Below, one piece after another: positions 1 to 63,671 of a stretch of 63,671 nt of DNA. The stretch is from a virus (lineage: Duplodnaviria > Caudoviricetes). The stretch lies in IMG/VR virus record IMGVR_UViG_3300042894_002234, positions 1-63,671 of that record. The stretch is one strand, 5' to 3'. Position 1 is the stretch's first letter; every line of letters begins with the position of its first letter. A model generated the notes under the pieces. It saw only the letters and a program-made list of their open reading frames with translations, did not search any database and was not told the origin of the DNA. The translations under genes were made by a program, and so were the position numbers.

Positions 1-210
1 GGTGATGCTTGTGTATCTTTAACAGCATCAATACCTAATGGTCAATTTACAGGCACAGGTGTATTAAACAATCAATTTTGTCCCAATATTTCTGGGAATG
101 GTACCTTTCCTATTAGCTATTCGGTTAATAGTGCAGGATGTACAGCAACTACTGTAATAAATGTTACAGTAAACGACTCTGTTAACTTAGGTTTAATAGA
201 ACACAACTAA
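1..210 (+). CDS. 3' end of a secreted Ig/PKD-like domain protein (truncated by window start)
   Basis: Frame 1 is open from base 1: GDACVSLTASIPNGQFTGTGVLNNQFCPNISGNGTFPISYSVNSAGCTATTVINVTVNDSVNLGLIEHN*. Its TAA (208-210) overlaps the next ATG (TAATG). Confidence 0.75.
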   Translation, partial: GDACVSLTASIPNGQFTGTGVLNNQFCPNISGNGTFPISYSVNSAGCTATTVINVTVNDSVNLGLIEHN

Positions 211-767
211 TGAAATTACTTCTTGCTTTACTATTTCTAGTAAATGTATCTTTTGGACAAAGTATCCAAGAAATATCTTTATGTGATTTTATAAAGAAAG
301 AATATACATATTTTATTTTTAACCAAGAAGCTGATTTAAAATGGGTTACGCCTTATGGTATTGCTTATGATAAATCAGTTACAGTTGAATGGAGTACTCC
401 TGGTACTTATACAATAACTGCTGAATATATTGATCAATACACTTGTAATTATCAAAAAAGATTCTTTGTAGTTAAGGTATCAGAATGTGATAAATCAACA
501 ATATTCTTTCCAAATAGCTTTACACCTAATGGAGATTATTTTAATGATGTTTTTGAGGTAAAAGGATATAACATAAAGAAATATCAATTGCTAATCTATA
601 ATAGATGGGGTGAACTTATCTATGAAAGTAATTCACTTGATGATATGTGGGATGGATACTATAAAAAATATATGGTACAAGAAGACGTATATGTTTACAA
701 GGCATTATGGCAAGACGTAAAATCAAAATGGGGTTTCAAAACTGGTACTGTTACTGTTTTATACTAG
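210..767 (+). CDS. Secreted protein with a PKD/Ig-like domain and a T9SS type-B (gliding-motility-associated, CHU_C) C-terminal sorting domain
   Basis: Signal peptide MKLLLALLFLVNVSFG|Q; PKD-like VEWSTPGTYTITA; CTD signature FPNSFTPNGDYFNDVF...IYNRWGELIY...WDG...VYVY...GTVTVLY. Confidence 0.9.
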   Translation: MKLLLALLFLVNVSFGQSIQEISLCDFIKKEYTYFIFNQEADLKWVTPYGIAYDKSVTVEWSTPGTYTITAEYIDQYTCNYQKRFFVVKVSECDKSTIFFPNSFTPNGDYFNDVFEVKGYNIKKYQLLIYNRWGELIYESNSLDDMWDGYYKKYMVQEDVYVYKALWQDVKSKWGFKTGTVTVLY

Positions 768-2101
768 TTTCATTTAGCTTATACTCCCAACCTGGAAAAA
801 ATTCTAATTGGTATTTTGGAACAAATGCAGGAGTAAGTTTTAATACAGGTGTTCCTGTTGCTCTAATAAATGGAGCTGTAGTAACTACTGAAGGTGTAGC
901 TACAATATCAGATAACTCTGGTAATCTCTTATTCTATACAGACGGTGTTACCGTTTATAATAGAAACCACTTAGTTATGACTAATGGTACTGGATTATTT
1001 GGTGATGCTAGTTCAACCCAATCTGCTGTTATTGTTGAAAAACCAGGTGCTGCAAACATATACTATATATTCACATCAGATAATGATGCTGGACCAAATG
1101 GTATTTGTTATTCAATAGTAGATATGACCTTAAGTTTAGGTTTAGGAGCAGTAACAAGTAAAAATATTTCTTTACATACACCTTCTTGTGAAAAGCTATG
1201 TGTTGTAAGACATTGTAATAATGTAGATTTTTGGGTTATATCTCATGATTGGAACAGTAATGTTTTTAGAACATGGTCTGTAACTAATTTAATGGTAGGT
1301 AATGTACAAGCTTGGTCAGCTACAGGTATTGTTCCATCTGGTATTACTCAAACATCATATGGACAATTAAAAGCAAGTTCTGATGGTAAAAAAATAGCTG
1401 CTTGTTATTATGGATTAACAGGATCAGGTGGAAATAAATTACAGTTATATGATTTTGACAATGCAACAGGTTGGTTGAGTAATGCTCAAACATTAGCATC
1501 AGATCAAGGTTTATATGGTTGTGAATTTTCACCTAATAACAAAGTATTGTATGCTAGTACAAATGGTGGAGCACTAATTCAGTTTGATTTATGTGCAAAT
1601 CCTATTTCTAGATATCTTGTATATAATACTGGTCCTTTTATGGGAGCATTACAAATAGCTCCTGATAGCAAGATCTATGTAACTAGAAATGCTACTAGTT
1701 TATCAGTTATAAACAATCCTAATATTGTAGGTATAGGTTGTAACTATACAAACTTAAATATCAGCTTATTAGGAAGAAGTAGTAGATTTAGTTTACCAAA
1801 TCATGCATCTTATTATAATTATCAACCGTTAATATTAAATCAACCTCAAACTTTAACCTGCACATCTTTTCAATTTACTGCGCCTATATTGCAACAAACT
1901 TGTAATACTGCAAATTATAATATTTTATGGAATTTTGGAGATGGTACAACGAGTACTGAAATAAATCCTATACATGATTATTTAATACCAGGAACTTATA
2001 CTGTAACTTTTAGCATAGGTACTGGTTGTGTAAATGATCAAGTAACGATAAATGTAACAACAATCAATTCAATTTTATTATCACAAATTAATCACAATTA
2101 A
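728..2101 (+). CDS. Secreted beta-propeller + PKD domain protein of the Bacteroidota T9SS-cargo type, lacking its own CTD
   Basis: Likely start ATG 728 gives signal peptide ...FILVSFSLYS|Q. NWYFG..AG..F...EGVATISD..GNLLFYTDG..SSTQSA is typical of Bacteroidota surface propeller proteins; PKD WNFGDGTTSTEINPIHDY..PGTYTV; ends QINHN. Confidence 0.8.
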   Translation: MGFQNWYCYCFILVSFSLYSQPGKNSNWYFGTNAGVSFNTGVPVALINGAVVTTEGVATISDNSGNLLFYTDGVTVYNRNHLVMTNGTGLFGDASSTQSAVIVEKPGAANIYYIFTSDNDAGPNGICYSIVDMTLSLGLGAVTSKNISLHTPSCEKLCVVRHCNNVDFWVISHDWNSNVFRTWSVTNLMVGNVQAWSATGIVPSGITQTSYGQLKASSDGKKIAACYYGLTGSGGNKLQLYDFDNATGWLSNAQTLASDQGLYGCEFSPNNKVLYASTNGGALIQFDLCANPISRYLVYNTGPFMGALQIAPDSKIYVTRNATSLSVINNPNIVGIGCNYTNLNISLLGRSSRFSLPNHASYYNYQPLILNQPQTLTCTSFQFTAPILQQTCNTANYNILWNFGDGTTSTEINPIHDYLIPGTYTVTFSIGTGCVNDQVTINVTTINSILLSQINHN

Positions 2102-2102
2102 A

Positions 2103-2426
2103 ATGGCAAACAAAAGAGCAAGCTATGTAACAACAAGAAACATTAACAAGGTACAATCGTTAATGAACATGGGAATGTCAACTACTCAAATATCTAATTT
2201 GATGAGTATTCCTTTTAATCATGCAACGTATTTACGTACTTTAGTTAATAACAAATCTAAATCATCTACATCAAAAGATGTAAATGTAAAACCAGTTGTT
2301 AATTATAACAAACCAATGGTAAATAAGAAACCTAGAGTTTCTAATGCTGTTGTATTAACAAAAGAAAATGTAAATGTTATTCGTACAGGTAATAATATTA
2401 CTGTTACTATTAACTTAGCGATTTAA
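2103..2426 (+). CDS. Hypothetical protein, possible N-terminal helix-turn-helix
   Basis: ORF track; KVQSLMNMGMSTTQISNLMSIP resembles an HTH; basic protein. Confidence 0.55.
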   Translation: MANKRASYVTTRNINKVQSLMNMGMSTTQISNLMSIPFNHATYLRTLVNNKSKSSTSKDVNVKPVVNYNKPMVNKKPRVSNAVVLTKENVNVIRTGNNITVTINLAI

Positions 2427-2497
2427 TTAGACTATAATTAAAAAGCTTTAATATTACTAGATATTTCAACTACTTTTACTATTATATAAAAGTAAAG

Positions 2498-2755
2498 ATG
2501 TTATACCAACTTTCAAATGGTAAAGTAGTTGAGATATCTGTTGAAGACTATTTAAATATGTCTGATGCAGATTTTCAAAATTTAGTTGGTTATAATCAAG
2601 GAGAATTTACTAATAATCCTTGGTTACACTCTGCTCTAGGTGATGAGCAAATTATAGATGAAGATGAAGAAGAAGAAACATTAATCAAAGAATTAGATGA
2701 TGTTTCAGATCTAGAAAAACTACTAGATCAAGATTACACAGATGAGGAGGACTAG
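2498..2755 (+). CDS. Small acidic hypothetical protein
   Basis: ORF with A-rich leader and D/E-rich C-terminus, followed by a terminator. Confidence 0.7.
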   Translation: MLYQLSNGKVVEISVEDYLNMSDADFQNLVGYNQGEFTNNPWLHSALGDEQIIDEDEEEETLIKELDDVSDLEKLLDQDYTDEED

Positions 2756-2770
2756 TTCCTCTTTTTTTTT
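2747..2770 (+). terminator. Intrinsic terminator
   Basis: GAGGA-ctagt-TCCTC hairpin followed by T9; overlaps the TAG stop. Confidence 0.6.
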
Positions 2771-2789
2771 AAATTAAATTTTATTTATT

Positions 2790-3245
2790 ATGTCAAAAGT
2801 AACAGTTGTAGCAAACGAAGATGGAAATGTTGTGCACCAATCTGAATCAAATTCAGGATTTGGTCACATTAGAGTTGAACAAACAAGATCAATTATTGAT
2901 GAAAAAGGTTGGTTAACTCGTAAAAAGTTAATTGCTTTTATTCCTGGTAAAGTAGAAGATTTAGAAGATGCAGGTTATGTATCTGGTCAAGTCTTAAACG
3001 GTAAAATTATTATTAAAGAATCAGTAAAACCATTCAATGTTAAAAATCCTGAGAAGGATATCAAACTTGCAGGTATTACTGGTATTCAATGTAAAGTTGG
3101 TGATGAACCAATTTACAGAAAATGCATGTATACAGAAGATTTGACACAGTCTGATGAGTTTGTTCAACATACTAACTCAGATGAAATTAAATCACAGTAC
3201 AAAAGAACAATCACTTTAAAACCAACAGAAGATTTCTCACTTTAA
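2790..3245 (+). CDS. Hypothetical phage protein
   Basis: 151-aa ORF within the + strand gene run. Confidence 0.7.
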   Translation: MSKVTVVANEDGNVVHQSESNSGFGHIRVEQTRSIIDEKGWLTRKKLIAFIPGKVEDLEDAGYVSGQVLNGKIIIKESVKPFNVKNPEKDIKLAGITGIQCKVGDEPIYRKCMYTEDLTQSDEFVQHTNSDEIKSQYKRTITLKPTEDFSL

Positions 3246-3256
3246 AACTAAATCAA

Positions 3257-3715
3257 ATGAACAAAATCAAAGTTACCCAAGCAAAGGTTGAAAAACAAAT
3301 TACAAACTCTAATTTCAGAATGAAGTATGAAAGAGATGAGTTTAACAGTGTACAGAATAAACTGTATAAAGAGGTTTTATTTGGATTATCAAATTTCTCA
3401 GAGAGTGAGATTAAAGCTATTCCTTACAAGGAACAAAATAGAATTAATAAAACTCATAGACATGCTCAAAGCATATTGAACATTTGGAAACAAGAACTGT
3501 GTAACAACATAGTTAATGACTTATTTAAGGCATTGTTCCCAAAATCGTCAATAACCAAAGAGTTGAATGAAGAATATGGTAATCTAATTGATCCAACTTT
3601 CAAAAATTTTGTTAACTTTAAAGATCTTGGAATATCTAAGAAACAAATAGTTAATAAATTAATTACTCATAATGTTTTACCTAAAAATTTCTTTGAATTA
3701 AATGAATCTAAATGA
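3257..3715 (+). CDS. Hypothetical phage protein
   Basis: 152-aa ORF overlapping the next gene. Confidence 0.7.
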   Translation: MNKIKVTQAKVEKQITNSNFRMKYERDEFNSVQNKLYKEVLFGLSNFSESEIKAIPYKEQNRINKTHRHAQSILNIWKQELCNNIVNDLFKALFPKSSITKELNEEYGNLIDPTFKNFVNFKDLGISKKQIVNKLITHNVLPKNFFELNESK

Positions 3716-4046
3716 ATTATCAGCCGAGCAAATTGTGTTCTTAAGCACAATCAATGATACACTAGTAGAAACTTATGAGCGAGTTATTCGTGATAAAGGT
3801 ATTACTAGAAGTATTGAAATACCAATGATTGGTAGTGTTAAGAGTTTTCATTCTGTATCAGAAGAGGAAATTGCAGAAATTACAGTTAACAAACGGTATA
3901 TTTGTGCAAAATCAGTTCAAGATAAATTAAAACCTATTGCAGATTTTATCAAGGATGCAACTCCTGATATTTATGAAAAAGCTTACTCATTAGCAGGGAT
4001 GCATGATGATGAAGAAGAATCAAAGGATTCAGATGATAACTCCTAA
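3702..4046 (+). CDS. Hypothetical phage protein
   Basis: 114-aa ORF with an acidic tail. Confidence 0.65.
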   Translation: MNLNELSAEQIVFLSTINDTLVETYERVIRDKGITRSIEIPMIGSVKSFHSVSEEEIAEITVNKRYICAKSVQDKLKPIADFIKDATPDIYEKAYSLAGMHDDEEESKDSDDNS

Positions 4047-4440
4047 AAAGAAGCACTGTGATGGTTGCGAGCAAGAGAAGCTAATTTGGAAGAATTTTGA
4101 TGGAAAGAAATACTGTAAGAAATGCTGGTCTAAAGAAAATAAACCAATTTTAGCACCAGCAAAAAAACCAGTAAAACTTAAGTCAAAATCTACTAAATTA
4201 GCAGCTCTTGAATCCTTGTATTCAAAGTTAAGAATTGATTATCTAACTAAACATTCTACTTGTGAGGCTAAACTACCAATCTGTACTTTTCAAGCAACTG
4301 ATATTCATCATAAGAAAGGGCGTGGTCCCTTTCTACTTGATGTACCAAGTTGGATTGCTGTTTGTAGAGTTTGTCACACATGGATTGAATTGCATCCATT
4401 AGAAGCTAAGGAATTAGGATTATCAGAGAATAGGTTATGA
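4033..4440 (+). CDS. HNH-like / Zn-binding endonuclease (NinG/HNH-type)
   Basis: N-terminal CxxC...CxxC; C-terminal CEAKLPIC..ATDIHHKKGRG...WIAVCRVCHTWIE. Start probably ATG 4033 rather than 4003. Confidence 0.65.
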   Translation: MITPKKKHCDGCEQEKLIWKNFDGKKYCKKCWSKENKPILAPAKKPVKLKSKSTKLAALESLYSKLRIDYLTKHSTCEAKLPICTFQATDIHHKKGRGPFLLDVPSWIAVCRVCHTWIELHPLEAKELGLSENRL

Positions 4441-5522
4441 ATCAAAAAGATGAAATTCAGAAAGAGGCTTTAGCAGTAATAAAGAAACATAATAGAGGAA
4501 CTATAGTTATGTCAATGGGTCTGGGTAAAACATTACTCGGACTCCTTGATATGGCTCAAAACTTTACTGAATATAGCTCATTCTTAGTTGTTGCACCTAA
4601 AGTCTCTATTTATAAATCTTGGATTGATGATGCACATAGTTTTAATTTAGGGTATCTACTTGATCATATTACATTTACTACTTATAGATCTCTATCTAAG
4701 AAATCTTTAGGTTATCAGAAAATATATCTTGATGAGTGTCATAACTTACTACCTACACATAAAGCATGGTTAAATAGTTATTCAGGTTCTATACTTGGAT
4801 TAACAGGTACACCACCAACAAGTAGAGATAAAGTTAAACATGATTTACTATCTAGTTTCTGTCCTGTAGTATATACTAAGAGTGTATCTTTTGCTGTAGA
4901 TAATAAGATTCTAAATGATTATAAAATTTATATACATCATCTAGACTTAGACAAGACAAAGAATACTAAGTTTGGTAAAGGCTTTGCATCAGAAGAAATC
5001 ATTTATAAGTTTTGGTCTAATAAGTTAGCAGAAGCAATCAATAATCCAAGACCAAATAAACTTATGATACAGAATCTTAGTATCATGAGAATGAGGGCTT
5101 TACAATCATTTGCATCTAAAACTAATTATGCTAAAAAATTTCTTAATAAGAGTTCTGATAAAACTATTGTATTCGCTAATACCAAAAAACAAGCTGATGC
5201 AATCTGCAAAACTAGCTATTACTCTGGAAAAACAACTGCAGAAAAAAACCTAGATGATTTTAAACTAGGTAAAATAATGCAACTGTCTTGTGTACTACAA
5301 TTGAGTGAAGGTATTACTATACCTAATCTTAAACGTGGTATTATCTTACATGCATATGGTAACAACAGAAAATCTTCTCAAAGAATTGGTAGATTATTAA
5401 GATTAAATCCAAATGAAACATCAGAAATCCATATACTATGTTATAGGGGTACAGTTGATGAAAAATGGACTAATGATGCCTTATCAGATTTTGATCAAAC
5501 TAAAATTCAAATATTATGTTAA
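4437..5522 (+). CDS. Superfamily 2 (DExH) helicase
   Basis: Motif I MGLGKT, motif II DECH, motif III LGLTGT, motif VI QRIGRLLR. Confidence 0.9.
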   Translation: MNQKDEIQKEALAVIKKHNRGTIVMSMGLGKTLLGLLDMAQNFTEYSSFLVVAPKVSIYKSWIDDAHSFNLGYLLDHITFTTYRSLSKKSLGYQKIYLDECHNLLPTHKAWLNSYSGSILGLTGTPPTSRDKVKHDLLSSFCPVVYTKSVSFAVDNKILNDYKIYIHHLDLDKTKNTKFGKGFASEEIIYKFWSNKLAEAINNPRPNKLMIQNLSIMRMRALQSFASKTNYAKKFLNKSSDKTIVFANTKKQADAICKTSYYSGKTTAEKNLDDFKLGKIMQLSCVLQLSEGITIPNLKRGIILHAYGNNRKSSQRIGRLLRLNPNETSEIHILCYRGTVDEKWTNDALSDFDQTKIQILC

Positions 5523-5722
5523 AAGTTGTAACAATTATTTATTCAATATTAATGTTTGAGGGTAGATGTGAAGAACGTTACTATAGTATTGAAAGAGATG
5601 AGTATGTAAATATTATTACAGAAATATCAGAAAAGAAAGCTATTGAGTATATGAATGAAGGAGCTGTTGTAGACACTCAAAGAGTATATTCAAAAACTGT
5701 ATTTAAAAAATGGTTGAATTAA
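5516..5722 (+). CDS. Small hypothetical protein
   Basis: 68-aa ORF overlapping both neighbours. Confidence 0.5.
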   Translation: MLKVVTIIYSILMFEGRCEERYYSIERDEYVNIITEISEKKAIEYMNEGAVVDTQRVYSKTVFKKWLN

Positions 5723-5913
5723 GCACATACGAAAAGTATTTATTAATGGCTTCTCAAGGGAATCCTATTAAACTTGCAATACTACTTAATCAAGATCTAC
5801 ACAAACAAAATCCTCAAGCGTTCACATTAATCCAAAAAAATGGACATGAGGACATTAATGTAGATATTATATTAAGTGTTGCAGAGAATATTGTAAACAC
5901 AAAGACTGTATAA
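5710..5913 (+). CDS. Small hypothetical protein
   Basis: 67-aa ORF in the + strand run. Confidence 0.5.
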   Translation: MVELSTYEKYLLMASQGNPIKLAILLNQDLHKQNPQAFTLIQKNGHEDINVDIILSVAENIVNTKTV

Positions 5914-5981
5914 ATAAAATTTTATTGGAATGACTTGTATATCTCAAAGTAATTTAATTCTTAAACTTAAAAAACAAAATA

Positions 5982-7055
5982 ATGGCAACATTAACAGCAA
6001 CACCAGAAATTGTAGAAAACAAAGTTGAATCTCAAAGCACTGAACTACATGTAAATAATGCAACATCAGGATTTGTATATATGGATAATGTTGGGAAGGT
6101 TCTAAACATTGCATTGAATACTGATGAGAATGTAATACTCTATGGTAAGGGTGGATATGGTAAATCAGAATTTACTATTGAATACCTACGTGAAATGGGT
6201 ATTGATCCATATGTAATTACTATGGGTACAGGTATGACCACAGATAGATTATTTGGTGGTCTGGATTTACCTAAGTTTAACCAGTCTGGTAAGATAGAAT
6301 ACCTTGTAGATAATAGCTTCATGAATCACGAGTATGTGATCTTTGAGGAATTGTTTGATGCTCCTGATTTTATTCTTGAGCAATTGAAAGATATCTTATC
6401 ATCTGGTACATTCCGTAATGGAACACAGATAGTTGATATTAAAACTAAAGTAATTGTTTGTTGTACTAACAAGACTCGTGAAGAGTTTGCTAAGAATAAC
6501 TCATTGAAAGCTTTGATGGAACGTTTTCCATTAGAACTAGAAGTAAAGTGGGATAATCATAACCGTATTACTTATGAGAATTTGTTGCAAACTAAACTAG
6601 GTTTTGCAGATCCTTTGCTTACGTATATTCTAGAGCAATATGCTGTTGCCAACAGTGTGATCTCTCCAAGAATTGCAATTAAAGCAGCAAAGATTATTGC
6701 ACAATGTGGTCCTGATTCATTGAATTTTGTTGCAGATTTTTCTGGTAAACCAGATATTCTTAAGACATCAATTGCTAAGTTTAAGAGTATTTTTGAGATT
6801 AATGAGCTTATTACAAAGCTTACAGATATCAAGAATAACTTTGATACTGCAGAATTAACAACTCTTCAAGATGTTAAGACTGCAATGGCAATTAATAAAT
6901 CAATGCATTCTGCTATCACTAAGCTTAAAGCAATTAAAGCTGATGATACTTTGGTACAAACAACAAGTGAAGCTGTTAAAGCATTCACAACTGTATATGA
7001 AACAAACAAGAAGAAGCTTGATTTATTAATTTCAATAGACGAACTCAATGGGTAA
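5982..7055 (+). CDS. MoxR-family (RavA-like) AAA+ ATPase
   Basis: Walker A GKGGYGKS, TTDRLFGG, Walker B VIFEE, sensor CCTN, ALMERF; directly followed by a VWA gene. Confidence 0.85.
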   Translation: MATLTATPEIVENKVESQSTELHVNNATSGFVYMDNVGKVLNIALNTDENVILYGKGGYGKSEFTIEYLREMGIDPYVITMGTGMTTDRLFGGLDLPKFNQSGKIEYLVDNSFMNHEYVIFEELFDAPDFILEQLKDILSSGTFRNGTQIVDIKTKVIVCCTNKTREEFAKNNSLKALMERFPLELEVKWDNHNRITYENLLQTKLGFADPLLTYILEQYAVANSVISPRIAIKAAKIIAQCGPDSLNFVADFSGKPDILKTSIAKFKSIFEINELITKLTDIKNNFDTAELTTLQDVKTAMAINKSMHSAITKLKAIKADDTLVQTTSEAVKAFTTVYETNKKKLDLLISIDELNG

Positions 7056-8505
7056 GTATTTTAGTGGGTATACTGGAGGCAAGTCCTCCAGTAAATCCTA
7101 TACCAATGACAACTATGGTTATGGTAGTTATGGTTATGGCTGGGATGATGATGTACCTTCTACTACATCTTATGGTGGTAGATATGGTTCATCTTATGGT
7201 TCTGGCAAATCTAGTTACAAAACTAGTTATGGAAATGGTTCAACTTGGAACTGGGGTAATTTTGGTTACACAAGTATTGTAGAAGATTCTGATGATGATT
7301 TATTTATTAAGAATCATGAGAGTTACTTTACTCCAAAAGATACTGATATCTCTAAGAAGTTAAAGTATCATAACAATACTGCTGCAAATCGTAAAGTTAT
7401 TAAAGAGTATGCTAGATTCTTTTTTCACAAAATGATTGATGACAAGGAGTACTTTGATGAAAAGTTTAATGATGAATCTAAGCTATCGGAGCATGAGGTA
7501 GAGCAACTATCTCAAAAGAAGCAGATTTATGATGAACTTTGGGATAAGTATATTCCTGGTTTTACTCCATTAGAACAAGCTGTAAATGTATTTAATGAAT
7601 TAATTGGTAATTCTCCAAATCCTGAAGAACTAACTGTTTCTGAGGCACTTGATAAACTCAATAAAGAAGGTGTTGAATTTCATGAAGAAATTTATAAAGA
7701 CCCTGAAATTAATGAGTTACTTGATATGCATGAATTTAGTAAAGATTATAAATTTGAGATTATTAAATTTATTTCTATGATTAAGAACTTAGGTTCTGAA
7801 TTCAAAATTGAAAAAGAAATAGAGGAAAGAATAGTACCAAATTCTAGAATCAATACTAAGAAAATCATGCGTGATTATTCTCAAGTATATCAAGCAGATT
7901 TGTATCAGAGATTAATGCCAACATTTGATGCTAAACTTCTAACTAAATCATTGGTTATTAATACACCAATTGATAAAACAGAACATAAGCAGAAGATCAT
8001 TATTCTATTAGATTATTCTGGTAGTATGTGTGAAACTGATAAACAACAAATAGTTGTAGCAATGCTTGTAGATCGTTTGAGATATGCAATGAAAGGTGAA
8101 GCAGAAATATTCTTTAGCTATTTTGTACATGATAAGCATGAGTTACACTTTACTCATATTCATGATAGAAAATCTGCTTTAGATTTTTGGGCTACCTTTT
8201 CTACTGAACCTAATGGTGGTGATACACATCTTGGTGAAATGGTAAATCATATTAATAGTGAGATTAATGATTATAATAAATTATGTAATCTTAATATTGA
8301 TTTGTCAAAAGAGAAACCAGAAATTCTTGCTATTAATGATGGTCAAGACAGTGTAAAAACTAAAGATTTTCCCTATAAAACAAATGCTATTTCCCTCATA
8401 GATGGTCTAAATGAAGAACTTAAAGAACTTTGTTTACAGAATGATGGTAAATATGTTTATGTACATAGTGGAGGAGATTTGGAAATGTTCTCAAATAATT
8501 CTTAA
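7048..8505 (+). CDS. VWA-domain protein (ViaA-like partner) with N-terminal Gly/Ser/Tyr low-complexity region
   Basis: MIDAS DYSGS after IIILL, GGDT, and INDG; overlaps the upstream AAA gene. Confidence 0.8.
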   Translation: MGKYFSGYTGGKSSSKSYTNDNYGYGSYGYGWDDDVPSTTSYGGRYGSSYGSGKSSYKTSYGNGSTWNWGNFGYTSIVEDSDDDLFIKNHESYFTPKDTDISKKLKYHNNTAANRKVIKEYARFFFHKMIDDKEYFDEKFNDESKLSEHEVEQLSQKKQIYDELWDKYIPGFTPLEQAVNVFNELIGNSPNPEELTVSEALDKLNKEGVEFHEEIYKDPEINELLDMHEFSKDYKFEIIKFISMIKNLGSEFKIEKEIEERIVPNSRINTKKIMRDYSQVYQADLYQRLMPTFDAKLLTKSLVINTPIDKTEHKQKIIILLDYSGSMCETDKQQIVVAMLVDRLRYAMKGEAEIFFSYFVHDKHELHFTHIHDRKSALDFWATFSTEPNGGDTHLGEMVNHINSEINDYNKLCNLNIDLSKEKPEILAINDGQDSVKTKDFPYKTNAISLIDGLNEELKELCLQNDGKYVYVHSGGDLEMFSNNS

Positions 8506-8511
8506 ATTTAC

Positions 8512-8536
8512 GGGGTTGTCTATAATGGGCAACCCC
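8512..8536 (+). terminator. Stem-loop, probable terminator or processing site after the AAA-VWA pair
   Basis: GGGGTTGTC...GGCAACCCC stem with only a weak U-tract. Confidence 0.5.
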
Positions 8537-8549
8537 CTATTTAAACCAC

Positions 8550-8957
8550 ATGAAAACAAGCTACTACAACAGATACGGAGATAATATAAATTTTGAAAAG
8601 ATTGATGATGACACAGTTGAAATGACTGGTTATAATTATGAATGGATGAGATATGGTTATCCTAATGTATATGATAATGCATATTCTGAATATTGTAAGG
8701 ATAATGAAAAACCTATAAGTTTGATAGATTTCAAATCAAAAGTTCATGAATGGAAAGAAGGAGAAAAAAATCCACTTGCACTATATGAAAATTTAGTTTA
8801 TTCAGATACATCTACAATTGATATGGTAGACCCATCAGGTGGGCCTTATATGACTGTAGGAATGAATTTAGCTAACTACTTTGAAACTAAAGATAAAATG
8901 ATAATCAAATCCATTGAAGTAAAAGAGAATTCAACAATTTTTAAAATAGAAATATGA
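8550..8957 (+). CDS. Hypothetical phage protein
   Basis: 135-aa ORF containing VDPSGGPY; ATGA overlap with the next gene. Confidence 0.7.
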   Translation: MKTSYYNRYGDNINFEKIDDDTVEMTGYNYEWMRYGYPNVYDNAYSEYCKDNEKPISLIDFKSKVHEWKEGEKNPLALYENLVYSDTSTIDMVDPSGGPYMTVGMNLANYFETKDKMIIKSIEVKENSTIFKIEI

Positions 8958-9415
8958 GAAATTTACTACACTCAATCAAATTGTTTTTTATAGGTCTTAA
9001 AAATGTATATGAGTACTTTCCCATAATCTATAAGGATAGAGATTGGGATTTTAGTTTTTATGAGAAACTTATGCTCTTTAAATTAAAGAGAATGTATAAG
9101 TGTTTGAATAAGAAACGCTGGCCTTGTGATTGTGATTTTGAAAAAAACCATTCATTAAAAGCTCTAAGAATCTGTATTAAAATTCTAGAAAGAAGAAAAA
9201 ATGATTTTTATTTTGATTTGATTAAAGATCTTGTAGATCAAGATATGGCTTTTATAGAAGTTGGTAATGGCTATAGATTATCTCCAGACTATCAGATATC
9301 TTCTAATATGGAGAAATACAATAGAGTTAAAAATGATTCTTGGGCTATTGAAAAAAGAGATTATAAACTCTACCACAAACTAATTTTAGAATACAGTGAA
9401 TACTGGTGGGATTAA
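8954..9415 (+). CDS. Hypothetical phage protein
   Basis: 153-aa ORF with DRDWD and a C-terminal WWD. Confidence 0.7.
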   Translation: MRNLLHSIKLFFIGLKNVYEYFPIIYKDRDWDFSFYEKLMLFKLKRMYKCLNKKRWPCDCDFEKNHSLKALRICIKILERRKNDFYFDLIKDLVDQDMAFIEVGNGYRLSPDYQISSNMEKYNRVKNDSWAIEKRDYKLYHKLILEYSEYWWD

Positions 9416-9680
9416 AGCAATTTATGTAGCATGTGATTTTGAAAACATGTTTCCAATATTATCATCAGACTCATTTGACAATATGAGAAAAGCATTAGAT
9501 AATTATTGCGGTGCTGATGAAAGAAACTCAGGTAAATTTATAGCATTTTATCCTTACAATCCTAAATATCCTAGTGATTATGAAGGATATTTTGAATATG
9601 AATGTTGTACAAATGGTAACAATTGGGATAATACATATACAGATAAATTTAGAATTTACTGTGTAGGATTTAACGAATAG
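9396..9680 (+). CDS. Hypothetical protein
   Basis: 94-aa ORF with GTG start; start uncertain. Confidence 0.55.
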   Translation: MNTGGIKAIYVACDFENMFPILSSDSFDNMRKALDNYCGADERNSGKFIAFYPYNPKYPSDYEGYFEYECCTNGNNWDNTYTDKFRIYCVGFNE

Positions 9681-9690
9681 CACATATAGT

Positions 9691-10080
9691 ATGATAGTAA
9701 TTAACTTTACATTGTATACTCTAATACTGAGTTACAATCCTTGTGATATATTCAAACATTATAATGTTGTAGAAATGCATGGTCTTAACCTTGCAGATTG
9801 TGAAAAACATAATAACACTAATGATTCTGCATACATTGCAGGATTATGTAATTATGTACCTAAAGTAGATAAAGATTATAAAGATGGAGATCCTAAATTT
9901 GTATTCATAAACCTAAGTAGATGTAATACAGACATTGAAACATTTGGACTCATCATGCATGAGCTTATGCACATGAGCTTTGATTTGCACACCGATGAAG
10001 AAGAACTAATCACCTGGGCTGAACTTGAGTCATATAAAGTATTTGAAGTAGTAAAAAAAGCTAAAAACTATGAGAAGTAA
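9691..10080 (+). CDS. Small HExxH metallopeptidase-like protein
   Basis: FVFINL...GLIMHELMH...EEELITWAE zincin-type arrangement. Confidence 0.6.
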   Translation: MIVINFTLYTLILSYNPCDIFKHYNVVEMHGLNLADCEKHNNTNDSAYIAGLCNYVPKVDKDYKDGDPKFVFINLSRCNTDIETFGLIMHELMHMSFDLHTDEEELITWAELESYKVFEVVKKAKNYEK

Positions 10081-10291
10081 AACAGCAATTGAATGGCTTG
10101 AAATGGAAATAGTAAAGCTAGAAGATACATATGCTATTCCATCTAAGATTTATGAACTTTGTGAAGAAGCAAAAGACATGGAGAAAAAACAGATAATGAA
10201 AGCTGTTGATGATGGATTTGAAGAAGGTTCTAAACTTCCTGAAGATATTACTTTAAATAATGCAGAACAATACTACAATGACAACTATTAA
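10070..10291 (+). CDS. Small hypothetical protein (KTAIEWL...AKDMEKKQI...AEQYYN type)
   Basis: 73-aa ORF; motif pattern I recognise from small phage genes. Confidence 0.65.
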   Translation: MRSKTAIEWLEMEIVKLEDTYAIPSKIYELCEEAKDMEKKQIMKAVDDGFEEGSKLPEDITLNNAEQYYNDNY

Positions 10292-10766
10292 AGCTAAACA
10301 AGAAGCACTTGAAGAACAAAAGCAACATCTTATTGACATAATGAGAGCAGATGAAGAATTAGGGTTATATGAAGAACCTAAACAAATTAAATGTTACTGT
10401 GGTCATACTACATATTGTGATTGTAGTCCATTAGAAGAACCTAAACAAGAAACACTTGAACAAGCATCTTGGAGGTTTAATCCATTAAAGAAACTTGATG
10501 GTGAGTTTCTAAGAGCAGCATTTATTAAAGGTGCTGAATGGCAACAAGATAGAATGTATAGTGAGGAAGAGTCTGATTATGAAAAAATTAAACAAGCATT
10601 GATTAAATTTAGAAAAACACCAATGACATTTGTTCCTGATGAAAAAATGTATAGTGAGGAAGAAGTATTAGGTATTTTTCATGAATGGTTCTGTTATCAA
10701 ATAGACGAAGACGTTGAAATTAAATTATCATTTCAACAATGGTTTGAACAATTTAAAAAGAAATAA
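10260..10766 (+). CDS. Modular hypothetical protein with EEPKQ and MYSEEE repeats
   Basis: ORF track; two pairs of perfect internal direct repeats; CYCGH..YCDC insert. Confidence 0.65.
   Translation: MQNNTTMTTIKAKQEALEEQKQHLIDIMRADEELGLYEEPKQIKCYCGHTTYCDCSPLEEPKQETLEQASWRFNPLKKLDGEFLRAAFIKGAEWQQDRMYSEEESDYEKIKQALIKFRKTPMTFVPDEKMYSEEEVLGIFHEWFCYQIDEDVEIKLSFQQWFEQFKKK
10371..10448 (+). repeat. 15-bp direct repeat GAAGAACCTAAACAA (10371-10385 and 10434-10448)
   Basis: Read directly from the sequence; flanks the Cys-rich module. Confidence 0.9.
10553..10663 (+). repeat. 18-bp direct repeat AATGTATAGTGAGGAAGA (10553-10570 and 10646-10663)
   Basis: Read directly from the sequence; encodes MYSEE. 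Confidence 0.9.
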
Positions 10767-11026
10767 TGGGTAATCTAAAATCAAATAAGACAAAAGAAGA
10801 ATGGGATATGCTAGTAGAAATGGCAAAAGCTCGTTTAGCTGATCAAATTGATGATATGAATGGAAACAAGGATAGTAGAGTTACCAGATTAGAAATTATT
10901 AATCATGGTGAAAATGAACGTCCTGTTGGTAGACTACTTACTCTATACAAAGAACTTGGAGATTTTAACAATATTGAATTATCATATCAAGATAATGGTA
11001 CAACTTTAAAAATATTTATAAGATGA
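10766..11026 (+). CDS. Hypothetical protein
   Basis: 86-aa ORF, TAATG-coupled; VTRLEIINH...IELSYQDNGTTLKIF. Confidence 0.65.
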   Translation: MGNLKSNKTKEEWDMLVEMAKARLADQIDDMNGNKDSRVTRLEIINHGENERPVGRLLTLYKELGDFNNIELSYQDNGTTLKIFIR

Positions 11027-11262
11027 CAGGAGAATTATTGAATACTGATCATGGTTGGATGGTTTCTTATACTGAAGATGGATTACCTAAAGGTCTTTCA
11101 TTACATTATGATGATGTAGATGCTATTAATGAACTTAGGTTTACATTTGATAATATAGAAGCAAGAATAGCTAATAACCCAATTGTAGAATTTATAATAG
11201 TAGAAAACCAAAAATTAAGTGGTGTATCTAGATACGCTAAACTTACAAATCATATATTATGA
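11023..11262 (+). CDS. Hypothetical protein
   Basis: 79-aa ORF with ATGA overlaps. Confidence 0.6.
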   Translation: MTGELLNTDHGWMVSYTEDGLPKGLSLHYDDVDAINELRFTFDNIEARIANNPIVEFIIVENQKLSGVSRYAKLTNHIL

Positions 11263-11399
11263 CAAGAGTTGAAAGACTAATTGAATGGGTAGAAAATCTT
11301 CCTGTTCAAACATTTACTGAAGAAATGAAGCAAGATATCATTACTGAAATTGAATATGCTTTTGCAGATTGTACAACAGATGACATGTTAGATGAATAA
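11259..11399 (+). CDS. Small hypothetical protein (46 aa, not in ORF track)
   Basis: MTRVERLIEWVENLPVQTFTEEMKQDIITEIEYAFADCTTDDMLDE*; ATGA overlap upstream, overlaps the thyA start. Confidence 0.55.
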   Translation: MTRVERLIEWVENLPVQTFTEEMKQDIITEIEYAFADCTTDDMLDE

Positions 11400-12510
11400 T
11401 ATAGATAAACAATACTTAGATTTACTCCAAGATATCTTAGATAACGGAGTAGAAAAGAAAGATAGAACAGGAACTGGTACATTATCAGTATTTGGTAGAC
11501 AAATTAGACACAAGATGTCTGAGGGATTCCCTTTACTTACTACAAAAAAGATGGCTTGGAAAACTATTGTAACTGAGTTACTATGGTTTCTTAGAGGTGA
11601 AACTAACATTAAGTTCTTACAAGAGAATGGTTGTTTCATCTGGAATGGAGATTATGATAAATCTGGTAGAACAGATGGTGAATTAGGCCCAATATATGGT
11701 GCACAGTGGAGAAAATGGACAACATATGAACAAAATACTAAAGTAAATGGTGTCTATGATGAAAGAATGATAGATCAAATTGCAAATTTAATTGATACTC
11801 TTAAAACAAATCCAGATAGTAGAAGACTTATGGTTTCAGCTTGGAATGTAGGTGAGTTAGATCAAATGGTTTTACCACCTTGCCATTATGGTTTCCAAGT
11901 TTATACTAGAGAATTAAGTATTAAGGAACGTTTGGATTTAGCCTATAAAACATACTCAGTATTTGAACCAAGTGATTTTATTGAGGCAACTCATGAAGAA
12001 ATTGATAGATTATATCCTGTACCTAGTAGAGGAATTTCTTTAATGTGGAATCAACGAAGTGTAGATACATTCTTGGGTTTACCATTTAATATTGCATCTT
12101 ATGCATTGTTACTTGAGATTATTGCAGGTGAAGTAAACATGATACCTGATGAATTGATTGGCAACTTAGGTGATGTACATCTCTATAGTAATCATATTGA
12201 ACAAGCTAAAGAACAAATAGGTAGAGATCTAACTTATGAAGAAAGATATCGTATCTGGTTTAATAGTAATTATGAAACAGGTATGGAGTATAATCCACTA
12301 TCTATTCCAGATTTTGATAATGGATATTATGTATATACTCCTAAAAGAGTAAGAGAGCCATATGAGTTACCAAATTTGGTAATTAATACAGAGTTTTGGA
12401 ACAAAGAAGCTCAAACTATAGATGGTTGGATTCAAAGTATGCAAATTGAAGACTTTCAACTACCTAAGTATCAGTCTCATTCAGTAATTAAAGCACCTTT
12501 AAGTAACTAA
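11392..12510 (+). CDS. thyA: Thymidylate synthase (ThyA) with two insertions
   Basis: DRTGTGT, FPLLTTKK, ELLWFL, GPIYGAQWR, DSRR, LPPCH, QRSVD.FLGLPFNIASY, GDVHLY.NH. The Asn of PFN indicates dUMP specificity. Confidence 0.97.
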   Translation: MNNIDKQYLDLLQDILDNGVEKKDRTGTGTLSVFGRQIRHKMSEGFPLLTTKKMAWKTIVTELLWFLRGETNIKFLQENGCFIWNGDYDKSGRTDGELGPIYGAQWRKWTTYEQNTKVNGVYDERMIDQIANLIDTLKTNPDSRRLMVSAWNVGELDQMVLPPCHYGFQVYTRELSIKERLDLAYKTYSVFEPSDFIEATHEEIDRLYPVPSRGISLMWNQRSVDTFLGLPFNIASYALLLEIIAGEVNMIPDELIGNLGDVHLYSNHIEQAKEQIGRDLTYEERYRIWFNSNYETGMEYNPLSIPDFDNGYYVYTPKRVREPYELPNLVINTEFWNKEAQTIDGWIQSMQIEDFQLPKYQSHSVIKAPLSN

Positions 12511-12513
12511 CTT

Positions 12514-12654
12514 ATGAAATTTAAAGTTTACGAAACCAGCTATCAATTATTTGTATTACCGTATATTGGTGTTACTTATGACAAAACTCTTAATGGACAT
12601 TATGAGTTGTTTTTTGGTTGGTTAAAATATGAAGCTGTAATAACTATAAAATAA
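12514..12654 (+). CDS. Small hypothetical protein (46 aa, not in ORF track)
   Basis: MKFKVYETSYQLFVLPYIGVTYDKTLNGHYELFFGWLKYEAVITIK* fills the gap after thyA. Confidence 0.55.
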   Translation: MKFKVYETSYQLFVLPYIGVTYDKTLNGHYELFFGWLKYEAVITIK

Positions 12655-12659
12655 ACCCT

Positions 12660-12806
12660 ATGAAAGTTTTAGGAATCGTGATTCTAATACTTCTGCTAGT
12701 TGCAGTTGTATATGTATATGTAAAAGGAATAGACTATATGAGAGATAATCATCCTGATTATAAAGGACATGATCTCTTTGATGAAGAAGATCAAGATTCA
12801 GTATAG
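12660..12806 (+). CDS. Small single-pass membrane protein (48 aa, not in ORF track)
   Basis: MKVLGIVILILLLVAVVYVYVKGIDYMRDNHPDYKGHDLFDEEDQDSV*. Confidence 0.65.
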   Translation: MKVLGIVILILLLVAVVYVYVKGIDYMRDNHPDYKGHDLFDEEDQDSV

Positions 12807-12808
12807 TT

Positions 12809-13198
12809 ATGTTTGTAGAAGTACGTTTAATCAAAAAAGATGGTAAAGTTTCATATGTTAATGTTACTGATGAGAATCAGTATAACTTAATGGTAAAACA
12901 AGTACCAGAAGGTAGTAGAATTTGTGCTATGTTTGAAATATCTTCTCAAGATGGCTCTATGGGTCAACTTGCTAAGTTACATGCTTCAATCAGAGAACTA
13001 GCTCTACACCTTGGATACGACTTTGAGGACATGAAAATGTACATCAAACATCTCTCAGGTTTTGTAACTGAAAGAGTTATTGAAGGTAAAAAGATCTCAA
13101 GAGTTAAATCATTTGCTGATTGCTCTAAAGATGAATTAGGATTTGCTATACAAATGTGTATAGATTTCTCCAACAAGATTAATAATCCTATAGGTTAG
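12809..13198 (+). CDS. Hypothetical protein, possibly NinB/Orf-like recombination protein
   Basis: QLAKLHASIRELA...GYDFEDMK...SFADCSKDELG pattern resembles the NinB family; the ORF itself is solid. Confidence 0.45.
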   Translation: MFVEVRLIKKDGKVSYVNVTDENQYNLMVKQVPEGSRICAMFEISSQDGSMGQLAKLHASIRELALHLGYDFEDMKMYIKHLSGFVTERVIEGKKISRVKSFADCSKDELGFAIQMCIDFSNKINNPIG

Positions 13199-13508
13199 GA
13201 GCTTTTCTTTCTTGTTGTTGTTTTTGTAATTCTTCTTGAGTCATTTCCTCAACATGATTTGCATCAGTTGCAGCCTTTTCTATTATTTTTAGAAACACCA
13301 TAAGTGTTTGTAAATGATAAGCATGATCCTCTGGAGTTAATGTTGGATCATTATCCATAATTCTCTTTAGACCCTTGTCTAACTCTTCTTGATTTTCAAT
13401 AGAAGTGACAAAAACAAATAGGTCTATTACTCTAGAATACATTGTTCCTGAGAAAGGAACATTGAAAATAGCTGTATTTTTAATTGCTTTAACTTTATTA
13501 TTATCCAT
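13188..13508 (-). CDS. Hypothetical protein on the minus strand
   Basis: 106-aa ORF with natural composition filling the gap between two + genes; its ATG overlaps the ung ATG (CATG at 13506-13509). Confidence 0.65.
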   Translation of the reverse strand: MDNNKVKAIKNTAIFNVPFSGTMYSRVIDLFVFVTSIENQEELDKGLKRIMDNDPTLTPEDHAYHLQTLMVFLKIIEKAATDANHVEEMTQEELQKQQQERKAPNL

Positions 13509-14217
13509 GATTACAATTGATTTAGAAGAGATAAAGATAAAACTTTATCAGAAATTAAAACCATCTGGTTGGGCAGATGTGTTAAAAACATTTATTTTAA
13601 GTAATGATTTTGATAAGATACTTCAAGAATTACTTAGACAATCCCAAGATGGTAAGCGATTTACACCTATGGTTAAATATTTATTTAGAGCATTTGAAGA
13701 ATGTCCTTATAATGAAACAAAGGTAATAATTATTGGACAAGATCCATATCCACAACCAAATGTTGCAGATGGTATAGCTTTTTCATGTTCAAATGATAAC
13801 TATATACAACAATCGTTAAAATATATTCATGGTGAGATAGAGAATACAGTTTATCCAAATCAAGAATATAATAGAATAACGGATTTAAAAGCCTGGAGTA
13901 ATCAAGGTGTATTATTGATTAATGCAGCTTTTACTACAACTGTAAATAAGATTGGTTCTCACTATAAAATATGGGAACCATTCATGTCTTTTTTGCTTGA
14001 TGTAATTCAATATGATAAACCAGATCTTGTGTATGCTTTCTTAGGTAAGAAAGCTCAAGAATGGTCTATTAGTATACCAGAAACTAATCACAAGTTTTTG
14101 AGAACCCATCCTGCTAGTGCTGCACATAATAAACAAGAGTATTGGCACAGTGATGATCTATTCAACAAGATTAATGCTTGTTTAATACGCCAAGGTAAAC
14201 AACAAATTATTTGGTAA
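13507..14217 (+). CDS. ung: Uracil-DNA glycosylase (family 1)
   Basis: FRAF..CP...KVIIIGQDPY, ADGIAFS, WSNQGVLLIN, HPAS. True start likely ATG 13507. Confidence 0.92.
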   Translation: MITIDLEEIKIKLYQKLKPSGWADVLKTFILSNDFDKILQELLRQSQDGKRFTPMVKYLFRAFEECPYNETKVIIIGQDPYPQPNVADGIAFSCSNDNYIQQSLKYIHGEIENTVYPNQEYNRITDLKAWSNQGVLLINAAFTTTVNKIGSHYKIWEPFMSFLLDVIQYDKPDLVYAFLGKKAQEWSISIPETNHKFLRTHPASAAHNKQEYWHSDDLFNKINACLIRQGKQQIIW

Positions 14218-14616
14218 TTAGTTGATTATAAAGTAACCAGTTGCAGCTAAGAGAATAAATGTAATGATATTATATTTTGTCTTAGTTCTTCTATGTTTCT
14301 TAGACTCTTCTGCTAATTGTTTTTGTAGTTCTTTATTATAACTATCAATCATAATGATTTGATCTTCCTGTATAGAAATAATTGAATCTTTGTTTAAGAT
14401 TAAAGCGTATTGTTTATCAGTAATTTCTCTAAGAATATCTACTTGGTCTTCACAAAGATTTAATTGTTCTTTGCATTCTTTACCATTTATTAATCCTGTT
14501 GCAATCTTTCTTAATTCAACAGAATTATAGCATCTAATAGTATCCTTACCAGTTTGAGCGTATGATAGAGTCCAACTGCATAGAATTAGCAGTATTAACA
14601 AATTTAATTTTTTCAC
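14218..14616 (-). CDS. Spanin-like secreted coiled-coil protein with C-terminal hydrophobic anchor
   Basis: GTG start at 14616 gives signal MKKLNLLILLILCSWTLSYA|Q, then a coiled coil and C-terminal IITFILLAATGYFII; overlaps the preceding gene in Rz/Rz1 fashion. Confidence 0.5.
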   Translation of the reverse strand: MKKLNLLILLILCSWTLSYAQTGKDTIRCYNSVELRKIATGLINGKECKEQLNLCEDQVDILREITDKQYALILNKDSIISIQEDQIIMIDSYNKELQKQLAEESKKHRRTKTKYNIITFILLAATGYFIIN

Positions 14617-14863
14617 GGTAGACGTATTTGATTTTAGGTTTGACATTTTGTAAAGTATCTAGTTTAATATATAATTCGTCAAGTTCATCATTAAGTTGTT
14701 TGTTTATATTCTCAATAGTCTCAATTTTCTTTTCAAGATTTGGATCAATAACTATACGTACTCTTTCCTCATACTTTTTAATAGACAAAAGAAATAAAAG
14801 GAACATGCAAATAATATTTGCTACTAGGCTAATTTTTAGTTGGATATCTTCAGATACTTTCAT
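14546..14863 (-). CDS. i-spanin-like protein (N-terminal TM + coiled coil)
   Basis: ISLVANIICMFLLFLLSI TM followed by a heptad-rich segment. Confidence 0.5.
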   Translation of the reverse strand: MKVSEDIQLKISLVANIICMFLLFLLSIKKYEERVRIVIDPNLEKKIETIENINKQLNDELDELYIKLDTLQNVKPKIKYVYREKIKFVNTANSMQLDSIIRSNW

Positions 14864-15074
14864 CTTTCTTTAAATATTGTTTAATTAATTGAACTATTGA
14901 GTCTGGTGATAATAATAATACTATACCAATTAGTATAGGTATAACTATGTCAGACCAAGTTAAAGAATCTTTTAAGAAAAGACTATAGATAGATAAAACA
15001 ATTATTGCTAAACCTATTAAAGTTGTTTTAACACCTTTAAAAATATTAGAACAAATTCTTCTAGTCATTTTCAT
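14850..15074 (-). CDS. Holin-like two-TM membrane protein
   Basis: TTLIGLAIIVLSIYSLF and DIVIPILIGIVLLLSP, charged C-terminus. Confidence 0.55.
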   Translation of the reverse strand: MKMTRRICSNIFKGVKTTLIGLAIIVLSIYSLFLKDSLTWSDIVIPILIGIVLLLSPDSIVQLIKQYLKKDESI

Positions 15075-15330
15075 CTTTATCAGATTTAGGTAAAGTAACT
15101 CTAGAGTTACCTATGTATAATTGTTTTTGAATAAGCTGTATATCTTTTTCTAATTCAAATATTCTTATTTGTGTAGCACTATCTCTTTTTATCAACTCTT
15201 TAACATCATCCCTCATTTCCATAATGTCTTGCCAAATCATGATACCAAGAATACTCATTAAAATAGGAGTAAGCCAAGCTTTCACGTTTGTAATACCATC
15301 GTTATGCTTTGATGTATTATCTGTAGGCAT
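15061..15330 (-). CDS. Single-TM coiled-coil membrane protein (holin/antiholin-like)
   Basis: AWLTPILMSILGIMIW TM then a coiled coil; first gene of the minus-strand cassette. Confidence 0.5.
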   Translation of the reverse strand: MPTDNTSKHNDGITNVKAWLTPILMSILGIMIWQDIMEMRDDVKELIKRDSATQIRIFELEKDIQLIQKQLYIGNSRVTLPKSDKDEND

Positions 15331-15358
15331 TTCAATTTAGACATTATAGTTAGGATAC

Positions 15359-15377
15359 TATACAATATACAAAAAAA
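15359..15377 (-). promoter_or_regulatory. Candidate phage promoter (minus strand TTTTTGTATAT...)
   Basis: ATATACAAAAA at 15365-15375 (+) recurs at 56385-56395; both copies lie just upstream of minus-strand genes. Confidence 0.45.
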
Positions 15378-15399
15378 CAATAACTTAAAAAACAGATAT

Positions 15400-15828
15400 A
15401 TGAATAGAGTAGAATTTGAACGCAAATTAAGAGAGTTTGTGGATGCAATGAATGAGGATTCATACTACCACGCAGAATTTATAATCACAAATCAACCAGA
15501 AATTTCATTGAACTCATTACGAGGGATTTGCACCAAAGTGTTTGATACTCACAGTTTTATGTTTGAGAATAGAAAGTCTGATATAGTGTTTATGAGACAA
15601 ATATTTTGTAAATTCGCAAATGCTATAGGATTTACGGATGCAGATGTTGCTAGAGTTCTAAAGCAAAATAGAACAAGTGTAACATTAGCAAGACATAAAA
15701 TTGATGGGTATCTTGAAGTAAAAGATAAACCAACAATGGTGTATTGCAAATTGATTAATGATGAAATATTTAAATACTATGGAAGAAACATTCTTGGAGG
15801 AGATATTTCAGATGAATCTGTCTCCTAA
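15400..15828 (+). CDS. DnaA C-terminal-like HTH DNA-binding protein
   Basis: RKSDIVFMRQIFCKFA...GFTDADVARVLKQNRTSVTLARHKI matches the DnaA domain IV pattern (R...iv..RQi.my.....s...ig......dhtTV.ha..kI). Confidence 0.6.
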   Translation: MNRVEFERKLREFVDAMNEDSYYHAEFIITNQPEISLNSLRGICTKVFDTHSFMFENRKSDIVFMRQIFCKFANAIGFTDADVARVLKQNRTSVTLARHKIDGYLEVKDKPTMVYCKLINDEIFKYYGRNILGGDISDESVS

Positions 15829-16336
15829 TGAATTTTATGTTTTACAATGCTTAATTAAACAAGAGAGACCTAAAGTTGTAAATGCACATTTAGAATTAAG
15901 AAAATTACAAAGCAAAGATTACATAGACAAAGATTTTATAATCACAGACAAAGTAAACAAACTAAAGCACTTACTACCAAAGATTGAAGACAAAGATAAA
16001 ACTGTAGATAATATTGATGCATATATAAATATATTTCCAAAGCTCAAACTACCTAGTGGTAAATATGCTAGATCTCATAAGACTAATATTAAAGCATGTT
16101 TTCAATGGTTTTTTAAGAACTATTCATATTCATGGAACACTATTCTTAAAGCAACTAGTTTTTACGTACAAGACTTTGAATCAAAGAATTATTTATATAT
16201 GATGACTTCCCAGTATTTTATATGTAAAACCAAAATTGATAGAACTAAAGAATCAGAATTAGCAAATTATTGTGAAATGTATGAAGACGGTACTTTAGCT
16301 CAACAACCTACCCACTTTTCAGATAAAGTGGTTTAA
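15758..16336 (+). CDS. Hypothetical replication protein (possible initiator/helicase loader)
   Basis: Winged-helix-like N-terminus, FPKLKLPSGKYAR; directly upstream of the DnaB-like helicase. Start may be 15779. Confidence 0.5.
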   Translation: MMKYLNTMEETFLEEIFQMNLSPNEFYVLQCLIKQERPKVVNAHLELRKLQSKDYIDKDFIITDKVNKLKHLLPKIEDKDKTVDNIDAYINIFPKLKLPSGKYARSHKTNIKACFQWFFKNYSYSWNTILKATSFYVQDFESKNYLYMMTSQYFICKTKIDRTKESELANYCEMYEDGTLAQQPTHFSDKVV

Positions 16337-16345
16337 TTCAGTTAT

Positions 16346-17305
16346 ATGGTTACATGGAAAACACAAAAGGAAGGATTGAAAGAGTCCTTAGATTACCTAA
16401 GAGGTAGACGAGATGGTTTAATTACATCTATTAAGACCCCTTGGATTAAATTTAATGATGCTACTACTGATGGTTTAGAGTGGAATACTCTTACTGTTAT
16501 TGGTGGTAGACCAGGTTCTGGTAAAACTCTAATTAAAGATCAAATCATAAGAGAAGCTTTTGTGCTCAATCCAAAAGAAGATTTTAATGTACTTGAGTTT
16601 CAGTTAGAGATGCTTGCAAGAACTTCTGCAGTTAGAGAGTACTCTGCAATACTAGGTAAGTCATACAAATACTTATGTAGTGCTGATGGAGTATTATCAG
16701 AAGATGATTTACAAAGATGTTTTGAGTATGCAAAGAAGAAAGTAGGATTACCAATTGATATTGTAGAGGAACCCGTTACCGTTGATGAGTTCAAGGAGAT
16801 TATTGAAAGGTATATGTTTGAGAAAAGAGTTCTTGGTAGTTATGTTAAAACTATCATTACCTTAGATCACTCAATCCTACTAAGAAAAAAGAGTGGACAA
16901 CAAAGAATGGATGCACTATCAGAACTTGGTGAGGTGCTTACAGAACTAAAAAGAAAATATCCTATTCTGTTTATTATATTGAGTCAGCTCAATAGGAATG
17001 TTGATAACCCAGAAAGAACTGAAGATGGTAAGTATTCAAATTACATATTAGAATCAGACATATTTGGGGGTGATGCATTATTACAACATGCAGATACGGT
17101 TGTTGGTATTAATAGACCTGCAAGACAAAAGATCAAGTTTTATGGACCAGACAGATATATCATTAATGATGAAACTGTTCTAGTTATGCATTTCCTTAAA
17201 TGTAGAAATGGTGATACTCGTATGAGTTTTTTCAAAGCTGAATTTAATAGGATGAGAATCATAGAAAGTGAAACTCCTCCCCAAGCAAAAATTAAAATGA
17301 ACTAA
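16346..17305 (+). CDS. dnaB: DnaB-like (SF4) replicative helicase
   Basis: Walker A GGRPGSGKT, FQLEM, ITLDH, ILSQLNR, LQHAD, LKCRNG. Confidence 0.9.
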   Translation: MVTWKTQKEGLKESLDYLRGRRDGLITSIKTPWIKFNDATTDGLEWNTLTVIGGRPGSGKTLIKDQIIREAFVLNPKEDFNVLEFQLEMLARTSAVREYSAILGKSYKYLCSADGVLSEDDLQRCFEYAKKKVGLPIDIVEEPVTVDEFKEIIERYMFEKRVLGSYVKTIITLDHSILLRKKSGQQRMDALSELGEVLTELKRKYPILFIILSQLNRNVDNPERTEDGKYSNYILESDIFGGDALLQHADTVVGINRPARQKIKFYGPDRYIINDETVLVMHFLKCRNGDTRMSFFKAEFNRMRIIESETPPQAKIKMN

Positions 17306-17306
17306 T

Positions 17307-17858
17307 ATGAAACTAAAAACAAATGATAAAAAAGCGGAACCTACTCAAGTTGAGAGTAGATATGTAAAAGTACAAGAACTGAGAAAGTACCATCAAGCAA
17401 CATTAGATGCTTATGGTAGACCAGATGCAGACTTTATACCTAAGATGGCTTATATCCCTAAAGGGAAAGAAGAGTTGTGTATAGGATTTTTTCCTTCTGA
17501 GATGAAGAGAGGTGTAGACTTCTTTACAGAATTTGTAGATAAGAATCTACAACCAGAAGACCCTGAAAGAAAGTTATACTTATGGAAGTATAATCAGTTT
17601 TGGGAAACTGAATATGAACAAGTTGACAATGGTACTTATGTATGGGCAATGGTTCCAGTATCTGAACTATATGTAGTTGACTTAAAAGATTATGTTACTA
17701 AGGTTAATACTAATGAATTTGAACTTATAGGTAAAGCAGTAACATCAATTGATGGTGATGCTCCTATAAGTGAGTTAACAATCAAAGACTTAGCTGCTAT
17801 CTTATTAAACAAACCTTGTAGTGACAAACCTTTTTTAAATAAATTAATTTTAAGCTAA
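17307..17858 (+). CDS. Hypothetical protein of the replication module
   Basis: 183-aa ORF; C-terminal DAPISELTIKDLAAILLNKPCS. Confidence 0.7.
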   Translation: MKLKTNDKKAEPTQVESRYVKVQELRKYHQATLDAYGRPDADFIPKMAYIPKGKEELCIGFFPSEMKRGVDFFTEFVDKNLQPEDPERKLYLWKYNQFWETEYEQVDNGTYVWAMVPVSELYVVDLKDYVTKVNTNEFELIGKAVTSIDGDAPISELTIKDLAAILLNKPCSDKPFLNKLILS

Positions 17859-18544
17859 TGGCATCAAGTGTATTAATTGTAGGGGACTCAGGTTCTGGTA
17901 AATCAACAGGTATTGAAAATTTAGATCCAGCATCTACATTTTTGATTAATGTTGCAAACAAACCTCTTCCTTTTAAAGGCTGGAAAAGTAAGTATATCTC
18001 ATGGAGTAAAGCTGAACCAGCAGGAAATATGTATGTAAGACCAGAATCTGATAATATCATATCTTGTCTGCAATATGTATCTAAGTCAAGACCTGAAATC
18101 AAAACTATTGTAATAGATGATTTTCAGTATATGAGTGCTTTTGACTATATGGATAAAGCAATGGAGAAAGGTTTTGACAAGTTCACCAAAATGGCTGTCA
18201 ACTTAACCAAAGTAGCAAGAATTCAGAATGAGTTAAGAGATGACTTAGTTATCTTTATTCTTAATCACTCAGAAGAATCTGTGGATATTGATGGTAATAG
18301 AAGAATTAAAGCAAAGACCATTGGTAAAATGATTGACAACACGGTAACTCTAGAAGGTTTATTCTCAATTGTCCTATTTGCAAAAGCAAGAAAAGACAAA
18401 GACAAAGGTATTAGATATATCTATGAGACTCAAACTAATGGAGAAAACACATGTAAATCACCAAAAGGTATGTTCAATGAATTTGAAATACCCAATGACC
18501 TAGAATTTGTAAGAACAACAATTTTAAATTACGAGAACAACTAA
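17858..18544 (+). CDS. P-loop ATPase (AAA_24/Sak4-like)
   Basis: Walker A GDSGSGKST, Walker B IVIDDFQY, KTIGKMID..VTLEGLF, CKSPKGMF. Confidence 0.8.
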   Translation: MASSVLIVGDSGSGKSTGIENLDPASTFLINVANKPLPFKGWKSKYISWSKAEPAGNMYVRPESDNIISCLQYVSKSRPEIKTIVIDDFQYMSAFDYMDKAMEKGFDKFTKMAVNLTKVARIQNELRDDLVIFILNHSEESVDIDGNRRIKAKTIGKMIDNTVTLEGLFSIVLFAKARKDKDKGIRYIYETQTNGENTCKSPKGMFNEFEIPNDLEFVRTTILNYENN

Positions 18545-18554
18545 ATAAATAACT

Positions 18555-19250
18555 ATGCTAAGTACAAAAAACATCCCATCGGGATCAGGTATGTCAAAGA
18601 GTATATTACCTGGAGCTAAAGTGTTAAAGATTAATTCTGTTACTTTAGACAAAGTATCTTATAAAGAAGATGCATATCATTTAACTTTACATTGTGAAAC
18701 AGAACCTGTAGAAGGTTTAGATGGTTTCTTCATTGATAAAGATGATACATCAAAAGGTAAACACCTAGGTCAAATTGGTAGAATTAAAGCAGGATCTTAT
18801 CCATTTTCTGATGGTATGACTAAATCAGGAATTAAAATTGAAAGAGATAGAACAATTTTACAGTTTGTAAAGAATGTAGCTACAGAGTTAGGTTTTTATG
18901 ACTGGTTTGAAGCTCAAGATAATAAGTTTAGTACTATAGAGGATTTTATTTCTCATCTTGATGCATCTAAACCGTTCAAGAATATCTACTTTAATGCAGT
19001 AGTATCTGGTAAGGAATATGAAAAAAATGGTTATATTAATTATGACTTATTCTTTCCAAAATTTGATAAGACATCTAAGCCAATGGAAGCAATTAAATCA
19101 GTAGATACTGCTAATCAAGGTGCTCTTATTGTGTTTGACAATGAACTTCATATCAAGAAATTGAGTAAGGCACCAACATCAGCACCAGTAGATTTATTTG
19201 AAGGATCTCTTCCTGTGAGTAATTCTGTTGGTAATGATTTTGAATTATAA
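18555..19250 (+). CDS. Hypothetical protein, probable ssDNA-binding protein
   Basis: Lies between the Sak4-like ATPase and primase; flexible tail ending NDFEL. Function inferred from context. Confidence 0.5.
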   Translation: MLSTKNIPSGSGMSKSILPGAKVLKINSVTLDKVSYKEDAYHLTLHCETEPVEGLDGFFIDKDDTSKGKHLGQIGRIKAGSYPFSDGMTKSGIKIERDRTILQFVKNVATELGFYDWFEAQDNKFSTIEDFISHLDASKPFKNIYFNAVVSGKEYEKNGYINYDLFFPKFDKTSKPMEAIKSVDTANQGALIVFDNELHIKKLSKAPTSAPVDLFEGSLPVSNSVGNDFEL

Positions 19251-19271
19251 TCATTAGAATTTTATAAATTT

Positions 19272-19298
19272 GGGCGGGCACTAACACCCGCCCTTTTT
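19272..19298 (+). terminator. Intrinsic terminator
   Basis: GGGCGGG-cactaaca-CCCGCCC followed by TTTTT. Confidence 0.8.
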
Positions 19299-19309
19299 AT
19301 TTCAATATT

Positions 19310-20263
19310 ATGCTCTCAACCAAAGATTTATTTTCAATTAGTGATGTTCCAGAAAGTTGGATATTTGAATATTATGCAGGTTTATCAGGTAGTTTGTTGG
19401 GAGAGGATATAACCTTAAAATCATTATTTAAACCTAACGAGAAAACACCATCAATGAAGATCTTCTATAAAGATGGAAGATATTTCTATAAAGATTTTTC
19501 CTCTGGTAATGGAGGTACAGCTATTAATTTAGTTGAAAAGGTATACGGATTAACATATGGAGAAACGATAAGCAAGATCATTAATGATTACAAGTCTTAT
19601 CATGGTAATGGAAAAATATATATTAAGCAAAGTTTTAAACCTAAAGATAAAACAGTAGTTGATAGTTTTGAAATCAAACCCTGGACACAACGTGATGCTA
19701 AATTCTGGTCTAAGTTTAACATTGGTTCTAAGTTATTAGAACTATATAATGTTAAACCTTGTGATATTATCTTAAAGAAAGGTGATAAGATAATAGACTT
19801 AAGAGGTAGAATGATCTATGGTTATTTTGATAGCAATGGTGAGATATATAAAATATATCAACCATATAATCAAGACAATAAGTTTCTAACTTTTAAATCT
19901 CACATACAAGGTCTTGATCAGTTGGAGTATAAACATAAATATTTGGTTATAGTATCATCTTTAAAAGATGGTCTATCTCTTAATAGTTTAGGTTTACCTG
20001 TAGAATTTATAGCACCAGCAAGTGAGAATACTATTATTGAACCAGTTGTAATTGATATTCTAAAATCAAAATATCAAAAGATTATTACTATCCTTGACAA
20101 TGATGATGCTGGATTAAGAGCAATGCTTAAATACAACAGTTTGTATAATCTACCATATGCTAATCTTGATATGTCTAAAGATATATCAGATTCTGTTAAA
20201 GATCATGGTTCCCAAGAAGTTAAATTAAATTTATACTCTTTACTTAAAAGTATTATAAAATGA
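19310..20263 (+). CDS. DNA primase (TOPRIM)
   Basis: EKTPSM..YKDFSSGNGG N-terminal domain, KIYQP, SSLKD, LDNDDAG, KDISD. Confidence 0.85.
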   Translation: MLSTKDLFSISDVPESWIFEYYAGLSGSLLGEDITLKSLFKPNEKTPSMKIFYKDGRYFYKDFSSGNGGTAINLVEKVYGLTYGETISKIINDYKSYHGNGKIYIKQSFKPKDKTVVDSFEIKPWTQRDAKFWSKFNIGSKLLELYNVKPCDIILKKGDKIIDLRGRMIYGYFDSNGEIYKIYQPYNQDNKFLTFKSHIQGLDQLEYKHKYLVIVSSLKDGLSLNSLGLPVEFIAPASENTIIEPVVIDILKSKYQKIITILDNDDAGLRAMLKYNSLYNLPYANLDMSKDISDSVKDHGSQEVKLNLYSLLKSIIK

Positions 20264-20691
20264 GCTGGATATATAAAGGAATGGTATTTACTGATGAAAT
20301 GATACCAGATGATGCAATTGGATTCATATATAAAATGGATACAACATATGAAGGTAGAATAGTTAGTTACATTGGTAGAAAGAATTTCTTTACTGATGCA
20401 AAAGCAAAAATTCTTAAGAAGAATCTACCTAAAGATAAACGTAAGAAGACATATACTAGAGTAAGGAAGATGACATATCAAAATTACTATAGTAGTAACT
20501 TAGTACTGAAGAATTTACATAAAGAAGGTTGTCCTATACGTAGGGAAATACTTAGGATATGTCATTCTAAAACAGAACTATCTTACTATGAAACTAAGTA
20601 TCAATTTGTACATGAAGTGCTTGAATCAGATGAATGGTTAAATGGTAATATCTTAGGAAGATTTTATAAACAAAAGAAACATGACAGATAA
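20260..20691 (+). CDS. GIY-YIG-like nuclease-fold protein
   Basis: GFIYKM...SYIGRKNF, YYSSN, REILRIC, YYE. Confidence 0.6.
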   Translation: MSWIYKGMVFTDEMIPDDAIGFIYKMDTTYEGRIVSYIGRKNFFTDAKAKILKKNLPKDKRKKTYTRVRKMTYQNYYSSNLVLKNLHKEGCPIRREILRICHSKTELSYYETKYQFVHEVLESDEWLNGNILGRFYKQKKHDR

Positions 20692-21844
20692 TGAATCATT
20701 AGAGAAAATTAGTAAGTCATTAATGTTAAAAGAGCCCTTCTATGGGCTCTTTCTCATTATGCTTAATAAAGTATGGAGACAAGATGTACCTACTGCAGGT
20801 GTATCAAGAAATAATATCAATTTTCAGTTGGCTATAAATCCAGAGTTCTGGAATAGTTTATCTGAAGATCATAAAATAGGCTTATTAAAACATGAGCTAT
20901 TACATATCTGTTTTCATCATTTATCTCTTAGAGATATTCTGAATGATCATAGAATATTTAATATTGCTGCAGATATTGAAATTAATCAATATATAGATGG
21001 ACATCAATTACCTGAAGGAGCATTACTACCAAAAAGTTTTCCTGAATTAAGTTTAGGAATAAAGGAAGGTACTAAGACTTATTATACAATCCTTCTTGAT
21101 GCTGCACAGAATAATAAATCAAAAGCTTTAAATGATTTATTAGAACAATTAGCTAATAATCCAGATCATCCTACTAATCATTCTACATGGAATGAGTTTG
21201 ATGAGTTAGATGAATCAACTAAAAAACTAATTGAAAAGCAAGCTAATCATTTAATGAATGAAGTTGCTGATCAAATTAAAAAAGCTAAAGGTCAAATTCC
21301 TGGACTTATTGCTAATTTATTAGATAAAATAAATTTAAAGGAAGAACCCAAGTTTGACTGGAAAGGTTATCTTAGAAGATTTGCTGGAGGTTCTAGCAAG
21401 ATATTTACTAAGAAGTTAAGAAGAAAATTTAATAAAAGATACGAGGATAGTCCTGGTTTAAAGATTAAACCTAAAAAACATATTCTTGTTGCTGTAGATA
21501 CATCTGGTTCTGTTTCACAAAAAGAACTTGTAGAATTCTTTCAGGAAATAAATCATATTCATAAAACTGGTACCGAAATAACAGTAGTACAATGTGATTC
21601 TGCTATCAGTTCAATTGAAGAATATAATCCTAGAAAAGAAATAAAATTACATGGTAGAGGTGGTACCTCATTTGAACCAGTAATTGAAATGTATAATAAT
21701 AATAAGAAATATTGTTCACTTATCTATTTTACAGATGGTGAATGCAGTACTCAATTAGTACCAAGAGGTAGATGTTTATGGGTATTATCTGCACAATCGC
21801 ATGATAATAATGAGTTACCAGGAAATGTTATAAAATTAAATTAA
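20681..21844 (+). CDS. Metallopeptidase-like + VWA protein (DUF2201-type)
   Basis: HELLH zincin motif, NIAADIEIN, MIDAS VDTSGS, GRGGTSF.PV, IYFTDG. Confidence 0.85.
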   Translation: MTDNESLEKISKSLMLKEPFYGLFLIMLNKVWRQDVPTAGVSRNNINFQLAINPEFWNSLSEDHKIGLLKHELLHICFHHLSLRDILNDHRIFNIAADIEINQYIDGHQLPEGALLPKSFPELSLGIKEGTKTYYTILLDAAQNNKSKALNDLLEQLANNPDHPTNHSTWNEFDELDESTKKLIEKQANHLMNEVADQIKKAKGQIPGLIANLLDKINLKEEPKFDWKGYLRRFAGGSSKIFTKKLRRKFNKRYEDSPGLKIKPKKHILVAVDTSGSVSQKELVEFFQEINHIHKTGTEITVVQCDSAISSIEEYNPRKEIKLHGRGGTSFEPVIEMYNNNKKYCSLIYFTDGECSTQLVPRGRCLWVLSAQSHDNNELPGNVIKLN

Positions 21845-21845
21845 G

Positions 21846-23015
21846 ATGGCAAAAGAAGTAAATTTGAATATTGACGAAGTCAAAGATTTTGTAAAGCATA
21901 TTGTAGAAAATAATAGATACTTACAAGCACAAGGTAAACCTTCAGTTGCTGTAGAAGTAATGGGTGATTCTGGTATTGGTAAAACATCAGCTATCCTACA
22001 AATTGCAGATGAACTAAATTTTAATTGTGTAAAGATTAATCTTGCACAGATAGAAGAATTGGGTGACTTAGTAGGTTTTCCTATTAGACAATTTGAAGTT
22101 TGTAAAGATGGAGAATGTATGTGGGCTGATGAGCATGCAGTAGAAGATTATACTCGCAGAGGTTATCAGTTTACAGGATTAAAGAGAATGTCTTATTGTC
22201 CACCAGAATGGATTGCAGATAAAACAGCAGGTGGTATATTAATTCTTGATGACTGGAATCGTGCAGATGTAAGATTCATTCAAGCAGTTATGGAACTAAT
22301 TGATAGACAACAGTATATCTCTTGGAAATTACCACAGGATTGGCATATCATCTTAACTAGTAATCCAGATAATGGTGATTACTTGGTAAACTCAACAGAT
22401 AATGCACAGAGAACCAGATATATCACAGCTAATCTTAAGTTTGATATCAAAGTATGGGCACGTTGGGCAGAAGCAAACAAACTAGATACTAGATGTATTA
22501 ACTTCTTATTGATGCATCCTGAACTGGTTACAACACAGACAAATGCAAGAAGTATTACTACATTCTTTAATGCTATTAGTTCTATTCCAGTATTTGAAGA
22601 TAAGTTAAATCTTATTCAGAATATTGGTGAGGGTAGTGTTGGTAGTGAGTTTGCAAGCTTGTTTACTTTGTTTATTAATAACAAACTAGATAAGTTGATA
22701 ACACCTGAAGATATGCTTACAAAAGATGAGAAGTATGTAAAAGGTGTTCTTAATGGTACAATTGGAGAGAATGCTTCTTATAGAGCAGACATTGCTAGTA
22801 CTCTAGCAACAAGACTTGTAAATTTTAGTTTGAATTACGCAACTACACATAGTATTCCTGATCCAATGATCAATAGAATTTCTTTGTTAGTTACTGAGGA
22901 TATCTTTGGTACTGATCTTAATTACTATGTAATTAGAACAATACTAAATGGTAATAAATCTAAGTTTAGCAAACTTATGATGAATCCAAAAGTGATTCAA
23001 ATGGCAGTAAAATAA
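21846..23015 (+). CDS. MoxR-like AAA+ ATPase (partner of the DUF2201 protein)
   Basis: Walker A GDSGIGKT, EELGDLVGFP, PPEW, ILILDDWNRA, LTSNP, AQRTR. Confidence 0.85.
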   Translation: MAKEVNLNIDEVKDFVKHIVENNRYLQAQGKPSVAVEVMGDSGIGKTSAILQIADELNFNCVKINLAQIEELGDLVGFPIRQFEVCKDGECMWADEHAVEDYTRRGYQFTGLKRMSYCPPEWIADKTAGGILILDDWNRADVRFIQAVMELIDRQQYISWKLPQDWHIILTSNPDNGDYLVNSTDNAQRTRYITANLKFDIKVWARWAEANKLDTRCINFLLMHPELVTTQTNARSITTFFNAISSIPVFEDKLNLIQNIGEGSVGSEFASLFTLFINNKLDKLITPEDMLTKDEKYVKGVLNGTIGENASYRADIASTLATRLVNFSLNYATTHSIPDPMINRISLLVTEDIFGTDLNYYVIRTILNGNKSKFSKLMMNPKVIQMAVK

Positions 23016-23024
23016 TTTAAACAG

Positions 23025-23040
23025 GGGGGATTTATCCCCC
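23025..23040 (+). terminator. Stem-loop after the second AAA gene
   Basis: GGGGGA-ttta-TCCCCC with no U-tract, so possibly a processing or stability hairpin. Confidence 0.4.
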
Positions 23041-23055
23041 ATAATACTTAAGAAA

Positions 23056-24195
23056 ATGGTAAGAAGTGTTTTATATTTAGATTTATACAATAATGGTTCA
23101 CGTGATTTAGTTGATCCTGTTGTAAGACAAATTGAATTACAAAATGTAACTAAGTTACCTGATCATATTGGTTATCTATCTCATTTTTATGATCTTATAG
23201 AAAAAAGAAAATCAAATATTGATTTTGTAGAAAAAGATAAAATTTATTTTACTCCAGGATGTTCTGTACCAAGAGGTAAATTCAAAACATATTGTGAAGA
23301 TAAAAATATTAGAGTGACTAGAGATTCTAGTAAAGCTAATTATATTGTATATTCTGAGAAGTCTGTAATTGGTTTATTTTCTCAAACTTGGGAATATACT
23401 ATCAGTTCTGAACTAATGATAAATCTTATAACTAATAGTAATTTATTTAATCAATCTACTACTAATCTAATCATTAATACATTAGATAAAGCAGAGTATA
23501 GAGATAAAGTTCTTATTAGTTATCAAACAAAGAATATTTTAGAAAAATGTATTTTATTACTCAAAAATATAGGATTTATTCCTATGGATACAGAGTATAA
23601 AAATGAATTTGATAGATCTAAAAAGATCATTAGAGTTGATGATAGAAAATCTTTTGAATTATTATTTGATCCTAATACTAAAGTTATTAATCAGGAATTA
23701 ATTTTATCTAAAATTAATAGTGACAATGTGATTAATAAAGAAATGTATGAGAGTATTGAAAAATTATTCCAAAGTAATCAAGAATCTGATTGGACTGTAG
23801 CTATGGAAATTATGGCTAATTCTGATTTAGATAATTCTGCTTTATATAACTTTTTATTATTTAAACATTATTATGGTTCTAGAATGGCATATGCTAAATC
23901 AAGAAATCATGTTAATTTTAAATCCATGCTTGAATATTATGGAGTTAATAAATATTCTAATATTACATTAGATGTAATTATTGATTTTCTAAAATTAAAA
24001 GGAGTATTTAATCAGTATGCTTATGATTTAATTAATGAAATGTATGTTAAAGAAATTAAATCATATTTAGGTGACTGGAGATTTAAAAATATTGATTTTA
24101 ATGTTTTTGATTTCAAAATAAATACCGAAATTGATGCAGAATTAGATGAACCAATTAATCAAATAGAAGAGGAATGTTTGAACCTAGAAGCATAG
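23056..24195 (+). CDS. Hypothetical protein
   Basis: 379-aa ORF; IYFTPGCSVPRGK, VAMEIMAN. Confidence 0.7.
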   Translation: MVRSVLYLDLYNNGSRDLVDPVVRQIELQNVTKLPDHIGYLSHFYDLIEKRKSNIDFVEKDKIYFTPGCSVPRGKFKTYCEDKNIRVTRDSSKANYIVYSEKSVIGLFSQTWEYTISSELMINLITNSNLFNQSTTNLIINTLDKAEYRDKVLISYQTKNILEKCILLLKNIGFIPMDTEYKNEFDRSKKIIRVDDRKSFELLFDPNTKVINQELILSKINSDNVINKEMYESIEKLFQSNQESDWTVAMEIMANSDLDNSALYNFLLFKHYYGSRMAYAKSRNHVNFKSMLEYYGVNKYSNITLDVIIDFLKLKGVFNQYAYDLINEMYVKEIKSYLGDWRFKNIDFNVFDFKINTEIDAELDEPINQIEEECLNLEA

Positions 24196-25172
24196 AAGAA
24201 CAGGAGTTTGTAAAGACTCCTTTTTTCTTCAGTTATTCAAGTCTGAATAAGTTAAGTTTTTCACCCAGAGCATTTTATGCTCATTACATCTTAAAACAAA
24301 GAGAAGAAAAACCAGAGAGTTTTTTAATTGAAGGAAAATTAATTCATGCTTTATTACTAGAAAAAGAAAAGTTTGAAGATAATTTTATTATTTCTCCATC
24401 AAAGATTCCTAATCCAAATATTAAAGAATTAATTGATTATGTTTATTATCAAAGTGAAAAAACTCTTGACTCAAAATTAATTGATTATACTGATTGTATA
24501 ATTGATTATTTAAAACAAATTAATTTATATCAAACATTAAAAACTGATCAGCAAAGACTAGATAAAATAAATACAAGTGAAAACCAAAGTTATTTTGAAT
24601 TCCTAAAGATTAAAGAATCAAAGATTATTGTTTCTCAAGAAACATATAACAAATGTGTCAAAGGTGTACAAATAATTAAAGAAGACAGAGTTGTTAAAAC
24701 AAAATTAATTACAGAGACTTCCTGGGAATTATTAGAATGTTTGAATGAGATTGAGCTTTCATATTTTGATAAAGAACAGGGTATTGGATTCAAAGGTGTA
24801 TTAGATAATTTAGTTATAGATTATGAAAACAAAGTTGTATTAATTAACGATTTAAAAACCACAAGTAAGTCCATATCAGAGTTTGAAGAAACGGTCCAGT
24901 ATTACAACTATTGGCTTCAAGCTGCTATGTACCACAAATTAGTTACAAACCAAATATTATCTAGATTCAAAGACCAAGAACTTTGGCGTATTGAATTTAA
25001 TTTCATAGTTTATGATGCTTATGAGCAAGTGTATTGCTTTCCAGTATCAAATGAGACAATGGAATTATGGACATCTAAGTTTATACAAAGAATTGAAGAA
25101 GCAAAATATCACCTAAATAGTGGTGATTTCACTTTGCCCTATAGATTCGCTATGGGGAATGTAACTTTGTAA
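24174..25172 (+). CDS. PD-(D/E)XK exonuclease (RecE/ExoVIII-like)
   Basis: FSYSSLNK, GKLIHALLLE, E..L...FKGVLDNL...INDLKTT, YWLQAAMY. Confidence 0.8.
   Translation: MFEPRSIEEQEFVKTPFFFSYSSLNKLSFSPRAFYAHYILKQREEKPESFLIEGKLIHALLLEKEKFEDNFIISPSKIPNPNIKELIDYVYYQSEKTLDSKLIDYTDCIIDYLKQINLYQTLKTDQQRLDKINTSENQSYFEFLKIKESKIIVSQETYNKCVKGVQIIKEDRVVKTKLITETSWELLECLNEIELSYFDKEQGIGFKGVLDNLVIDYENKVVLINDLKTTSKSISEFEETVQYYNYWLQAAMYHKLVTNQILSRFKDQELWRIEFNFIVYDAYEQVYCFPVSNETMELWTSKFIQRIEEAKYHLNSGDFTLPYRFAMGNVTL
25162..25169 (+). promoter_or_regulatory. Possible Bacteroidota sigma70 -7 element TAACTTTG
   Basis: Matches TAnnTTTG 15 nt upstream of the ATG at 25185; no well-spaced -33 element seen. Confidence 0.35.
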
Positions 25173-25184
25173 AACAGTAATCTT

Positions 25185-25754
25185 ATGATTAAACAATTGT
25201 ATATAGAATACATACAGAAATCAAGGATTTTTTTATATCCAGCTTTGGATATTAAACGAGGTAGTAGTGTTACTCCAATAGAGACTTATGTTTCTTGGAA
25301 AGATCACTATACTGTAGATGATAATAAATTAATCTGTCTATATCATATTAGGACAGATCAAGAATTTAAGACATTTGAGAAAATTAAACTATTTGCTAAT
25401 TCTAAATTTGATGATTTTCAATATGTAGGAGAAGACAAAGGTGTTTATGTTTTTGACCTTAGTATATATAAATATGAATATTCTGCTTTCTTAGAAGGTA
25501 AGTATTCAAAATTTGCAGAAGACTATAAACAGAATGTACTTTCTTTCTTTAAGCAGTCTAAAACTCACCAGGAATATATAGATAGTTATCTGTATCCTGA
25601 GAAGTATATAGATAAATACGCTGAGATATTATCATCTAATGACTTTAAATCTATTAAGGAAGCCTTAATAGAAGTTGGAGAACTTTGTGAAAAACCTGAT
25701 TTTGATAAAGAAGATCTTAAATTAGAAGTTCTTAAGTTGGAATTAACAAAATAA
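25185..25754 (+). CDS. Hypothetical protein
   Basis: 189-aa ORF; QKSRIFLYP, GKYSKF, SYLYPE. Confidence 0.7.
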   Translation: MIKQLYIEYIQKSRIFLYPALDIKRGSSVTPIETYVSWKDHYTVDDNKLICLYHIRTDQEFKTFEKIKLFANSKFDDFQYVGEDKGVYVFDLSIYKYEYSAFLEGKYSKFAEDYKQNVLSFFKQSKTHQEYIDSYLYPEKYIDKYAEILSSNDFKSIKEALIEVGELCEKPDFDKEDLKLEVLKLELTK

Positions 25755-25768
25755 CTTATGTATATTTG
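25737..25768 (+). promoter_or_regulatory. Bacteroidota sigma70-type promoter (-33 TTG / -7 TATATTTG)
   Basis: TTG at 25737-25739, 21-nt spacer, TAnnTTTG at 25761-25768, ATG at 25782. Confidence 0.55.
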
Positions 25769-25781
25769 TAAAAACCAAAAT

Positions 25782-26162
25782 ATGAAGAACATGCTAATGA
25801 TTTCATCCGAATGGGAAGGGCGTGAAGCCTTTAGGATGATACCTGTAACAGGAGATTGCCCATATGTAGAAGGAATTTTTGATTCAGAAACTAGAGTACT
25901 AGTTCTGTTTTCAAAAGGATTAAAAGAATCATTTCATATGGTTCCTCGTGTAGATGATAATGGTGATCCAATTCCAGTAGGAAAAGGTAAAGCTAGAATG
26001 AATGGAAAATCTTACCGTGAGGAAAGAAGAACTATTCAAACATTTCATGAGTATTATATTACAGACAAAGCAGAGATTGAAAGTTTCCTAGAGATGTTTA
26101 GCATCAACTATGATACTTTTGATTACAATAAATATTTTGAGACTCAAGAAGTTTTAGCTTAA
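25782..26162 (+). CDS. Hypothetical protein
   Basis: Start placed at ATG 25782, downstream of the -7 element; CPYVEGIFD, PRVDDNGD. Confidence 0.7.
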   Translation: MKNMLMISSEWEGREAFRMIPVTGDCPYVEGIFDSETRVLVLFSKGLKESFHMVPRVDDNGDPIPVGKGKARMNGKSYREERRTIQTFHEYYITDKAEIESFLEMFSINYDTFDYNKYFETQEVLA

Positions 26163-26182
26163 TATTATTAATGCAGACAGGG

Positions 26183-26206
26183 AAAGGGGAAATATCCCCT
26201 TTTTTT
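26183..26206 (+). terminator. Intrinsic terminator
   Basis: AAAGGGGA-aata-TCCCCTTT running into a T-tract. Confidence 0.75.
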
Positions 26207-26226
26207 GTTTGCTTAAATTGTAGATT

Positions 26227-28203
26227 ATGGATCATTATGTAATGGACTATGAGACAATAATAAATTGTTTTATAGGATGCTTTGAACATTATAAGACAGA
26301 AGATACTAAAGTATTTGTAGTTCATAAAAGTAAAAATCAAATTAAAGAACTACTTAATTTCTTAAATCAAAATGCTTCTAATAATGAATGGCATATCTCC
26401 TATAATGGTTTAGCTTTTGACTCTCAGATTACTCAGTACTTACTTCATAATCAAGAAGTTCTGTATGAAGAGGAGAATGGTGAATCAATAGCAAATTGGA
26501 TATACGAATATGCTCAATATATTATTGAGAAGAAGAATGAAAGTGGCTTTGGTGATTTTAGTGAGAAGGAATTATCTATTAGACAAATAGATGTATTTAA
26601 ACTTAATCACTGGGATAATCCAGCTAAAGCATCTTCATTAAAATGGATTGAGTTTACTTCTAAATGGCATAACATATTAGATATGCCTTTACATCATGCT
26701 GCTTGGATTGAATCTGAACAAATAGATACAATTGTAGATTATTGTTTAAATGATGTCAAAGCAACTAAATGGATATTACATCAGAGTAAAGATCAAATAG
26801 ATTTAAGAAAGACTCTCACTAACGAATATGGTATTAACCTGTTCAGTGCTTCTGAGCCTAAAATGTCAAAGGAATTATTTCTTTATTTCTTATCAAAGAA
26901 AACTGGAATAAGTAAATCAGATTTGAAAAAACAAAGAACGTTTAGAGAAAAGATTGTAGTTAAAGATATCCTATTGGATTATATAAAGTTTGAAACCAAA
27001 GAATTTCAAGATTTATATCAAGCCTTCAAAGAAGTTGAAATAGATCCTCTACAAACCAAAGATGCATTTAAATATACTTTGAATTACAAAGGAGTAAAGA
27101 CTGTATTTGGTTTAGGTGGTTTACATGGTGCCATAGAAAAAGGTATCTATAGATCAAATGAACAGATGGTTATTATGACTAGTGATGTTACATCATTCTA
27201 TCCCAACTTAGCTATCCAAAATCAATGGGCTCCTGCTCATTTACCCAAAGCTGAATTTTGTGAGCAATATCAATGGTTCTTTGATGAACGTAGAAAACTA
27301 TCTAAGAAAGATCCAAAGAACTATGTATATAAGATTATTCTTAATTCAACCTATGGTTTAAGTAATGATAAAGATTGCTTTCTATATGATCCTGAGTTTA
27401 CAATGAAAATAACTATGAATGGACAATTGAGTCTATGCATGTTATATGAGATGTTAACTCAAGGAATACCACACTGTTTTCCTATTATGCAGAATACAGA
27501 TGGTTTGGAAACTATGATTCCTATAAAATATATAGATAAGTATCTTGAGATTTGTGCTGAATGGGAAAAGATAACAAAGTTGCAATTAGAACATGATCAA
27601 TACAAAGAGATGATTATTGCGGATGTAAACAATTATATTGCTGTACTCAAAGACAAAGAAGTATCAAAGGAAGATTATGAAAAAGTAATGAAAGAATATC
27701 CTCATTACAAGTTCACTGAAAATGAAGGTAAGTATTTTTACAATGCAACAAAGTGCAAAGGTAGATTTGAGTTTTTTAATCTTGCTCTACATAAAAACCA
27801 TAGTTCATTAGTTATACCAAAGGCTATTTACAATTACTTTATCAAGGATCAAAATCCAGATGAGTATATAAATAACAATAGAAATATATTTGATTTCTGT
27901 ATTGGTGCCAAGATTAGGGGTTCTGATTGGGTCTTTAAAGATAACGATGGAGTACCTCAACAAAAGGTCTTAAGACTATTGGTTAGCAAGAAAGGTAATA
28001 AGTATTATAAATTCAATGTAATTGACAAAAGAATTATTAATGTTATTGCTGGAGAGAACAAACAAACACTTCTAAACAAAATTGATATAAACCAAAGTTT
28101 TGATGATTATGATATTGACAAATTATATTATCTTGGCAAAGTTGAAGAAGAGATTACTAAAATAATTCCTACTTACAAACAACAACAATTATCCTTATTC
28201 TAA
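26227..28203 (+). CDS. polB: Family B DNA polymerase with 3'-5' exonuclease (crAss-like type)
   Basis: ExoI DYET, ExoII YNGLAFD, ExoIII YCLND, region A SDVTSFYP, region B KIILNSTYG, region C NTDG. Confidence 0.93.
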   Translation: MDHYVMDYETIINCFIGCFEHYKTEDTKVFVVHKSKNQIKELLNFLNQNASNNEWHISYNGLAFDSQITQYLLHNQEVLYEEENGESIANWIYEYAQYIIEKKNESGFGDFSEKELSIRQIDVFKLNHWDNPAKASSLKWIEFTSKWHNILDMPLHHAAWIESEQIDTIVDYCLNDVKATKWILHQSKDQIDLRKTLTNEYGINLFSASEPKMSKELFLYFLSKKTGISKSDLKKQRTFREKIVVKDILLDYIKFETKEFQDLYQAFKEVEIDPLQTKDAFKYTLNYKGVKTVFGLGGLHGAIEKGIYRSNEQMVIMTSDVTSFYPNLAIQNQWAPAHLPKAEFCEQYQWFFDERRKLSKKDPKNYVYKIILNSTYGLSNDKDCFLYDPEFTMKITMNGQLSLCMLYEMLTQGIPHCFPIMQNTDGLETMIPIKYIDKYLEICAEWEKITKLQLEHDQYKEMIIADVNNYIAVLKDKEVSKEDYEKVMKEYPHYKFTENEGKYFYNATKCKGRFEFFNLALHKNHSSLVIPKAIYNYFIKDQNPDEYINNNRNIFDFCIGAKIRGSDWVFKDNDGVPQQKVLRLLVSKKGNKYYKFNVIDKRIINVIAGENKQTLLNKIDINQSFDDYDIDKLYYLGKVEEEITKIIPTYKQQQLSLF

Positions 28204-28571
28204 TGAAGAGAGATGAATTCATAAAATCAACTGAAGAAGCCTTAGAGCTTCTTATGGATACCCTTAAATATAAAGGAAAAGAATATTCTACTGTAGATAA
28301 TACTTTTGCTAATTTTGAAAATGCTATTGGTACATCAATGTGCGATACCAGAGAAGGAGTACTGTGGCACTACATGTTAAAACATGTAGTTAGTATTAAA
28401 GATATGGTTCAGGAATTAGAAGTGGGTGGACAGTTTAGCAAAAACTATACTGAAGAATATGTAAATGAAAAGATAGGAGATAATATTAATTATCTTCTAT
28501 TACTTAGAGCAATGCTACTTGAAAGATTACAAACTAACAATACAATAACTTATGATACAGGATCTTACTGA
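28203..28571 (+). CDS. Nucleotide-modification-associated (DUF1599/Nmad1-like) all-alpha protein
   Basis: KGKEY...FANFE...KH...EKIGD.INYL.LL pattern; TAATG-coupled to polB. Confidence 0.55.
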   Translation: MKRDEFIKSTEEALELLMDTLKYKGKEYSTVDNTFANFENAIGTSMCDTREGVLWHYMLKHVVSIKDMVQELEVGGQFSKNYTEEYVNEKIGDNINYLLLLRAMLLERLQTNNTITYDTGSY

Positions 28572-28950
28572 CAAACTAATTGAATTCAACAAAGCATTTG
28601 ATATTCCTTATAATACTGAACCTACTAATATAGATCCTAAAGCATCTGATCTTAGATTCTCTTTAATGTTTGAAGAGAATCAAGAATATCATATTGCTGC
28701 TAGAGAGAAGAACTTAGTAGAAATTGCTGATGGACTTGGTGATAAACTATATATTCTTATGGGCACTATTGTAGCACATGGAATGCAGGATATTATCTTA
28801 GATGTCTTCAATGAGATACACAGAAGTAATATGACCAAACTTGATGCTTATGGTAAAGTAACTAGAAGAGCTGATGGAAAGATAATGAAACCAGTTACTT
28901 ATGAAAGACCAAACCTTAAACAATTCTTCAAAGATGAAAGCAATTCTTGA
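28552..28950 (+). CDS. MazG-like nucleoside triphosphate pyrophosphohydrolase (PRA-PH-like)
   Basis: LRFSLMFEENQEY, EIADGLGD.LY, EIHRSNMTK, RRADGKIMKP. Confidence 0.85.
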   Translation: MIQDLTDKLIEFNKAFDIPYNTEPTNIDPKASDLRFSLMFEENQEYHIAAREKNLVEIADGLGDKLYILMGTIVAHGMQDIILDVFNEIHRSNMTKLDAYGKVTRRADGKIMKPVTYERPNLKQFFKDESNS

Positions 28951-29155
28951 GTTTAATCTTCCAGAAGACAATGAAGATTTTACAATGGCAACTAAAGCTA
29001 CTTCATATAGTTTAGCATTATGGGAAATAAGTCAATTTCTTAGATCTGAAATTAAGTATAATGAACAACTAAGTGAAGATGCTTATGACGAAGTTGTAAA
29101 AATCAGAGAGAAATTTCATGATATCTTAAATGAAAACAATATAAGTTTAGATTAA
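28934..29155 (+). CDS. Small hypothetical phage protein
   Basis: Start ATG 28934, MKAILEFNLPED...LWEISQFLR; last + strand gene before the terminator. Confidence 0.7.
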   Translation: MKAILEFNLPEDNEDFTMATKATSYSLALWEISQFLRSEIKYNEQLSEDAYDEVVKIREKFHDILNENNISLD

Positions 29156-29161
29156 AATACT

Positions 29162-29187
29162 GGGGAGTTATTAGCTCCCCTTTTTTT
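29162..29187 (+). terminator. Intrinsic terminator at the convergence of the two gene blocks
   Basis: GGGGAGT-tatta-GCTCCCC followed by T7. Confidence 0.75.
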
Positions 29188-29317
29188 ATCCTTGACCATT
29201 ATATTTTTTAGCGTAATTCTTAGCGTGTTTAGAACGGGAGTTTTTAGTTTTACTATGAACTCCCTTTCTTTTTACTTTAGGCTTATTTGTTTTACTTACT
29301 GGTGTTCCTTTTTTCAT
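29186..29317 (-). CDS. Small very basic protein (43 aa, not in ORF track)
   Basis: MKKGTPVSKTNKPKVKRKGVHSKTKNSRSKHAKNYAKKYNGQG*; starts 6 nt after the giant gene stop. Confidence 0.65.
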   Translation of the reverse strand: MKKGTPVSKTNKPKVKRKGVHSKTKNSRSKHAKNYAKKYNGQG

Positions 29318-29323
29318 AACTAA

Positions 29324-32300
29324 TTATTTATAAATGTTTTCTGCTGATACAAAATCTTGAATTGCTTTTGATGGATCTATAGTTTTACCTGTTAATGCAA
29401 ACGCTTTACCTATATGATTAAGAATCTTAGCTGATTCTGCTTTTTGCCAAGAATATGGTCCAACATCTTTAGAGTAATAAGCTGAATCATCACCTTGAAC
29501 CATCATAATAACATCACCTAGTATCTTACCATAAGTTTGTAAAGATGGGCCATTTGCTAAGTTGAAATTACTAAGCATGTCAGAATAGAATCCAACTTTA
29601 TAGTACTGAGAGTTTTCAGAAGCTACACTCATTGTCTGATATAATAAATGATTAGCTAACCAACCAAATGCTTTAAAATCTTTTGAACCTAACGGACCAC
29701 CTTGTCTCTCTCTTAATTTTTCATATTTATCATCATCATCTCCATCCCAACCAAATAACATTGGAATTAATGCAGATAAGATAGTTAATAAGGCAATTTC
29801 AGTTAAAGCTTTATATACAGCACCTTTTTCAGAAGGTCTCATATAATGCCAGTGTTTACCATAAGTAACTAACATTTTTGATAGAGCTCTTGCTGATTGT
29901 ATCCAGTAACCCATCTCTAGAGTTTGAGAAGCATTATTTCTTCTAAATCTAGGAGCAAATAGGGAACCTGAGAAACCAAATCTGTTTACCATACCTGTAA
30001 TAAAGAACTTTCTTAAGAACATAAACATTCTATAGAATAAGTATCTGTTACCTTCTGGTTGATCAAATTTAGAATATACTCCGTTTAGAATATTTTGCTT
30101 TTCCTGTATAAAAATTCTCTTTCTTTTAAATTCACTTCCTCCTAAACCCCATTTTTCATCAATACCTTCTTTTAAAGTTAGTCTATCATCAACTAATTCA
30201 AAAGCTTCATGATATGGAATTTCAGTAGTAACGCCATTAATTGTTTGTTCTACTTTAGTAAATTCCATTACTCCAAAGAAATATTCTAATGTTGCTTCAA
30301 TCTCCATAAATTTTCTAGGAGACATTAATATATTAGTAGGAGATGCAACATCTTTATAAATAGATCTGGTAATATACTCTGGCAGTTTTTCCATTGCCAT
30401 ACCTTGAGATGGATCAAAAGCATTTACTAATTGAGCATAGTAAGGAAGTTTACCTTTACTATAAATAGATCCAGATATTTGCATCATAGCTTTAGATGCA
30501 ATCATTTTTCCTTTTAGGAAACTTTTACCGTCATAACTTGTTCCAGCAGCTAATTCAATAGCCTGTTGTAACTGCTGACCAAATCTATTCTTAACACCTG
30601 ATGGTATATCAAGAGCAAAGAATCCAAAAGATGCAGCTTGCATCATTACTTTAGATAATTTCTGAAGTACTAAAGCATCAGAACCAAATCCAGTTTGCTG
30701 AACATTATAGAATGTTCTATCAATCAAACCTTTAATAGCTTTAGCTCTAATATTTTCTCCTCTTTTATTAGCAAATACAGGTATTTTATGAGTGATCCAA
30801 TGGTACCAACTTGCTTTAGTTGTATCCTTTGGTTGATTCTTTGGATCATTAAGAAGCTGCATTAAACCTTTTGCTATTGGTTCAATTTCAGACAACTTAC
30901 TTGCTCTTTCAATTGAGTGCATGTGTCTAAGTACAGATGTAATTACATCTAATGATACCTGATCATCATCCATTAAAGTCTTACCAGAGATATGAATCTT
31001 TTGCTCATCTTCATCAAAGAAATCTAGTTTAGTTAATTTGAATTTATCTTCAATACCCAGACCTTCATCAGTATCTTCAGCATTTGGTCTAAATTTATTT
31101 ACAAAATTCTTAATTGCAATTTTAGCAGCAGATCCTTGTGATGATAAAAATTTATTAGTTTCAGTAAGTTCCTTACTAGTTTTTTCATATCTAGGAACAT
31201 CCATATATAATTTATCTGATGCAGGAGCTTTTTCTTGAAACTTTAAATGAAATTCTTTTATTTTTTCAAGAATATTAAAAGCTCCTTCATTATTATCTTT
31301 TAAATCAAAATATGCTTGATTAATATAAGGACTATTTGGAACATCAAGTCTTGGTAAATATTGTTCTTTATTATCTACAGTTACACCAAGAATTTCTTCT
31401 GTAGCAAATTCAGGTTTAATATTTTGTTTATAGTATGCTAATGACGGTAATCCCCAGATATGAACATGTTTGTCTGTTTCTTTCCAGTTCATACTTTTAA
31501 CGTACTTAGGATCTCTAGGTTCTATTTGATTCCATAGGAATAATCTTTCAAATCTTTTAACTCTCATTTGAAGTTCATCATCCCATCTTTCTACTTCATT
31601 ATGATTAGCCATGAACCATTCTTCAAATTCTGGATCTTTCTTAATCATACTTTCAACAAATCCTCTTTCTCTAGCTAAATCATCAATGTCAAATCTGTCA
31701 AAGTGTTTTACTGTTATAGGTAATCCTTTTGCAGTTTGTCTATTATTATGTAAATCAATTTGATGATTATAAACTTCTAGATAGTAATCAGTAGCTTTTT
31801 TGCTTTGTAAGCTAGAAAGTTCATCATATAACATCTTTAAATCTTGTTTAACACCTTTAGGTATAGTAGAAATAGAAGATCTAATTTCAAATTGTTCTAA
31901 ATCTTCAAGTTGTTTCTGAGTTAAATCTCTACCAGATTCACTAAGATCTTTTAGTTCTCTATATTCTCTAGCTTCACCTCGTGATAAACCATTACCATTT
32001 TTAATCATGTCTTGGAGCTCTTGGATTTTCTCTTGAGCTTCTTTAATCTTAGCAATTTTCTCTTTAGATACAAGAATTCCATTAGGATGATTTTCTTCAT
32101 CTCTATAAGCATATAACTGATCAATAATTAAATTCCAATACTCTTTAGTTTTTTCAACAATTTTAGAATCTTCTGCAAAACTTCCAGAAAGACTATTATA
32201 AATTGCATTTATCTTTTCTATGATTAATGCTTTGTCTACATAGAACTGTTTATCTATAACTTTTCTAGTATTCATATCATCCCATTCCTGTAACTTCTTT

Positions 32301-35300
32301 ACATATTCAGGATCAAATCTATCAGGATATTTAGTTAAAAGTTGAGCTTCAAATAAACTTCTAGCTTTTTTAAATCTATAAATAGGCATGCTTTCAGGAT
32401 CCTCATCAGACTCCCACTCAAAATATTTCTTTCTCTCAGTTCTATATTCTAATAGTGTTTGAGTGATACCCATTTCATCTCCTGTTTTGAGATTACCATC
32501 ATTATCATATTCACTAAATAGCTTTTTATATTCTACCCAAAGAGTATCAATCTTAATTCTATTATCAATTTCAATTCTTTCTAATTCATTATCAATTAGT
32601 TTAACACCATTATTAATGTCTTCCATGATTTTATCATATCTCTCCCTGGCCATTTTACCAATTTCAACAGTAACTCCTGCATCATTTACATAAGTCTTTT
32701 TAAAGACATCATAAATTTTATAAACTTCAGGTTTCCATTTGTCATGCATGTATGTTCTTTTCCATTCTTGACGTTCAACCTCAAGAGTTGATGCTAATTC
32801 TGTATCACCACTTTCTAGTGCAGCATCAATATCATATTTAAATTTTGATAATACTACTTCATATCCTTTAAACGGATTTAAGAATCTATGAACCTTATGA
32901 GTTTTAAACTCACCAGTTTTAGGATCTTTATAACCTAGTTCTTCAGTATATGTAATTATTTTACCAAGTTTAGATACTAATTTAAAATCATCTAGACCAG
33001 CGTCTTTTAAAAGTTTTCTAGTCTCAGCTAAAAAATCATTAAAGTTTTTAGTAGCATTAAGTTCTACATCAATTAAAGCTTCTTTAACATATAAAGCAAA
33101 ACTTGATATAAGTTCATCTGGACTAGATACAGCACTCTCAACTAAAATACTTAAACCTAAACCTGATGGTTCAGGAGTTTTTCCTGATATAACTCTAGCT
33201 AGAGTATTTTCATCTCTAATATAACTATCTCTTTCTCTTTCTTTAGCAGCAATTTGTTCAGTAGTTGCACCTCTAGCAACCATTTCAGCAATACTTTTAT
33301 CAAATTCTTTATTAAGAACTTCATTAATGCCCTTCAAATGCGGTGCTAAAATACCTGGTATTGCTGCTTCATTTTGTGCATAAACAGCAGTCATACCAAT
33401 TTTAGCATTATTACTTGCTTTATTTAATAACTCAAAAACAGGACTAGATACACTAATACCTTCATCTACCATTTGTTGTTTAATCTCATCAAAAGTTTCT
33501 AGAGTTTGACTAAGATTTTTTAAGAAATACATATTCTTAGAAATAGTCAAAACTGAATCAACATCTGATCTAGATCTATTAATTTCAAGAATAATTTTTT
33601 CAATAGAATCATTGTAAGATTGTAATGAAAGAACTAATGCTTCAATTTGACTTTTTCTATAGTTGACTAAATCTAAAGGAGCTTCGTTTGTCTTAGTATA
33701 AGTTTGATACTTAGATAATGTAGATGACTCTTCTTGAAAGGGAGCTTCTAATTTTTCTTTTGAAATACTTTCTTTAAGTCCAGCATGTCTTTTTTCAGCC
33801 TCCTTCATGATTTGTTTACCAGAACCAATAAGTTTAAACAACTTATCAATGTTACTCTGTAACAAAGTATCACTAGCTTTAGCCATAAGATCCTTAACAG
33901 AATCTTGCATAGTATTAAAATCAGCTTTTTCTGATTCTGTAATTATCTCTGAACTAATTTCAAAAGAATCATTATTAAGCATTTTAGCAAGCTGATCAAG
34001 ATTAGTATTTGCATTTAACTTATCTATTTTAATCTTACCAAATACTTTACGCATTAGTTGTTTAATAGCATACATGAGTTTATCTATGAACTTAGTAAAC
34101 TCAGTACTCTCTTGAGCATTTAATTCATTGTTTCTTGCTCTAGTAGTTAATGCTCTTACTAAAACCTCTTCTTTAAAATCCTCAGAATTTTCATCATACT
34201 TATAGTACTCTTTTACTGTTCTGATGATTTCCTGACCTTCCTGCGTTTGCGAGAGGGTATCAAAAAGTTTATTAAAGAGAGTAGGGTTTGTTTTCTTAAT
34301 AGCCTTGATAAAAGGGTGACTAAATTCATGGAATACGTTTTCTAAGTTAAGTTTGTCTTTAATAAAGTATACCTGACCATTATAAAAGAATGCAGGTTGA
34401 CCATTATATTTTTCTTGAGTTTCTGATAGTAAGCTTATAGCATCTACTTCTGTAATAAGATTATAAGGTACTCCTCCTAAATTTCTAGAAAGTCTTTCTG
34501 AAATTTGATCTAATAGTTGAGGTGCAATGTTCTCATCAATATCATGCTGTGTTTCATTAAACTGAGCTGATGAATTACTATTCTTAGTACCGTATCTAAC
34601 AAAGCCACCAACTAAATCATTTACTTCTTGTTCGTTTAATGTCTTACCTGTAAATTGTTTAATCCAGTTTGTAATATTTTTAATGAGTTGTTTCCACCAT
34701 GATGGTTGAGATTTATCTACTAATGTTTCTGCCCATCTAGCAGTTAACTCCATTAGTAATTTTATTTTACCATCTCTTGTGTTCTTATTGAAACCATAGT
34801 CAAGTAATAAACTATCTAAATTTTTGTGACCTGTTCTTTGTAATAATTCAGGCAACTTTTGCATTAACTGTTTTTCAGCAGCAAATAAAGCAGAAGCTAG
34901 TTCATTTACTCCTCCTAATTCTTTTGCCATTCTTAACATACCTCTATGAGCTACTTCGTGTATTGCTACTTTAGCTGCTTCTTCTATAGGTGTGTTTGAT
35001 TCTACTACTACTACTTTATCATTATTAGCATCATAATAACCTTGAATTAGATTATTATTAGTTTTAGAAAAAGGTAATTCATCAATTAATCCTTCATTAT
35101 ATGTATTCCAAATTTCTCTCAATCCTTCTATATTTTTACCTTCATCAGATAAATATTCAAATACATAAGGTGATTTTTCTACTGCTATTCTAGCAAGTTC
35201 ATTATAATATGGAGCATCTATATTTATATGTTTTATATTATGAGAATGATTTTCAACTGCTTGTCTTGCTAAATCTTCATTATTTTTAAATTCTGGAAGA

Positions 35301-37444
35301 AGAACATCAAAATGTTTTAATGCTAAATTTAAATTTTCATTTACTTGTTGTAAAGTAACTAAACCTACTACAATATCTCTTTCTTGATAATAATTATTAA
35401 TTTCATCAGCATCAGCATACTCAGGTCCCAATTCAAAATAATCAGGTGGATCATTTGGATACCCATCCATATCATAACCTTCACCGTATGGATTATATGG
35501 ACCATCTGGTTCATCATAATAAATATTATTATTTTGACGATCTTCAATTACATCATCGCTTATACCATTATCTCTAGCATTTATAGCTCTTTGAATGGTT
35601 TGATTATTTAAATCTAGATTATGTTTTTCAAAAAAAGCTATTGTATCATCTAGATGATCTATAGAAGCAGTACCATTATTAGCTCTTGATGTAACTTCTT
35701 TTACTTTTATTTTACCATTAGTTTGTTGAATTTTTCTTCTTTCTAATTCTTCTGTATCGTAGAAAAGAGCATCAATTTCTTCATCCTCTTGCTGAGTATC
35801 AGGATATGCTTCTATACCAGCTACTGTTACACCATTAACAATTAATAAATAGTTGTCATAATTTTCTACATAATGTTCTGTCATAGAACTTGCTGTACAC
35901 CAAGTATGAGGAGATAATTTTCTAAGGAGTTCTACATTTTTTTTAAATGCACTTTTTTCTTTATCCCAGTCTTCTGGTTTATAAGTTTTAAGATCATTTT
36001 CAAGTTTATTTAACTTTTCTTCTGTCTCTTTTATTTGTTTTTCTATATAGTCTTGATTATAAGATTCAATTTGACTTTCTAGTTGATATATTCTATTTTT
36101 AGCATCAGCATCATATGCACTATATGGATAGTCTTCTACTTCTTTTTCCCATAACTCTTCTGCTTGTTTTTTGGTTATAGGTACAATTTTAGTAGATGGT
36201 CTTCCGTTTTCTGTATTATATCCATGAATATAGTAACCTTCATAATTTTGTCCTAATTCATTAACATGTGGTTTATTATCTTTATTCCATCTTGAATAAG
36301 TACTTTCAGTTCTTACATAATCGTATTCTTGAAATCCATATTTATTAGCATCTGTTCTACTAAGATTTATTTCCTGTTTAAAAAATATTTTTTCTTTACT
36401 TTTTAATTCTTCTAGTTCATTAACTAAATTATTATAATAATCAGGTTTTTGTTTTTGTTTTAAAATTTCTAAGTAGTCATTATTTTGTTCAATTACTAAT
36501 TCTGTACTATCCTTAAAACGTTCATAACTATCATATCCTAAAGTATTTCCAGAAGATGTTCTTGGAACATGTACCCAATATCCATTACCACTAGCAGAAG
36601 GTTCATGACCTATAGCATCAGAAACAGACGCTAAAACTTCTTGATCATATAATTTACCTAATCTATTAGCTTCATTAGGTTTATTCATTAGAATACCATA
36701 TGTATTTGTTAAAGCTACTTTGCTTAATTGTAATACATACTTAGCTCTTCTATTTGGATTATTTAGATATTTAATAGCATGTGTTAACATTATATCTTGA
36801 AAGACTAATGGATAATCTGCTAAGGCTGCTTTCCATTCTCTAAAGCTTTCTAATGCTAATGGATTAAACTTAAATTCTAAATATTTATTTTCATCTAGTT
36901 TTCTATTATAAACTTTTTCAATTAACTCTTCTATTTGTTTTGTACTTGTAATGTATTTAGGATGTCCAATTCTACTTTTATTGATACCAAGCCAATTGAT
37001 TAATAATGGATCTGTAATACCATTTGCATAAAGAACATCTTTCATTGCAAATGAAATACCATCACTTCCTAATATTTCATCAGGAACAGTACTTACAATT
37101 TCAATACTATTGAATATTTCTATTGGTAATTTTTTAATCTCATTTTCAAACTCAGGATTGACTACACTATTTTTTCCAAAGTATTTTTCTGGATGCATGA
37201 TATAGTCATATACCTGATAGTTAATCTCATCGTTTACATCATATATATTTGAAACAGTATCAATTTCCTTTAGATAATCAATTGTTTGTTGAAACTCATC
37301 TGTAAAAGTTCCAGCGTATTCTAATAGTGCTTCTTCTTCACTCATAGTATTTCTAATACTTTGATATAAAATAGAAGGTTCATTATTACTAGCTAGTACT
37401 CTTTTTACAGTACCGTTATCATTTCTAATTATTCTACAAGCCAT
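29324..37444 (-). CDS. Giant virion/ejection polyvalent protein (2706 aa) with two zincin-like domains
   Basis: HEVAH (about 34946-34960) and HEFSH (about 34316-34330); hydrophobic C-terminal segments; follows the vRNAP gene, as in crAss-like phages. Confidence 0.75.
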   Translation of the reverse strand: MACRIIRNDNGTVKRVLASNNEPSILYQSIRNTMSEEEALLEYAGTFTDEFQQTIDYLKEIDTVSNIYDVNDEINYQVYDYIMHPEKYFGKNSVVNPEFENEIKKLPIEIFNSIEIVSTVPDEILGSDGISFAMKDVLYANGITDPLLINWLGINKSRIGHPKYITSTKQIEELIEKVYNRKLDENKYLEFKFNPLALESFREWKAALADYPLVFQDIMLTHAIKYLNNPNRRAKYVLQLSKVALTNTYGILMNKPNEANRLGKLYDQEVLASVSDAIGHEPSASGNGYWVHVPRTSSGNTLGYDSYERFKDSTELVIEQNNDYLEILKQKQKPDYYNNLVNELEELKSKEKIFFKQEINLSRTDANKYGFQEYDYVRTESTYSRWNKDNKPHVNELGQNYEGYYIHGYNTENGRPSTKIVPITKKQAEELWEKEVEDYPYSAYDADAKNRIYQLESQIESYNQDYIEKQIKETEEKLNKLENDLKTYKPEDWDKEKSAFKKNVELLRKLSPHTWCTASSMTEHYVENYDNYLLIVNGVTVAGIEAYPDTQQEDEEIDALFYDTEELERRKIQQTNGKIKVKEVTSRANNGTASIDHLDDTIAFFEKHNLDLNNQTIQRAINARDNGISDDVIEDRQNNNIYYDEPDGPYNPYGEGYDMDGYPNDPPDYFELGPEYADADEINNYYQERDIVVGLVTLQQVNENLNLALKHFDVLLPEFKNNEDLARQAVENHSHNIKHINIDAPYYNELARIAVEKSPYVFEYLSDEGKNIEGLREIWNTYNEGLIDELPFSKTNNNLIQGYYDANNDKVVVVESNTPIEEAAKVAIHEVAHRGMLRMAKELGGVNELASALFAAEKQLMQKLPELLQRTGHKNLDSLLLDYGFNKNTRDGKIKLLMELTARWAETLVDKSQPSWWKQLIKNITNWIKQFTGKTLNEQEVNDLVGGFVRYGTKNSNSSAQFNETQHDIDENIAPQLLDQISERLSRNLGGVPYNLITEVDAISLLSETQEKYNGQPAFFYNGQVYFIKDKLNLENVFHEFSHPFIKAIKKTNPTLFNKLFDTLSQTQEGQEIIRTVKEYYKYDENSEDFKEEVLVRALTTRARNNELNAQESTEFTKFIDKLMYAIKQLMRKVFGKIKIDKLNANTNLDQLAKMLNNDSFEISSEIITESEKADFNTMQDSVKDLMAKASDTLLQSNIDKLFKLIGSGKQIMKEAEKRHAGLKESISKEKLEAPFQEESSTLSKYQTYTKTNEAPLDLVNYRKSQIEALVLSLQSYNDSIEKIILEINRSRSDVDSVLTISKNMYFLKNLSQTLETFDEIKQQMVDEGISVSSPVFELLNKASNNAKIGMTAVYAQNEAAIPGILAPHLKGINEVLNKEFDKSIAEMVARGATTEQIAAKERERDSYIRDENTLARVISGKTPEPSGLGLSILVESAVSSPDELISSFALYVKEALIDVELNATKNFNDFLAETRKLLKDAGLDDFKLVSKLGKIITYTEELGYKDPKTGEFKTHKVHRFLNPFKGYEVVLSKFKYDIDAALESGDTELASTLEVERQEWKRTYMHDKWKPEVYKIYDVFKKTYVNDAGVTVEIGKMARERYDKIMEDINNGVKLIDNELERIEIDNRIKIDTLWVEYKKLFSEYDNDGNLKTGDEMGITQTLLEYRTERKKYFEWESDEDPESMPIYRFKKARSLFEAQLLTKYPDRFDPEYVKKLQEWDDMNTRKVIDKQFYVDKALIIEKINAIYNSLSGSFAEDSKIVEKTKEYWNLIIDQLYAYRDEENHPNGILVSKEKIAKIKEAQEKIQELQDMIKNGNGLSRGEAREYRELKDLSESGRDLTQKQLEDLEQFEIRSSISTIPKGVKQDLKMLYDELSSLQSKKATDYYLEVYNHQIDLHNNRQTAKGLPITVKHFDRFDIDDLARERGFVESMIKKDPEFEEWFMANHNEVERWDDELQMRVKRFERLFLWNQIEPRDPKYVKSMNWKETDKHVHIWGLPSLAYYKQNIKPEFATEEILGVTVDNKEQYLPRLDVPNSPYINQAYFDLKDNNEGAFNILEKIKEFHLKFQEKAPASDKLYMDVPRYEKTSKELTETNKFLSSQGSAAKIAIKNFVNKFRPNAEDTDEGLGIEDKFKLTKLDFFDEDEQKIHISGKTLMDDDQVSLDVITSVLRHMHSIERASKLSEIEPIAKGLMQLLNDPKNQPKDTTKASWYHWITHKIPVFANKRGENIRAKAIKGLIDRTFYNVQQTGFGSDALVLQKLSKVMMQAASFGFFALDIPSGVKNRFGQQLQQAIELAAGTSYDGKSFLKGKMIASKAMMQISGSIYSKGKLPYYAQLVNAFDPSQGMAMEKLPEYITRSIYKDVASPTNILMSPRKFMEIEATLEYFFGVMEFTKVEQTINGVTTEIPYHEAFELVDDRLTLKEGIDEKWGLGGSEFKRKRIFIQEKQNILNGVYSKFDQPEGNRYLFYRMFMFLRKFFITGMVNRFGFSGSLFAPRFRRNNASQTLEMGYWIQSARALSKMLVTYGKHWHYMRPSEKGAVYKALTEIALLTILSALIPMLFGWDGDDDDKYEKLRERQGGPLGSKDFKAFGWLANHLLYQTMSVASENSQYYKVGFYSDMLSNFNLANGPSLQTYGKILGDVIMMVQGDDSAYYSKDVGPYSWQKAESAKILNHIGKAFALTGKTIDPSKAIQDFVSAENIYK

Positions 37445-37446
37445 GA

Positions 37447-40400
37447 TTAAAAATTACAAGAGTTATTTAATTCGTCTAAGATAGCATGAGATTTTATTCT
37501 AATACTATTGATCACATCTGTTGATGTTAAAAAAGAATCACTATTCATCATTTCACGAATAGTAAGTTTACTACTGCCTTTGTCAAAACCTGGATTTCTA
37601 ACATTGAATTTTTCAAATAGTGCTTCAGATAATTGAGCAGTTCCAGCATCATTCATTCCTTTAAGTCCAGACACAGGTATAATAACTGGTCCAGAAAACT
37701 CAGCATTTTTAATTTGTTCAGGAGTATTAAAGGTTGATACATTACTTGCTTTAACTGTAACTGGAATTTTATCACCTGATGTAAAAATAAATAATTTATC
37801 ATCATGTGTCTCAGCCAATTTCAAAACTGTATTTGTAAAATATTTAGGATCCTTTGATTTAGTTGCTTGTTCTCTAATCAAATCTATATCAATTAAATAT
37901 AAGAAATCATTTACTTTCTTCAAAGTATTATCTGATGGTATTACATTTTCATATCTAGTTACTGGTTCAGATACACCTTGTGATACATATTGTTTATTTC
38001 TATTAGAGCTATCAGATGAAAAACCAGGTTTCTTTGAAAATTTTTCTGTTCCACCTGCTCTAACAAGACCTAATCTATTCTTTAAAAACTTCTCAGTGAA
38101 TGTGTTTATATTTCTTTCAACAACAGAATAATCAGGATTATTCAAAATTCTATTAGTAGCCTGCTTAATTTTTTCATTATTAGTAAAGCTTAGAATCTTT
38201 TCTTGAGATATAATAGAATTTAATGAATACTTAGTATTTGAACTAAATCCACTAGATAATATTACATAGTACTGGAACTTTTCAAAGAACTCAGATATTG
38301 CTTTATTAACATGTATATCATCATTTTTAATAACATCAATGTTAGCTAATCTATTTAGTTCTTCATTATAGTTAGTTGTAGTATCTGCATCAGGTTTACC
38401 TTCTTTAAATACTAAATTAGTAATACCAGATTCCTTAGAATAACTTGTAGTCAAAGCATCAAGAATAGTATAATCTTTCTTTAAATATGAATATTCAGGA
38501 TCTCTTAACATATTCATTAGTTGTATAGCATATCCATTATTAGGATCTTCCATATATGAATATGAATTAAGAATATTCTTTAATGCTTTATTAGTAATGT
38601 GATCTTCAACTACTTTAAGTTGTAAAGCTAAAAGAACATCTTTATTTAATATATACTCTTGATACTCATTTCCTTTAAGTTTCTTTAAATTTTCATATAG
38701 TACTTCTCCTGTTGAAGCATCTACAAAATCAACAAGCCCGTATTTGTTTACTTCAAATGTACCAACAGTATCATTTATCTTTTTATTTTCACCAATATCC
38801 GTTCTTAATTTTTGACTGCTAGCTGTAAATAAAAATTCTTTTTTAGTTTTAATTATATTAGATAGTATCTTATCAAAATTAGTTATATCTGTAGATTTCA
38901 ATATACTCCTTTGATATTCTCTTTCCATTACAAAATGTACATACTCACTGAAGTTATTATTGAATGTTTTAGGACTCATTTTAGTTAAAGTATAACTTGT
39001 GTCCTCTGCAGTCTTAACTAATATAGAGTAAGCACCTGTATTGTTATTAGAATAATCTCCATTTTTAAACTGTTCAGCTAATATTTCCATATCAACATAC
39101 ATCTTATCATCTTGAATAAAGACTCCTGTAGGAATGTATCCTGGAATATTAGTTCCCTTAGTGGGAACTTGTTCTACTTTAGTTGATTTTGGTGATACCC
39201 ATCTTGAATAACCATTGAGTTTTTCTTCAGTATATCCTTTTTGTTCTAAATATTTAGCAACAGTTTCATCAGATAAATTACCTTTAGAATATTGATTACC
39301 TATTCTAAAAGAAGCACCAGCCTCTATAGCTTTATTTAATAAAGGTTTATATTTTTCAGATAATGTTTTTTTAATTGCTGCTGCTTCTTCAGTTTTATCT
39401 ACACCACCTCTACCAAAATTACCGCTACCTGATACCATGATTGTATCATTAGCAGTATATTCTCCAGTATTAGCTTTGTTACCCCAAGCTTTAGCATATT
39501 TATCTGTAGAAGATACATTACCTTCTTTCATTATAGTACCGAATCCAATAAACTGAGTAGATTCAGATGCCATCTGAATATCTTTAGCAGCATTACCAGA
39601 CATATCACTAGGTTTGATTCCTGCTTCTACTAATGGATTAGTAGATTCTTGAGTAGTAGGTTCTTCATACTTTTTAGAATTAGTTAAACCACTTACTCCT
39701 GCTCCTCTATCTACTAGTTCTGTAGCAATACCCAACTTAGTTTGCAATTCATTCTGTAACCATTCTGCAAACCTTGTAGGCAACTTAGCTTTTTCCATTG
39801 CAAAACCACCAGTAGGAACTATAATTCTTTCATACTTAGAATTAACAATATTGTTTATTAATTCAGTATTGAGTTCTTTAAACTTAGTAAAGTCTGCTTC
39901 AGAATTTGTAAAGTTAGCTCCAGCTTTCTGCATCTTCTTTGTTACAATAGCTAATGCATTAGGATTTCTTTCTCCTTGTTTATTAGTTCTAATAACAGCC
40001 TGGGTTGTTGATACATTATAATCAGTACCTAGTTTTTCTGCATTCTCAGTAAAAATGAAACCATACTTTGGATAGTCTTCTGGAGTTTCCTTAGTGTAAT
40101 TCTTTTTAGCAAAATGTAGTTTATCAGTAGGTAAAGACTTAGTTGCTTTTTTATTTACAACTCTGTCATATTCTTTACTGTTTACATCAACTATCTCATA
40201 ACCTTTATAAGCTCCAGTTTTAGGATTAAAATCTCTTAATGCTGTTAAAGTAATAGCTGTTGTAAAATCATTTTTATATTCAGATATTAATTTATCATTT
40301 CCACCAAAAATTTCTTTTACTCTATCATATATATTAGAACCAAATACTAAACTGTTCTTATAGAAATTCAATAGATACTTATTTAAGTTAGGATGATTTC

Positions 40401-43400
40401 TAACTTTAAACATATCTCCAAACATCTCCATTTGCATTTCACTGACATCAAAGTTGTGAAGAATAGTATCATTATATAATGCTTTTAATTTATCCTTTGG
40501 AAATATCTTAAGAACATTTGCCTCATCTTCATCCTCTTCTATAATACTATCTTTCTTTACAGTTCTTGCATAAGCATCATACATTGTAGTAGATGTCTTA
40601 GTATCAAAGTTTAATGCAGATTTGATTTTAAATAGACCATTTGCAACATCTAATATTTCTAAAAAGTGTGCAAATACAGCCATATCTGTTTCATTACGTT
40701 GCCATGCAGGATCTAAACTAGCTTCTAATCTATCTTTTAATTCCTTTTCAGTTATATTCTCAATTCCTTTTGTAAGGTCTATAATCTCATCATATAATTT
40801 ATGACCAGTAGTATATTGATCTAAACCTAACATTCTAGTTTTAAGTTTAAATTCATTCTCTGGTAAATTATTTTTAACTACTACTTCACCTTTATCATTT
40901 TGTTCTAATTCTTGAGATAAAGCAGCTAACGGGCTTTTCATTTTCTTAAGAGTATCAAAGTACTCTCTTACTAATGGATTAGCCAAGAAATACACAGCTT
41001 GTTTAAATGGTACACCAGCTTGAACTAAATACAATAAAGATGGTGATGCTTCAGGAGTACCCATTACATATGCAATCCAAGGATCTTTAGCAACATCTAC
41101 CCATCCATTAATCAACTGATTAATTAAATCTGAGATCTTAGTACCTTCTGTATTAAATATATTAGATAGAGATATATTACCATTATTCATTTTATTATGG
41201 TTTAATAGTAGTCTATTCTTTCTTGTTTGATATACAAGTTTACCTGTTTTTTTATCTGTTCTACTGTGCTCAAATGTATCATTTAGATACAAACCAACTT
41301 GATTGAATAGTGCATTGTAAGCATTATCTACAGCACCTATACCTAAAGCTTTTTTACCAACTGAGTTAGAGAATTGCTTATAAATATTATATCTTGTTTC
41401 AAATATTTTAGTAGGAGATACCGATCTTGTTTTAACTTTTTTAGCAGGATCTGTTTCTAAATCATCAATGAATTTCATAGATTCAGGATCCTGATTAAAA
41501 TTCTTCTTAGGATTATATGATTTAGCAAAATACTTAAGCATCTCTTTAGACAATGGTTGTACTAAGTCAGTATCATTAGGTCTAATTAATGCTGCAGCAA
41601 TCTCAGGAGCAGATAAAATATTTATGATATCCTGAGTAATATTATTTTCCAATCCAGCATTACCTACTGTATCAAGTTTAACTACTGATTTATCTTTACT
41701 TAAAAAGATATTAGGAAAGAATATAGATAACTTATCAATATCAAAGTCACCACCTGACTTACTTACAATCTGTGTTGGTGGAACTACAATGTTACCTGCA
41801 GACTCATCTAAGAATTCTGCAACCTCCATCATTTCCATTGAATTAAATCCTTGAACTGGAATACGTACACCAGTAAGTCTAACCATTGCACCATATTCTT
41901 TCATCCATTTTGGATCTTTCAATGCTAGATTAAGACTCTCTCTGTCTCCAATAACTTTACCATTATGTTTTAGATATAGTAATTTCTTAAACTGTCCTTG
42001 CAATGCAATTTTAACTTGCATTGGTAATGTATTACCAGTATCAGGATCCTTTCTATAAGTCTCAAGTTCATCATATCCATATTTTTCTGCTTCCTCTTTT
42101 GAAACACCTTTCATTCTTTGCATTTCAAAACCTGATACTGCTGCTTGAACTAAAGGTTCTCCATTTACTTTTCTTCTTACAATTCTTTTATTTACAATAG
42201 ATAATAATATCTCTTCAATGTTTTCAGCATTTAAAGCATAAGATAAATCATAAGCAAATTTGCCATTTTCAATTTTGGTAACCGCATCTTGTAAATGTTC
42301 AGGAAAATCTCTTCTAGACATTTCCTTTTTAATAATCTTAGCTAAAGATTCTGCATTAAACTTACCATCTTTCTTAAGTTCAATCTCATCTCTTAATTCT
42401 TGTTTATTAAAATCAATATATTTCTCAATATTTTTTAAATATGATTTTACTAATCTTTCAACATTAGGAGTTAAGGGAACACCTTTTTCAAATAACTCAT
42501 TAATGATTAATTTTCTCATTTGAGTAGAGAATACTACTTCTCCTTTAAACTCATCATTAATAGATACTTGATTACGTAAAAACTTAATATTGATCTCATT
42601 AACAATAAAAGGTGCATCAATAGGCATCGCTGTTCTTGTAGCAAGATCTGAATATAGATTATCAGATTTACCATCTGCATAAGTTCTTGTAGCAGTCTTA
42701 GAACCAGATTTAAATGTAGCATAATGTACATTATCATTCATCATACGTTCATGAAGTAGTTCTAGATTTTTACCTTTAATTACCTTTGGTATAAGTGGCA
42801 TTAATGAAAACTTATGAAGAGCATTTAAATGGTACTTATCAGTTTTAATAGGACCATAATATTGATATTTTCTAGGTGGAAAATACTTCATTACTTCATC
42901 TATACCAATTTCTTTACCTTCTACAATCTTAAGATAAAGATCCTCTTGAGATTGAGACCATTCATTGGATAGTTTTGCTAGCATTCTATATGCATCAAAA
43001 GTTAACCAACCTTGACCATCACCTTCTTTTATTTCATCTGCAAAATATTTCTTAATTGATTTAGCAACTTCTTCATCCACTCTATCTGTTAGTGCTTTAC
43101 CTTTTAGACCAAATGCAGTAAAGTCTTTTGTATATTTTTCTTTAAAGGTATCTGCATATTCTGCAATTAGTTTATCATTCTGAACTTGAATATCATTAAG
43201 AACAGCAGTTCTTACAATACCATCTTTGTCAATTCCATAACTGTTATATCCACGTTTGCTAGCATACTTATTACCAAATAGTTCATTATATCCTCCTATG
43301 ATTTCTTTGTCACTCATAAAAGTTCTACCAGTAGAACCAGCAGAAGAGTTACGTTTATGAAATTCTTCTTTTAATAAATTGTATGCAGAAATATCACCAT

Positions 43401-46400
43401 AGAATAGAATTGTAGATTCTACAAATGATACAAAAGTATTAGCACTATAAGCTCTAACTAATCTATCTGCTTTTTCAGCATCAGACATTTTTAGTTTACC
43501 TGCAGCAGGTTTAACTAATTTGCGAATACTATCTTGATCAAGATATTTCATCTCATCATAAACTTCTTTATTTTGAGAAGTTAGAAATGTCAAGTAAGAT
43601 GATATCTGTTGTTGTAATGATTTATATAAATCACTGTCTTTTGAAAGATTTGCATAGTCTTCAACAGACATGTCATATAACATGTTTTTTTGTTCTGTTG
43701 TTAAGATATCATGAAATATCAAAAACTCTTTTCCTTGATTTTTAAATTCAGGAAAGAAATCTAAATCTGATATAGTATTATTTCTAATGTCTTGTACTCT
43801 TTCATGCTCTGCAGTTAAATAACCAAGCATGATATCAACAAATTTATCATCTGCTGATGGTACATCTTGTAAATATTCTAATGGATTTATAAAATGTGGA
43901 TTATTACCAGTATGGAATGCTAATGCCATTTTCTTATCAGCAGCTCTAGGTACTTCTATATAACCATTATTAATATATGAATAGAAGTCTATATAGAATT
44001 TGGTAGTTGGATCTGTATCAAGAATAGAAACAGAAGTAACATTAACCCCATCTTTATCTAATTGTATACCAGAAAAGTTACTAAGATTTAAAGTATCTAT
44101 TCTGGAACCTAAACTATCTCCAAATAGTTTTTTAAACATTTGAGAATGTCTAACCATTGGATTTCTAGTAGGATTATAATGAGCAAACTCGGGCTTATTA
44201 TAAAAATCAACAAAATTGTTTACTTCGTTAATACCATTCTTTGTAATAGTAATAGTGTTGTTAAGTATGTTCTCATATTGTCTATTACCTTCAGCATTTA
44301 GTAAACTAAAAGTACTAACTATATCTTCTACTTTAAGATATGATTCAATAACTGTATTGATTACATTAGATTGATTTTCTCCTTTTGTATTTGTTAAATA
44401 GTTAATATGATCAGGAATAAGATTAGTTGATACCCCTTTGTTAGTATATGCTAATAACATTTTATATACAAACTTAGCACCTACTAGCACAGTTGTGTTA
44501 GTTAGTAATTCTTTATACTCTTCTGACTTACCAACAGGAATACCAATAGCTTTATAAAATTCAACTGCCGTATTAAATTTAGCTTTATCACTTGCTTTGT
44601 TATATTTATCTCCAAAAGCATCATCAAATCTATCAATCAACTTTTGTTTATCTATTACTCTAGCACCACTATGGTCCCTTGTAGTTATTGGATTTAGCCT
44701 ATCAAAAGCAAATTCTTGAGCAAATTTTCTTTTAGTATTAGATAGATCTAATTTACCTTGTGTGTTATATAGAGTATAGCCAAATTCTAAATTTTCATAA
44801 TCTGATTTCTGTTCTAGTCTAGTAATGATTAATGGTAATGATGTAGTATTAAAACTATTAGCAAATAAGATCCAAGCATTTAGAACCTCTTTATTCTGTA
44901 CAGCTTCTCCAATATTAATATTACCTAGTTTAGATAGTAGTTCAGCAATTTCATAAGAACCATTGCTACTCATTTCTTCAAGTGTACGTTTAATAGACAT
45001 TACACCAGAATTGTTATTTAAGTTTCTTATAAGAGTTCCTAAAGTTTTATTGAATTTAGTTAGCTTAGGAAAACCTAAATCATTCATCTCTACCTCACCA
45101 TTTGAATCATATTGTTTTAATGTTCTAATTAAAAACAATACTTTTTCATTAGCCATATCTTCAAATGAAACTTCACCATTCTGTTGTAGCTCTTTTTGAA
45201 TTTGTGAATCTAAACTAAAATTATTTTCATCATTATCATCTAATGTTTTAGTTTTAAAATCTAATAACTTAGAGCGTCTAAGATGGTATGAAATAGTTGT
45301 ACTATCGTTTAATCTTTTGTTATCAATCGTATCATTAATATCTCCAAAATCATCAATAGCAGTTTGCAATACACTTAAAGCATATTCGTTTTTATTTACA
45401 TCTGTACTTAAATCAACTATTTTTTCTTCAATGATTTGTTTGATATTAGTATATAGATTTTTGATTGATTGACTAGAACTTAAAAATTCACCAATTAATA
45501 TTCTTCCTCTTTCTTTAGAAAAATTCTCTAGTATATTAGATAGAATGGCATCCATAGAATCAGATACCTCATTTGATTGAGCTATTGTTAACTGATTACC
45601 TTTTTCTGCAGAACCAATAGGTGATGCTAATGAACCAAACATAATGTTTGCTGCATTAGGTTTCTTATCTAATATTTTACCTCCAGATAAATTATCATAT
45701 AGTCTTTTTACTTCTTTTAATGAATTAAAATCTATTTGAGTCTGTTCATATGAAACATTATCAAACAACCAGTTTAAGAATTTAAGAATCTTAGCAAAAA
45801 CTTTATTAGTTACTGGTCTTTGTCCAAAGACTTTAGTTCCGTTAGATAACTTATATTGTCTAAAGTCCTCAGCTAAAAATTCTTCTATTTGAACAGGTTT
45901 AGCATCTGAGAATTTAATTCTTCCACCTCCTGGTAAAAGAAATGTTCCAGACATTTTTCCAATCTCTCTATATAAATTATTCTTTTCATCTTTTGTTAAA
46001 AATAATTGAGAAAAACCATGCCAAGCTTCATGATACAAATCTGTATAGTTAGAACCATAATATAAAATTATTCCTGTTCTACTCCAAACAGCTTTTGCAT
46101 TTGAATTCATTGTTTTAAACATTGGTTCAAAAGGAACTACACTTCTTAAGTATTCATTTTCCTCAGAGTTATACCAATCTAATGCAGCTTGCTTTTGTTT
46201 TTCAGAAGCTTCAGAACTCATGCCCTTTACCTTCATCAAACTTTCAGGATCTATATTCCTAATAATTTTATCAATAGCACTTGGTTTTTTAGATGGTAAC
46301 TCTGCACTCTTTTCTAATCCTAATTCTTTTTTGGTATCAGGATCAATCTCAAAATTTAGATAAGAATTAAATAGTTGGACTTTACCATCATCATTTAATG

Positions 46401-47913
46401 GCACTGGTGTTCTAAGAACCTCTTTCCAAAAATTATAATGTTCTTCTCTATTTACAATAGCTAGTTTACCATTCTTAATTCCATAGTAAGATGGTGCTTC
46501 TTTTTGATAAGTTAACCAAAAACCAGTTTTGCTTGTACCACCTGTTTTTAAAAATTCTATTAGTCTTTCTGTATTCTCTTCTTTACTCCCATTATTTACA
46601 AAACTTTCAAGAAGTTTTTCTAAATCATTCTTATTACTATTTGATAATGCTAAGTGTTGAGCTAAGAATTCAAAAGCAACATTAATGTTATCAGATGTAT
46701 AAATACTATCAACTGATGCTTTACTAAAATCCTTTAGTTCTGTATCATTTAACTTTCTTGTAAATAGATTTATAGTACTACCAAATAATGTAATATATCT
46801 ATTAGCTTTATTTCCTAAAGTATCATAATTGATTTTAAAAAAAGGCATATCTGCAGTAATCTGTCCTAATGTTGTTGGAGCAGTTTCATAGCTTAATGTT
46901 TTTCCTTTTTCAAAAACTGGAAAGTATCCTGGAGTTCCTCCTGTAATATCAAGAACAATTTTTTTGTTTTCAAATACACCCTTTTGTATTGCTTTTAAAT
47001 TTGCTACACCATCAAGAACTTTACGCATAGCTTCATCTTCAGAAATATCTTGATTTTTAGCTATTTCTTCAACTGACTGAATACGTCCTCTTGCAATATT
47101 ATCATCTAATAGATCAAAGCGTGTATCTCTCATTTGGAAATACACCATCCTACCTTCAGGATTTACTGAGTAGTCATTATTAAATTTTAATATTTTACCA
47201 TCATTATCAGTTATAACTAAAGCAACTGTTTCATCTTCATCAAGTCTTCTTTTTATTTCTTCTTCAGAAAAATCTCCTTCTTTTAAAAAATCATAAAGTT
47301 CCTCAAAAGGAATCTCTGACATTTTGATTGCTGTTAATCTAAAACCAGTATGGTTCTTAATTGTAATTGTAGAACCATCATAACCAGTAAGATTATTTAA
47401 TAGAGCTCTATTGAAACCATGATACCAAGTTTTCTTAGGATCTACTTTTTGAGTAGAACTATCTACTCTTTCATCAGGCCCAGTTGTTGAATTTGGATCA
47501 TTACTTTTTGCTTGAAATATTTTCTGAGTTTTATCTTTTGGTGATATAATCTCATCAACACTTACTTCAATAGTTTCTTCAACTTCTTTTTCACTTGTTA
47601 ATCCTAATTCCTTTGCTACATTTTCTAATGTACCAAGTTCAAATTTCTTAGGTAGTATTGATAATGCCATCAATACATCATCTTTAACAAGATTATTTTT
47701 TTTAGATCTCAGTAGATACTCTTGAATGTATCTGGGCATTAATTGAATATAAGATAATGCTGTTGCTGGTGTTTTGCCAGCTTTAATAAACTTATCAAAT
47801 AAGTCATTCATATGTGTAATATGAGAATAACTATTTAAATCCTCTTGAGCTGCAATATATCTAGCAATTGATTGATATAATTTACCCTGTTCTTCTTTAT
47901 TAATACAAGCCAT
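37447..47913 (-). CDS. Virion-associated single-subunit (double-psi beta-barrel) RNA polymerase of crAss-like phages, 3488 aa
   Basis: Catalytic GGDFDIDK (DFDID at 41734-41748) preceded by RIP, DGQG and STQMRK; N-terminal zincin HEAWH (46018-46032). Confidence 0.9.
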   Translation of the reverse strand: MACINKEEQGKLYQSIARYIAAQEDLNSYSHITHMNDLFDKFIKAGKTPATALSYIQLMPRYIQEYLLRSKKNNLVKDDVLMALSILPKKFELGTLENVAKELGLTSEKEVEETIEVSVDEIISPKDKTQKIFQAKSNDPNSTTGPDERVDSSTQKVDPKKTWYHGFNRALLNNLTGYDGSTITIKNHTGFRLTAIKMSEIPFEELYDFLKEGDFSEEEIKRRLDEDETVALVITDNDGKILKFNNDYSVNPEGRMVYFQMRDTRFDLLDDNIARGRIQSVEEIAKNQDISEDEAMRKVLDGVANLKAIQKGVFENKKIVLDITGGTPGYFPVFEKGKTLSYETAPTTLGQITADMPFFKINYDTLGNKANRYITLFGSTINLFTRKLNDTELKDFSKASVDSIYTSDNINVAFEFLAQHLALSNSNKNDLEKLLESFVNNGSKEENTERLIEFLKTGGTSKTGFWLTYQKEAPSYYGIKNGKLAIVNREEHYNFWKEVLRTPVPLNDDGKVQLFNSYLNFEIDPDTKKELGLEKSAELPSKKPSAIDKIIRNIDPESLMKVKGMSSEASEKQKQAALDWYNSEENEYLRSVVPFEPMFKTMNSNAKAVWSRTGIILYYGSNYTDLYHEAWHGFSQLFLTKDEKNNLYREIGKMSGTFLLPGGGRIKFSDAKPVQIEEFLAEDFRQYKLSNGTKVFGQRPVTNKVFAKILKFLNWLFDNVSYEQTQIDFNSLKEVKRLYDNLSGGKILDKKPNAANIMFGSLASPIGSAEKGNQLTIAQSNEVSDSMDAILSNILENFSKERGRILIGEFLSSSQSIKNLYTNIKQIIEEKIVDLSTDVNKNEYALSVLQTAIDDFGDINDTIDNKRLNDSTTISYHLRRSKLLDFKTKTLDDNDENNFSLDSQIQKELQQNGEVSFEDMANEKVLFLIRTLKQYDSNGEVEMNDLGFPKLTKFNKTLGTLIRNLNNNSGVMSIKRTLEEMSSNGSYEIAELLSKLGNINIGEAVQNKEVLNAWILFANSFNTTSLPLIITRLEQKSDYENLEFGYTLYNTQGKLDLSNTKRKFAQEFAFDRLNPITTRDHSGARVIDKQKLIDRFDDAFGDKYNKASDKAKFNTAVEFYKAIGIPVGKSEEYKELLTNTTVLVGAKFVYKMLLAYTNKGVSTNLIPDHINYLTNTKGENQSNVINTVIESYLKVEDIVSTFSLLNAEGNRQYENILNNTITITKNGINEVNNFVDFYNKPEFAHYNPTRNPMVRHSQMFKKLFGDSLGSRIDTLNLSNFSGIQLDKDGVNVTSVSILDTDPTTKFYIDFYSYINNGYIEVPRAADKKMALAFHTGNNPHFINPLEYLQDVPSADDKFVDIMLGYLTAEHERVQDIRNNTISDLDFFPEFKNQGKEFLIFHDILTTEQKNMLYDMSVEDYANLSKDSDLYKSLQQQISSYLTFLTSQNKEVYDEMKYLDQDSIRKLVKPAAGKLKMSDAEKADRLVRAYSANTFVSFVESTILFYGDISAYNLLKEEFHKRNSSAGSTGRTFMSDKEIIGGYNELFGNKYASKRGYNSYGIDKDGIVRTAVLNDIQVQNDKLIAEYADTFKEKYTKDFTAFGLKGKALTDRVDEEVAKSIKKYFADEIKEGDGQGWLTFDAYRMLAKLSNEWSQSQEDLYLKIVEGKEIGIDEVMKYFPPRKYQYYGPIKTDKYHLNALHKFSLMPLIPKVIKGKNLELLHERMMNDNVHYATFKSGSKTATRTYADGKSDNLYSDLATRTAMPIDAPFIVNEINIKFLRNQVSINDEFKGEVVFSTQMRKLIINELFEKGVPLTPNVERLVKSYLKNIEKYIDFNKQELRDEIELKKDGKFNAESLAKIIKKEMSRRDFPEHLQDAVTKIENGKFAYDLSYALNAENIEEILLSIVNKRIVRRKVNGEPLVQAAVSGFEMQRMKGVSKEEAEKYGYDELETYRKDPDTGNTLPMQVKIALQGQFKKLLYLKHNGKVIGDRESLNLALKDPKWMKEYGAMVRLTGVRIPVQGFNSMEMMEVAEFLDESAGNIVVPPTQIVSKSGGDFDIDKLSIFFPNIFLSKDKSVVKLDTVGNAGLENNITQDIINILSAPEIAAALIRPNDTDLVQPLSKEMLKYFAKSYNPKKNFNQDPESMKFIDDLETDPAKKVKTRSVSPTKIFETRYNIYKQFSNSVGKKALGIGAVDNAYNALFNQVGLYLNDTFEHSRTDKKTGKLVYQTRKNRLLLNHNKMNNGNISLSNIFNTEGTKISDLINQLINGWVDVAKDPWIAYVMGTPEASPSLLYLVQAGVPFKQAVYFLANPLVREYFDTLKKMKSPLAALSQELEQNDKGEVVVKNNLPENEFKLKTRMLGLDQYTTGHKLYDEIIDLTKGIENITEKELKDRLEASLDPAWQRNETDMAVFAHFLEILDVANGLFKIKSALNFDTKTSTTMYDAYARTVKKDSIIEEDEDEANVLKIFPKDKLKALYNDTILHNFDVSEMQMEMFGDMFKVRNHPNLNKYLLNFYKNSLVFGSNIYDRVKEIFGGNDKLISEYKNDFTTAITLTALRDFNPKTGAYKGYEIVDVNSKEYDRVVNKKATKSLPTDKLHFAKKNYTKETPEDYPKYGFIFTENAEKLGTDYNVSTTQAVIRTNKQGERNPNALAIVTKKMQKAGANFTNSEADFTKFKELNTELINNIVNSKYERIIVPTGGFAMEKAKLPTRFAEWLQNELQTKLGIATELVDRGAGVSGLTNSKKYEEPTTQESTNPLVEAGIKPSDMSGNAAKDIQMASESTQFIGFGTIMKEGNVSSTDKYAKAWGNKANTGEYTANDTIMVSGSGNFGRGGVDKTEEAAAIKKTLSEKYKPLLNKAIEAGASFRIGNQYSKGNLSDETVAKYLEQKGYTEEKLNGYSRWVSPKSTKVEQVPTKGTNIPGYIPTGVFIQDDKMYVDMEILAEQFKNGDYSNNNTGAYSILVKTAEDTSYTLTKMSPKTFNNNFSEYVHFVMEREYQRSILKSTDITNFDKILSNIIKTKKEFLFTASSQKLRTDIGENKKINDTVGTFEVNKYGLVDFVDASTGEVLYENLKKLKGNEYQEYILNKDVLLALQLKVVEDHITNKALKNILNSYSYMEDPNNGYAIQLMNMLRDPEYSYLKKDYTILDALTTSYSKESGITNLVFKEGKPDADTTTNYNEELNRLANIDVIKNDDIHVNKAISEFFEKFQYYVILSSGFSSNTKYSLNSIISQEKILSFTNNEKIKQATNRILNNPDYSVVERNINTFTEKFLKNRLGLVRAGGTEKFSKKPGFSSDSSNRNKQYVSQGVSEPVTRYENVIPSDNTLKKVNDFLYLIDIDLIREQATKSKDPKYFTNTVLKLAETHDDKLFIFTSGDKIPVTVKASNVSTFNTPEQIKNAEFSGPVIIPVSGLKGMNDAGTAQLSEALFEKFNVRNPGFDKGSSKLTIREMMNSDSFLTSTDVINSIRIKSHAILDELNNSCNF

Positions 47914-47923
47914 TTCTTAGTTT

Positions 47924-50900
47924 TTAATTATTGCACAAATTTGGATCTTCAGATCCATTAATCATATCATCATCATTTGTATCATTCATAGTTTTATCAA
48001 GTTGAGCAAAATCCTCCTCAGTAAAACTAATATTCATTTTTTCAATATTATTCTTAGCATCTGCATTATCTACTTCATCTATTTTTATAGCTTCAGTTTG
48101 ACCTTGCGCAGGAATAACACTTATTAAATTATGAAGATTACTACGTTTGAGAAATGTACTTTCCTTTGGATCATATTCTAAATCATATGTATCAGGATCT
48201 CTCATTTTTATTATTTTAGTTTTGTGTTGTTTACCAGTCTCTTCATTTAATATTATGACTGTATCACCTGGTTGCAAGTTACTAAATAATAAATTTCTTG
48301 CATTTAAATATGTCATTTTTTTATCGAATGCTTCCATCACTTCTTTAGACTGTTTACTAGTAATGTATTTACCTAATTCAATCAATTGCTCACGACTAAC
48401 AACTTCATCTATAAAAGGAAGAAGATCATAGTTACCAGTTAATAATTGAACTAATGAATTCTGATCAACTGATAAAACTAAATTATTTTGATCTTGTTTA
48501 GTCTTAAGACTCTTTAGATAAGATTTAAGAGAAGTATCTGTTATACCAGGATTCTTTTTACGAATAGCTTCTTTTGATATATCTTCATTATTAGCTTTAA
48601 TACTATAATCCGCACTAGAAATAAAAGCTACTGAACCTGTCAATACAGTCTTACCTTGTGCAGCTAAAGCTTGTGCTTTTTTAAATGCACTAGCATAACG
48701 TGTATCTTTAAGAGCTCCAAAGTTTGGATTTTTTACCCCATACATAGAGAATACAACTTCACCAATATTTTCTGGTGTTGCATTTTCAAAGCCTGGATCA
48801 TTTTTAAACTCTTCATATAGTAATACATCCATATCAACAAATTGATCTGGATACTGTTCTACTAAAGTAGTTTTACCTAAACCTGGAGAAAAGTAAATTA
48901 TCTTTCCTTTAAACATATTGTCTAATGGAAACTCTTCTTTTACTTTTTGTTTTTCTTTTTCATTAACAAACTCTTCATAGCCTGAAAAATCTTCATAGCT
49001 TTCGGGCTCTCCTTGAAACTCAAATGGGTCTTTCTCATATTCTTCAAAACTAGTTATAACGTTACTAAGTCCTTCTGTTACAGATTCTAAATCTAAACCA
49101 AATTGTAATGCAAAATCATCAATTAGATTTAATAATTTTTTATTATATGCATTATCTGCTGCAACTTCTTTATATGTTTTTTCACTAATACCATTTGGAT
49201 ATCTCTGTATTATGTCCACTATCAAATACATGATATCTTGTGAATCATAATTTGGAAATCCATTTTCAGCTACTTCTTGCTGTATTAAACTAGAAAAAAT
49301 ATCTAATGTATCTATGGAACCTAAATCATTATTAATCCATTTTTTAAGATTTACATCAGTTAGATTTCCAGATAATTCATTAGTATCTCTAAACTTTCTA
49401 TTAACTAATTTAGAAATAAGAAGAGTATCCAAATCTACATAAGTAGTATTGGAATTTTCCATACCCTCTTCATAATATTGGTATAGATCAGTTATATATT
49501 CTTTGACAGCTTCTCTACTATTATCACTTATAATTTCAGTATACCATAATCTTAGTAGATTAGGTTTCTTAATTAACTCCTTACCGTATTTAAGAATCTG
49601 GTTTAATGATTTTACTTCTTTACCTTTCTTATTAAAGAATCTCCACTTGTTATCTCTTTTATCTAAATAAGCTTTAATGCTTTTAGAAATATTAAACTCT
49701 AACGTAAAATTATTTGATTCTTTTTGAAAATCACTTAATTCCTTTTTAGTAGGCTCTTCTTCTTCACCAATTACTTTAGCTTCAAAAGCTTCAGTTTTTG
49801 CTACAAATTCATCTCTTTTAACATTAATTGCAGTAAGTATATCAGGGGTCATTTGATCCACCGCATCAATTGAATCCATTATTTTATCTAGTTCTCTTGA
49901 TGATGTAGATTTATTAATTAATGATTTCCATTTATCAGTATTGTCTTCAACTTCAGTTTCTACTACAGGTTGTTCTTCAGTTGGTTGAATACCCATTGCT
50001 TCAGCATATCCTGGAGTATCTTCTAGATTCTCAGGAATAGTGACTTCTTCAGTAGGTGTTATAGGTGTTGGTCTTGTATCTATTTCAATAATAAGATTAC
50101 CATTTTCAATCCTAGTTACAATATTCTTTTCGGGATATTGTTGTCTAAGTTTTTCTATATCTGAATCTATTTTTTGTCTTTGTTCTGGAGTAGCTCTAGA
50201 TATACTAGAGATAACAGATTTACCTGATGTAAGTAAACCAGCTTCTATTATTTTTAATCCTTGATCTGTAGCTAAACCAGTTACAAACTGACCTAATAAG
50301 TCAGCAGGAGTTGCAGGTACAGGAGCAGGTTGTTTTTCTGCTGCAATTATACGTGCTGCTCTAGGTGTTTCTAAATACTCTTCAAAAGATTGAGTATTTT
50401 TTTCTGGATAAACTTCATAGTCAGCTACTAGTTTAGCTTTAGTCTCTGGTGTATATACATCAAGAGCCTTTTCTTTCTCAGCTACTCTAGCAGCTTCAAC
50501 TGCTTCTTCTACTTTTTTAGCAGCATCTTCTCTAGCTTTTATAGCAGCTGCTTCTTTCTCTTTAGATACTCCAGTTATATCTTCGTATTCTTTAAAGATC
50601 TCTTTTATTTTTGCAATGTCTTCAACATCTGTTGCATTTACTTGAGATAAATCTTTAACTCTATAAAAAGTTTTTACATCTTTTTTACCTCCAGATATAT
50701 TATAGGCAACCATTTCTTTTGGTTCACCTACAAAACCTGCATCATATAACTTTTGAAATACTCCATTTAAACCAATCTTTCTTAGATAATCATCAATTGA
50801 TTTTTTAATTAGATCTTTTCTATTTGTATGCATTTTCTTTAATGCATCATACCTTCTTAAAGATTCATTTCTTAAAAAATTAGGATCTGCTATTACAGCA

Positions 50901-53593
50901 ACACTTCTACTAAGAAATTCAGCATCAATATTTAATCTATAGTAATCTTTAAAAAGATTAAATGCTTCTTCTAATTTATCAGATTTTAATACATCATTTT
51001 TAATATTTGCATAATTGCTCAAGTAGTTTACAAAAGCTTCTTTAAGATCATTATCATATTTTGGATTAACAGTCTCATCTGCTTTTAATTGAGTATAGTA
51101 TTTTTTATATTCTGCTATAGTTTTTTGTACTTCAGATAAATCTTGAATTTGCTGTTCTTTTTGTTTAGCTAATCTTTCATTTTCTTTAGTACCATCTTTT
51201 AATGATTCTATTTCTTGATCTAATAGTTTTACTTCATTGAGCATATTATCTGCACCAAACAAATGTAAAAATTCAATAGCATTACCATTAGCTACTAAAT
51301 CAATACTTGTAAAAGCATCTGTAATTGAAGACATCCTTGATAGTACTCTATCAAATTGATATGGAGCAAATATTGCTGAACTTTTAGCTTCTTCATAGGC
51401 ATTATGCATTAATACCATTTCATTATACTCATCTGTTCCTTTTTTGTAATCATTAAATTTAAAAGGATTTTCTGCAAACTTTTCAGATCTCTGCTTAATG
51501 TTTTTTGCTCTTTCAATAGATACTTCTAATCTTTGTCTTCCAGCTTGTGCATCAGTTGTACCCAAGGCATCCATTATGCCTTGATCATCCATTGAATTTA
51601 TCTTTTCAAGATGCTCAATAAATAAATCATACTTACCAGTATATAAAGCTGTTGATACATTTTTAAACAAAGCCTCATCAGTAAAATCAATTAAGAATTT
51701 ACTATCACCATTTTCAGCAGCTTGTTTAGTTTTAGCAGCAAGAATTTCTTGTGCAGACATATTAGCTAAATCTGGTGTCAACATATTACCAGCATCTGCA
51801 TAAAAATCATTTAGATTTTTTACAAGAGTATTTCTCATTTGATCATACTCTGCAGCTTTAGCTTCTCTTTGTGCTTTTATGTTTTCTCTTTTTTCTTTAA
51901 TTTCAGTAAATGCTTCTGGATCAGTTTTAGAATAGAAAAAGTCTTTTACTTTATTAGAGCTTTCATTAATACTACTACTAACTTTTTTAATTGCTCTACT
52001 ACCTCCACTCATCAAACCTCCCATTAAGAATCCACTCAAGAAAGTTTCAGCACCTTGACCACTAAACTGTTCTCCAAGACCCTTACCATAACTATCAAGC
52101 ATGCTTAATTCATAATGATTTTTTACTATGTTATGTTCATTATGAAATTGTTTAGTATAATAATCTTCAACAGCAATAGATGAAGCTTCTTGAAAAGACT
52201 CTTGTAAACCTTCAGCTAAATTTGCTGAAAAATAGTTAAGAGTATTTTGAGTCATTAATCTAGGATTAAGACTTCTTATTGCTGATTCTTTCCAACCATC
52301 ACCAAGTATTTTAAATACTTCCTTTCTTGAGATATCTCCAGATATTGTTTTACCAAGTAATTTAAAAGTGTCTTGTGTAGAACCAAATAATTTATTAATA
52401 GGTTTAGTTAAATTTCCAAATACAATATTATTTGTATACTGTATTACTGGAAAATTTATCATCTCATTTACATAACCAGCATGTAATGACTTTTCTTTAA
52501 TGTCATCTATTTGTTCTTTAGTAGGTGTCTTTCCATCAGCATAAGCTTCTCCTAAAAGTTTTTCAAACATTGTATTTTGAACAAAACCACCTTCTAGTTT
52601 AGCTTCAGATAAAGCTCTATTAATATCTCTTACATCTTTAAAGAATGCTCCAAAACTTTTAGAAGCTCTAGCTACTTGACCTAAACCATTTAAACTATTC
52701 CAATTTTTAACTAGTCCAGCTGTTGATTGTAATGGATTTAAAAACTCAGCAGCTCCTCTACCAAATTGTGTAAAGTATTTTTTTGCTTCAACAGCATTAT
52801 CTAAATGTCTAATTGATTTTAAAAGAGCACCTGTTGTTTTACCAAGACCCATAATCTTACTACCAGCCATACCAGCTCTAACAGCAGCAAGATAACCAGC
52901 TGCTCCTAATGAAGCACCACCTGTTTCTAAAGCACCACCAATTCCTCCTAATGCAAGTATAGCTTCTTCTGCAGCTAGTTCAGCAAGAATACCTACAGTA
53001 AATCCAGCATTGATACCAAAATTAATAATACTTGAACCAAGTGTCCCTCTAGTAGACATTGTCTCAGCCATTATTCTTTCTGTTTCTCTAGCAGCTTCTA
53101 CATTTGGAGAAAAATCTCCAGTTAACATTTTAGGTAAATCAGCTGCTGTAGTTACAAAAGCACTACCAGCTATTTGTAAAAATCCTTTAGTACCTCTTGT
53201 TACATCAGACCAAATAGAAGAATTGTCATTATAAAATTTCTCATTATCTCTGAATGGATCAAATCCTAACTCATCAAATTTGGAACTACTTTTATATCTA
53301 TCCCAGTTTAATCCTTTATAAGTTGGATTAAAAGCAAATATTTTAGCATCTGCTAATGGGTCAGTATAATTTGATTGTAGATTTGATATATTATTACTAG
53401 CTGTAGCAGCCCTATTATTATGCTGATTAATTAAAGCTCTAATTTCATTTTCATCACCAGTACCCTCATCAATCTTTGGTGCTGGTAATATATCATCATT
53501 AGCTGGAATACCTTTAACTAAAAAAGAATTAGAATAAAAATCATTCAGTTCAGGAGTAATAAGTGTGTTTGAATCCTTAAAGATCTCTTCCAT
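47924..53593 (-). CDS. Giant virion/ejection protein (1889 aa) with Gly/Ala-rich hydrophobic segments and a C-terminal P-loop module
   Basis: GINAGFTVGILAELAAEEAILALGGIGGAL.. and FLSGFLMGGLMSGG membrane-like helices, EGLQE, long coiled coils, FSPGLGKTT. Confidence 0.7.
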   Translation of the reverse strand: MEEIFKDSNTLITPELNDFYSNSFLVKGIPANDDILPAPKIDEGTGDENEIRALINQHNNRAATASNNISNLQSNYTDPLADAKIFAFNPTYKGLNWDRYKSSSKFDELGFDPFRDNEKFYNDNSSIWSDVTRGTKGFLQIAGSAFVTTAADLPKMLTGDFSPNVEAARETERIMAETMSTRGTLGSSIINFGINAGFTVGILAELAAEEAILALGGIGGALETGGASLGAAGYLAAVRAGMAGSKIMGLGKTTGALLKSIRHLDNAVEAKKYFTQFGRGAAEFLNPLQSTAGLVKNWNSLNGLGQVARASKSFGAFFKDVRDINRALSEAKLEGGFVQNTMFEKLLGEAYADGKTPTKEQIDDIKEKSLHAGYVNEMINFPVIQYTNNIVFGNLTKPINKLFGSTQDTFKLLGKTISGDISRKEVFKILGDGWKESAIRSLNPRLMTQNTLNYFSANLAEGLQESFQEASSIAVEDYYTKQFHNEHNIVKNHYELSMLDSYGKGLGEQFSGQGAETFLSGFLMGGLMSGGSRAIKKVSSSINESSNKVKDFFYSKTDPEAFTEIKEKRENIKAQREAKAAEYDQMRNTLVKNLNDFYADAGNMLTPDLANMSAQEILAAKTKQAAENGDSKFLIDFTDEALFKNVSTALYTGKYDLFIEHLEKINSMDDQGIMDALGTTDAQAGRQRLEVSIERAKNIKQRSEKFAENPFKFNDYKKGTDEYNEMVLMHNAYEEAKSSAIFAPYQFDRVLSRMSSITDAFTSIDLVANGNAIEFLHLFGADNMLNEVKLLDQEIESLKDGTKENERLAKQKEQQIQDLSEVQKTIAEYKKYYTQLKADETVNPKYDNDLKEAFVNYLSNYANIKNDVLKSDKLEEAFNLFKDYYRLNIDAEFLSRSVAVIADPNFLRNESLRRYDALKKMHTNRKDLIKKSIDDYLRKIGLNGVFQKLYDAGFVGEPKEMVAYNISGGKKDVKTFYRVKDLSQVNATDVEDIAKIKEIFKEYEDITGVSKEKEAAAIKAREDAAKKVEEAVEAARVAEKEKALDVYTPETKAKLVADYEVYPEKNTQSFEEYLETPRAARIIAAEKQPAPVPATPADLLGQFVTGLATDQGLKIIEAGLLTSGKSVISSISRATPEQRQKIDSDIEKLRQQYPEKNIVTRIENGNLIIEIDTRPTPITPTEEVTIPENLEDTPGYAEAMGIQPTEEQPVVETEVEDNTDKWKSLINKSTSSRELDKIMDSIDAVDQMTPDILTAINVKRDEFVAKTEAFEAKVIGEEEEPTKKELSDFQKESNNFTLEFNISKSIKAYLDKRDNKWRFFNKKGKEVKSLNQILKYGKELIKKPNLLRLWYTEIISDNSREAVKEYITDLYQYYEEGMENSNTTYVDLDTLLISKLVNRKFRDTNELSGNLTDVNLKKWINNDLGSIDTLDIFSSLIQQEVAENGFPNYDSQDIMYLIVDIIQRYPNGISEKTYKEVAADNAYNKKLLNLIDDFALQFGLDLESVTEGLSNVITSFEEYEKDPFEFQGEPESYEDFSGYEEFVNEKEKQKVKEEFPLDNMFKGKIIYFSPGLGKTTLVEQYPDQFVDMDVLLYEEFKNDPGFENATPENIGEVVFSMYGVKNPNFGALKDTRYASAFKKAQALAAQGKTVLTGSVAFISSADYSIKANNEDISKEAIRKKNPGITDTSLKSYLKSLKTKQDQNNLVLSVDQNSLVQLLTGNYDLLPFIDEVVSREQLIELGKYITSKQSKEVMEAFDKKMTYLNARNLLFSNLQPGDTVIILNEETGKQHKTKIIKMRDPDTYDLEYDPKESTFLKRSNLHNLISVIPAQGQTEAIKIDEVDNADAKNNIEKMNISFTEEDFAQLDKTMNDTNDDDMINGSEDPNLCNN

Positions 53594-53595
53594 TA

Positions 53596-56376
53596 TTATT
53601 TACCATTTAAAACCTCTTGAGGATTATTAGTTTTTACTTTTAAATTCTCTAATTTAATTTTCATTTGATCAGCAAAGTCTTTAGACATATCTATACTAGA
53701 TTGCATATCTGTTATTAGTCTTTCAGCATCACCTTTATATAATGAATTAGTTTTATATATTGGTTCACCTTCCTGTAATTTTACTGGATCCCATGTAGGA
53801 ATTTTTTGAAATACAGAATATGAATTATTAATTGGATCTTTAGTTATAACAGCATATCCTCCTTCATCATTAGGATTTCCTAACTGAACTTTGTTATTAT
53901 TAGTTTGAAAAATAATATCTGCAAAAGATTTAGTACCTGCTTCTAATACATTATTGGCTTTATCTTTTGGTATATATATTTCAAATCCTTTAGATATTCC
54001 ACTAAATTCAGTAGATTCAGCTTCTTTCTTAGCACCAACAATATTTTCTTCTAACCATTGTCTATCTGGTGTAATAGTCACTTTAGCAAAATCTTTTTTA
54101 TCTGAAAAGGCTTCATATTTAAATGTAGCTAAAGGCATTTTAGGATTATCTTTTTTAGGATCGTAACCCTTAGAAAAATCTCTTATAAATTGTTGAACCA
54201 TCTCAACAGTTGTTCCTGAATCTTCTTTTACTTGATATCCACTATTTTGGATATCTCTTAAAATGGTTTCTGCAGCAGCATAATTTTGACTAAATTTTTC
54301 TAAAGGATTAGCATTTAAAAATACAGGTTTAGCACCTACGGCTCCACCACCATCACCTTTAACAACTTGACCATAAAAAGGAATTACTCTTAAGCTTTTA
54401 TTTTCTCTAGTTCCATCAGAATATTGTCTAATATATTCTTCTGTCATTTCATCATGTATTTCAGCAGAATCCTCTATACTAATACCTTTTTTTAATAGCA
54501 TATCCTGAAACTCATTTTTAGGTACAATACCATTTTGTTTTGTAAAAAAATTATCTACAAACTGTATATAGTCTGAATCTAATTCCGAATATACATCATT
54601 CTTCATTGTAAGTTTTATTCTATTACCATTTTCAGCTTGTAATTTAGCAACAGCTTCAACATTCATTTTTTGTCTGTTGACATTTTTCATTACACCTGCT
54701 TTATCTTTAAGTAAACCTGAATATATAGGATTTCCTTGTAAAGCATATACAACTTGACTGTATTTCTTTTCATAAGTTTTATAGCCTTTAGCCCAACTAT
54801 AATGTTTATCAAAAGTATCTTCATCTGGTTTAGCACCTGGAAACAATCTAGCAAAATCTTTTTTAGCAATGTCTGCATATTTACCAGTTCCTTGAGATGC
54901 TTGATATAGATTTGAATATACATCTGTTAATACATCACGCATATTACCCATATAACCACTAACTTCAGATTCAATTGTTTTTGTGTTAGTTATATATAAG
55001 TCTTCTTTGCTTAAATTATCATCAGTAATTTCACCAGTAGTAATCTCTAATGGTTTACCAGCACCTAATAATGCAGCAGCTTCTTGTTTTTCTTCTTGTT
55101 TCTTTATTGCTTCTTTTTGAGAAGTATAATCTAATTTGGCAATATCATATCTAAAATTAAGTGCAGCCATTGCTTGTGAATTGCGTAAAGAAAGTGCTGA
55201 ACTTTGTTCATTCAATGCAAATTGATCTTCTTTACTTTCAATTCCACTTGTTGCTTGTGAATAATTATGAGCAATATCTCTAATGTCATTATCAAAATAT
55301 TCATTTGCTGCAAGTCCGTCTATTCTACCTCTTAGTGTTCTGATATCAATAGAATCAATATCAGTAAAAGCATCTTTATTTCTTAATAAACCAGTTTTAC
55401 CTTTTTCTAACACTGGTACTAATTGACTAAGATATCTGTATTCTTGCGCATCTTTACTATCTAAAGCAATTCCTTTATTTTTAATTTTACTATCAAGTAA
55501 ATTTAGTTTGGCTTTAGATGAATTTAATTCTAAATCCATTTGAGATATCTGTTCTTCCAATGATTGGGAAATACTATCTGCTCTATCTATTAGATATTGT
55601 TTTTCTGCTTCTTCTTCAGAACCATTAAACATAGAAGCATTAGATCTAGCATAATCTTTTCTAGCAACATATGCTTTAGTATCATACATTGCTGTTACAC
55701 TGCTATCATCTTCATATAATGTCTTAATCATATTATATAATGGTTTCTCTAATAGATCACCATTTGTATATGTAACATTATATCTACCTGTATTTACTTC
55801 TCTTGTAATTTTGAAGTCTTGTTCTTTTAAAAACTTTAATACATCTTCAGCATATTTAACTCTTGGTGTATAAGATACTTTACCAAAGTTTAAAGACTCA
55901 TCTGTACCTGTTTTTTTAAATTCTTCTCTTTTATATTCTACTGCTTTTAAACCTTCATCCCAAGCACCAAATTTTTCACAATCTTTACCAACACAATTCT
56001 TAAGCATCTCATGTGCTTGTCTTGAATCATCAATTGATTTAGTTACAACCATATCAACCATCATTGGTTTATCTTGATAGAATGGTTTAAATATTTGAGA
56101 GGCTGCTTGTACGTTTTGTGGTAATGATAAATCTACTCCAGAAATCTTTTTAATTTCTTTATCAGCATCTTTAAAAAATTGATCTCTTCTATTTACATTT
56201 TCATCTCTTGTAAGAGGTGAGTTTAATATTGTAGAATATAATCCACTTAGTTGCTTATACCCTTGCTGATATTGCTCATGCTTTAATTGTAAAGCCTGAT
56301 TATAAAAGTCAAAGTTAGGAGTAAAAGGTTGGAATGGTTGAATCACATCCGTGACCCCTTGTAAGTATGTAGCCAT
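53596..56376 (-). CDS. Virion cargo/ejection protein (926 aa)
   Basis: MATYLQGVTD..QPFQPFTPNFDFY N-terminus, helical; lies upstream of the giant genes. Confidence 0.65.
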   Translation of the reverse strand: MATYLQGVTDVIQPFQPFTPNFDFYNQALQLKHEQYQQGYKQLSGLYSTILNSPLTRDENVNRRDQFFKDADKEIKKISGVDLSLPQNVQAASQIFKPFYQDKPMMVDMVVTKSIDDSRQAHEMLKNCVGKDCEKFGAWDEGLKAVEYKREEFKKTGTDESLNFGKVSYTPRVKYAEDVLKFLKEQDFKITREVNTGRYNVTYTNGDLLEKPLYNMIKTLYEDDSSVTAMYDTKAYVARKDYARSNASMFNGSEEEAEKQYLIDRADSISQSLEEQISQMDLELNSSKAKLNLLDSKIKNKGIALDSKDAQEYRYLSQLVPVLEKGKTGLLRNKDAFTDIDSIDIRTLRGRIDGLAANEYFDNDIRDIAHNYSQATSGIESKEDQFALNEQSSALSLRNSQAMAALNFRYDIAKLDYTSQKEAIKKQEEKQEAAALLGAGKPLEITTGEITDDNLSKEDLYITNTKTIESEVSGYMGNMRDVLTDVYSNLYQASQGTGKYADIAKKDFARLFPGAKPDEDTFDKHYSWAKGYKTYEKKYSQVVYALQGNPIYSGLLKDKAGVMKNVNRQKMNVEAVAKLQAENGNRIKLTMKNDVYSELDSDYIQFVDNFFTKQNGIVPKNEFQDMLLKKGISIEDSAEIHDEMTEEYIRQYSDGTRENKSLRVIPFYGQVVKGDGGGAVGAKPVFLNANPLEKFSQNYAAAETILRDIQNSGYQVKEDSGTTVEMVQQFIRDFSKGYDPKKDNPKMPLATFKYEAFSDKKDFAKVTITPDRQWLEENIVGAKKEAESTEFSGISKGFEIYIPKDKANNVLEAGTKSFADIIFQTNNNKVQLGNPNDEGGYAVITKDPINNSYSVFQKIPTWDPVKLQEGEPIYKTNSLYKGDAERLITDMQSSIDMSKDFADQMKIKLENLKVKTNNPQEVLNGK

Positions 56377-56428
56377 AGTATAATATATACAAAAATATAT
56401 AAAGTTTATTAAACTTATAAAGTTTATT
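56377..56428 (-). promoter_or_regulatory. Candidate promoter/operator: TTTTTGTATAT motif plus 13-bp direct repeat and inverted repeat
   Basis: ATATACAAAAA 56385-56395; TATAAAGTTTATT at 56398-56410 and 56416-56428; AAGTTT-att-AAACTT inverted repeat at 56402-56416. Confidence 0.55.
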
Positions 56429-56436
56429 CAATTAGT

Positions 56437-58308
56437 TTAACCACCAGTTGGATTAAAACCAAGACCCATTTGTTGCATCATTTGGTAATATGCAGCTAAA
56501 TCTTGATCATTAGCTTGTCCTCTTTGTCTTCTAGGACTTCTAGATAAAGCTTCACCTGGATATATTCTATCATATATATCCATTTTAGCATCATTATCAT
56601 ATGGTGACCATCTAGTATCATCTAAAAATTTAGCTAATTGTTCTTCTCTTCTTTGAGCATCTGCTTTATAAGAAGCATCTAAACTTTGTGGTAGATTATC
56701 TTGATTTAATCTAATACTACCTCCATCACTTGGATCTAAAAAGTATTCATATGGATGCATATAATTCATAGTATTAGCCATAGCCTTATTACTAAGACCA
56801 GTATTGTAAGCATTAATAATATTACGCCTAGCTAAATTTCTAGAATTATCAAACTGTTGATTTGCTGTAGTAATTTGATCATAGTAGTTACCAGTCTTCT
56901 GAGCATTATATAACGCTTGTTTAGTATCTACTTCAGCATTATACTTAGCAGCATCATTAGCTACACCAACATTTAAATTTTCATATTGACCTAAAGTGTT
57001 AGCAGCTTGTTCAGCAGCTCTACCTTGCATTTGATTATAACCAGCTACATACGCTTGAGGATTACTATAAGCATTCATTCCTTGAACACCTATATTAGTT
57101 TGTTCATTTATATTAGCTAGTGCTCTAGAAGGATCATAAAATGTGGGATCATAATTTGCAAAGTCTGCTTCTGGCATCCAAGGCATATATTTTTTAGTCC
57201 CTGTCCAATCTGCTAGTGCTCCATATAGATTATTTCTATCTTGAGGAAACCAACCAACTTCTGGTATTTTACCTTTTTTACCTACTCCACCTACTGGTAT
57301 ATCACCACCAGTGTTTATATCCTCACATAAACCAGTAACTGGATTACGTTTTTGTCCTGGAGGACAATCTTTATTAGGAGGAGGTGGTGTTTTTTGTTTT
57401 GTAGTAGCTATTTGTCTTGATGTATTATCACCAAATATTGCATCTATAAAACTTATATTACCAGCACCTTTTTTATTAGCTAATGATTCAGAATCATCTG
57501 GATCAACAGGACCTGAACCAGTCCAGTTAAATTGATCTAGTTTAGTTCTAACATTTTTAGGAACAGTATTATCTACAGACAAATCTTTTAAATCATAAAA
57601 AGTTTTTTGAAATGCTGTTAAATCTGTTTCATCTATACCATATTCTCCTAGTATTCTATCTCTATTTGCTTTATTAGCATCTAGATTTAAATCTTTAAAT
57701 TCATCTTCAGAAGTTTTAGAATTAAGAATCATAATAGCTCTTTGAGTCTTTAAAAATCTTTTGACTAACTCATCAGCATCTTTTACATTCTTGTATGCAG
57801 AACCTTTTCCTTTAACTTTATAAGAGCTTTTAGTTTTTTGATATTCTTTCCATAAAGCTTCTTTTACTTCAGGATCACTCAATGCAGTTTCAAGTTCATT
57901 GTAATCACTTGTATAATCTCTTTGTGATCCTTTTAAGAAATAAGGATCATCATTAGATACTTTTTTTAATTTTGGTTTACCAGTAGATTCATCATATCCA
58001 GTTACTCTACCTAATTGACCATCAACTTCAATAACTGAACCTATTGGTGGTTTACCAGTAGGAGCACCTACATTTTGTGTTACAGCAGAAGGACTTTGAT
58101 TTACAACTACAGCATTAGCAGATGCTTGAGTAGCATTCTCAGGAACATAACCAAATGTTCCATCTGCATTTTGAGTGTAAACATAAATAGAGCCATCTCC
58201 CATTTCTATTTTATCTCCTACAATTGGAGTATCATTATCAGGTGGAACTTGAACACCTCCTTGAGCTTTAGGAAGCTCTGGATAAAACATGTTATATGGA
58301 GTATACAT
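56437..58308 (-). CDS. Virion cargo protein (623 aa)
   Basis: N-terminal LPKAQGG, CPPGQKRNPVTGLC, N/Q/A-rich helical C-terminal half. Confidence 0.65.
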   Translation of the reverse strand: MYTPYNMFYPELPKAQGGVQVPPDNDTPIVGDKIEMGDGSIYVYTQNADGTFGYVPENATQASANAVVVNQSPSAVTQNVGAPTGKPPIGSVIEVDGQLGRVTGYDESTGKPKLKKVSNDDPYFLKGSQRDYTSDYNELETALSDPEVKEALWKEYQKTKSSYKVKGKGSAYKNVKDADELVKRFLKTQRAIMILNSKTSEDEFKDLNLDANKANRDRILGEYGIDETDLTAFQKTFYDLKDLSVDNTVPKNVRTKLDQFNWTGSGPVDPDDSESLANKKGAGNISFIDAIFGDNTSRQIATTKQKTPPPPNKDCPPGQKRNPVTGLCEDINTGGDIPVGGVGKKGKIPEVGWFPQDRNNLYGALADWTGTKKYMPWMPEADFANYDPTFYDPSRALANINEQTNIGVQGMNAYSNPQAYVAGYNQMQGRAAEQAANTLGQYENLNVGVANDAAKYNAEVDTKQALYNAQKTGNYYDQITTANQQFDNSRNLARRNIINAYNTGLSNKAMANTMNYMHPYEYFLDPSDGGSIRLNQDNLPQSLDASYKADAQRREEQLAKFLDDTRWSPYDNDAKMDIYDRIYPGEALSRSPRRQRGQANDQDLAAYYQMMQQMGLGFNPTGG

Positions 58309-58313
58309 AGTTT

Positions 58314-59300
58314 TTATTTTATATTATATTTCTTTTTAAATTCAATTTCTTCTGCTGGTGTTAACTTCCTTGTTTTATTTTTTGGGATAGGTTGTATATT
58401 ATTCTTTTTAAAGAATTCAGCTTCCTCTTGAGGAGTTAATTTCATTGTTCTAGGTTCTCTTACTGGTTTTACTTCTGGTAAAGGTTGAACATTTCTATTA
58501 ATATCTGGTACTGCAATATTTTGTGAAGGTAGCTCATTAATTTCTTTTCTATATAAACCTTCTATACTGGTTGTTCTTGGTTTTTCTTCAATACTTTTAT
58601 TAGGTAATACAAAAAGATTTTCTGGACCATATCCTATTGGAGTATTTTCAGATTCATCAGCCATTCTATAACTCTTAGGTTGATTAAGCATTCCTTCAAA
58701 GTCATATGGTGTAAAGTCCCTAGTTGCAATTTGATAAGTTCTCCTTGCTGCATCATTCTTATATTTATTAATGGTTTCAAAATCAGTATTTTTATTACCT
58801 AATTGATAAGGATTATATCCACATATTCTATACCCATTAGAATCAATATAACAATTACCTTTTTCCCAATCTGTTTGACCATTTACATTTTTATATTGAG
58901 CATTATAGTTATGATTCTGAAATATATTATGTATTAAATTATCATCATTATTATCTGTCTCCTTAAATTCAATTTTATTACCATAATATTTATCATAAAT
59001 ATCATGACCTTGTTCAGAATATAATTCTGGACTATATACTTTATTGGTTAAATTAATAACTTGATTTAAAAAATTAGGATCAAATGAATTAATAGGTTGA
59101 TTATAAAAATCATATAAATTATAAGAACCATATTGATTACGTCTACTATATTTTGCTAAATAGTCATCATATTCATCAATATAACTAGGTGTTCTAGTTT
59201 TATCATACCAATGGGAATCTCTAAAAGGTTCAGTAACCCCTTTGAGTTCTTTCATATTAGAGAACTCACCATCTATTTGATATTTCCTTAACTTTTTCAT
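58314..59300 (-). CDS. Hypothetical (probable virion) protein
   Basis: True start probably ATG at 59300 (TAATG-coupled), MKKLRKYQIDG; duplicated C-terminal KLTPxEExEFxKKxNI. Confidence 0.6.
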   Translation of the reverse strand: MKKLRKYQIDGEFSNMKELKGVTEPFRDSHWYDKTRTPSYIDEYDDYLAKYSRRNQYGSYNLYDFYNQPINSFDPNFLNQVINLTNKVYSPELYSEQGHDIYDKYYGNKIEFKETDNNDDNLIHNIFQNHNYNAQYKNVNGQTDWEKGNCYIDSNGYRICGYNPYQLGNKNTDFETINKYKNDAARRTYQIATRDFTPYDFEGMLNQPKSYRMADESENTPIGYGPENLFVLPNKSIEEKPRTTSIEGLYRKEINELPSQNIAVPDINRNVQPLPEVKPVREPRTMKLTPQEEAEFFKKNNIQPIPKNKTRKLTPAEEIEFKKKYNIK

Positions 59301-62300
59301 TATTCTTTTTCCCAAATTACTTCTTCTGATTTAAGTTTCATTAATCCTGAATTTAAACTTGTTGTAGGAGTAGTAGTTTTTGTACTACTACTCTTAGATT
59401 TAGTTGGAGCAGGACTAGATGATTTTTGTTGAACTGGAGCCGATTTAGTTACAATAGCTGGTTTAGGTGCTTGTTGAACTGTTCTAGCAGAAGCTGGGGC
59501 AGAAGCTGGAGCTTTAGGTTTAACTAATGTTTTAGGAGTAGAAGCTGGTTTATTAAGTTTTAGTTCTTTATCCATTTCTTTTTGAAATAATATATCTAGA
59601 TCAATAGGAGTTCTATTATTATTAGCTTGTGTAATAGCTTGAGAAACTCTTGAAGCAACTAATACCATTCTTTCTGGTGGTATTTTTCCAATATATTTAG
59701 ATGCTAATTCTATTAATTTAGGACCATATTTTGCAGCTAATTGAGTTGTCAACTCAGCTACACGCATACCCGCTAACGCTGTATTAAGTGCTGCTTTTTG
59801 AGCAACTGGTACTGCTGCTTTAAAACCTGCAGCAGCTCCTTTATAAAGTCCTTTTCCAATTGCATATGGTATTTCTGGAATAATCATAGGATCTGTAACA
59901 ATATCTAATCCTAGTTTTTCTCCTTCGCTCATTTGTGAATTTCTTGAAACAGTAGTACTAGGAGACTCAAATAAACCAGTTAACAAATAATTACCAGTTT
60001 TTTGTGGAAGAGTAAACATATTACCAAAATAATCCAATACGCCATCTGAACCATTAAAAGGTATTAATTCTTTTAATGATTGCATAGCTCTTGGATCCTC
60101 TCTTGGATCATTCCAATCACTACTAAATTCAACATTACTCCAATTTTTACCAACTCTATCCCAATAACCTGTAGGTTCATTATCATTATTTTTAACATTA
60201 CCTCTACCTGTAAGTAATGAACCAATTTGTTGAATAGGATTTCTATCTACTTGGTTACCTCCTTGATATATAGGTAATATTGGACCACCCATTATATTAG
60301 TACCGCCTATTTTATAAGGTGTTATTTTAAATTTAGGTTTATAGTTATCGGAACTACTACTGTCTCTTGGCACTTCATTATCCCAAGTACGAAATTTAGG
60401 TAAAGAGTCTACACTATTAATTTTACGAGGATATGTTTTAATATCTTTAGAAATTCTATTAAGAAGTGCACTATTTGAAACTTGACCTTTCTTTTGATAT
60501 CTTTCTAAATTAGAACCACCATATGCATATTCCTCATAAGAAGGTCTACGACTACTTAAAGTTTCATAATCCATCATATATCTAGGATCTCTAGAATCAC
60601 GTTCTTCTTGATACTGAGGAAAGAATTGTTCAAGCATATTAGCTTGTCTACTTTGACTAAATGGTTTAGGTTGTAAACCTCTTATAATTTCATAAGGGTT
60701 GTCTATACCTTCTGCTTTAAATCTTTGTTGCCAATAATCTGCACCATTAACTCCACCATCAATATCAGTGATCCTTCCTCTAGCTTCATTGATTAATCTA
60801 CGTTCAATGTCTTTACGAGTTTCAGGGATATCATCATATCCTGTATTTTTATAAGGTCCACCATTTCTCATAGCAGGTTGACCCATTTGTTCAGGCATTG
60901 GTTCCATTTGCTCTTGCATCATTCTTGGATCCATCTGCTGTTGCATCATTTGTTCCTGCATAGCTGGATCCATTTGTTGTTGCATTTCAGGATCTTCTTG
61001 TTCAGGATCTGCTGATTCAGGCAATAACATTTGTGGATCAATACCTGCTTTCTCTAAGTATGGACCAGCAATTAATGGAATACCACTAGGGAATCCTTTC
61101 TTAGCTTCTTGTATAATAGCAATCTGACCTAATTTATAAATCATACTTTCAACCATCATCTGAGCAGTTTTTCTTTCTACTGGATCAGAGTTTTCATTTT
61201 GAAGTACTCCTATATAATCTGAATAATCAAATCTTTTAGCTAAATCCGCAGGTGATGCTGGTTTAGTAGAACCTGTTAATTCTTTAAGAATCTTAGGATC
61301 TTTGATAATCATAGATCTAGTCTTAGAGAATATAAATGTATTCTCAGGAAGACTTAATGGTGTACCACCAGCATAGTGATTCTTACCACCTATCTTAAAG
61401 AATTTAGGTATACCATCTGCTCCACCAGGAGTTACTGCTACTTCACCAACTTCAGCTTCTAGATTAGCAAGTTCTCTTTTAACTGGCTTTAATGTATTAG
61501 ATACTTCACGTTCTGGTTCACCATAAAGAATAGCTTCTGGATGTGAGTAAGGATTAGACATGTAAGGATTCTGTACTTGAGTTCCTACTTTAGCTAACTG
61601 CATACCATATTTACCAAACTCACTAGCATTATAACCCATTGGTATATTTTGATCTGGTCTAAAATTAGCAGTACCTGGTTGTGTATTAGTTACATAATCA
61701 CCTCTACTACCATAATTAGCATCAAATAAATTATCAGAAAGTAATGCCATATCAGCCTGATTTTGTGCTTTCTTAGCTTTACCAGCATTACCCATTGCAC
61801 CAATAAAACCAGAAATAGCGGAACCCATACCTGGCATATTATTTTTTGTTTTAGGTGGAATAAAAGTTGGTCCTGTAGTAAGCTCTTTATCTTTATTTGG
61901 ATTGGTTGCATTACTTGTAATTGGATCATCTTGTGGACCAAAATCAATAGGTGTGTTTAATGATTGATCAGCCATTTTAGTATTTTGAACTGGAGCTGGT
62001 TTTGATTGCGGTCCCATTGGGTTATTAGGATATGCAGCATTAAAATCTTGTAGATAATTATCTACACCAGTATTACCAAAATTCCATGCAGGTGAATTAC
62101 CAAAAGAACCAATACCAGAATTAAATTGTCCAGTTAATACATCAGATTGATATCTTGGTAAACTACCGCCATGTTTAGCTAACATTGATATTAATGCTGT
62201 TGGATCAAATCCACCACCTCCACCACCTGATTTTCCTCCACCAGTTATTCCTGATACTGCTGTTTTTGCTGCTATTCCACCTACTGGACCTGCAAACATA

Positions 62301-63670
62301 GTACCAAGTGCTCCAGCTGCCATAGGTAATACTTTTCCAAGTATACCTCCATTTTGTGCAGTTGGTACATTTCCACCGTACTTACCAAGAAATGATAATA
62401 ATGCAGAAGGATCAAATCCTCCTGCTGCTGCTCCTGCTGCGCCACTTCCAGCTGCTCCTGCACCTCCACCACCTAATACACCACTTAATGCTCCTAATGG
62501 ATTACCTCCACCCCCACCTCCAGTAGCTGGTGCTGCACCAGTTCCACCTTTAGGTTTATCCATTGCATTCATTCCAGCTTTTACTATCATTCCACTACCA
62601 GGAGCAGCAATATTTGCTGCTATCGGTGCTGCAACTTTAGCAACTTCAATAGCTTTACTTGCTGCTTTTCCTACTGTATTTGCAGCACTTTGTGCTAAAT
62701 TTGCAAATGCACCAAATGTATCTCCTTTAGCTTTAAACTGATTAGCATTAGATTGAAATTTACCTGCTGCAGCTAATTTATTAGGATTGTAACCACTACC
62801 ATAATCATAAAATGAAGAACCATCTTCATTTTGAGTAGTGCCACCTGATTGAAAATTTTTAATATCACTATAAACATCTTTTTCTAATGCTTTATCATAA
62901 TTCTGCTGACCATAACCTTGAGCTAATTCTAAAAAAGCTTGAAGCTTAGATTCTGGTTTAGACATATCACTAGCCAACTGACCATTAGAATCACCACCTT
63001 CTTGGAATTTAAAACAGTTAGTTCCTGGTTTACAATTTAATAAACCATTACCTCTTCTTCTTCCTCTCCCACCTCTTCTTTTTCTTTTTAATCTTTTAAA
63101 GAAGTCACCAACATTATCAAAACCATCACCAACACGATCTGCTACATTTTCTAAAAATGGTACTCTTCTTACTGGATTATAATCATCTTCATAATCATAA
63201 CTAGAGTCATCATACTCTTGTTCTGGTGCAGAAGGATTTCTATAAAATGTAGAAGTACCTGTTCTTCTAGGTACACCACCAGGCACTCTTAATGTATCTG
63301 TTATTTCTCTTCCTGATTCATTAGGTATACTTTCTCTAGTAGCAGTTCCATTAGGAATATTTCTTCTCATTGGTCTACCACCTTCAGGGAATGAAGGCCA
63401 TGAAACAACATTACCTGGTGCAGCTACTCTATCACCTCCATCATACCAAGATGGATCTGGAGCATATTGTTCTGTACCAGTATCTGGTGTGTATATATTA
63501 TTAGCACCACCCATCTGCATCATTTGTTCAGGTGACATTTGTTGCATTGATTCTTGTGCTTGTTGTTGACCTCCTTGTAACTCTTGAGCCATTTGATCAA
63601 TAGCTTGTTTTTGTTCTTGAGGATCCATTTGCTGAAGTTCTTGAATAATCTCTTCAGGAGATATTCCCAT
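59300..63670 (-). CDS. Large low-complexity virion cargo protein (at least 1456 aa; may extend beyond the window)
   Basis: Q/M-rich and Gly-rich segments; ANLEAEVGE...GGKNHYAGGTPL..PENTFIFS core; repeated xxxGG motifs. Confidence 0.7.
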   Translation of the reverse strand: MGISPEEIIQELQQMDPQEQKQAIDQMAQELQGGQQQAQESMQQMSPEQMMQMGGANNIYTPDTGTEQYAPDPSWYDGGDRVAAPGNVVSWPSFPEGGRPMRRNIPNGTATRESIPNESGREITDTLRVPGGVPRRTGTSTFYRNPSAPEQEYDDSSYDYEDDYNPVRRVPFLENVADRVGDGFDNVGDFFKRLKRKRRGGRGRRRGNGLLNCKPGTNCFKFQEGGDSNGQLASDMSKPESKLQAFLELAQGYGQQNYDKALEKDVYSDIKNFQSGGTTQNEDGSSFYDYGSGYNPNKLAAAGKFQSNANQFKAKGDTFGAFANLAQSAANTVGKAASKAIEVAKVAAPIAANIAAPGSGMIVKAGMNAMDKPKGGTGAAPATGGGGGGNPLGALSGVLGGGGAGAAGSGAAGAAAGGFDPSALLSFLGKYGGNVPTAQNGGILGKVLPMAAGALGTMFAGPVGGIAAKTAVSGITGGGKSGGGGGGFDPTALISMLAKHGGSLPRYQSDVLTGQFNSGIGSFGNSPAWNFGNTGVDNYLQDFNAAYPNNPMGPQSKPAPVQNTKMADQSLNTPIDFGPQDDPITSNATNPNKDKELTTGPTFIPPKTKNNMPGMGSAISGFIGAMGNAGKAKKAQNQADMALLSDNLFDANYGSRGDYVTNTQPGTANFRPDQNIPMGYNASEFGKYGMQLAKVGTQVQNPYMSNPYSHPEAILYGEPEREVSNTLKPVKRELANLEAEVGEVAVTPGGADGIPKFFKIGGKNHYAGGTPLSLPENTFIFSKTRSMIIKDPKILKELTGSTKPASPADLAKRFDYSDYIGVLQNENSDPVERKTAQMMVESMIYKLGQIAIIQEAKKGFPSGIPLIAGPYLEKAGIDPQMLLPESADPEQEDPEMQQQMDPAMQEQMMQQQMDPRMMQEQMEPMPEQMGQPAMRNGGPYKNTGYDDIPETRKDIERRLINEARGRITDIDGGVNGADYWQQRFKAEGIDNPYEIIRGLQPKPFSQSRQANMLEQFFPQYQEERDSRDPRYMMDYETLSSRRPSYEEYAYGGSNLERYQKKGQVSNSALLNRISKDIKTYPRKINSVDSLPKFRTWDNEVPRDSSSSDNYKPKFKITPYKIGGTNIMGGPILPIYQGGNQVDRNPIQQIGSLLTGRGNVKNNDNEPTGYWDRVGKNWSNVEFSSDWNDPREDPRAMQSLKELIPFNGSDGVLDYFGNMFTLPQKTGNYLLTGLFESPSTTVSRNSQMSEGEKLGLDIVTDPMIIPEIPYAIGKGLYKGAAAGFKAAVPVAQKAALNTALAGMRVAELTTQLAAKYGPKLIELASKYIGKIPPERMVLVASRVSQAITQANNNRTPIDLDILFQKEMDKELKLNKPASTPKTLVKPKAPASAPASARTVQQAPKPAIVTKSAPVQQKSSSPAPTKSKSSSTKTTTPTTSLNSGLMKLKSEEVIWEKE

Positions 63671-63671
63671 A

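Follow-up and report, generated by a model that had tools for sequence, protein, structure and literature searches.

We analysed a 63,671-nt stretch of the Caudoviricetes virus record IMGVR_UViG_3300042894_002234, referred to below as the window. Its minus strand carries three giant genes, whose products we call A, B and C in gene order (Table 1). By a count over the translations, the three proteins together contain 5 cysteines in 8083 residues (0.06%); the comparison set, consisting of the 23 plus-strand ORFs of at least 150 aa, contains 88 cysteines in 6922 residues (1.27%), and the four other large minus-strand ORFs contain 8 in 3338. Four of the five trio cysteines lie 3 residues from an end, and those ends are the ones brought face to face by the order A-B-C, whereas the outer ends of the trio (MEEIF.. 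and ..NIYK) have none. If five cysteines were placed at random, the probability of finding at least four of them no more than 3 residues from one of the four ends facing a junction would be about 5 x (12/8083)^4, or ~2e-11. The ORFs, coordinates and cysteine positions, checked on the sequence, are those given in a preliminary description of the locus, which had listed the cysteines by eye; the computed total of 5 in 8083 residues means that no internal cysteine had been overlooked, and the count also bears out the claim that cysteines mark the inner junctions and are absent from the outer ends.

Table 1 Features of the three-gene block, in coordinates of the window
Feature	Position	Strand	Details
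Protein A, 1889 aa, first member	47924..53593	-	single Cys, residue 1887; tail ..PNLCNN*
Cys1887 codon (TGC) of A	47933..47935	-	3 residues from the C-terminus
Protein B, 3488 aa, crAss-type virion RNA polymerase (by homology), middle member	37447..47913	-	Cys3 and Cys3486 only
Cys3 codon (TGT) of B	47905..47907	-	
Cys3486 codon (TGT) of B	37456..37458	-	3 residues from the C-terminus; tail ..NSCNF*
DFDID catalytic motif of B, residues 2056-2060	41734..41748	-	translation SKSGGDFDIDKLSIF
HEAWH motif of B (HExxH, zincin-like), residues 628-632	46018..46032	-	
Protein C, 2706 aa, last member	29324..37444	-	Cys3 and one internal Cys516
Cys3 codon (TGT) of C	37436..37438	-	TGC in relative L001
Cys516 codon of C, WCT motif	35897..35899	-	sole non-terminal Cys of the trio

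That this arrangement arose by read-through of a single long gene can be ruled out, since the ORFs lie in different frames and the junction spacings are variable. A PHROGs search with A, B and C returned 0 families, and a Pfam search with the same proteins gave sub-threshold matches only. A hydrophobicity scan for clues to the leading end of the chain detected one strong segment, in C (residues 2542-2568), and none in A or B. Among the ORFs of at least 60 aa in the window, which is part of a genome, there is no small CxxC thiol oxidase or thioredoxin; the only CxxC protein in the window is a 145-aa ORF with 8 cysteines and three CxxC motifs.

B carries the DFDxD motif that characterises crAss-type polymerases. 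Tblastn with residues 1301-2300 of B matched 107 phage records at 21-27% identity, and tblastn matches to the B core include phi14:2 g066, annotated 'Catalytic RNA polymerase subunit' (E 2e-15), a putative RNA polymerase of ΦcrAss001 (E 9e-12) and crAss002 (E 2e-10). A single-sequence phmmer search of B against PDB chains at E-values up to 0.01 gave no match, the N4 polymerase included. Members of the A family match ΦcrAss001 gp47 (blastp E 2.6e-19), and members of the C family match ΦcrAss001 gp49 (E 4.9e-30) and phi14:2 g065 (E 9e-20). A and C are in this way homologous to named proteins of the Crassvirales cargo trio, and both adjoin the polymerase gene. We conclude from homology that A, B and C are the cargo, or ejection, proteins of a distant crAss-like phage, corresponding to gp67/gp66/gp65 of phi14:2 and gp47/gp50/gp49 of ΦcrAss001. 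Virion packaging and ejection of the polymerase are known for phi14:2 and ΦcrAss001 (the available text of PMC10172136 among the sources); homology and gene context suggest that B is likewise packaged and ejected in the window's phage.

The trio of phi14:2 forms the same gene block as that of the window, and in both cultured phages the trio shares the DFDxD polymerase motif and the terminal-cysteine pattern. In phi14:2, the single cysteine of g067 is the final residue, g066 has one cysteine at position 3 and another at position 2179 of 2180, and g065 has Cys3 only. The termini concerned read ..NTIC in g067, MACK.. and ..QECK in g066 and MSCK.. in g065, and the three proteins total 5398 residues. 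In ΦcrAss001, the gene for gp47 lies on the other strand and at a distance from that for gp50, yet its product has the tail ..RCNS, with the cysteine at residue 2339; gp50 has Cys5 and, at position -9, Cys2404, and gp49 has Cys5. PMC10172136 gives masses of 262.5, 276.9 and 154.5 kDa for gp47, gp50 and gp49, which add up to about 694 kDa. The window's polymerase differs from these in its length (3488 aa, as against 2180-2412 aa in phi14:2 and ΦcrAss001; core identity ~22-25%), and the window, unlike the two cultured phages, has the zincin HExxH motif in B as well as in C.

The terminal cysteines persist throughout the homologue families. For B, 120 of 319 matches (~28-96% identity) were listed; among these, a cysteine lies within the last 10 residues in 120/120 and within the first 10 in 113/120, and of the 249 cysteines counted over the 425,126 residues of these 120 proteins, 16 are internal. 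An alignment of 36 B homologues (A1) has C3486 invariant and C3 in at least 90% of sequences, together with invariant D2056, D2058 and D2060 of DFDID and invariant H628, E629, W631 and H632 of HEAWH. In the A family (n = 50), 47 proteins have a cysteine within the last 10 residues, this being their only one, none has a cysteine within the first 10, and there are no internal cysteines. For the C family, the first 10 residues include a cysteine in 52/58, and in an alignment of 20 homologues (A2) just 8 columns are invariant, C3 among them. The terminal regions of B and C are barely alignable apart from the invariant C3486 and C3, respectively. We take the proteins that lack the N-terminal cysteine (7/120 listed B homologues and 6/58 C homologues) to be putative truncated or mis-started gene calls. 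Conservation of the terminal cysteines in orthologues, as the preliminary description had predicted, therefore holds down to ~25-30% identity. Its finer claims are confined to the window and its near relatives: a spacing of exactly 3 residues is correct for the window but is clade-local rather than a general rule, the junction cysteine of relatives lying at position 3-6 at the N-terminal end and at 1-10 counted back from the C-terminus, and the C-N-x and M-A-C motifs are present in the window whereas across relatives the cysteine alone persists.

The internal Cys516 of C aligns with a cysteine in 22/22 sequences and belongs to a conserved module (..KLSPxTWCTAS..NYDNYLLIV..) that the closest C relatives lack; in these, Cys3 is the sole cysteine. 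Searching Pfam with this module at E-values up to 10 yielded nothing credible, and Atlas gave weak leads to PcfJ and PBECR4 (0.81-0.84, below the reliable level). Note that Cys516 has no partner in the A-B-C linkage scheme set out below.

We surveyed 79 IMG/VR loci with B. The N-terminus of B is complete at 70 of them and its C-terminus at 74. In 68 of the 70, B is preceded by a protein ending in Cys; in the remaining 2, B lies at the edge of its contig and there is no ORF upstream of it. All testable B junctions have a cysteine on both sides, 68/68 upstream and 74/74 downstream, with zero failures. The last member of the series has a C-terminal cysteine in 0/69 loci, and the first member has an N-terminal cysteine in 2/64, both of these being the contig-edge B proteins without an upstream ORF. 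As a negative control, we examined tightly adjacent junctions between A and its upstream neighbour, and found the cysteine pair in 0/51. Intergenic gaps at the junctions range from -7 to +36 nt, the junction cysteines are encoded by both TGT and TGC, and the adjacent residues are variable. Given these variable gaps, codons and flanking residues, and the location of ΦcrAss001 gp47 on the opposite strand, the pattern is not an artefact of the DNA junction, and a DNA-level cause such as a coupling signal, promoter or repeat at the junctions can be ruled out.

The cysteines also follow the gene boundaries when these move. Four loci have a fourth member, and in 4/4 it carries a cysteine at both of its ends. 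The extra member is a fission piece of the B N-terminus at L015 (602 aa), a piece of the B C-terminus at L031 (242 aa), an N-terminal module of C at L057 (574 aa) and a protein without a homologue at L070 (754 aa). In A+B fusions, the N-terminal cysteine is absent and the C-terminal cysteine is kept, facing Cys3-5 of C. For example, FpV4 gp32 (4287 aa, a putative A+B fusion) has its sole cysteine at -2, and C of FpV4 has Cys3; the same pattern is found in cr1_1, cr118_1, cr4_1, cr6_1, cr130_1 and cr108_1. Neither FpV4 gp32 nor the cr1_1 protein has a cysteine near the fusion point. By pairwise BLAST, the fused proteins of cr108_1, cr1_1 and cr118_1 match ΦcrAss001 gp47 or crAss002 gp32. The N-terminal part of FpV4 gp32 gave no BLAST or profile match to the A family, and its A portion is putative, assigned from length only; a profile of 46 A N-termini (bias filter off) matched ΦcrAss001 gp47 alone. 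In B+C fusions, A ends in Cys, and the fused BC protein begins M-x-C (M-x-x-x-C in cr8_1) and has no C-terminal cysteine. This rule holds as annotated in ctcc615, cr8_1 and cr11_1, and in crAss002 and cr110_1 only with the start moved to an in-frame Met. One exception is cr273_1 gp35, whose last cysteine is 50 residues from the C-terminus, and cr10_1, with the C-terminal cysteine at -11, is borderline. The number of terminal cysteines is thus 2, 4 and 6 for chains of 2, 3 and 4 members, that is, 2 per junction. Co-variation of the facing cysteines, a further expectation of the preliminary description, takes the form of gain or loss as pairs upon gene splitting or fusion.

We predicted the structure of the complex at the B-C junction from residues 3369-3488 of B and 1-120 of C. 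This model of the facing termini scored 0.67, as compared to 0.27 for the best of 3 controls. The passing mark for this score is reached by 58/80 solved complexes and by 2/110 mismatched pairs, counts that are approximate here, custom alignments having been used. Contact agreement between model runs was at least 41%, with a partner pLDDT of at least 65. The predicted interface is formed by residues 3450-3486 of B with residues 1-5 and 40-89 of C, and both cysteines lie inside it. Modelling of this terminal pair, one of the checks proposed at the outset, passed its controls.

These data suggest that the trio is probably joined head-to-tail as a disulfide-linked A-B-C chain for ejection, a reading that draws on sequence comparison and on the model. 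The gene-order linkage proposed in the preliminary description is supported by conservation, by paired gain and loss and by the B-C model. Under this reading, selection would have stripped cysteines from the giant proteins, save one close to every terminus that has a neighbour in the chain. Within the particle, each protein would dock by its C-terminal tail onto the N-terminal head of the next, and the paired thiols would form an inter-protein disulfide, presumably present in virions, to give a linear pseudo-polyprotein A-S-S-B-S-S-C of ~8080 residues. Because the links would be at the extreme ends, this chain would be topologically equivalent to one unbranched polypeptide. Partly unfolded, it could then thread the narrow tail, with the links setting the order of ejection and the stoichiometry, and with no other cysteines to form channel-jamming cross-links. 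The reducing cytoplasm of the host would open the links, and the parts would separate. The channel-jam argument for cysteine removal is not universal, since the loss of internal cysteines, strict in the window's clade, is relaxed in the gut Intestiviridae and Suoliviridae (examples have 17 cysteines in 4253 aa and 26 in 5801 aa).

The proteins might instead dock head-to-tail without a disulfide, in which case the thiols would share a metal or just line the interface, and the chain would be non-covalent. We consider this unlikely, although several observations fit it. The B-C model passes its controls with no bond imposed, and acidic residues often precede the C-terminal cysteine, as in ..EEDPFKC and ..EDPNNC. 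Moreover, the cytoplasm in which phage particles assemble is reducing, and the habitat of gut crassviruses is anoxic, so oxidation of the thiols is not guaranteed. However, a shared metal is hard to reconcile with the residues around both cysteines, which vary freely so that no further conserved ligands are visible, and a two-thiolate metal site would be unusual. Packing alone would not be expected to conserve a lone cysteine so strictly in otherwise unalignable termini, which points to thiol chemistry. Inter-protein disulfides also exist elsewhere in ΦcrAss001 particles, according to the available text of PMC10172136.

A role for the terminal cysteines other than joining, be it as a portal or scaffold packaging tag, as a site of acylation or other modification for membrane contact, or as a redox sensor, seems to us distinctly improbable. 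Short conserved N-terminal words, M-x-C-[AS]-L.. in B and M-x-x-C-P-N.. in C, would suit such a tag. However, a tag would leave unexplained why an N-terminal cysteine is found solely on proteins that follow a C-terminal cysteine, why the first member lacks one, and why both cysteines disappear when genes fuse and appear when they split. Furthermore, the proteins have neither a signal peptide nor a lipobox, and their C-terminal cysteine lies at a distance of 1 to 10 from the end, unlike that of a CaaX-type box as commonly defined.

Other pairings, namely B closing on itself (Cys3-Cys3486) alongside an A-C pair, homodimers through like termini, or a single four-cysteine metal or Fe-S knot, are equally compatible with 1 + 2 + 1 terminal cysteines in the three-gene layout but are very improbable overall, since two-member systems (FpV4; crAss002, ctcc615, cr8_1, cr11_1), with a single terminal cysteine per partner, permit one hetero-pair only and no self-closing of B, four-member chains carry 6 terminal cysteines rather than the 4 of a knot, and homodimers predict neither the joint appearance of both facing cysteines at new breaks (4/4) nor the cysteine-free outer ends (0/69 last members; 0/50 in the A family). 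The count of 2 cysteines per junction favours pairwise A-B-C links over both the four-cysteine knot and cyclisation of B.

If the disulfide-linked chain extends beyond the window's phage, Crassvirales and their relatives might eject the polymerase and its companions as a reducible, disulfide-stitched pseudo-polyprotein of ~0.6-0.9 MDa. The links would fix copy ratio and exit order, and reduction by host thiols would free, and perhaps activate, a self-inhibited polymerase, acting as a redox switch for the first step of infection. We regard this extension as tentative and lean somewhat against it in its full breadth. In a bolder variant, the overhangs past the cysteines may be leaving groups, with true ligation of the proteins by thioester chemistry.

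In the openly accessible main texts searched, we found no report of the trio cysteines or of a linked cargo chain. The available portions of bioRxiv 10.1101/2020.03.07.982082 and PMC10172136 do not mention cysteines or disulfides of the cargo trio, and the text of the polyvalent-proteins paper PMC5512222 contains neither 'cysteine' nor 'disulfide'. We regard the terminal-cysteine pattern, with the chain proposed from it, as novel. Separately, the extended data of PMC10172136 concern reduced and non-reduced mass spectrometry and may bear on the chain claim.

According to the available text of PMC10172136, no viruses of the human gut are more abundant than crassviruses. Cargo exit, its order and the switching-on of the packaged polymerase are stated as open questions in the accessible parts of PMC10172136 and bioRxiv 10.1101/2020.03.07.982082, and the former indicates that ΦcrAss001 cargo must partly unfold at constrictions of <50 Å. 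The terminal-cysteine code offers a concrete and cheap test in cultured phi14:2 and ΦcrAss001. If the chain exists, it would represent a new viral route to building a polyprotein post-translationally, would explain how these genes fuse and split freely in evolution with function kept, and would provide a simple rule by which annotators of metagenomic crAss-like genomes could recognise chain members and true starts. For N4-like phages, in which ejection is already known to go with cysteine depletion, it would sharpen that connection.

In Schitoviridae, the ejection proteins (N4 gp50-52, DEV gp71-73) are strongly depleted of cysteine, which has been attributed to passage through the periplasm (PMC11445570; PMC13434306, as far as their available text extends). 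The window's phage resembles these phages, as described there, in having a giant virion RNA polymerase (~3400-3500 aa) and, presumably, in its ejection through a narrow tail, probably in unfolded form. However, the available text of PMC11445570 indicates that the N4 and DEV ejection proteins are without any cysteine, whereas the window trio keeps conserved terminal ones. The polymerases also differ: that of N4 is a T7-like single-subunit enzyme, and B is of the two-barrel type with DFDID and matches crAss polymerases. In other crAss-like phages, the same three proteins are fused by peptide bonds in the order A-B-C (bioRxiv 10.1101/2020.03.07.982082, available text). The window genes, in contrast, are separate, and the fused genes are without the junction cysteine pair. 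The accessible part of that preprint assumes cleavage of a polyprotein; our reading is the reverse, in that separate proteins would be joined. ΦcrAss001 particles have inter-protein disulfides at the tail and the portal vertex, seen in cryo-EM maps (PMC10172136, available text). Those bonds rigidify a static assembly and are neither terminal nor in ejected cargo. In A-B toxins, a reducible inter-chain disulfide holds the translocated chain while it passes a narrow channel, and the reducing cytosol then opens the bond. This is an analogy only, with no homology; the toxin's two chains come from one precursor rather than from separate genes, and are not part of a virus particle.

The large ORFs on the minus strand of the window form one block. 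A scripted tally of all cysteines, together with the junction DNA, bore out every detail of the positions claimed in the preliminary description: the three giant cargo proteins A, B and C hold five cysteines in 8083 residues, four of which lie three residues from the facing termini at the two internal junctions, and the outer chain ends in the window (A N-terminus, C C-terminus) have none. The DNA reads ..TTG TGC AAT AAT TAA aaactaagaa ATG GCT TGT.. at the A/B junction and ..TCT TGT AAT TTT TAA tc ATG GCT TGT.. at the B/C junction. Plus-strand genes in the window have 1.27% cysteine (summed over the ORFs counted), and by our own arithmetic the chance of such an arrangement under random cysteine placement is, to an order of magnitude, ~1e-11.

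Features of the window and of related loci (L-numbers)
Feature	Location	Strand	Length	Description
A	47924-53593	-	1889 aa	single Cys, residue 1887
B	37447-47913	-	3488 aa	Cys3 and Cys3486
HEAWH of B	46018-46032	-		residues 628-632
C	29324-37444	-	2706 aa	Cys3 and Cys516
Cys516 codon of C	35897-35899	-
Large virion ORF	53596-56376	-		exactly two closely spaced Cys
Large virion ORF	56437-58308	-		exactly two closely spaced Cys
Large virion ORF	58314-59315	-		exactly two closely spaced Cys
Large virion ORF	59300-63670	-		exactly two closely spaced Cys
Basic ORF	29186-29317	-	43 aa	extremely basic (MKKGTPVSKTNKPKVKRKG..); start 6 nt past C stop
L015 fourth member			602 aa	homology to B N-terminal part of other phages, beginning at residue 1
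L031 fourth member			242 aa	homology to the last 120 B residues elsewhere
L057 fourth member			574 aa	homologous to N-terminal module of C proteins
L070 fourth member			754 aa	no homologue found
L037 A gene	715-7922			two ORFs, 4-nt overlap
crAss002 gp33 (L084)	about 13211-13320			annotated start upstream of in-frame Met 33
cr110_1 gp_23009 (L097)	about 13062-13110			annotated start upstream of in-frame Met 15
cr10_1 gene (L095)	from about 22240			follows 4460-aa protein; start MKIICPNLKN; unannotated
cr108_1 intron (L087)	18180-18498			group I (Rfam RF00028, 80 bits, E 8e-21)

Cys516, the sole internal cysteine of the trio and without a partner in the pairing scheme, lies in a strongly conserved word, KLSPxTWCTAS..HYVENYDNYLLIVxGVTVAGI (C residues about 490-560). 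Since this word is common to a subset of C-family proteins and missing from the closest relatives, the window's C looks mosaic by sequence; the Atlas leads for the module, PcfJ and PBECR4, are both weak. The cysteine pairs of the four other large ORFs are at 128/133, 315/328, 155/165 and 213/219; that of the 'MATY..' protein (128/133-134) recurs in several IMG/VR relatives and is absent in others. The basic 43-aa ORF may encode a small protein that is packaged or binds nucleic acid.

PHROGs yielded no match to A, B or C, and Pfam only sub-threshold ones. In tblastn, the B core (residues about 600-2500) matches g066, the 'catalytic RNA polymerase subunit' of Cellulophaga phage phi14:2, and putative RNA polymerases of ΦcrAss001, crAss002 and many uncultured Crassvirales (21-27% identity); the DFDID motif of B is invariant across 36 aligned homologues. 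A-family members match ΦcrAss001 gp47, and C-family members match ΦcrAss001 gp49 and phi14:2 g065. Crassviruses package three 'RNA polymerase-associated' cargo proteins in the virion, according to two studies (PMC10172136; bioRxiv 10.1101/2020.03.07.982082). Given the B core, DFDID and the A- and C-family matches to named proteins, we conclude that A, B and C are, as judged by homology, a distant version of this trio. A further invariant motif of B is HEAWH (HExxH, zincin-like), with conserved Glu residues after it. For phi14:2 a zincin-like domain was reported in gp65 and not in the polymerase, whereas the window phage has HExxH in the polymerase itself; the C alignment holds HExxH words too (HEVAHRG, HEFSHP).

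We examined the best 120 of 319 matches to B (28-96% identity, 2438-5468 aa). Among these listed matches, a cysteine lies in the last 10 residues in 120/120 and in the first 10 in 113/120; only 16 of their 249 cysteines (425,126 residues) are internal, and 100 of the 120 have no further cysteine whatever. In the A family the sole cysteine is within 10 residues of the C-terminus in 47/50, one member (P0197, 1263 aa) has two near the C-terminus, and N-terminal or internal cysteines occur in 0/50. The three cysteine-free members, all short, look truncated; one, P0179, is a partial sequence identical to the window's A. C-family proteins have a cysteine at position 3-8 in 52/58, with an additional C-terminal one in eight, and 4/58 match B as well. 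Two of the six lacking the N-terminal cysteine begin with L, and another is a piece of the window's own C. The alignment columns of C3486 (B) and C3 (C) show no variation, though BLAST aligns the 500 N-terminal and 200 C-terminal residues of B in just one tenth to one fifth or so of the homologues; the terminal cysteines are retained while all the surrounding sequence drifts.

A profile search of IMG/VR gave 79 loci with 10-kb flanks. ORFs in them were called blind, always from the first ATG under table 11, and BLAST identified B. Where the B N-terminus is complete (70 loci), the upstream protein ends in a cysteine (within 10 residues) and B has one at 3-5 in 68; the remaining two lie at a contig edge, with no ORF upstream of B. 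Where the B C-terminus is complete, 74/74 loci show a facing pair, the C-terminal cysteine of B and the N-terminal cysteine of the downstream protein. These IMG/VR chains total 310 cysteines in 559,363 residues, 16 of them internal. The last member has a C-terminal cysteine in 0/69, and the first an N-terminal one in 2/64, solely the two contig-edge cases. As a control, a facing pair occurs in 0/51 junctions at which A closely adjoins the virion gene before it. Over 133 distinct junctions, the N-terminal cysteine is at position 3 (65), 4 (39), 5 (21) or 6 (8) and the C-terminal one at -1 (39), -2 (37), -3 (25) or -4 to -10 (32); its codons are TGT as well as TGC, and the spacing at the junctions varies between -7 and +36 nt. 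In one locus (L037) the A gene is broken, without a cysteine pair, into a cysteine-free 1613-aa ORF and a 789-aa ORF whose cysteine is the last residue. A relative (L078) has a single 2472-aa ORF, and the split probably reflects a frameshift or an error in sequencing, not a true fission.

Four loci have a fourth chain member, with cysteines at both its ends in 4/4; homology identifies that of L015 as the product of a gene fission. Where genes are fused, the pair at the fused junction is lost and only the outer pair is left. Flavobacterium phage FpV4 gp32 (4287 aa) has one cysteine, at -2, and gp33 begins MAC. In the Suoliviridae cr1_1, cr118_1, cr4_1, cr6_1 and cr130_1, a large A+B has no N-terminal cysteine and a cysteine at -4 or -5, and the next protein has Cys3-5; BLAST to gp47 backs the A portion of such fusions for cr1_1, cr118_1 and cr108_1 only. 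In Intestiviridae (ctcc615, cr8_1, cr11_1), A ends ..C-x and the B+C fusion begins MSC or MANNC and lacks a C-terminal cysteine. crAss002 and cr110_1 show this pattern only with an in-frame Met (33 or 15) as start, as in the sister genome cr11_1; this Met, which gives MSC.., is probably the true start. In ΦcrAss001 the gp47 gene lies on the other strand, away from gp50, and its product still ends ..RCNS; gp50 (2412 aa) has Cys5, Cys2404 and one internal cysteine, and gp49 has Cys5 only. The phi14:2 trio has the perfect pattern, with four cysteines in 5398 residues. Of 18 junctions in 16 GenBank genomes, 14 fit as annotated and two after a start shift; one is borderline (cr10_1, -11) and one a clear exception (cr273_1, -50). 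The unannotated cr10_1 gene is likely an annotation problem. The cr108_1 intron lies inside the polymerase catalytic motif, and the record shows two separate CDS, the upstream ending ..AKAGSD and the downstream beginning LYDIDK.

Because each junction has two terminal cysteines that face each other, however many genes there are (2, 4 or 6 cysteines in chains of 2, 3 or 4 members), the pattern fits pairwise links from the C-terminus of one protein to the N-terminus of the next. B might instead close on itself; however, only one hetero-pair can form in two-member systems, which means that B does not simply self-close. A single four-cysteine metal knot would not scale with member number. Homodimers predict neither joint gain and loss of cysteines nor bare outer ends. 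Peptide bonds connect these proteins in other crAss-like lineages (bioRxiv 10.1101/2020.03.07.982082); this and the fusions found here establish that A, B and C can function when arranged in line in that order.

When the C-terminal 120 residues of B were modelled with the N-terminal 120 of C, the complex passed its controls (score 0.67 versus 0.27 for the best control). The mark was reached by 58/80 solved complexes and 2/110 mismatched pairs, counts that are approximate here, with our own alignments. Runs share at least 41% of contacts, partner pLDDT is at least 65, and the predicted interface joins B 3450-3486 to C 1-5 and 40-89, with both cysteines inside. The model supports B-C docking, not a bond as such.

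On our best reading of these pairwise links, docking of the termini would bring the thiols together and a disulfide would then lock the pair, giving a linear pseudo-polyprotein that could be threaded through the tail. Links a few residues from the ends would keep the thread unbranched, and removal of other cysteines would avoid jams; crassvirus tail constrictions are <50 A (PMC10172136). Tight gene spacing would favour equal synthesis, and cytoplasmic reduction would free the parts. A self-inhibited state is described for the phi14:2 gp66 polymerase in bioRxiv 10.1101/2020.03.07.982082; that reduction also lifts it is speculation.

Several points weigh against the disulfide reading. Phages assemble in a reducing cytoplasm and the habitat of gut phages is anoxic; gut lineages often have internal cysteines; one junction clearly breaks the rule, some homologues are without an N-terminal cysteine, perhaps as truncated gene calls, and Cys516 is partnerless. 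Internal cysteine loss is strict in the window's clade, phi14:2 and FpV4 and relaxed in gut Intestiviridae and Suoliviridae (L091-L093, L096), where examples (the ctcc615, cr273_1, cr130_1, cr8_1 set) reach 17 cysteines in 4253 aa and 26 in 5801 aa with terminal cysteines mostly retained; a link between strictness and habitat is possible. Three gut crassviruses, cr108_1 (L087), ctcc615 (L091) and cr8_1 (L096), encode thioredoxin-family proteins on the strand opposite the cargo block and a few kb from it; no such gene was seen in the genome part within the window.

The searched full-text literature (main articles), including the sections covered of PMC10172136 and the Drobysheva preprint, held no mention of these terminal cysteines, and the text of PMC5512222 contains neither 'cysteine' nor 'disulfide'. 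Ejected proteins depleted of cysteine are already known, and so are disulfides in virions; what appears new is a conserved terminal-cysteine code concatenating cargo proteins that are made separately. The pattern was unexpected, spans the order and could be tested by gel in two cultured phages. The proposed A-B-C thread resembles the 'beads-on-a-string' of the N4 polymerase, as described in PMC13434306. In Schitoviridae ejection proteins cysteines are suppressed to none at all (PMC11445570); the proposed removal of other cysteines from A, B and C, which keep their terminal ones, extends this known suppression.
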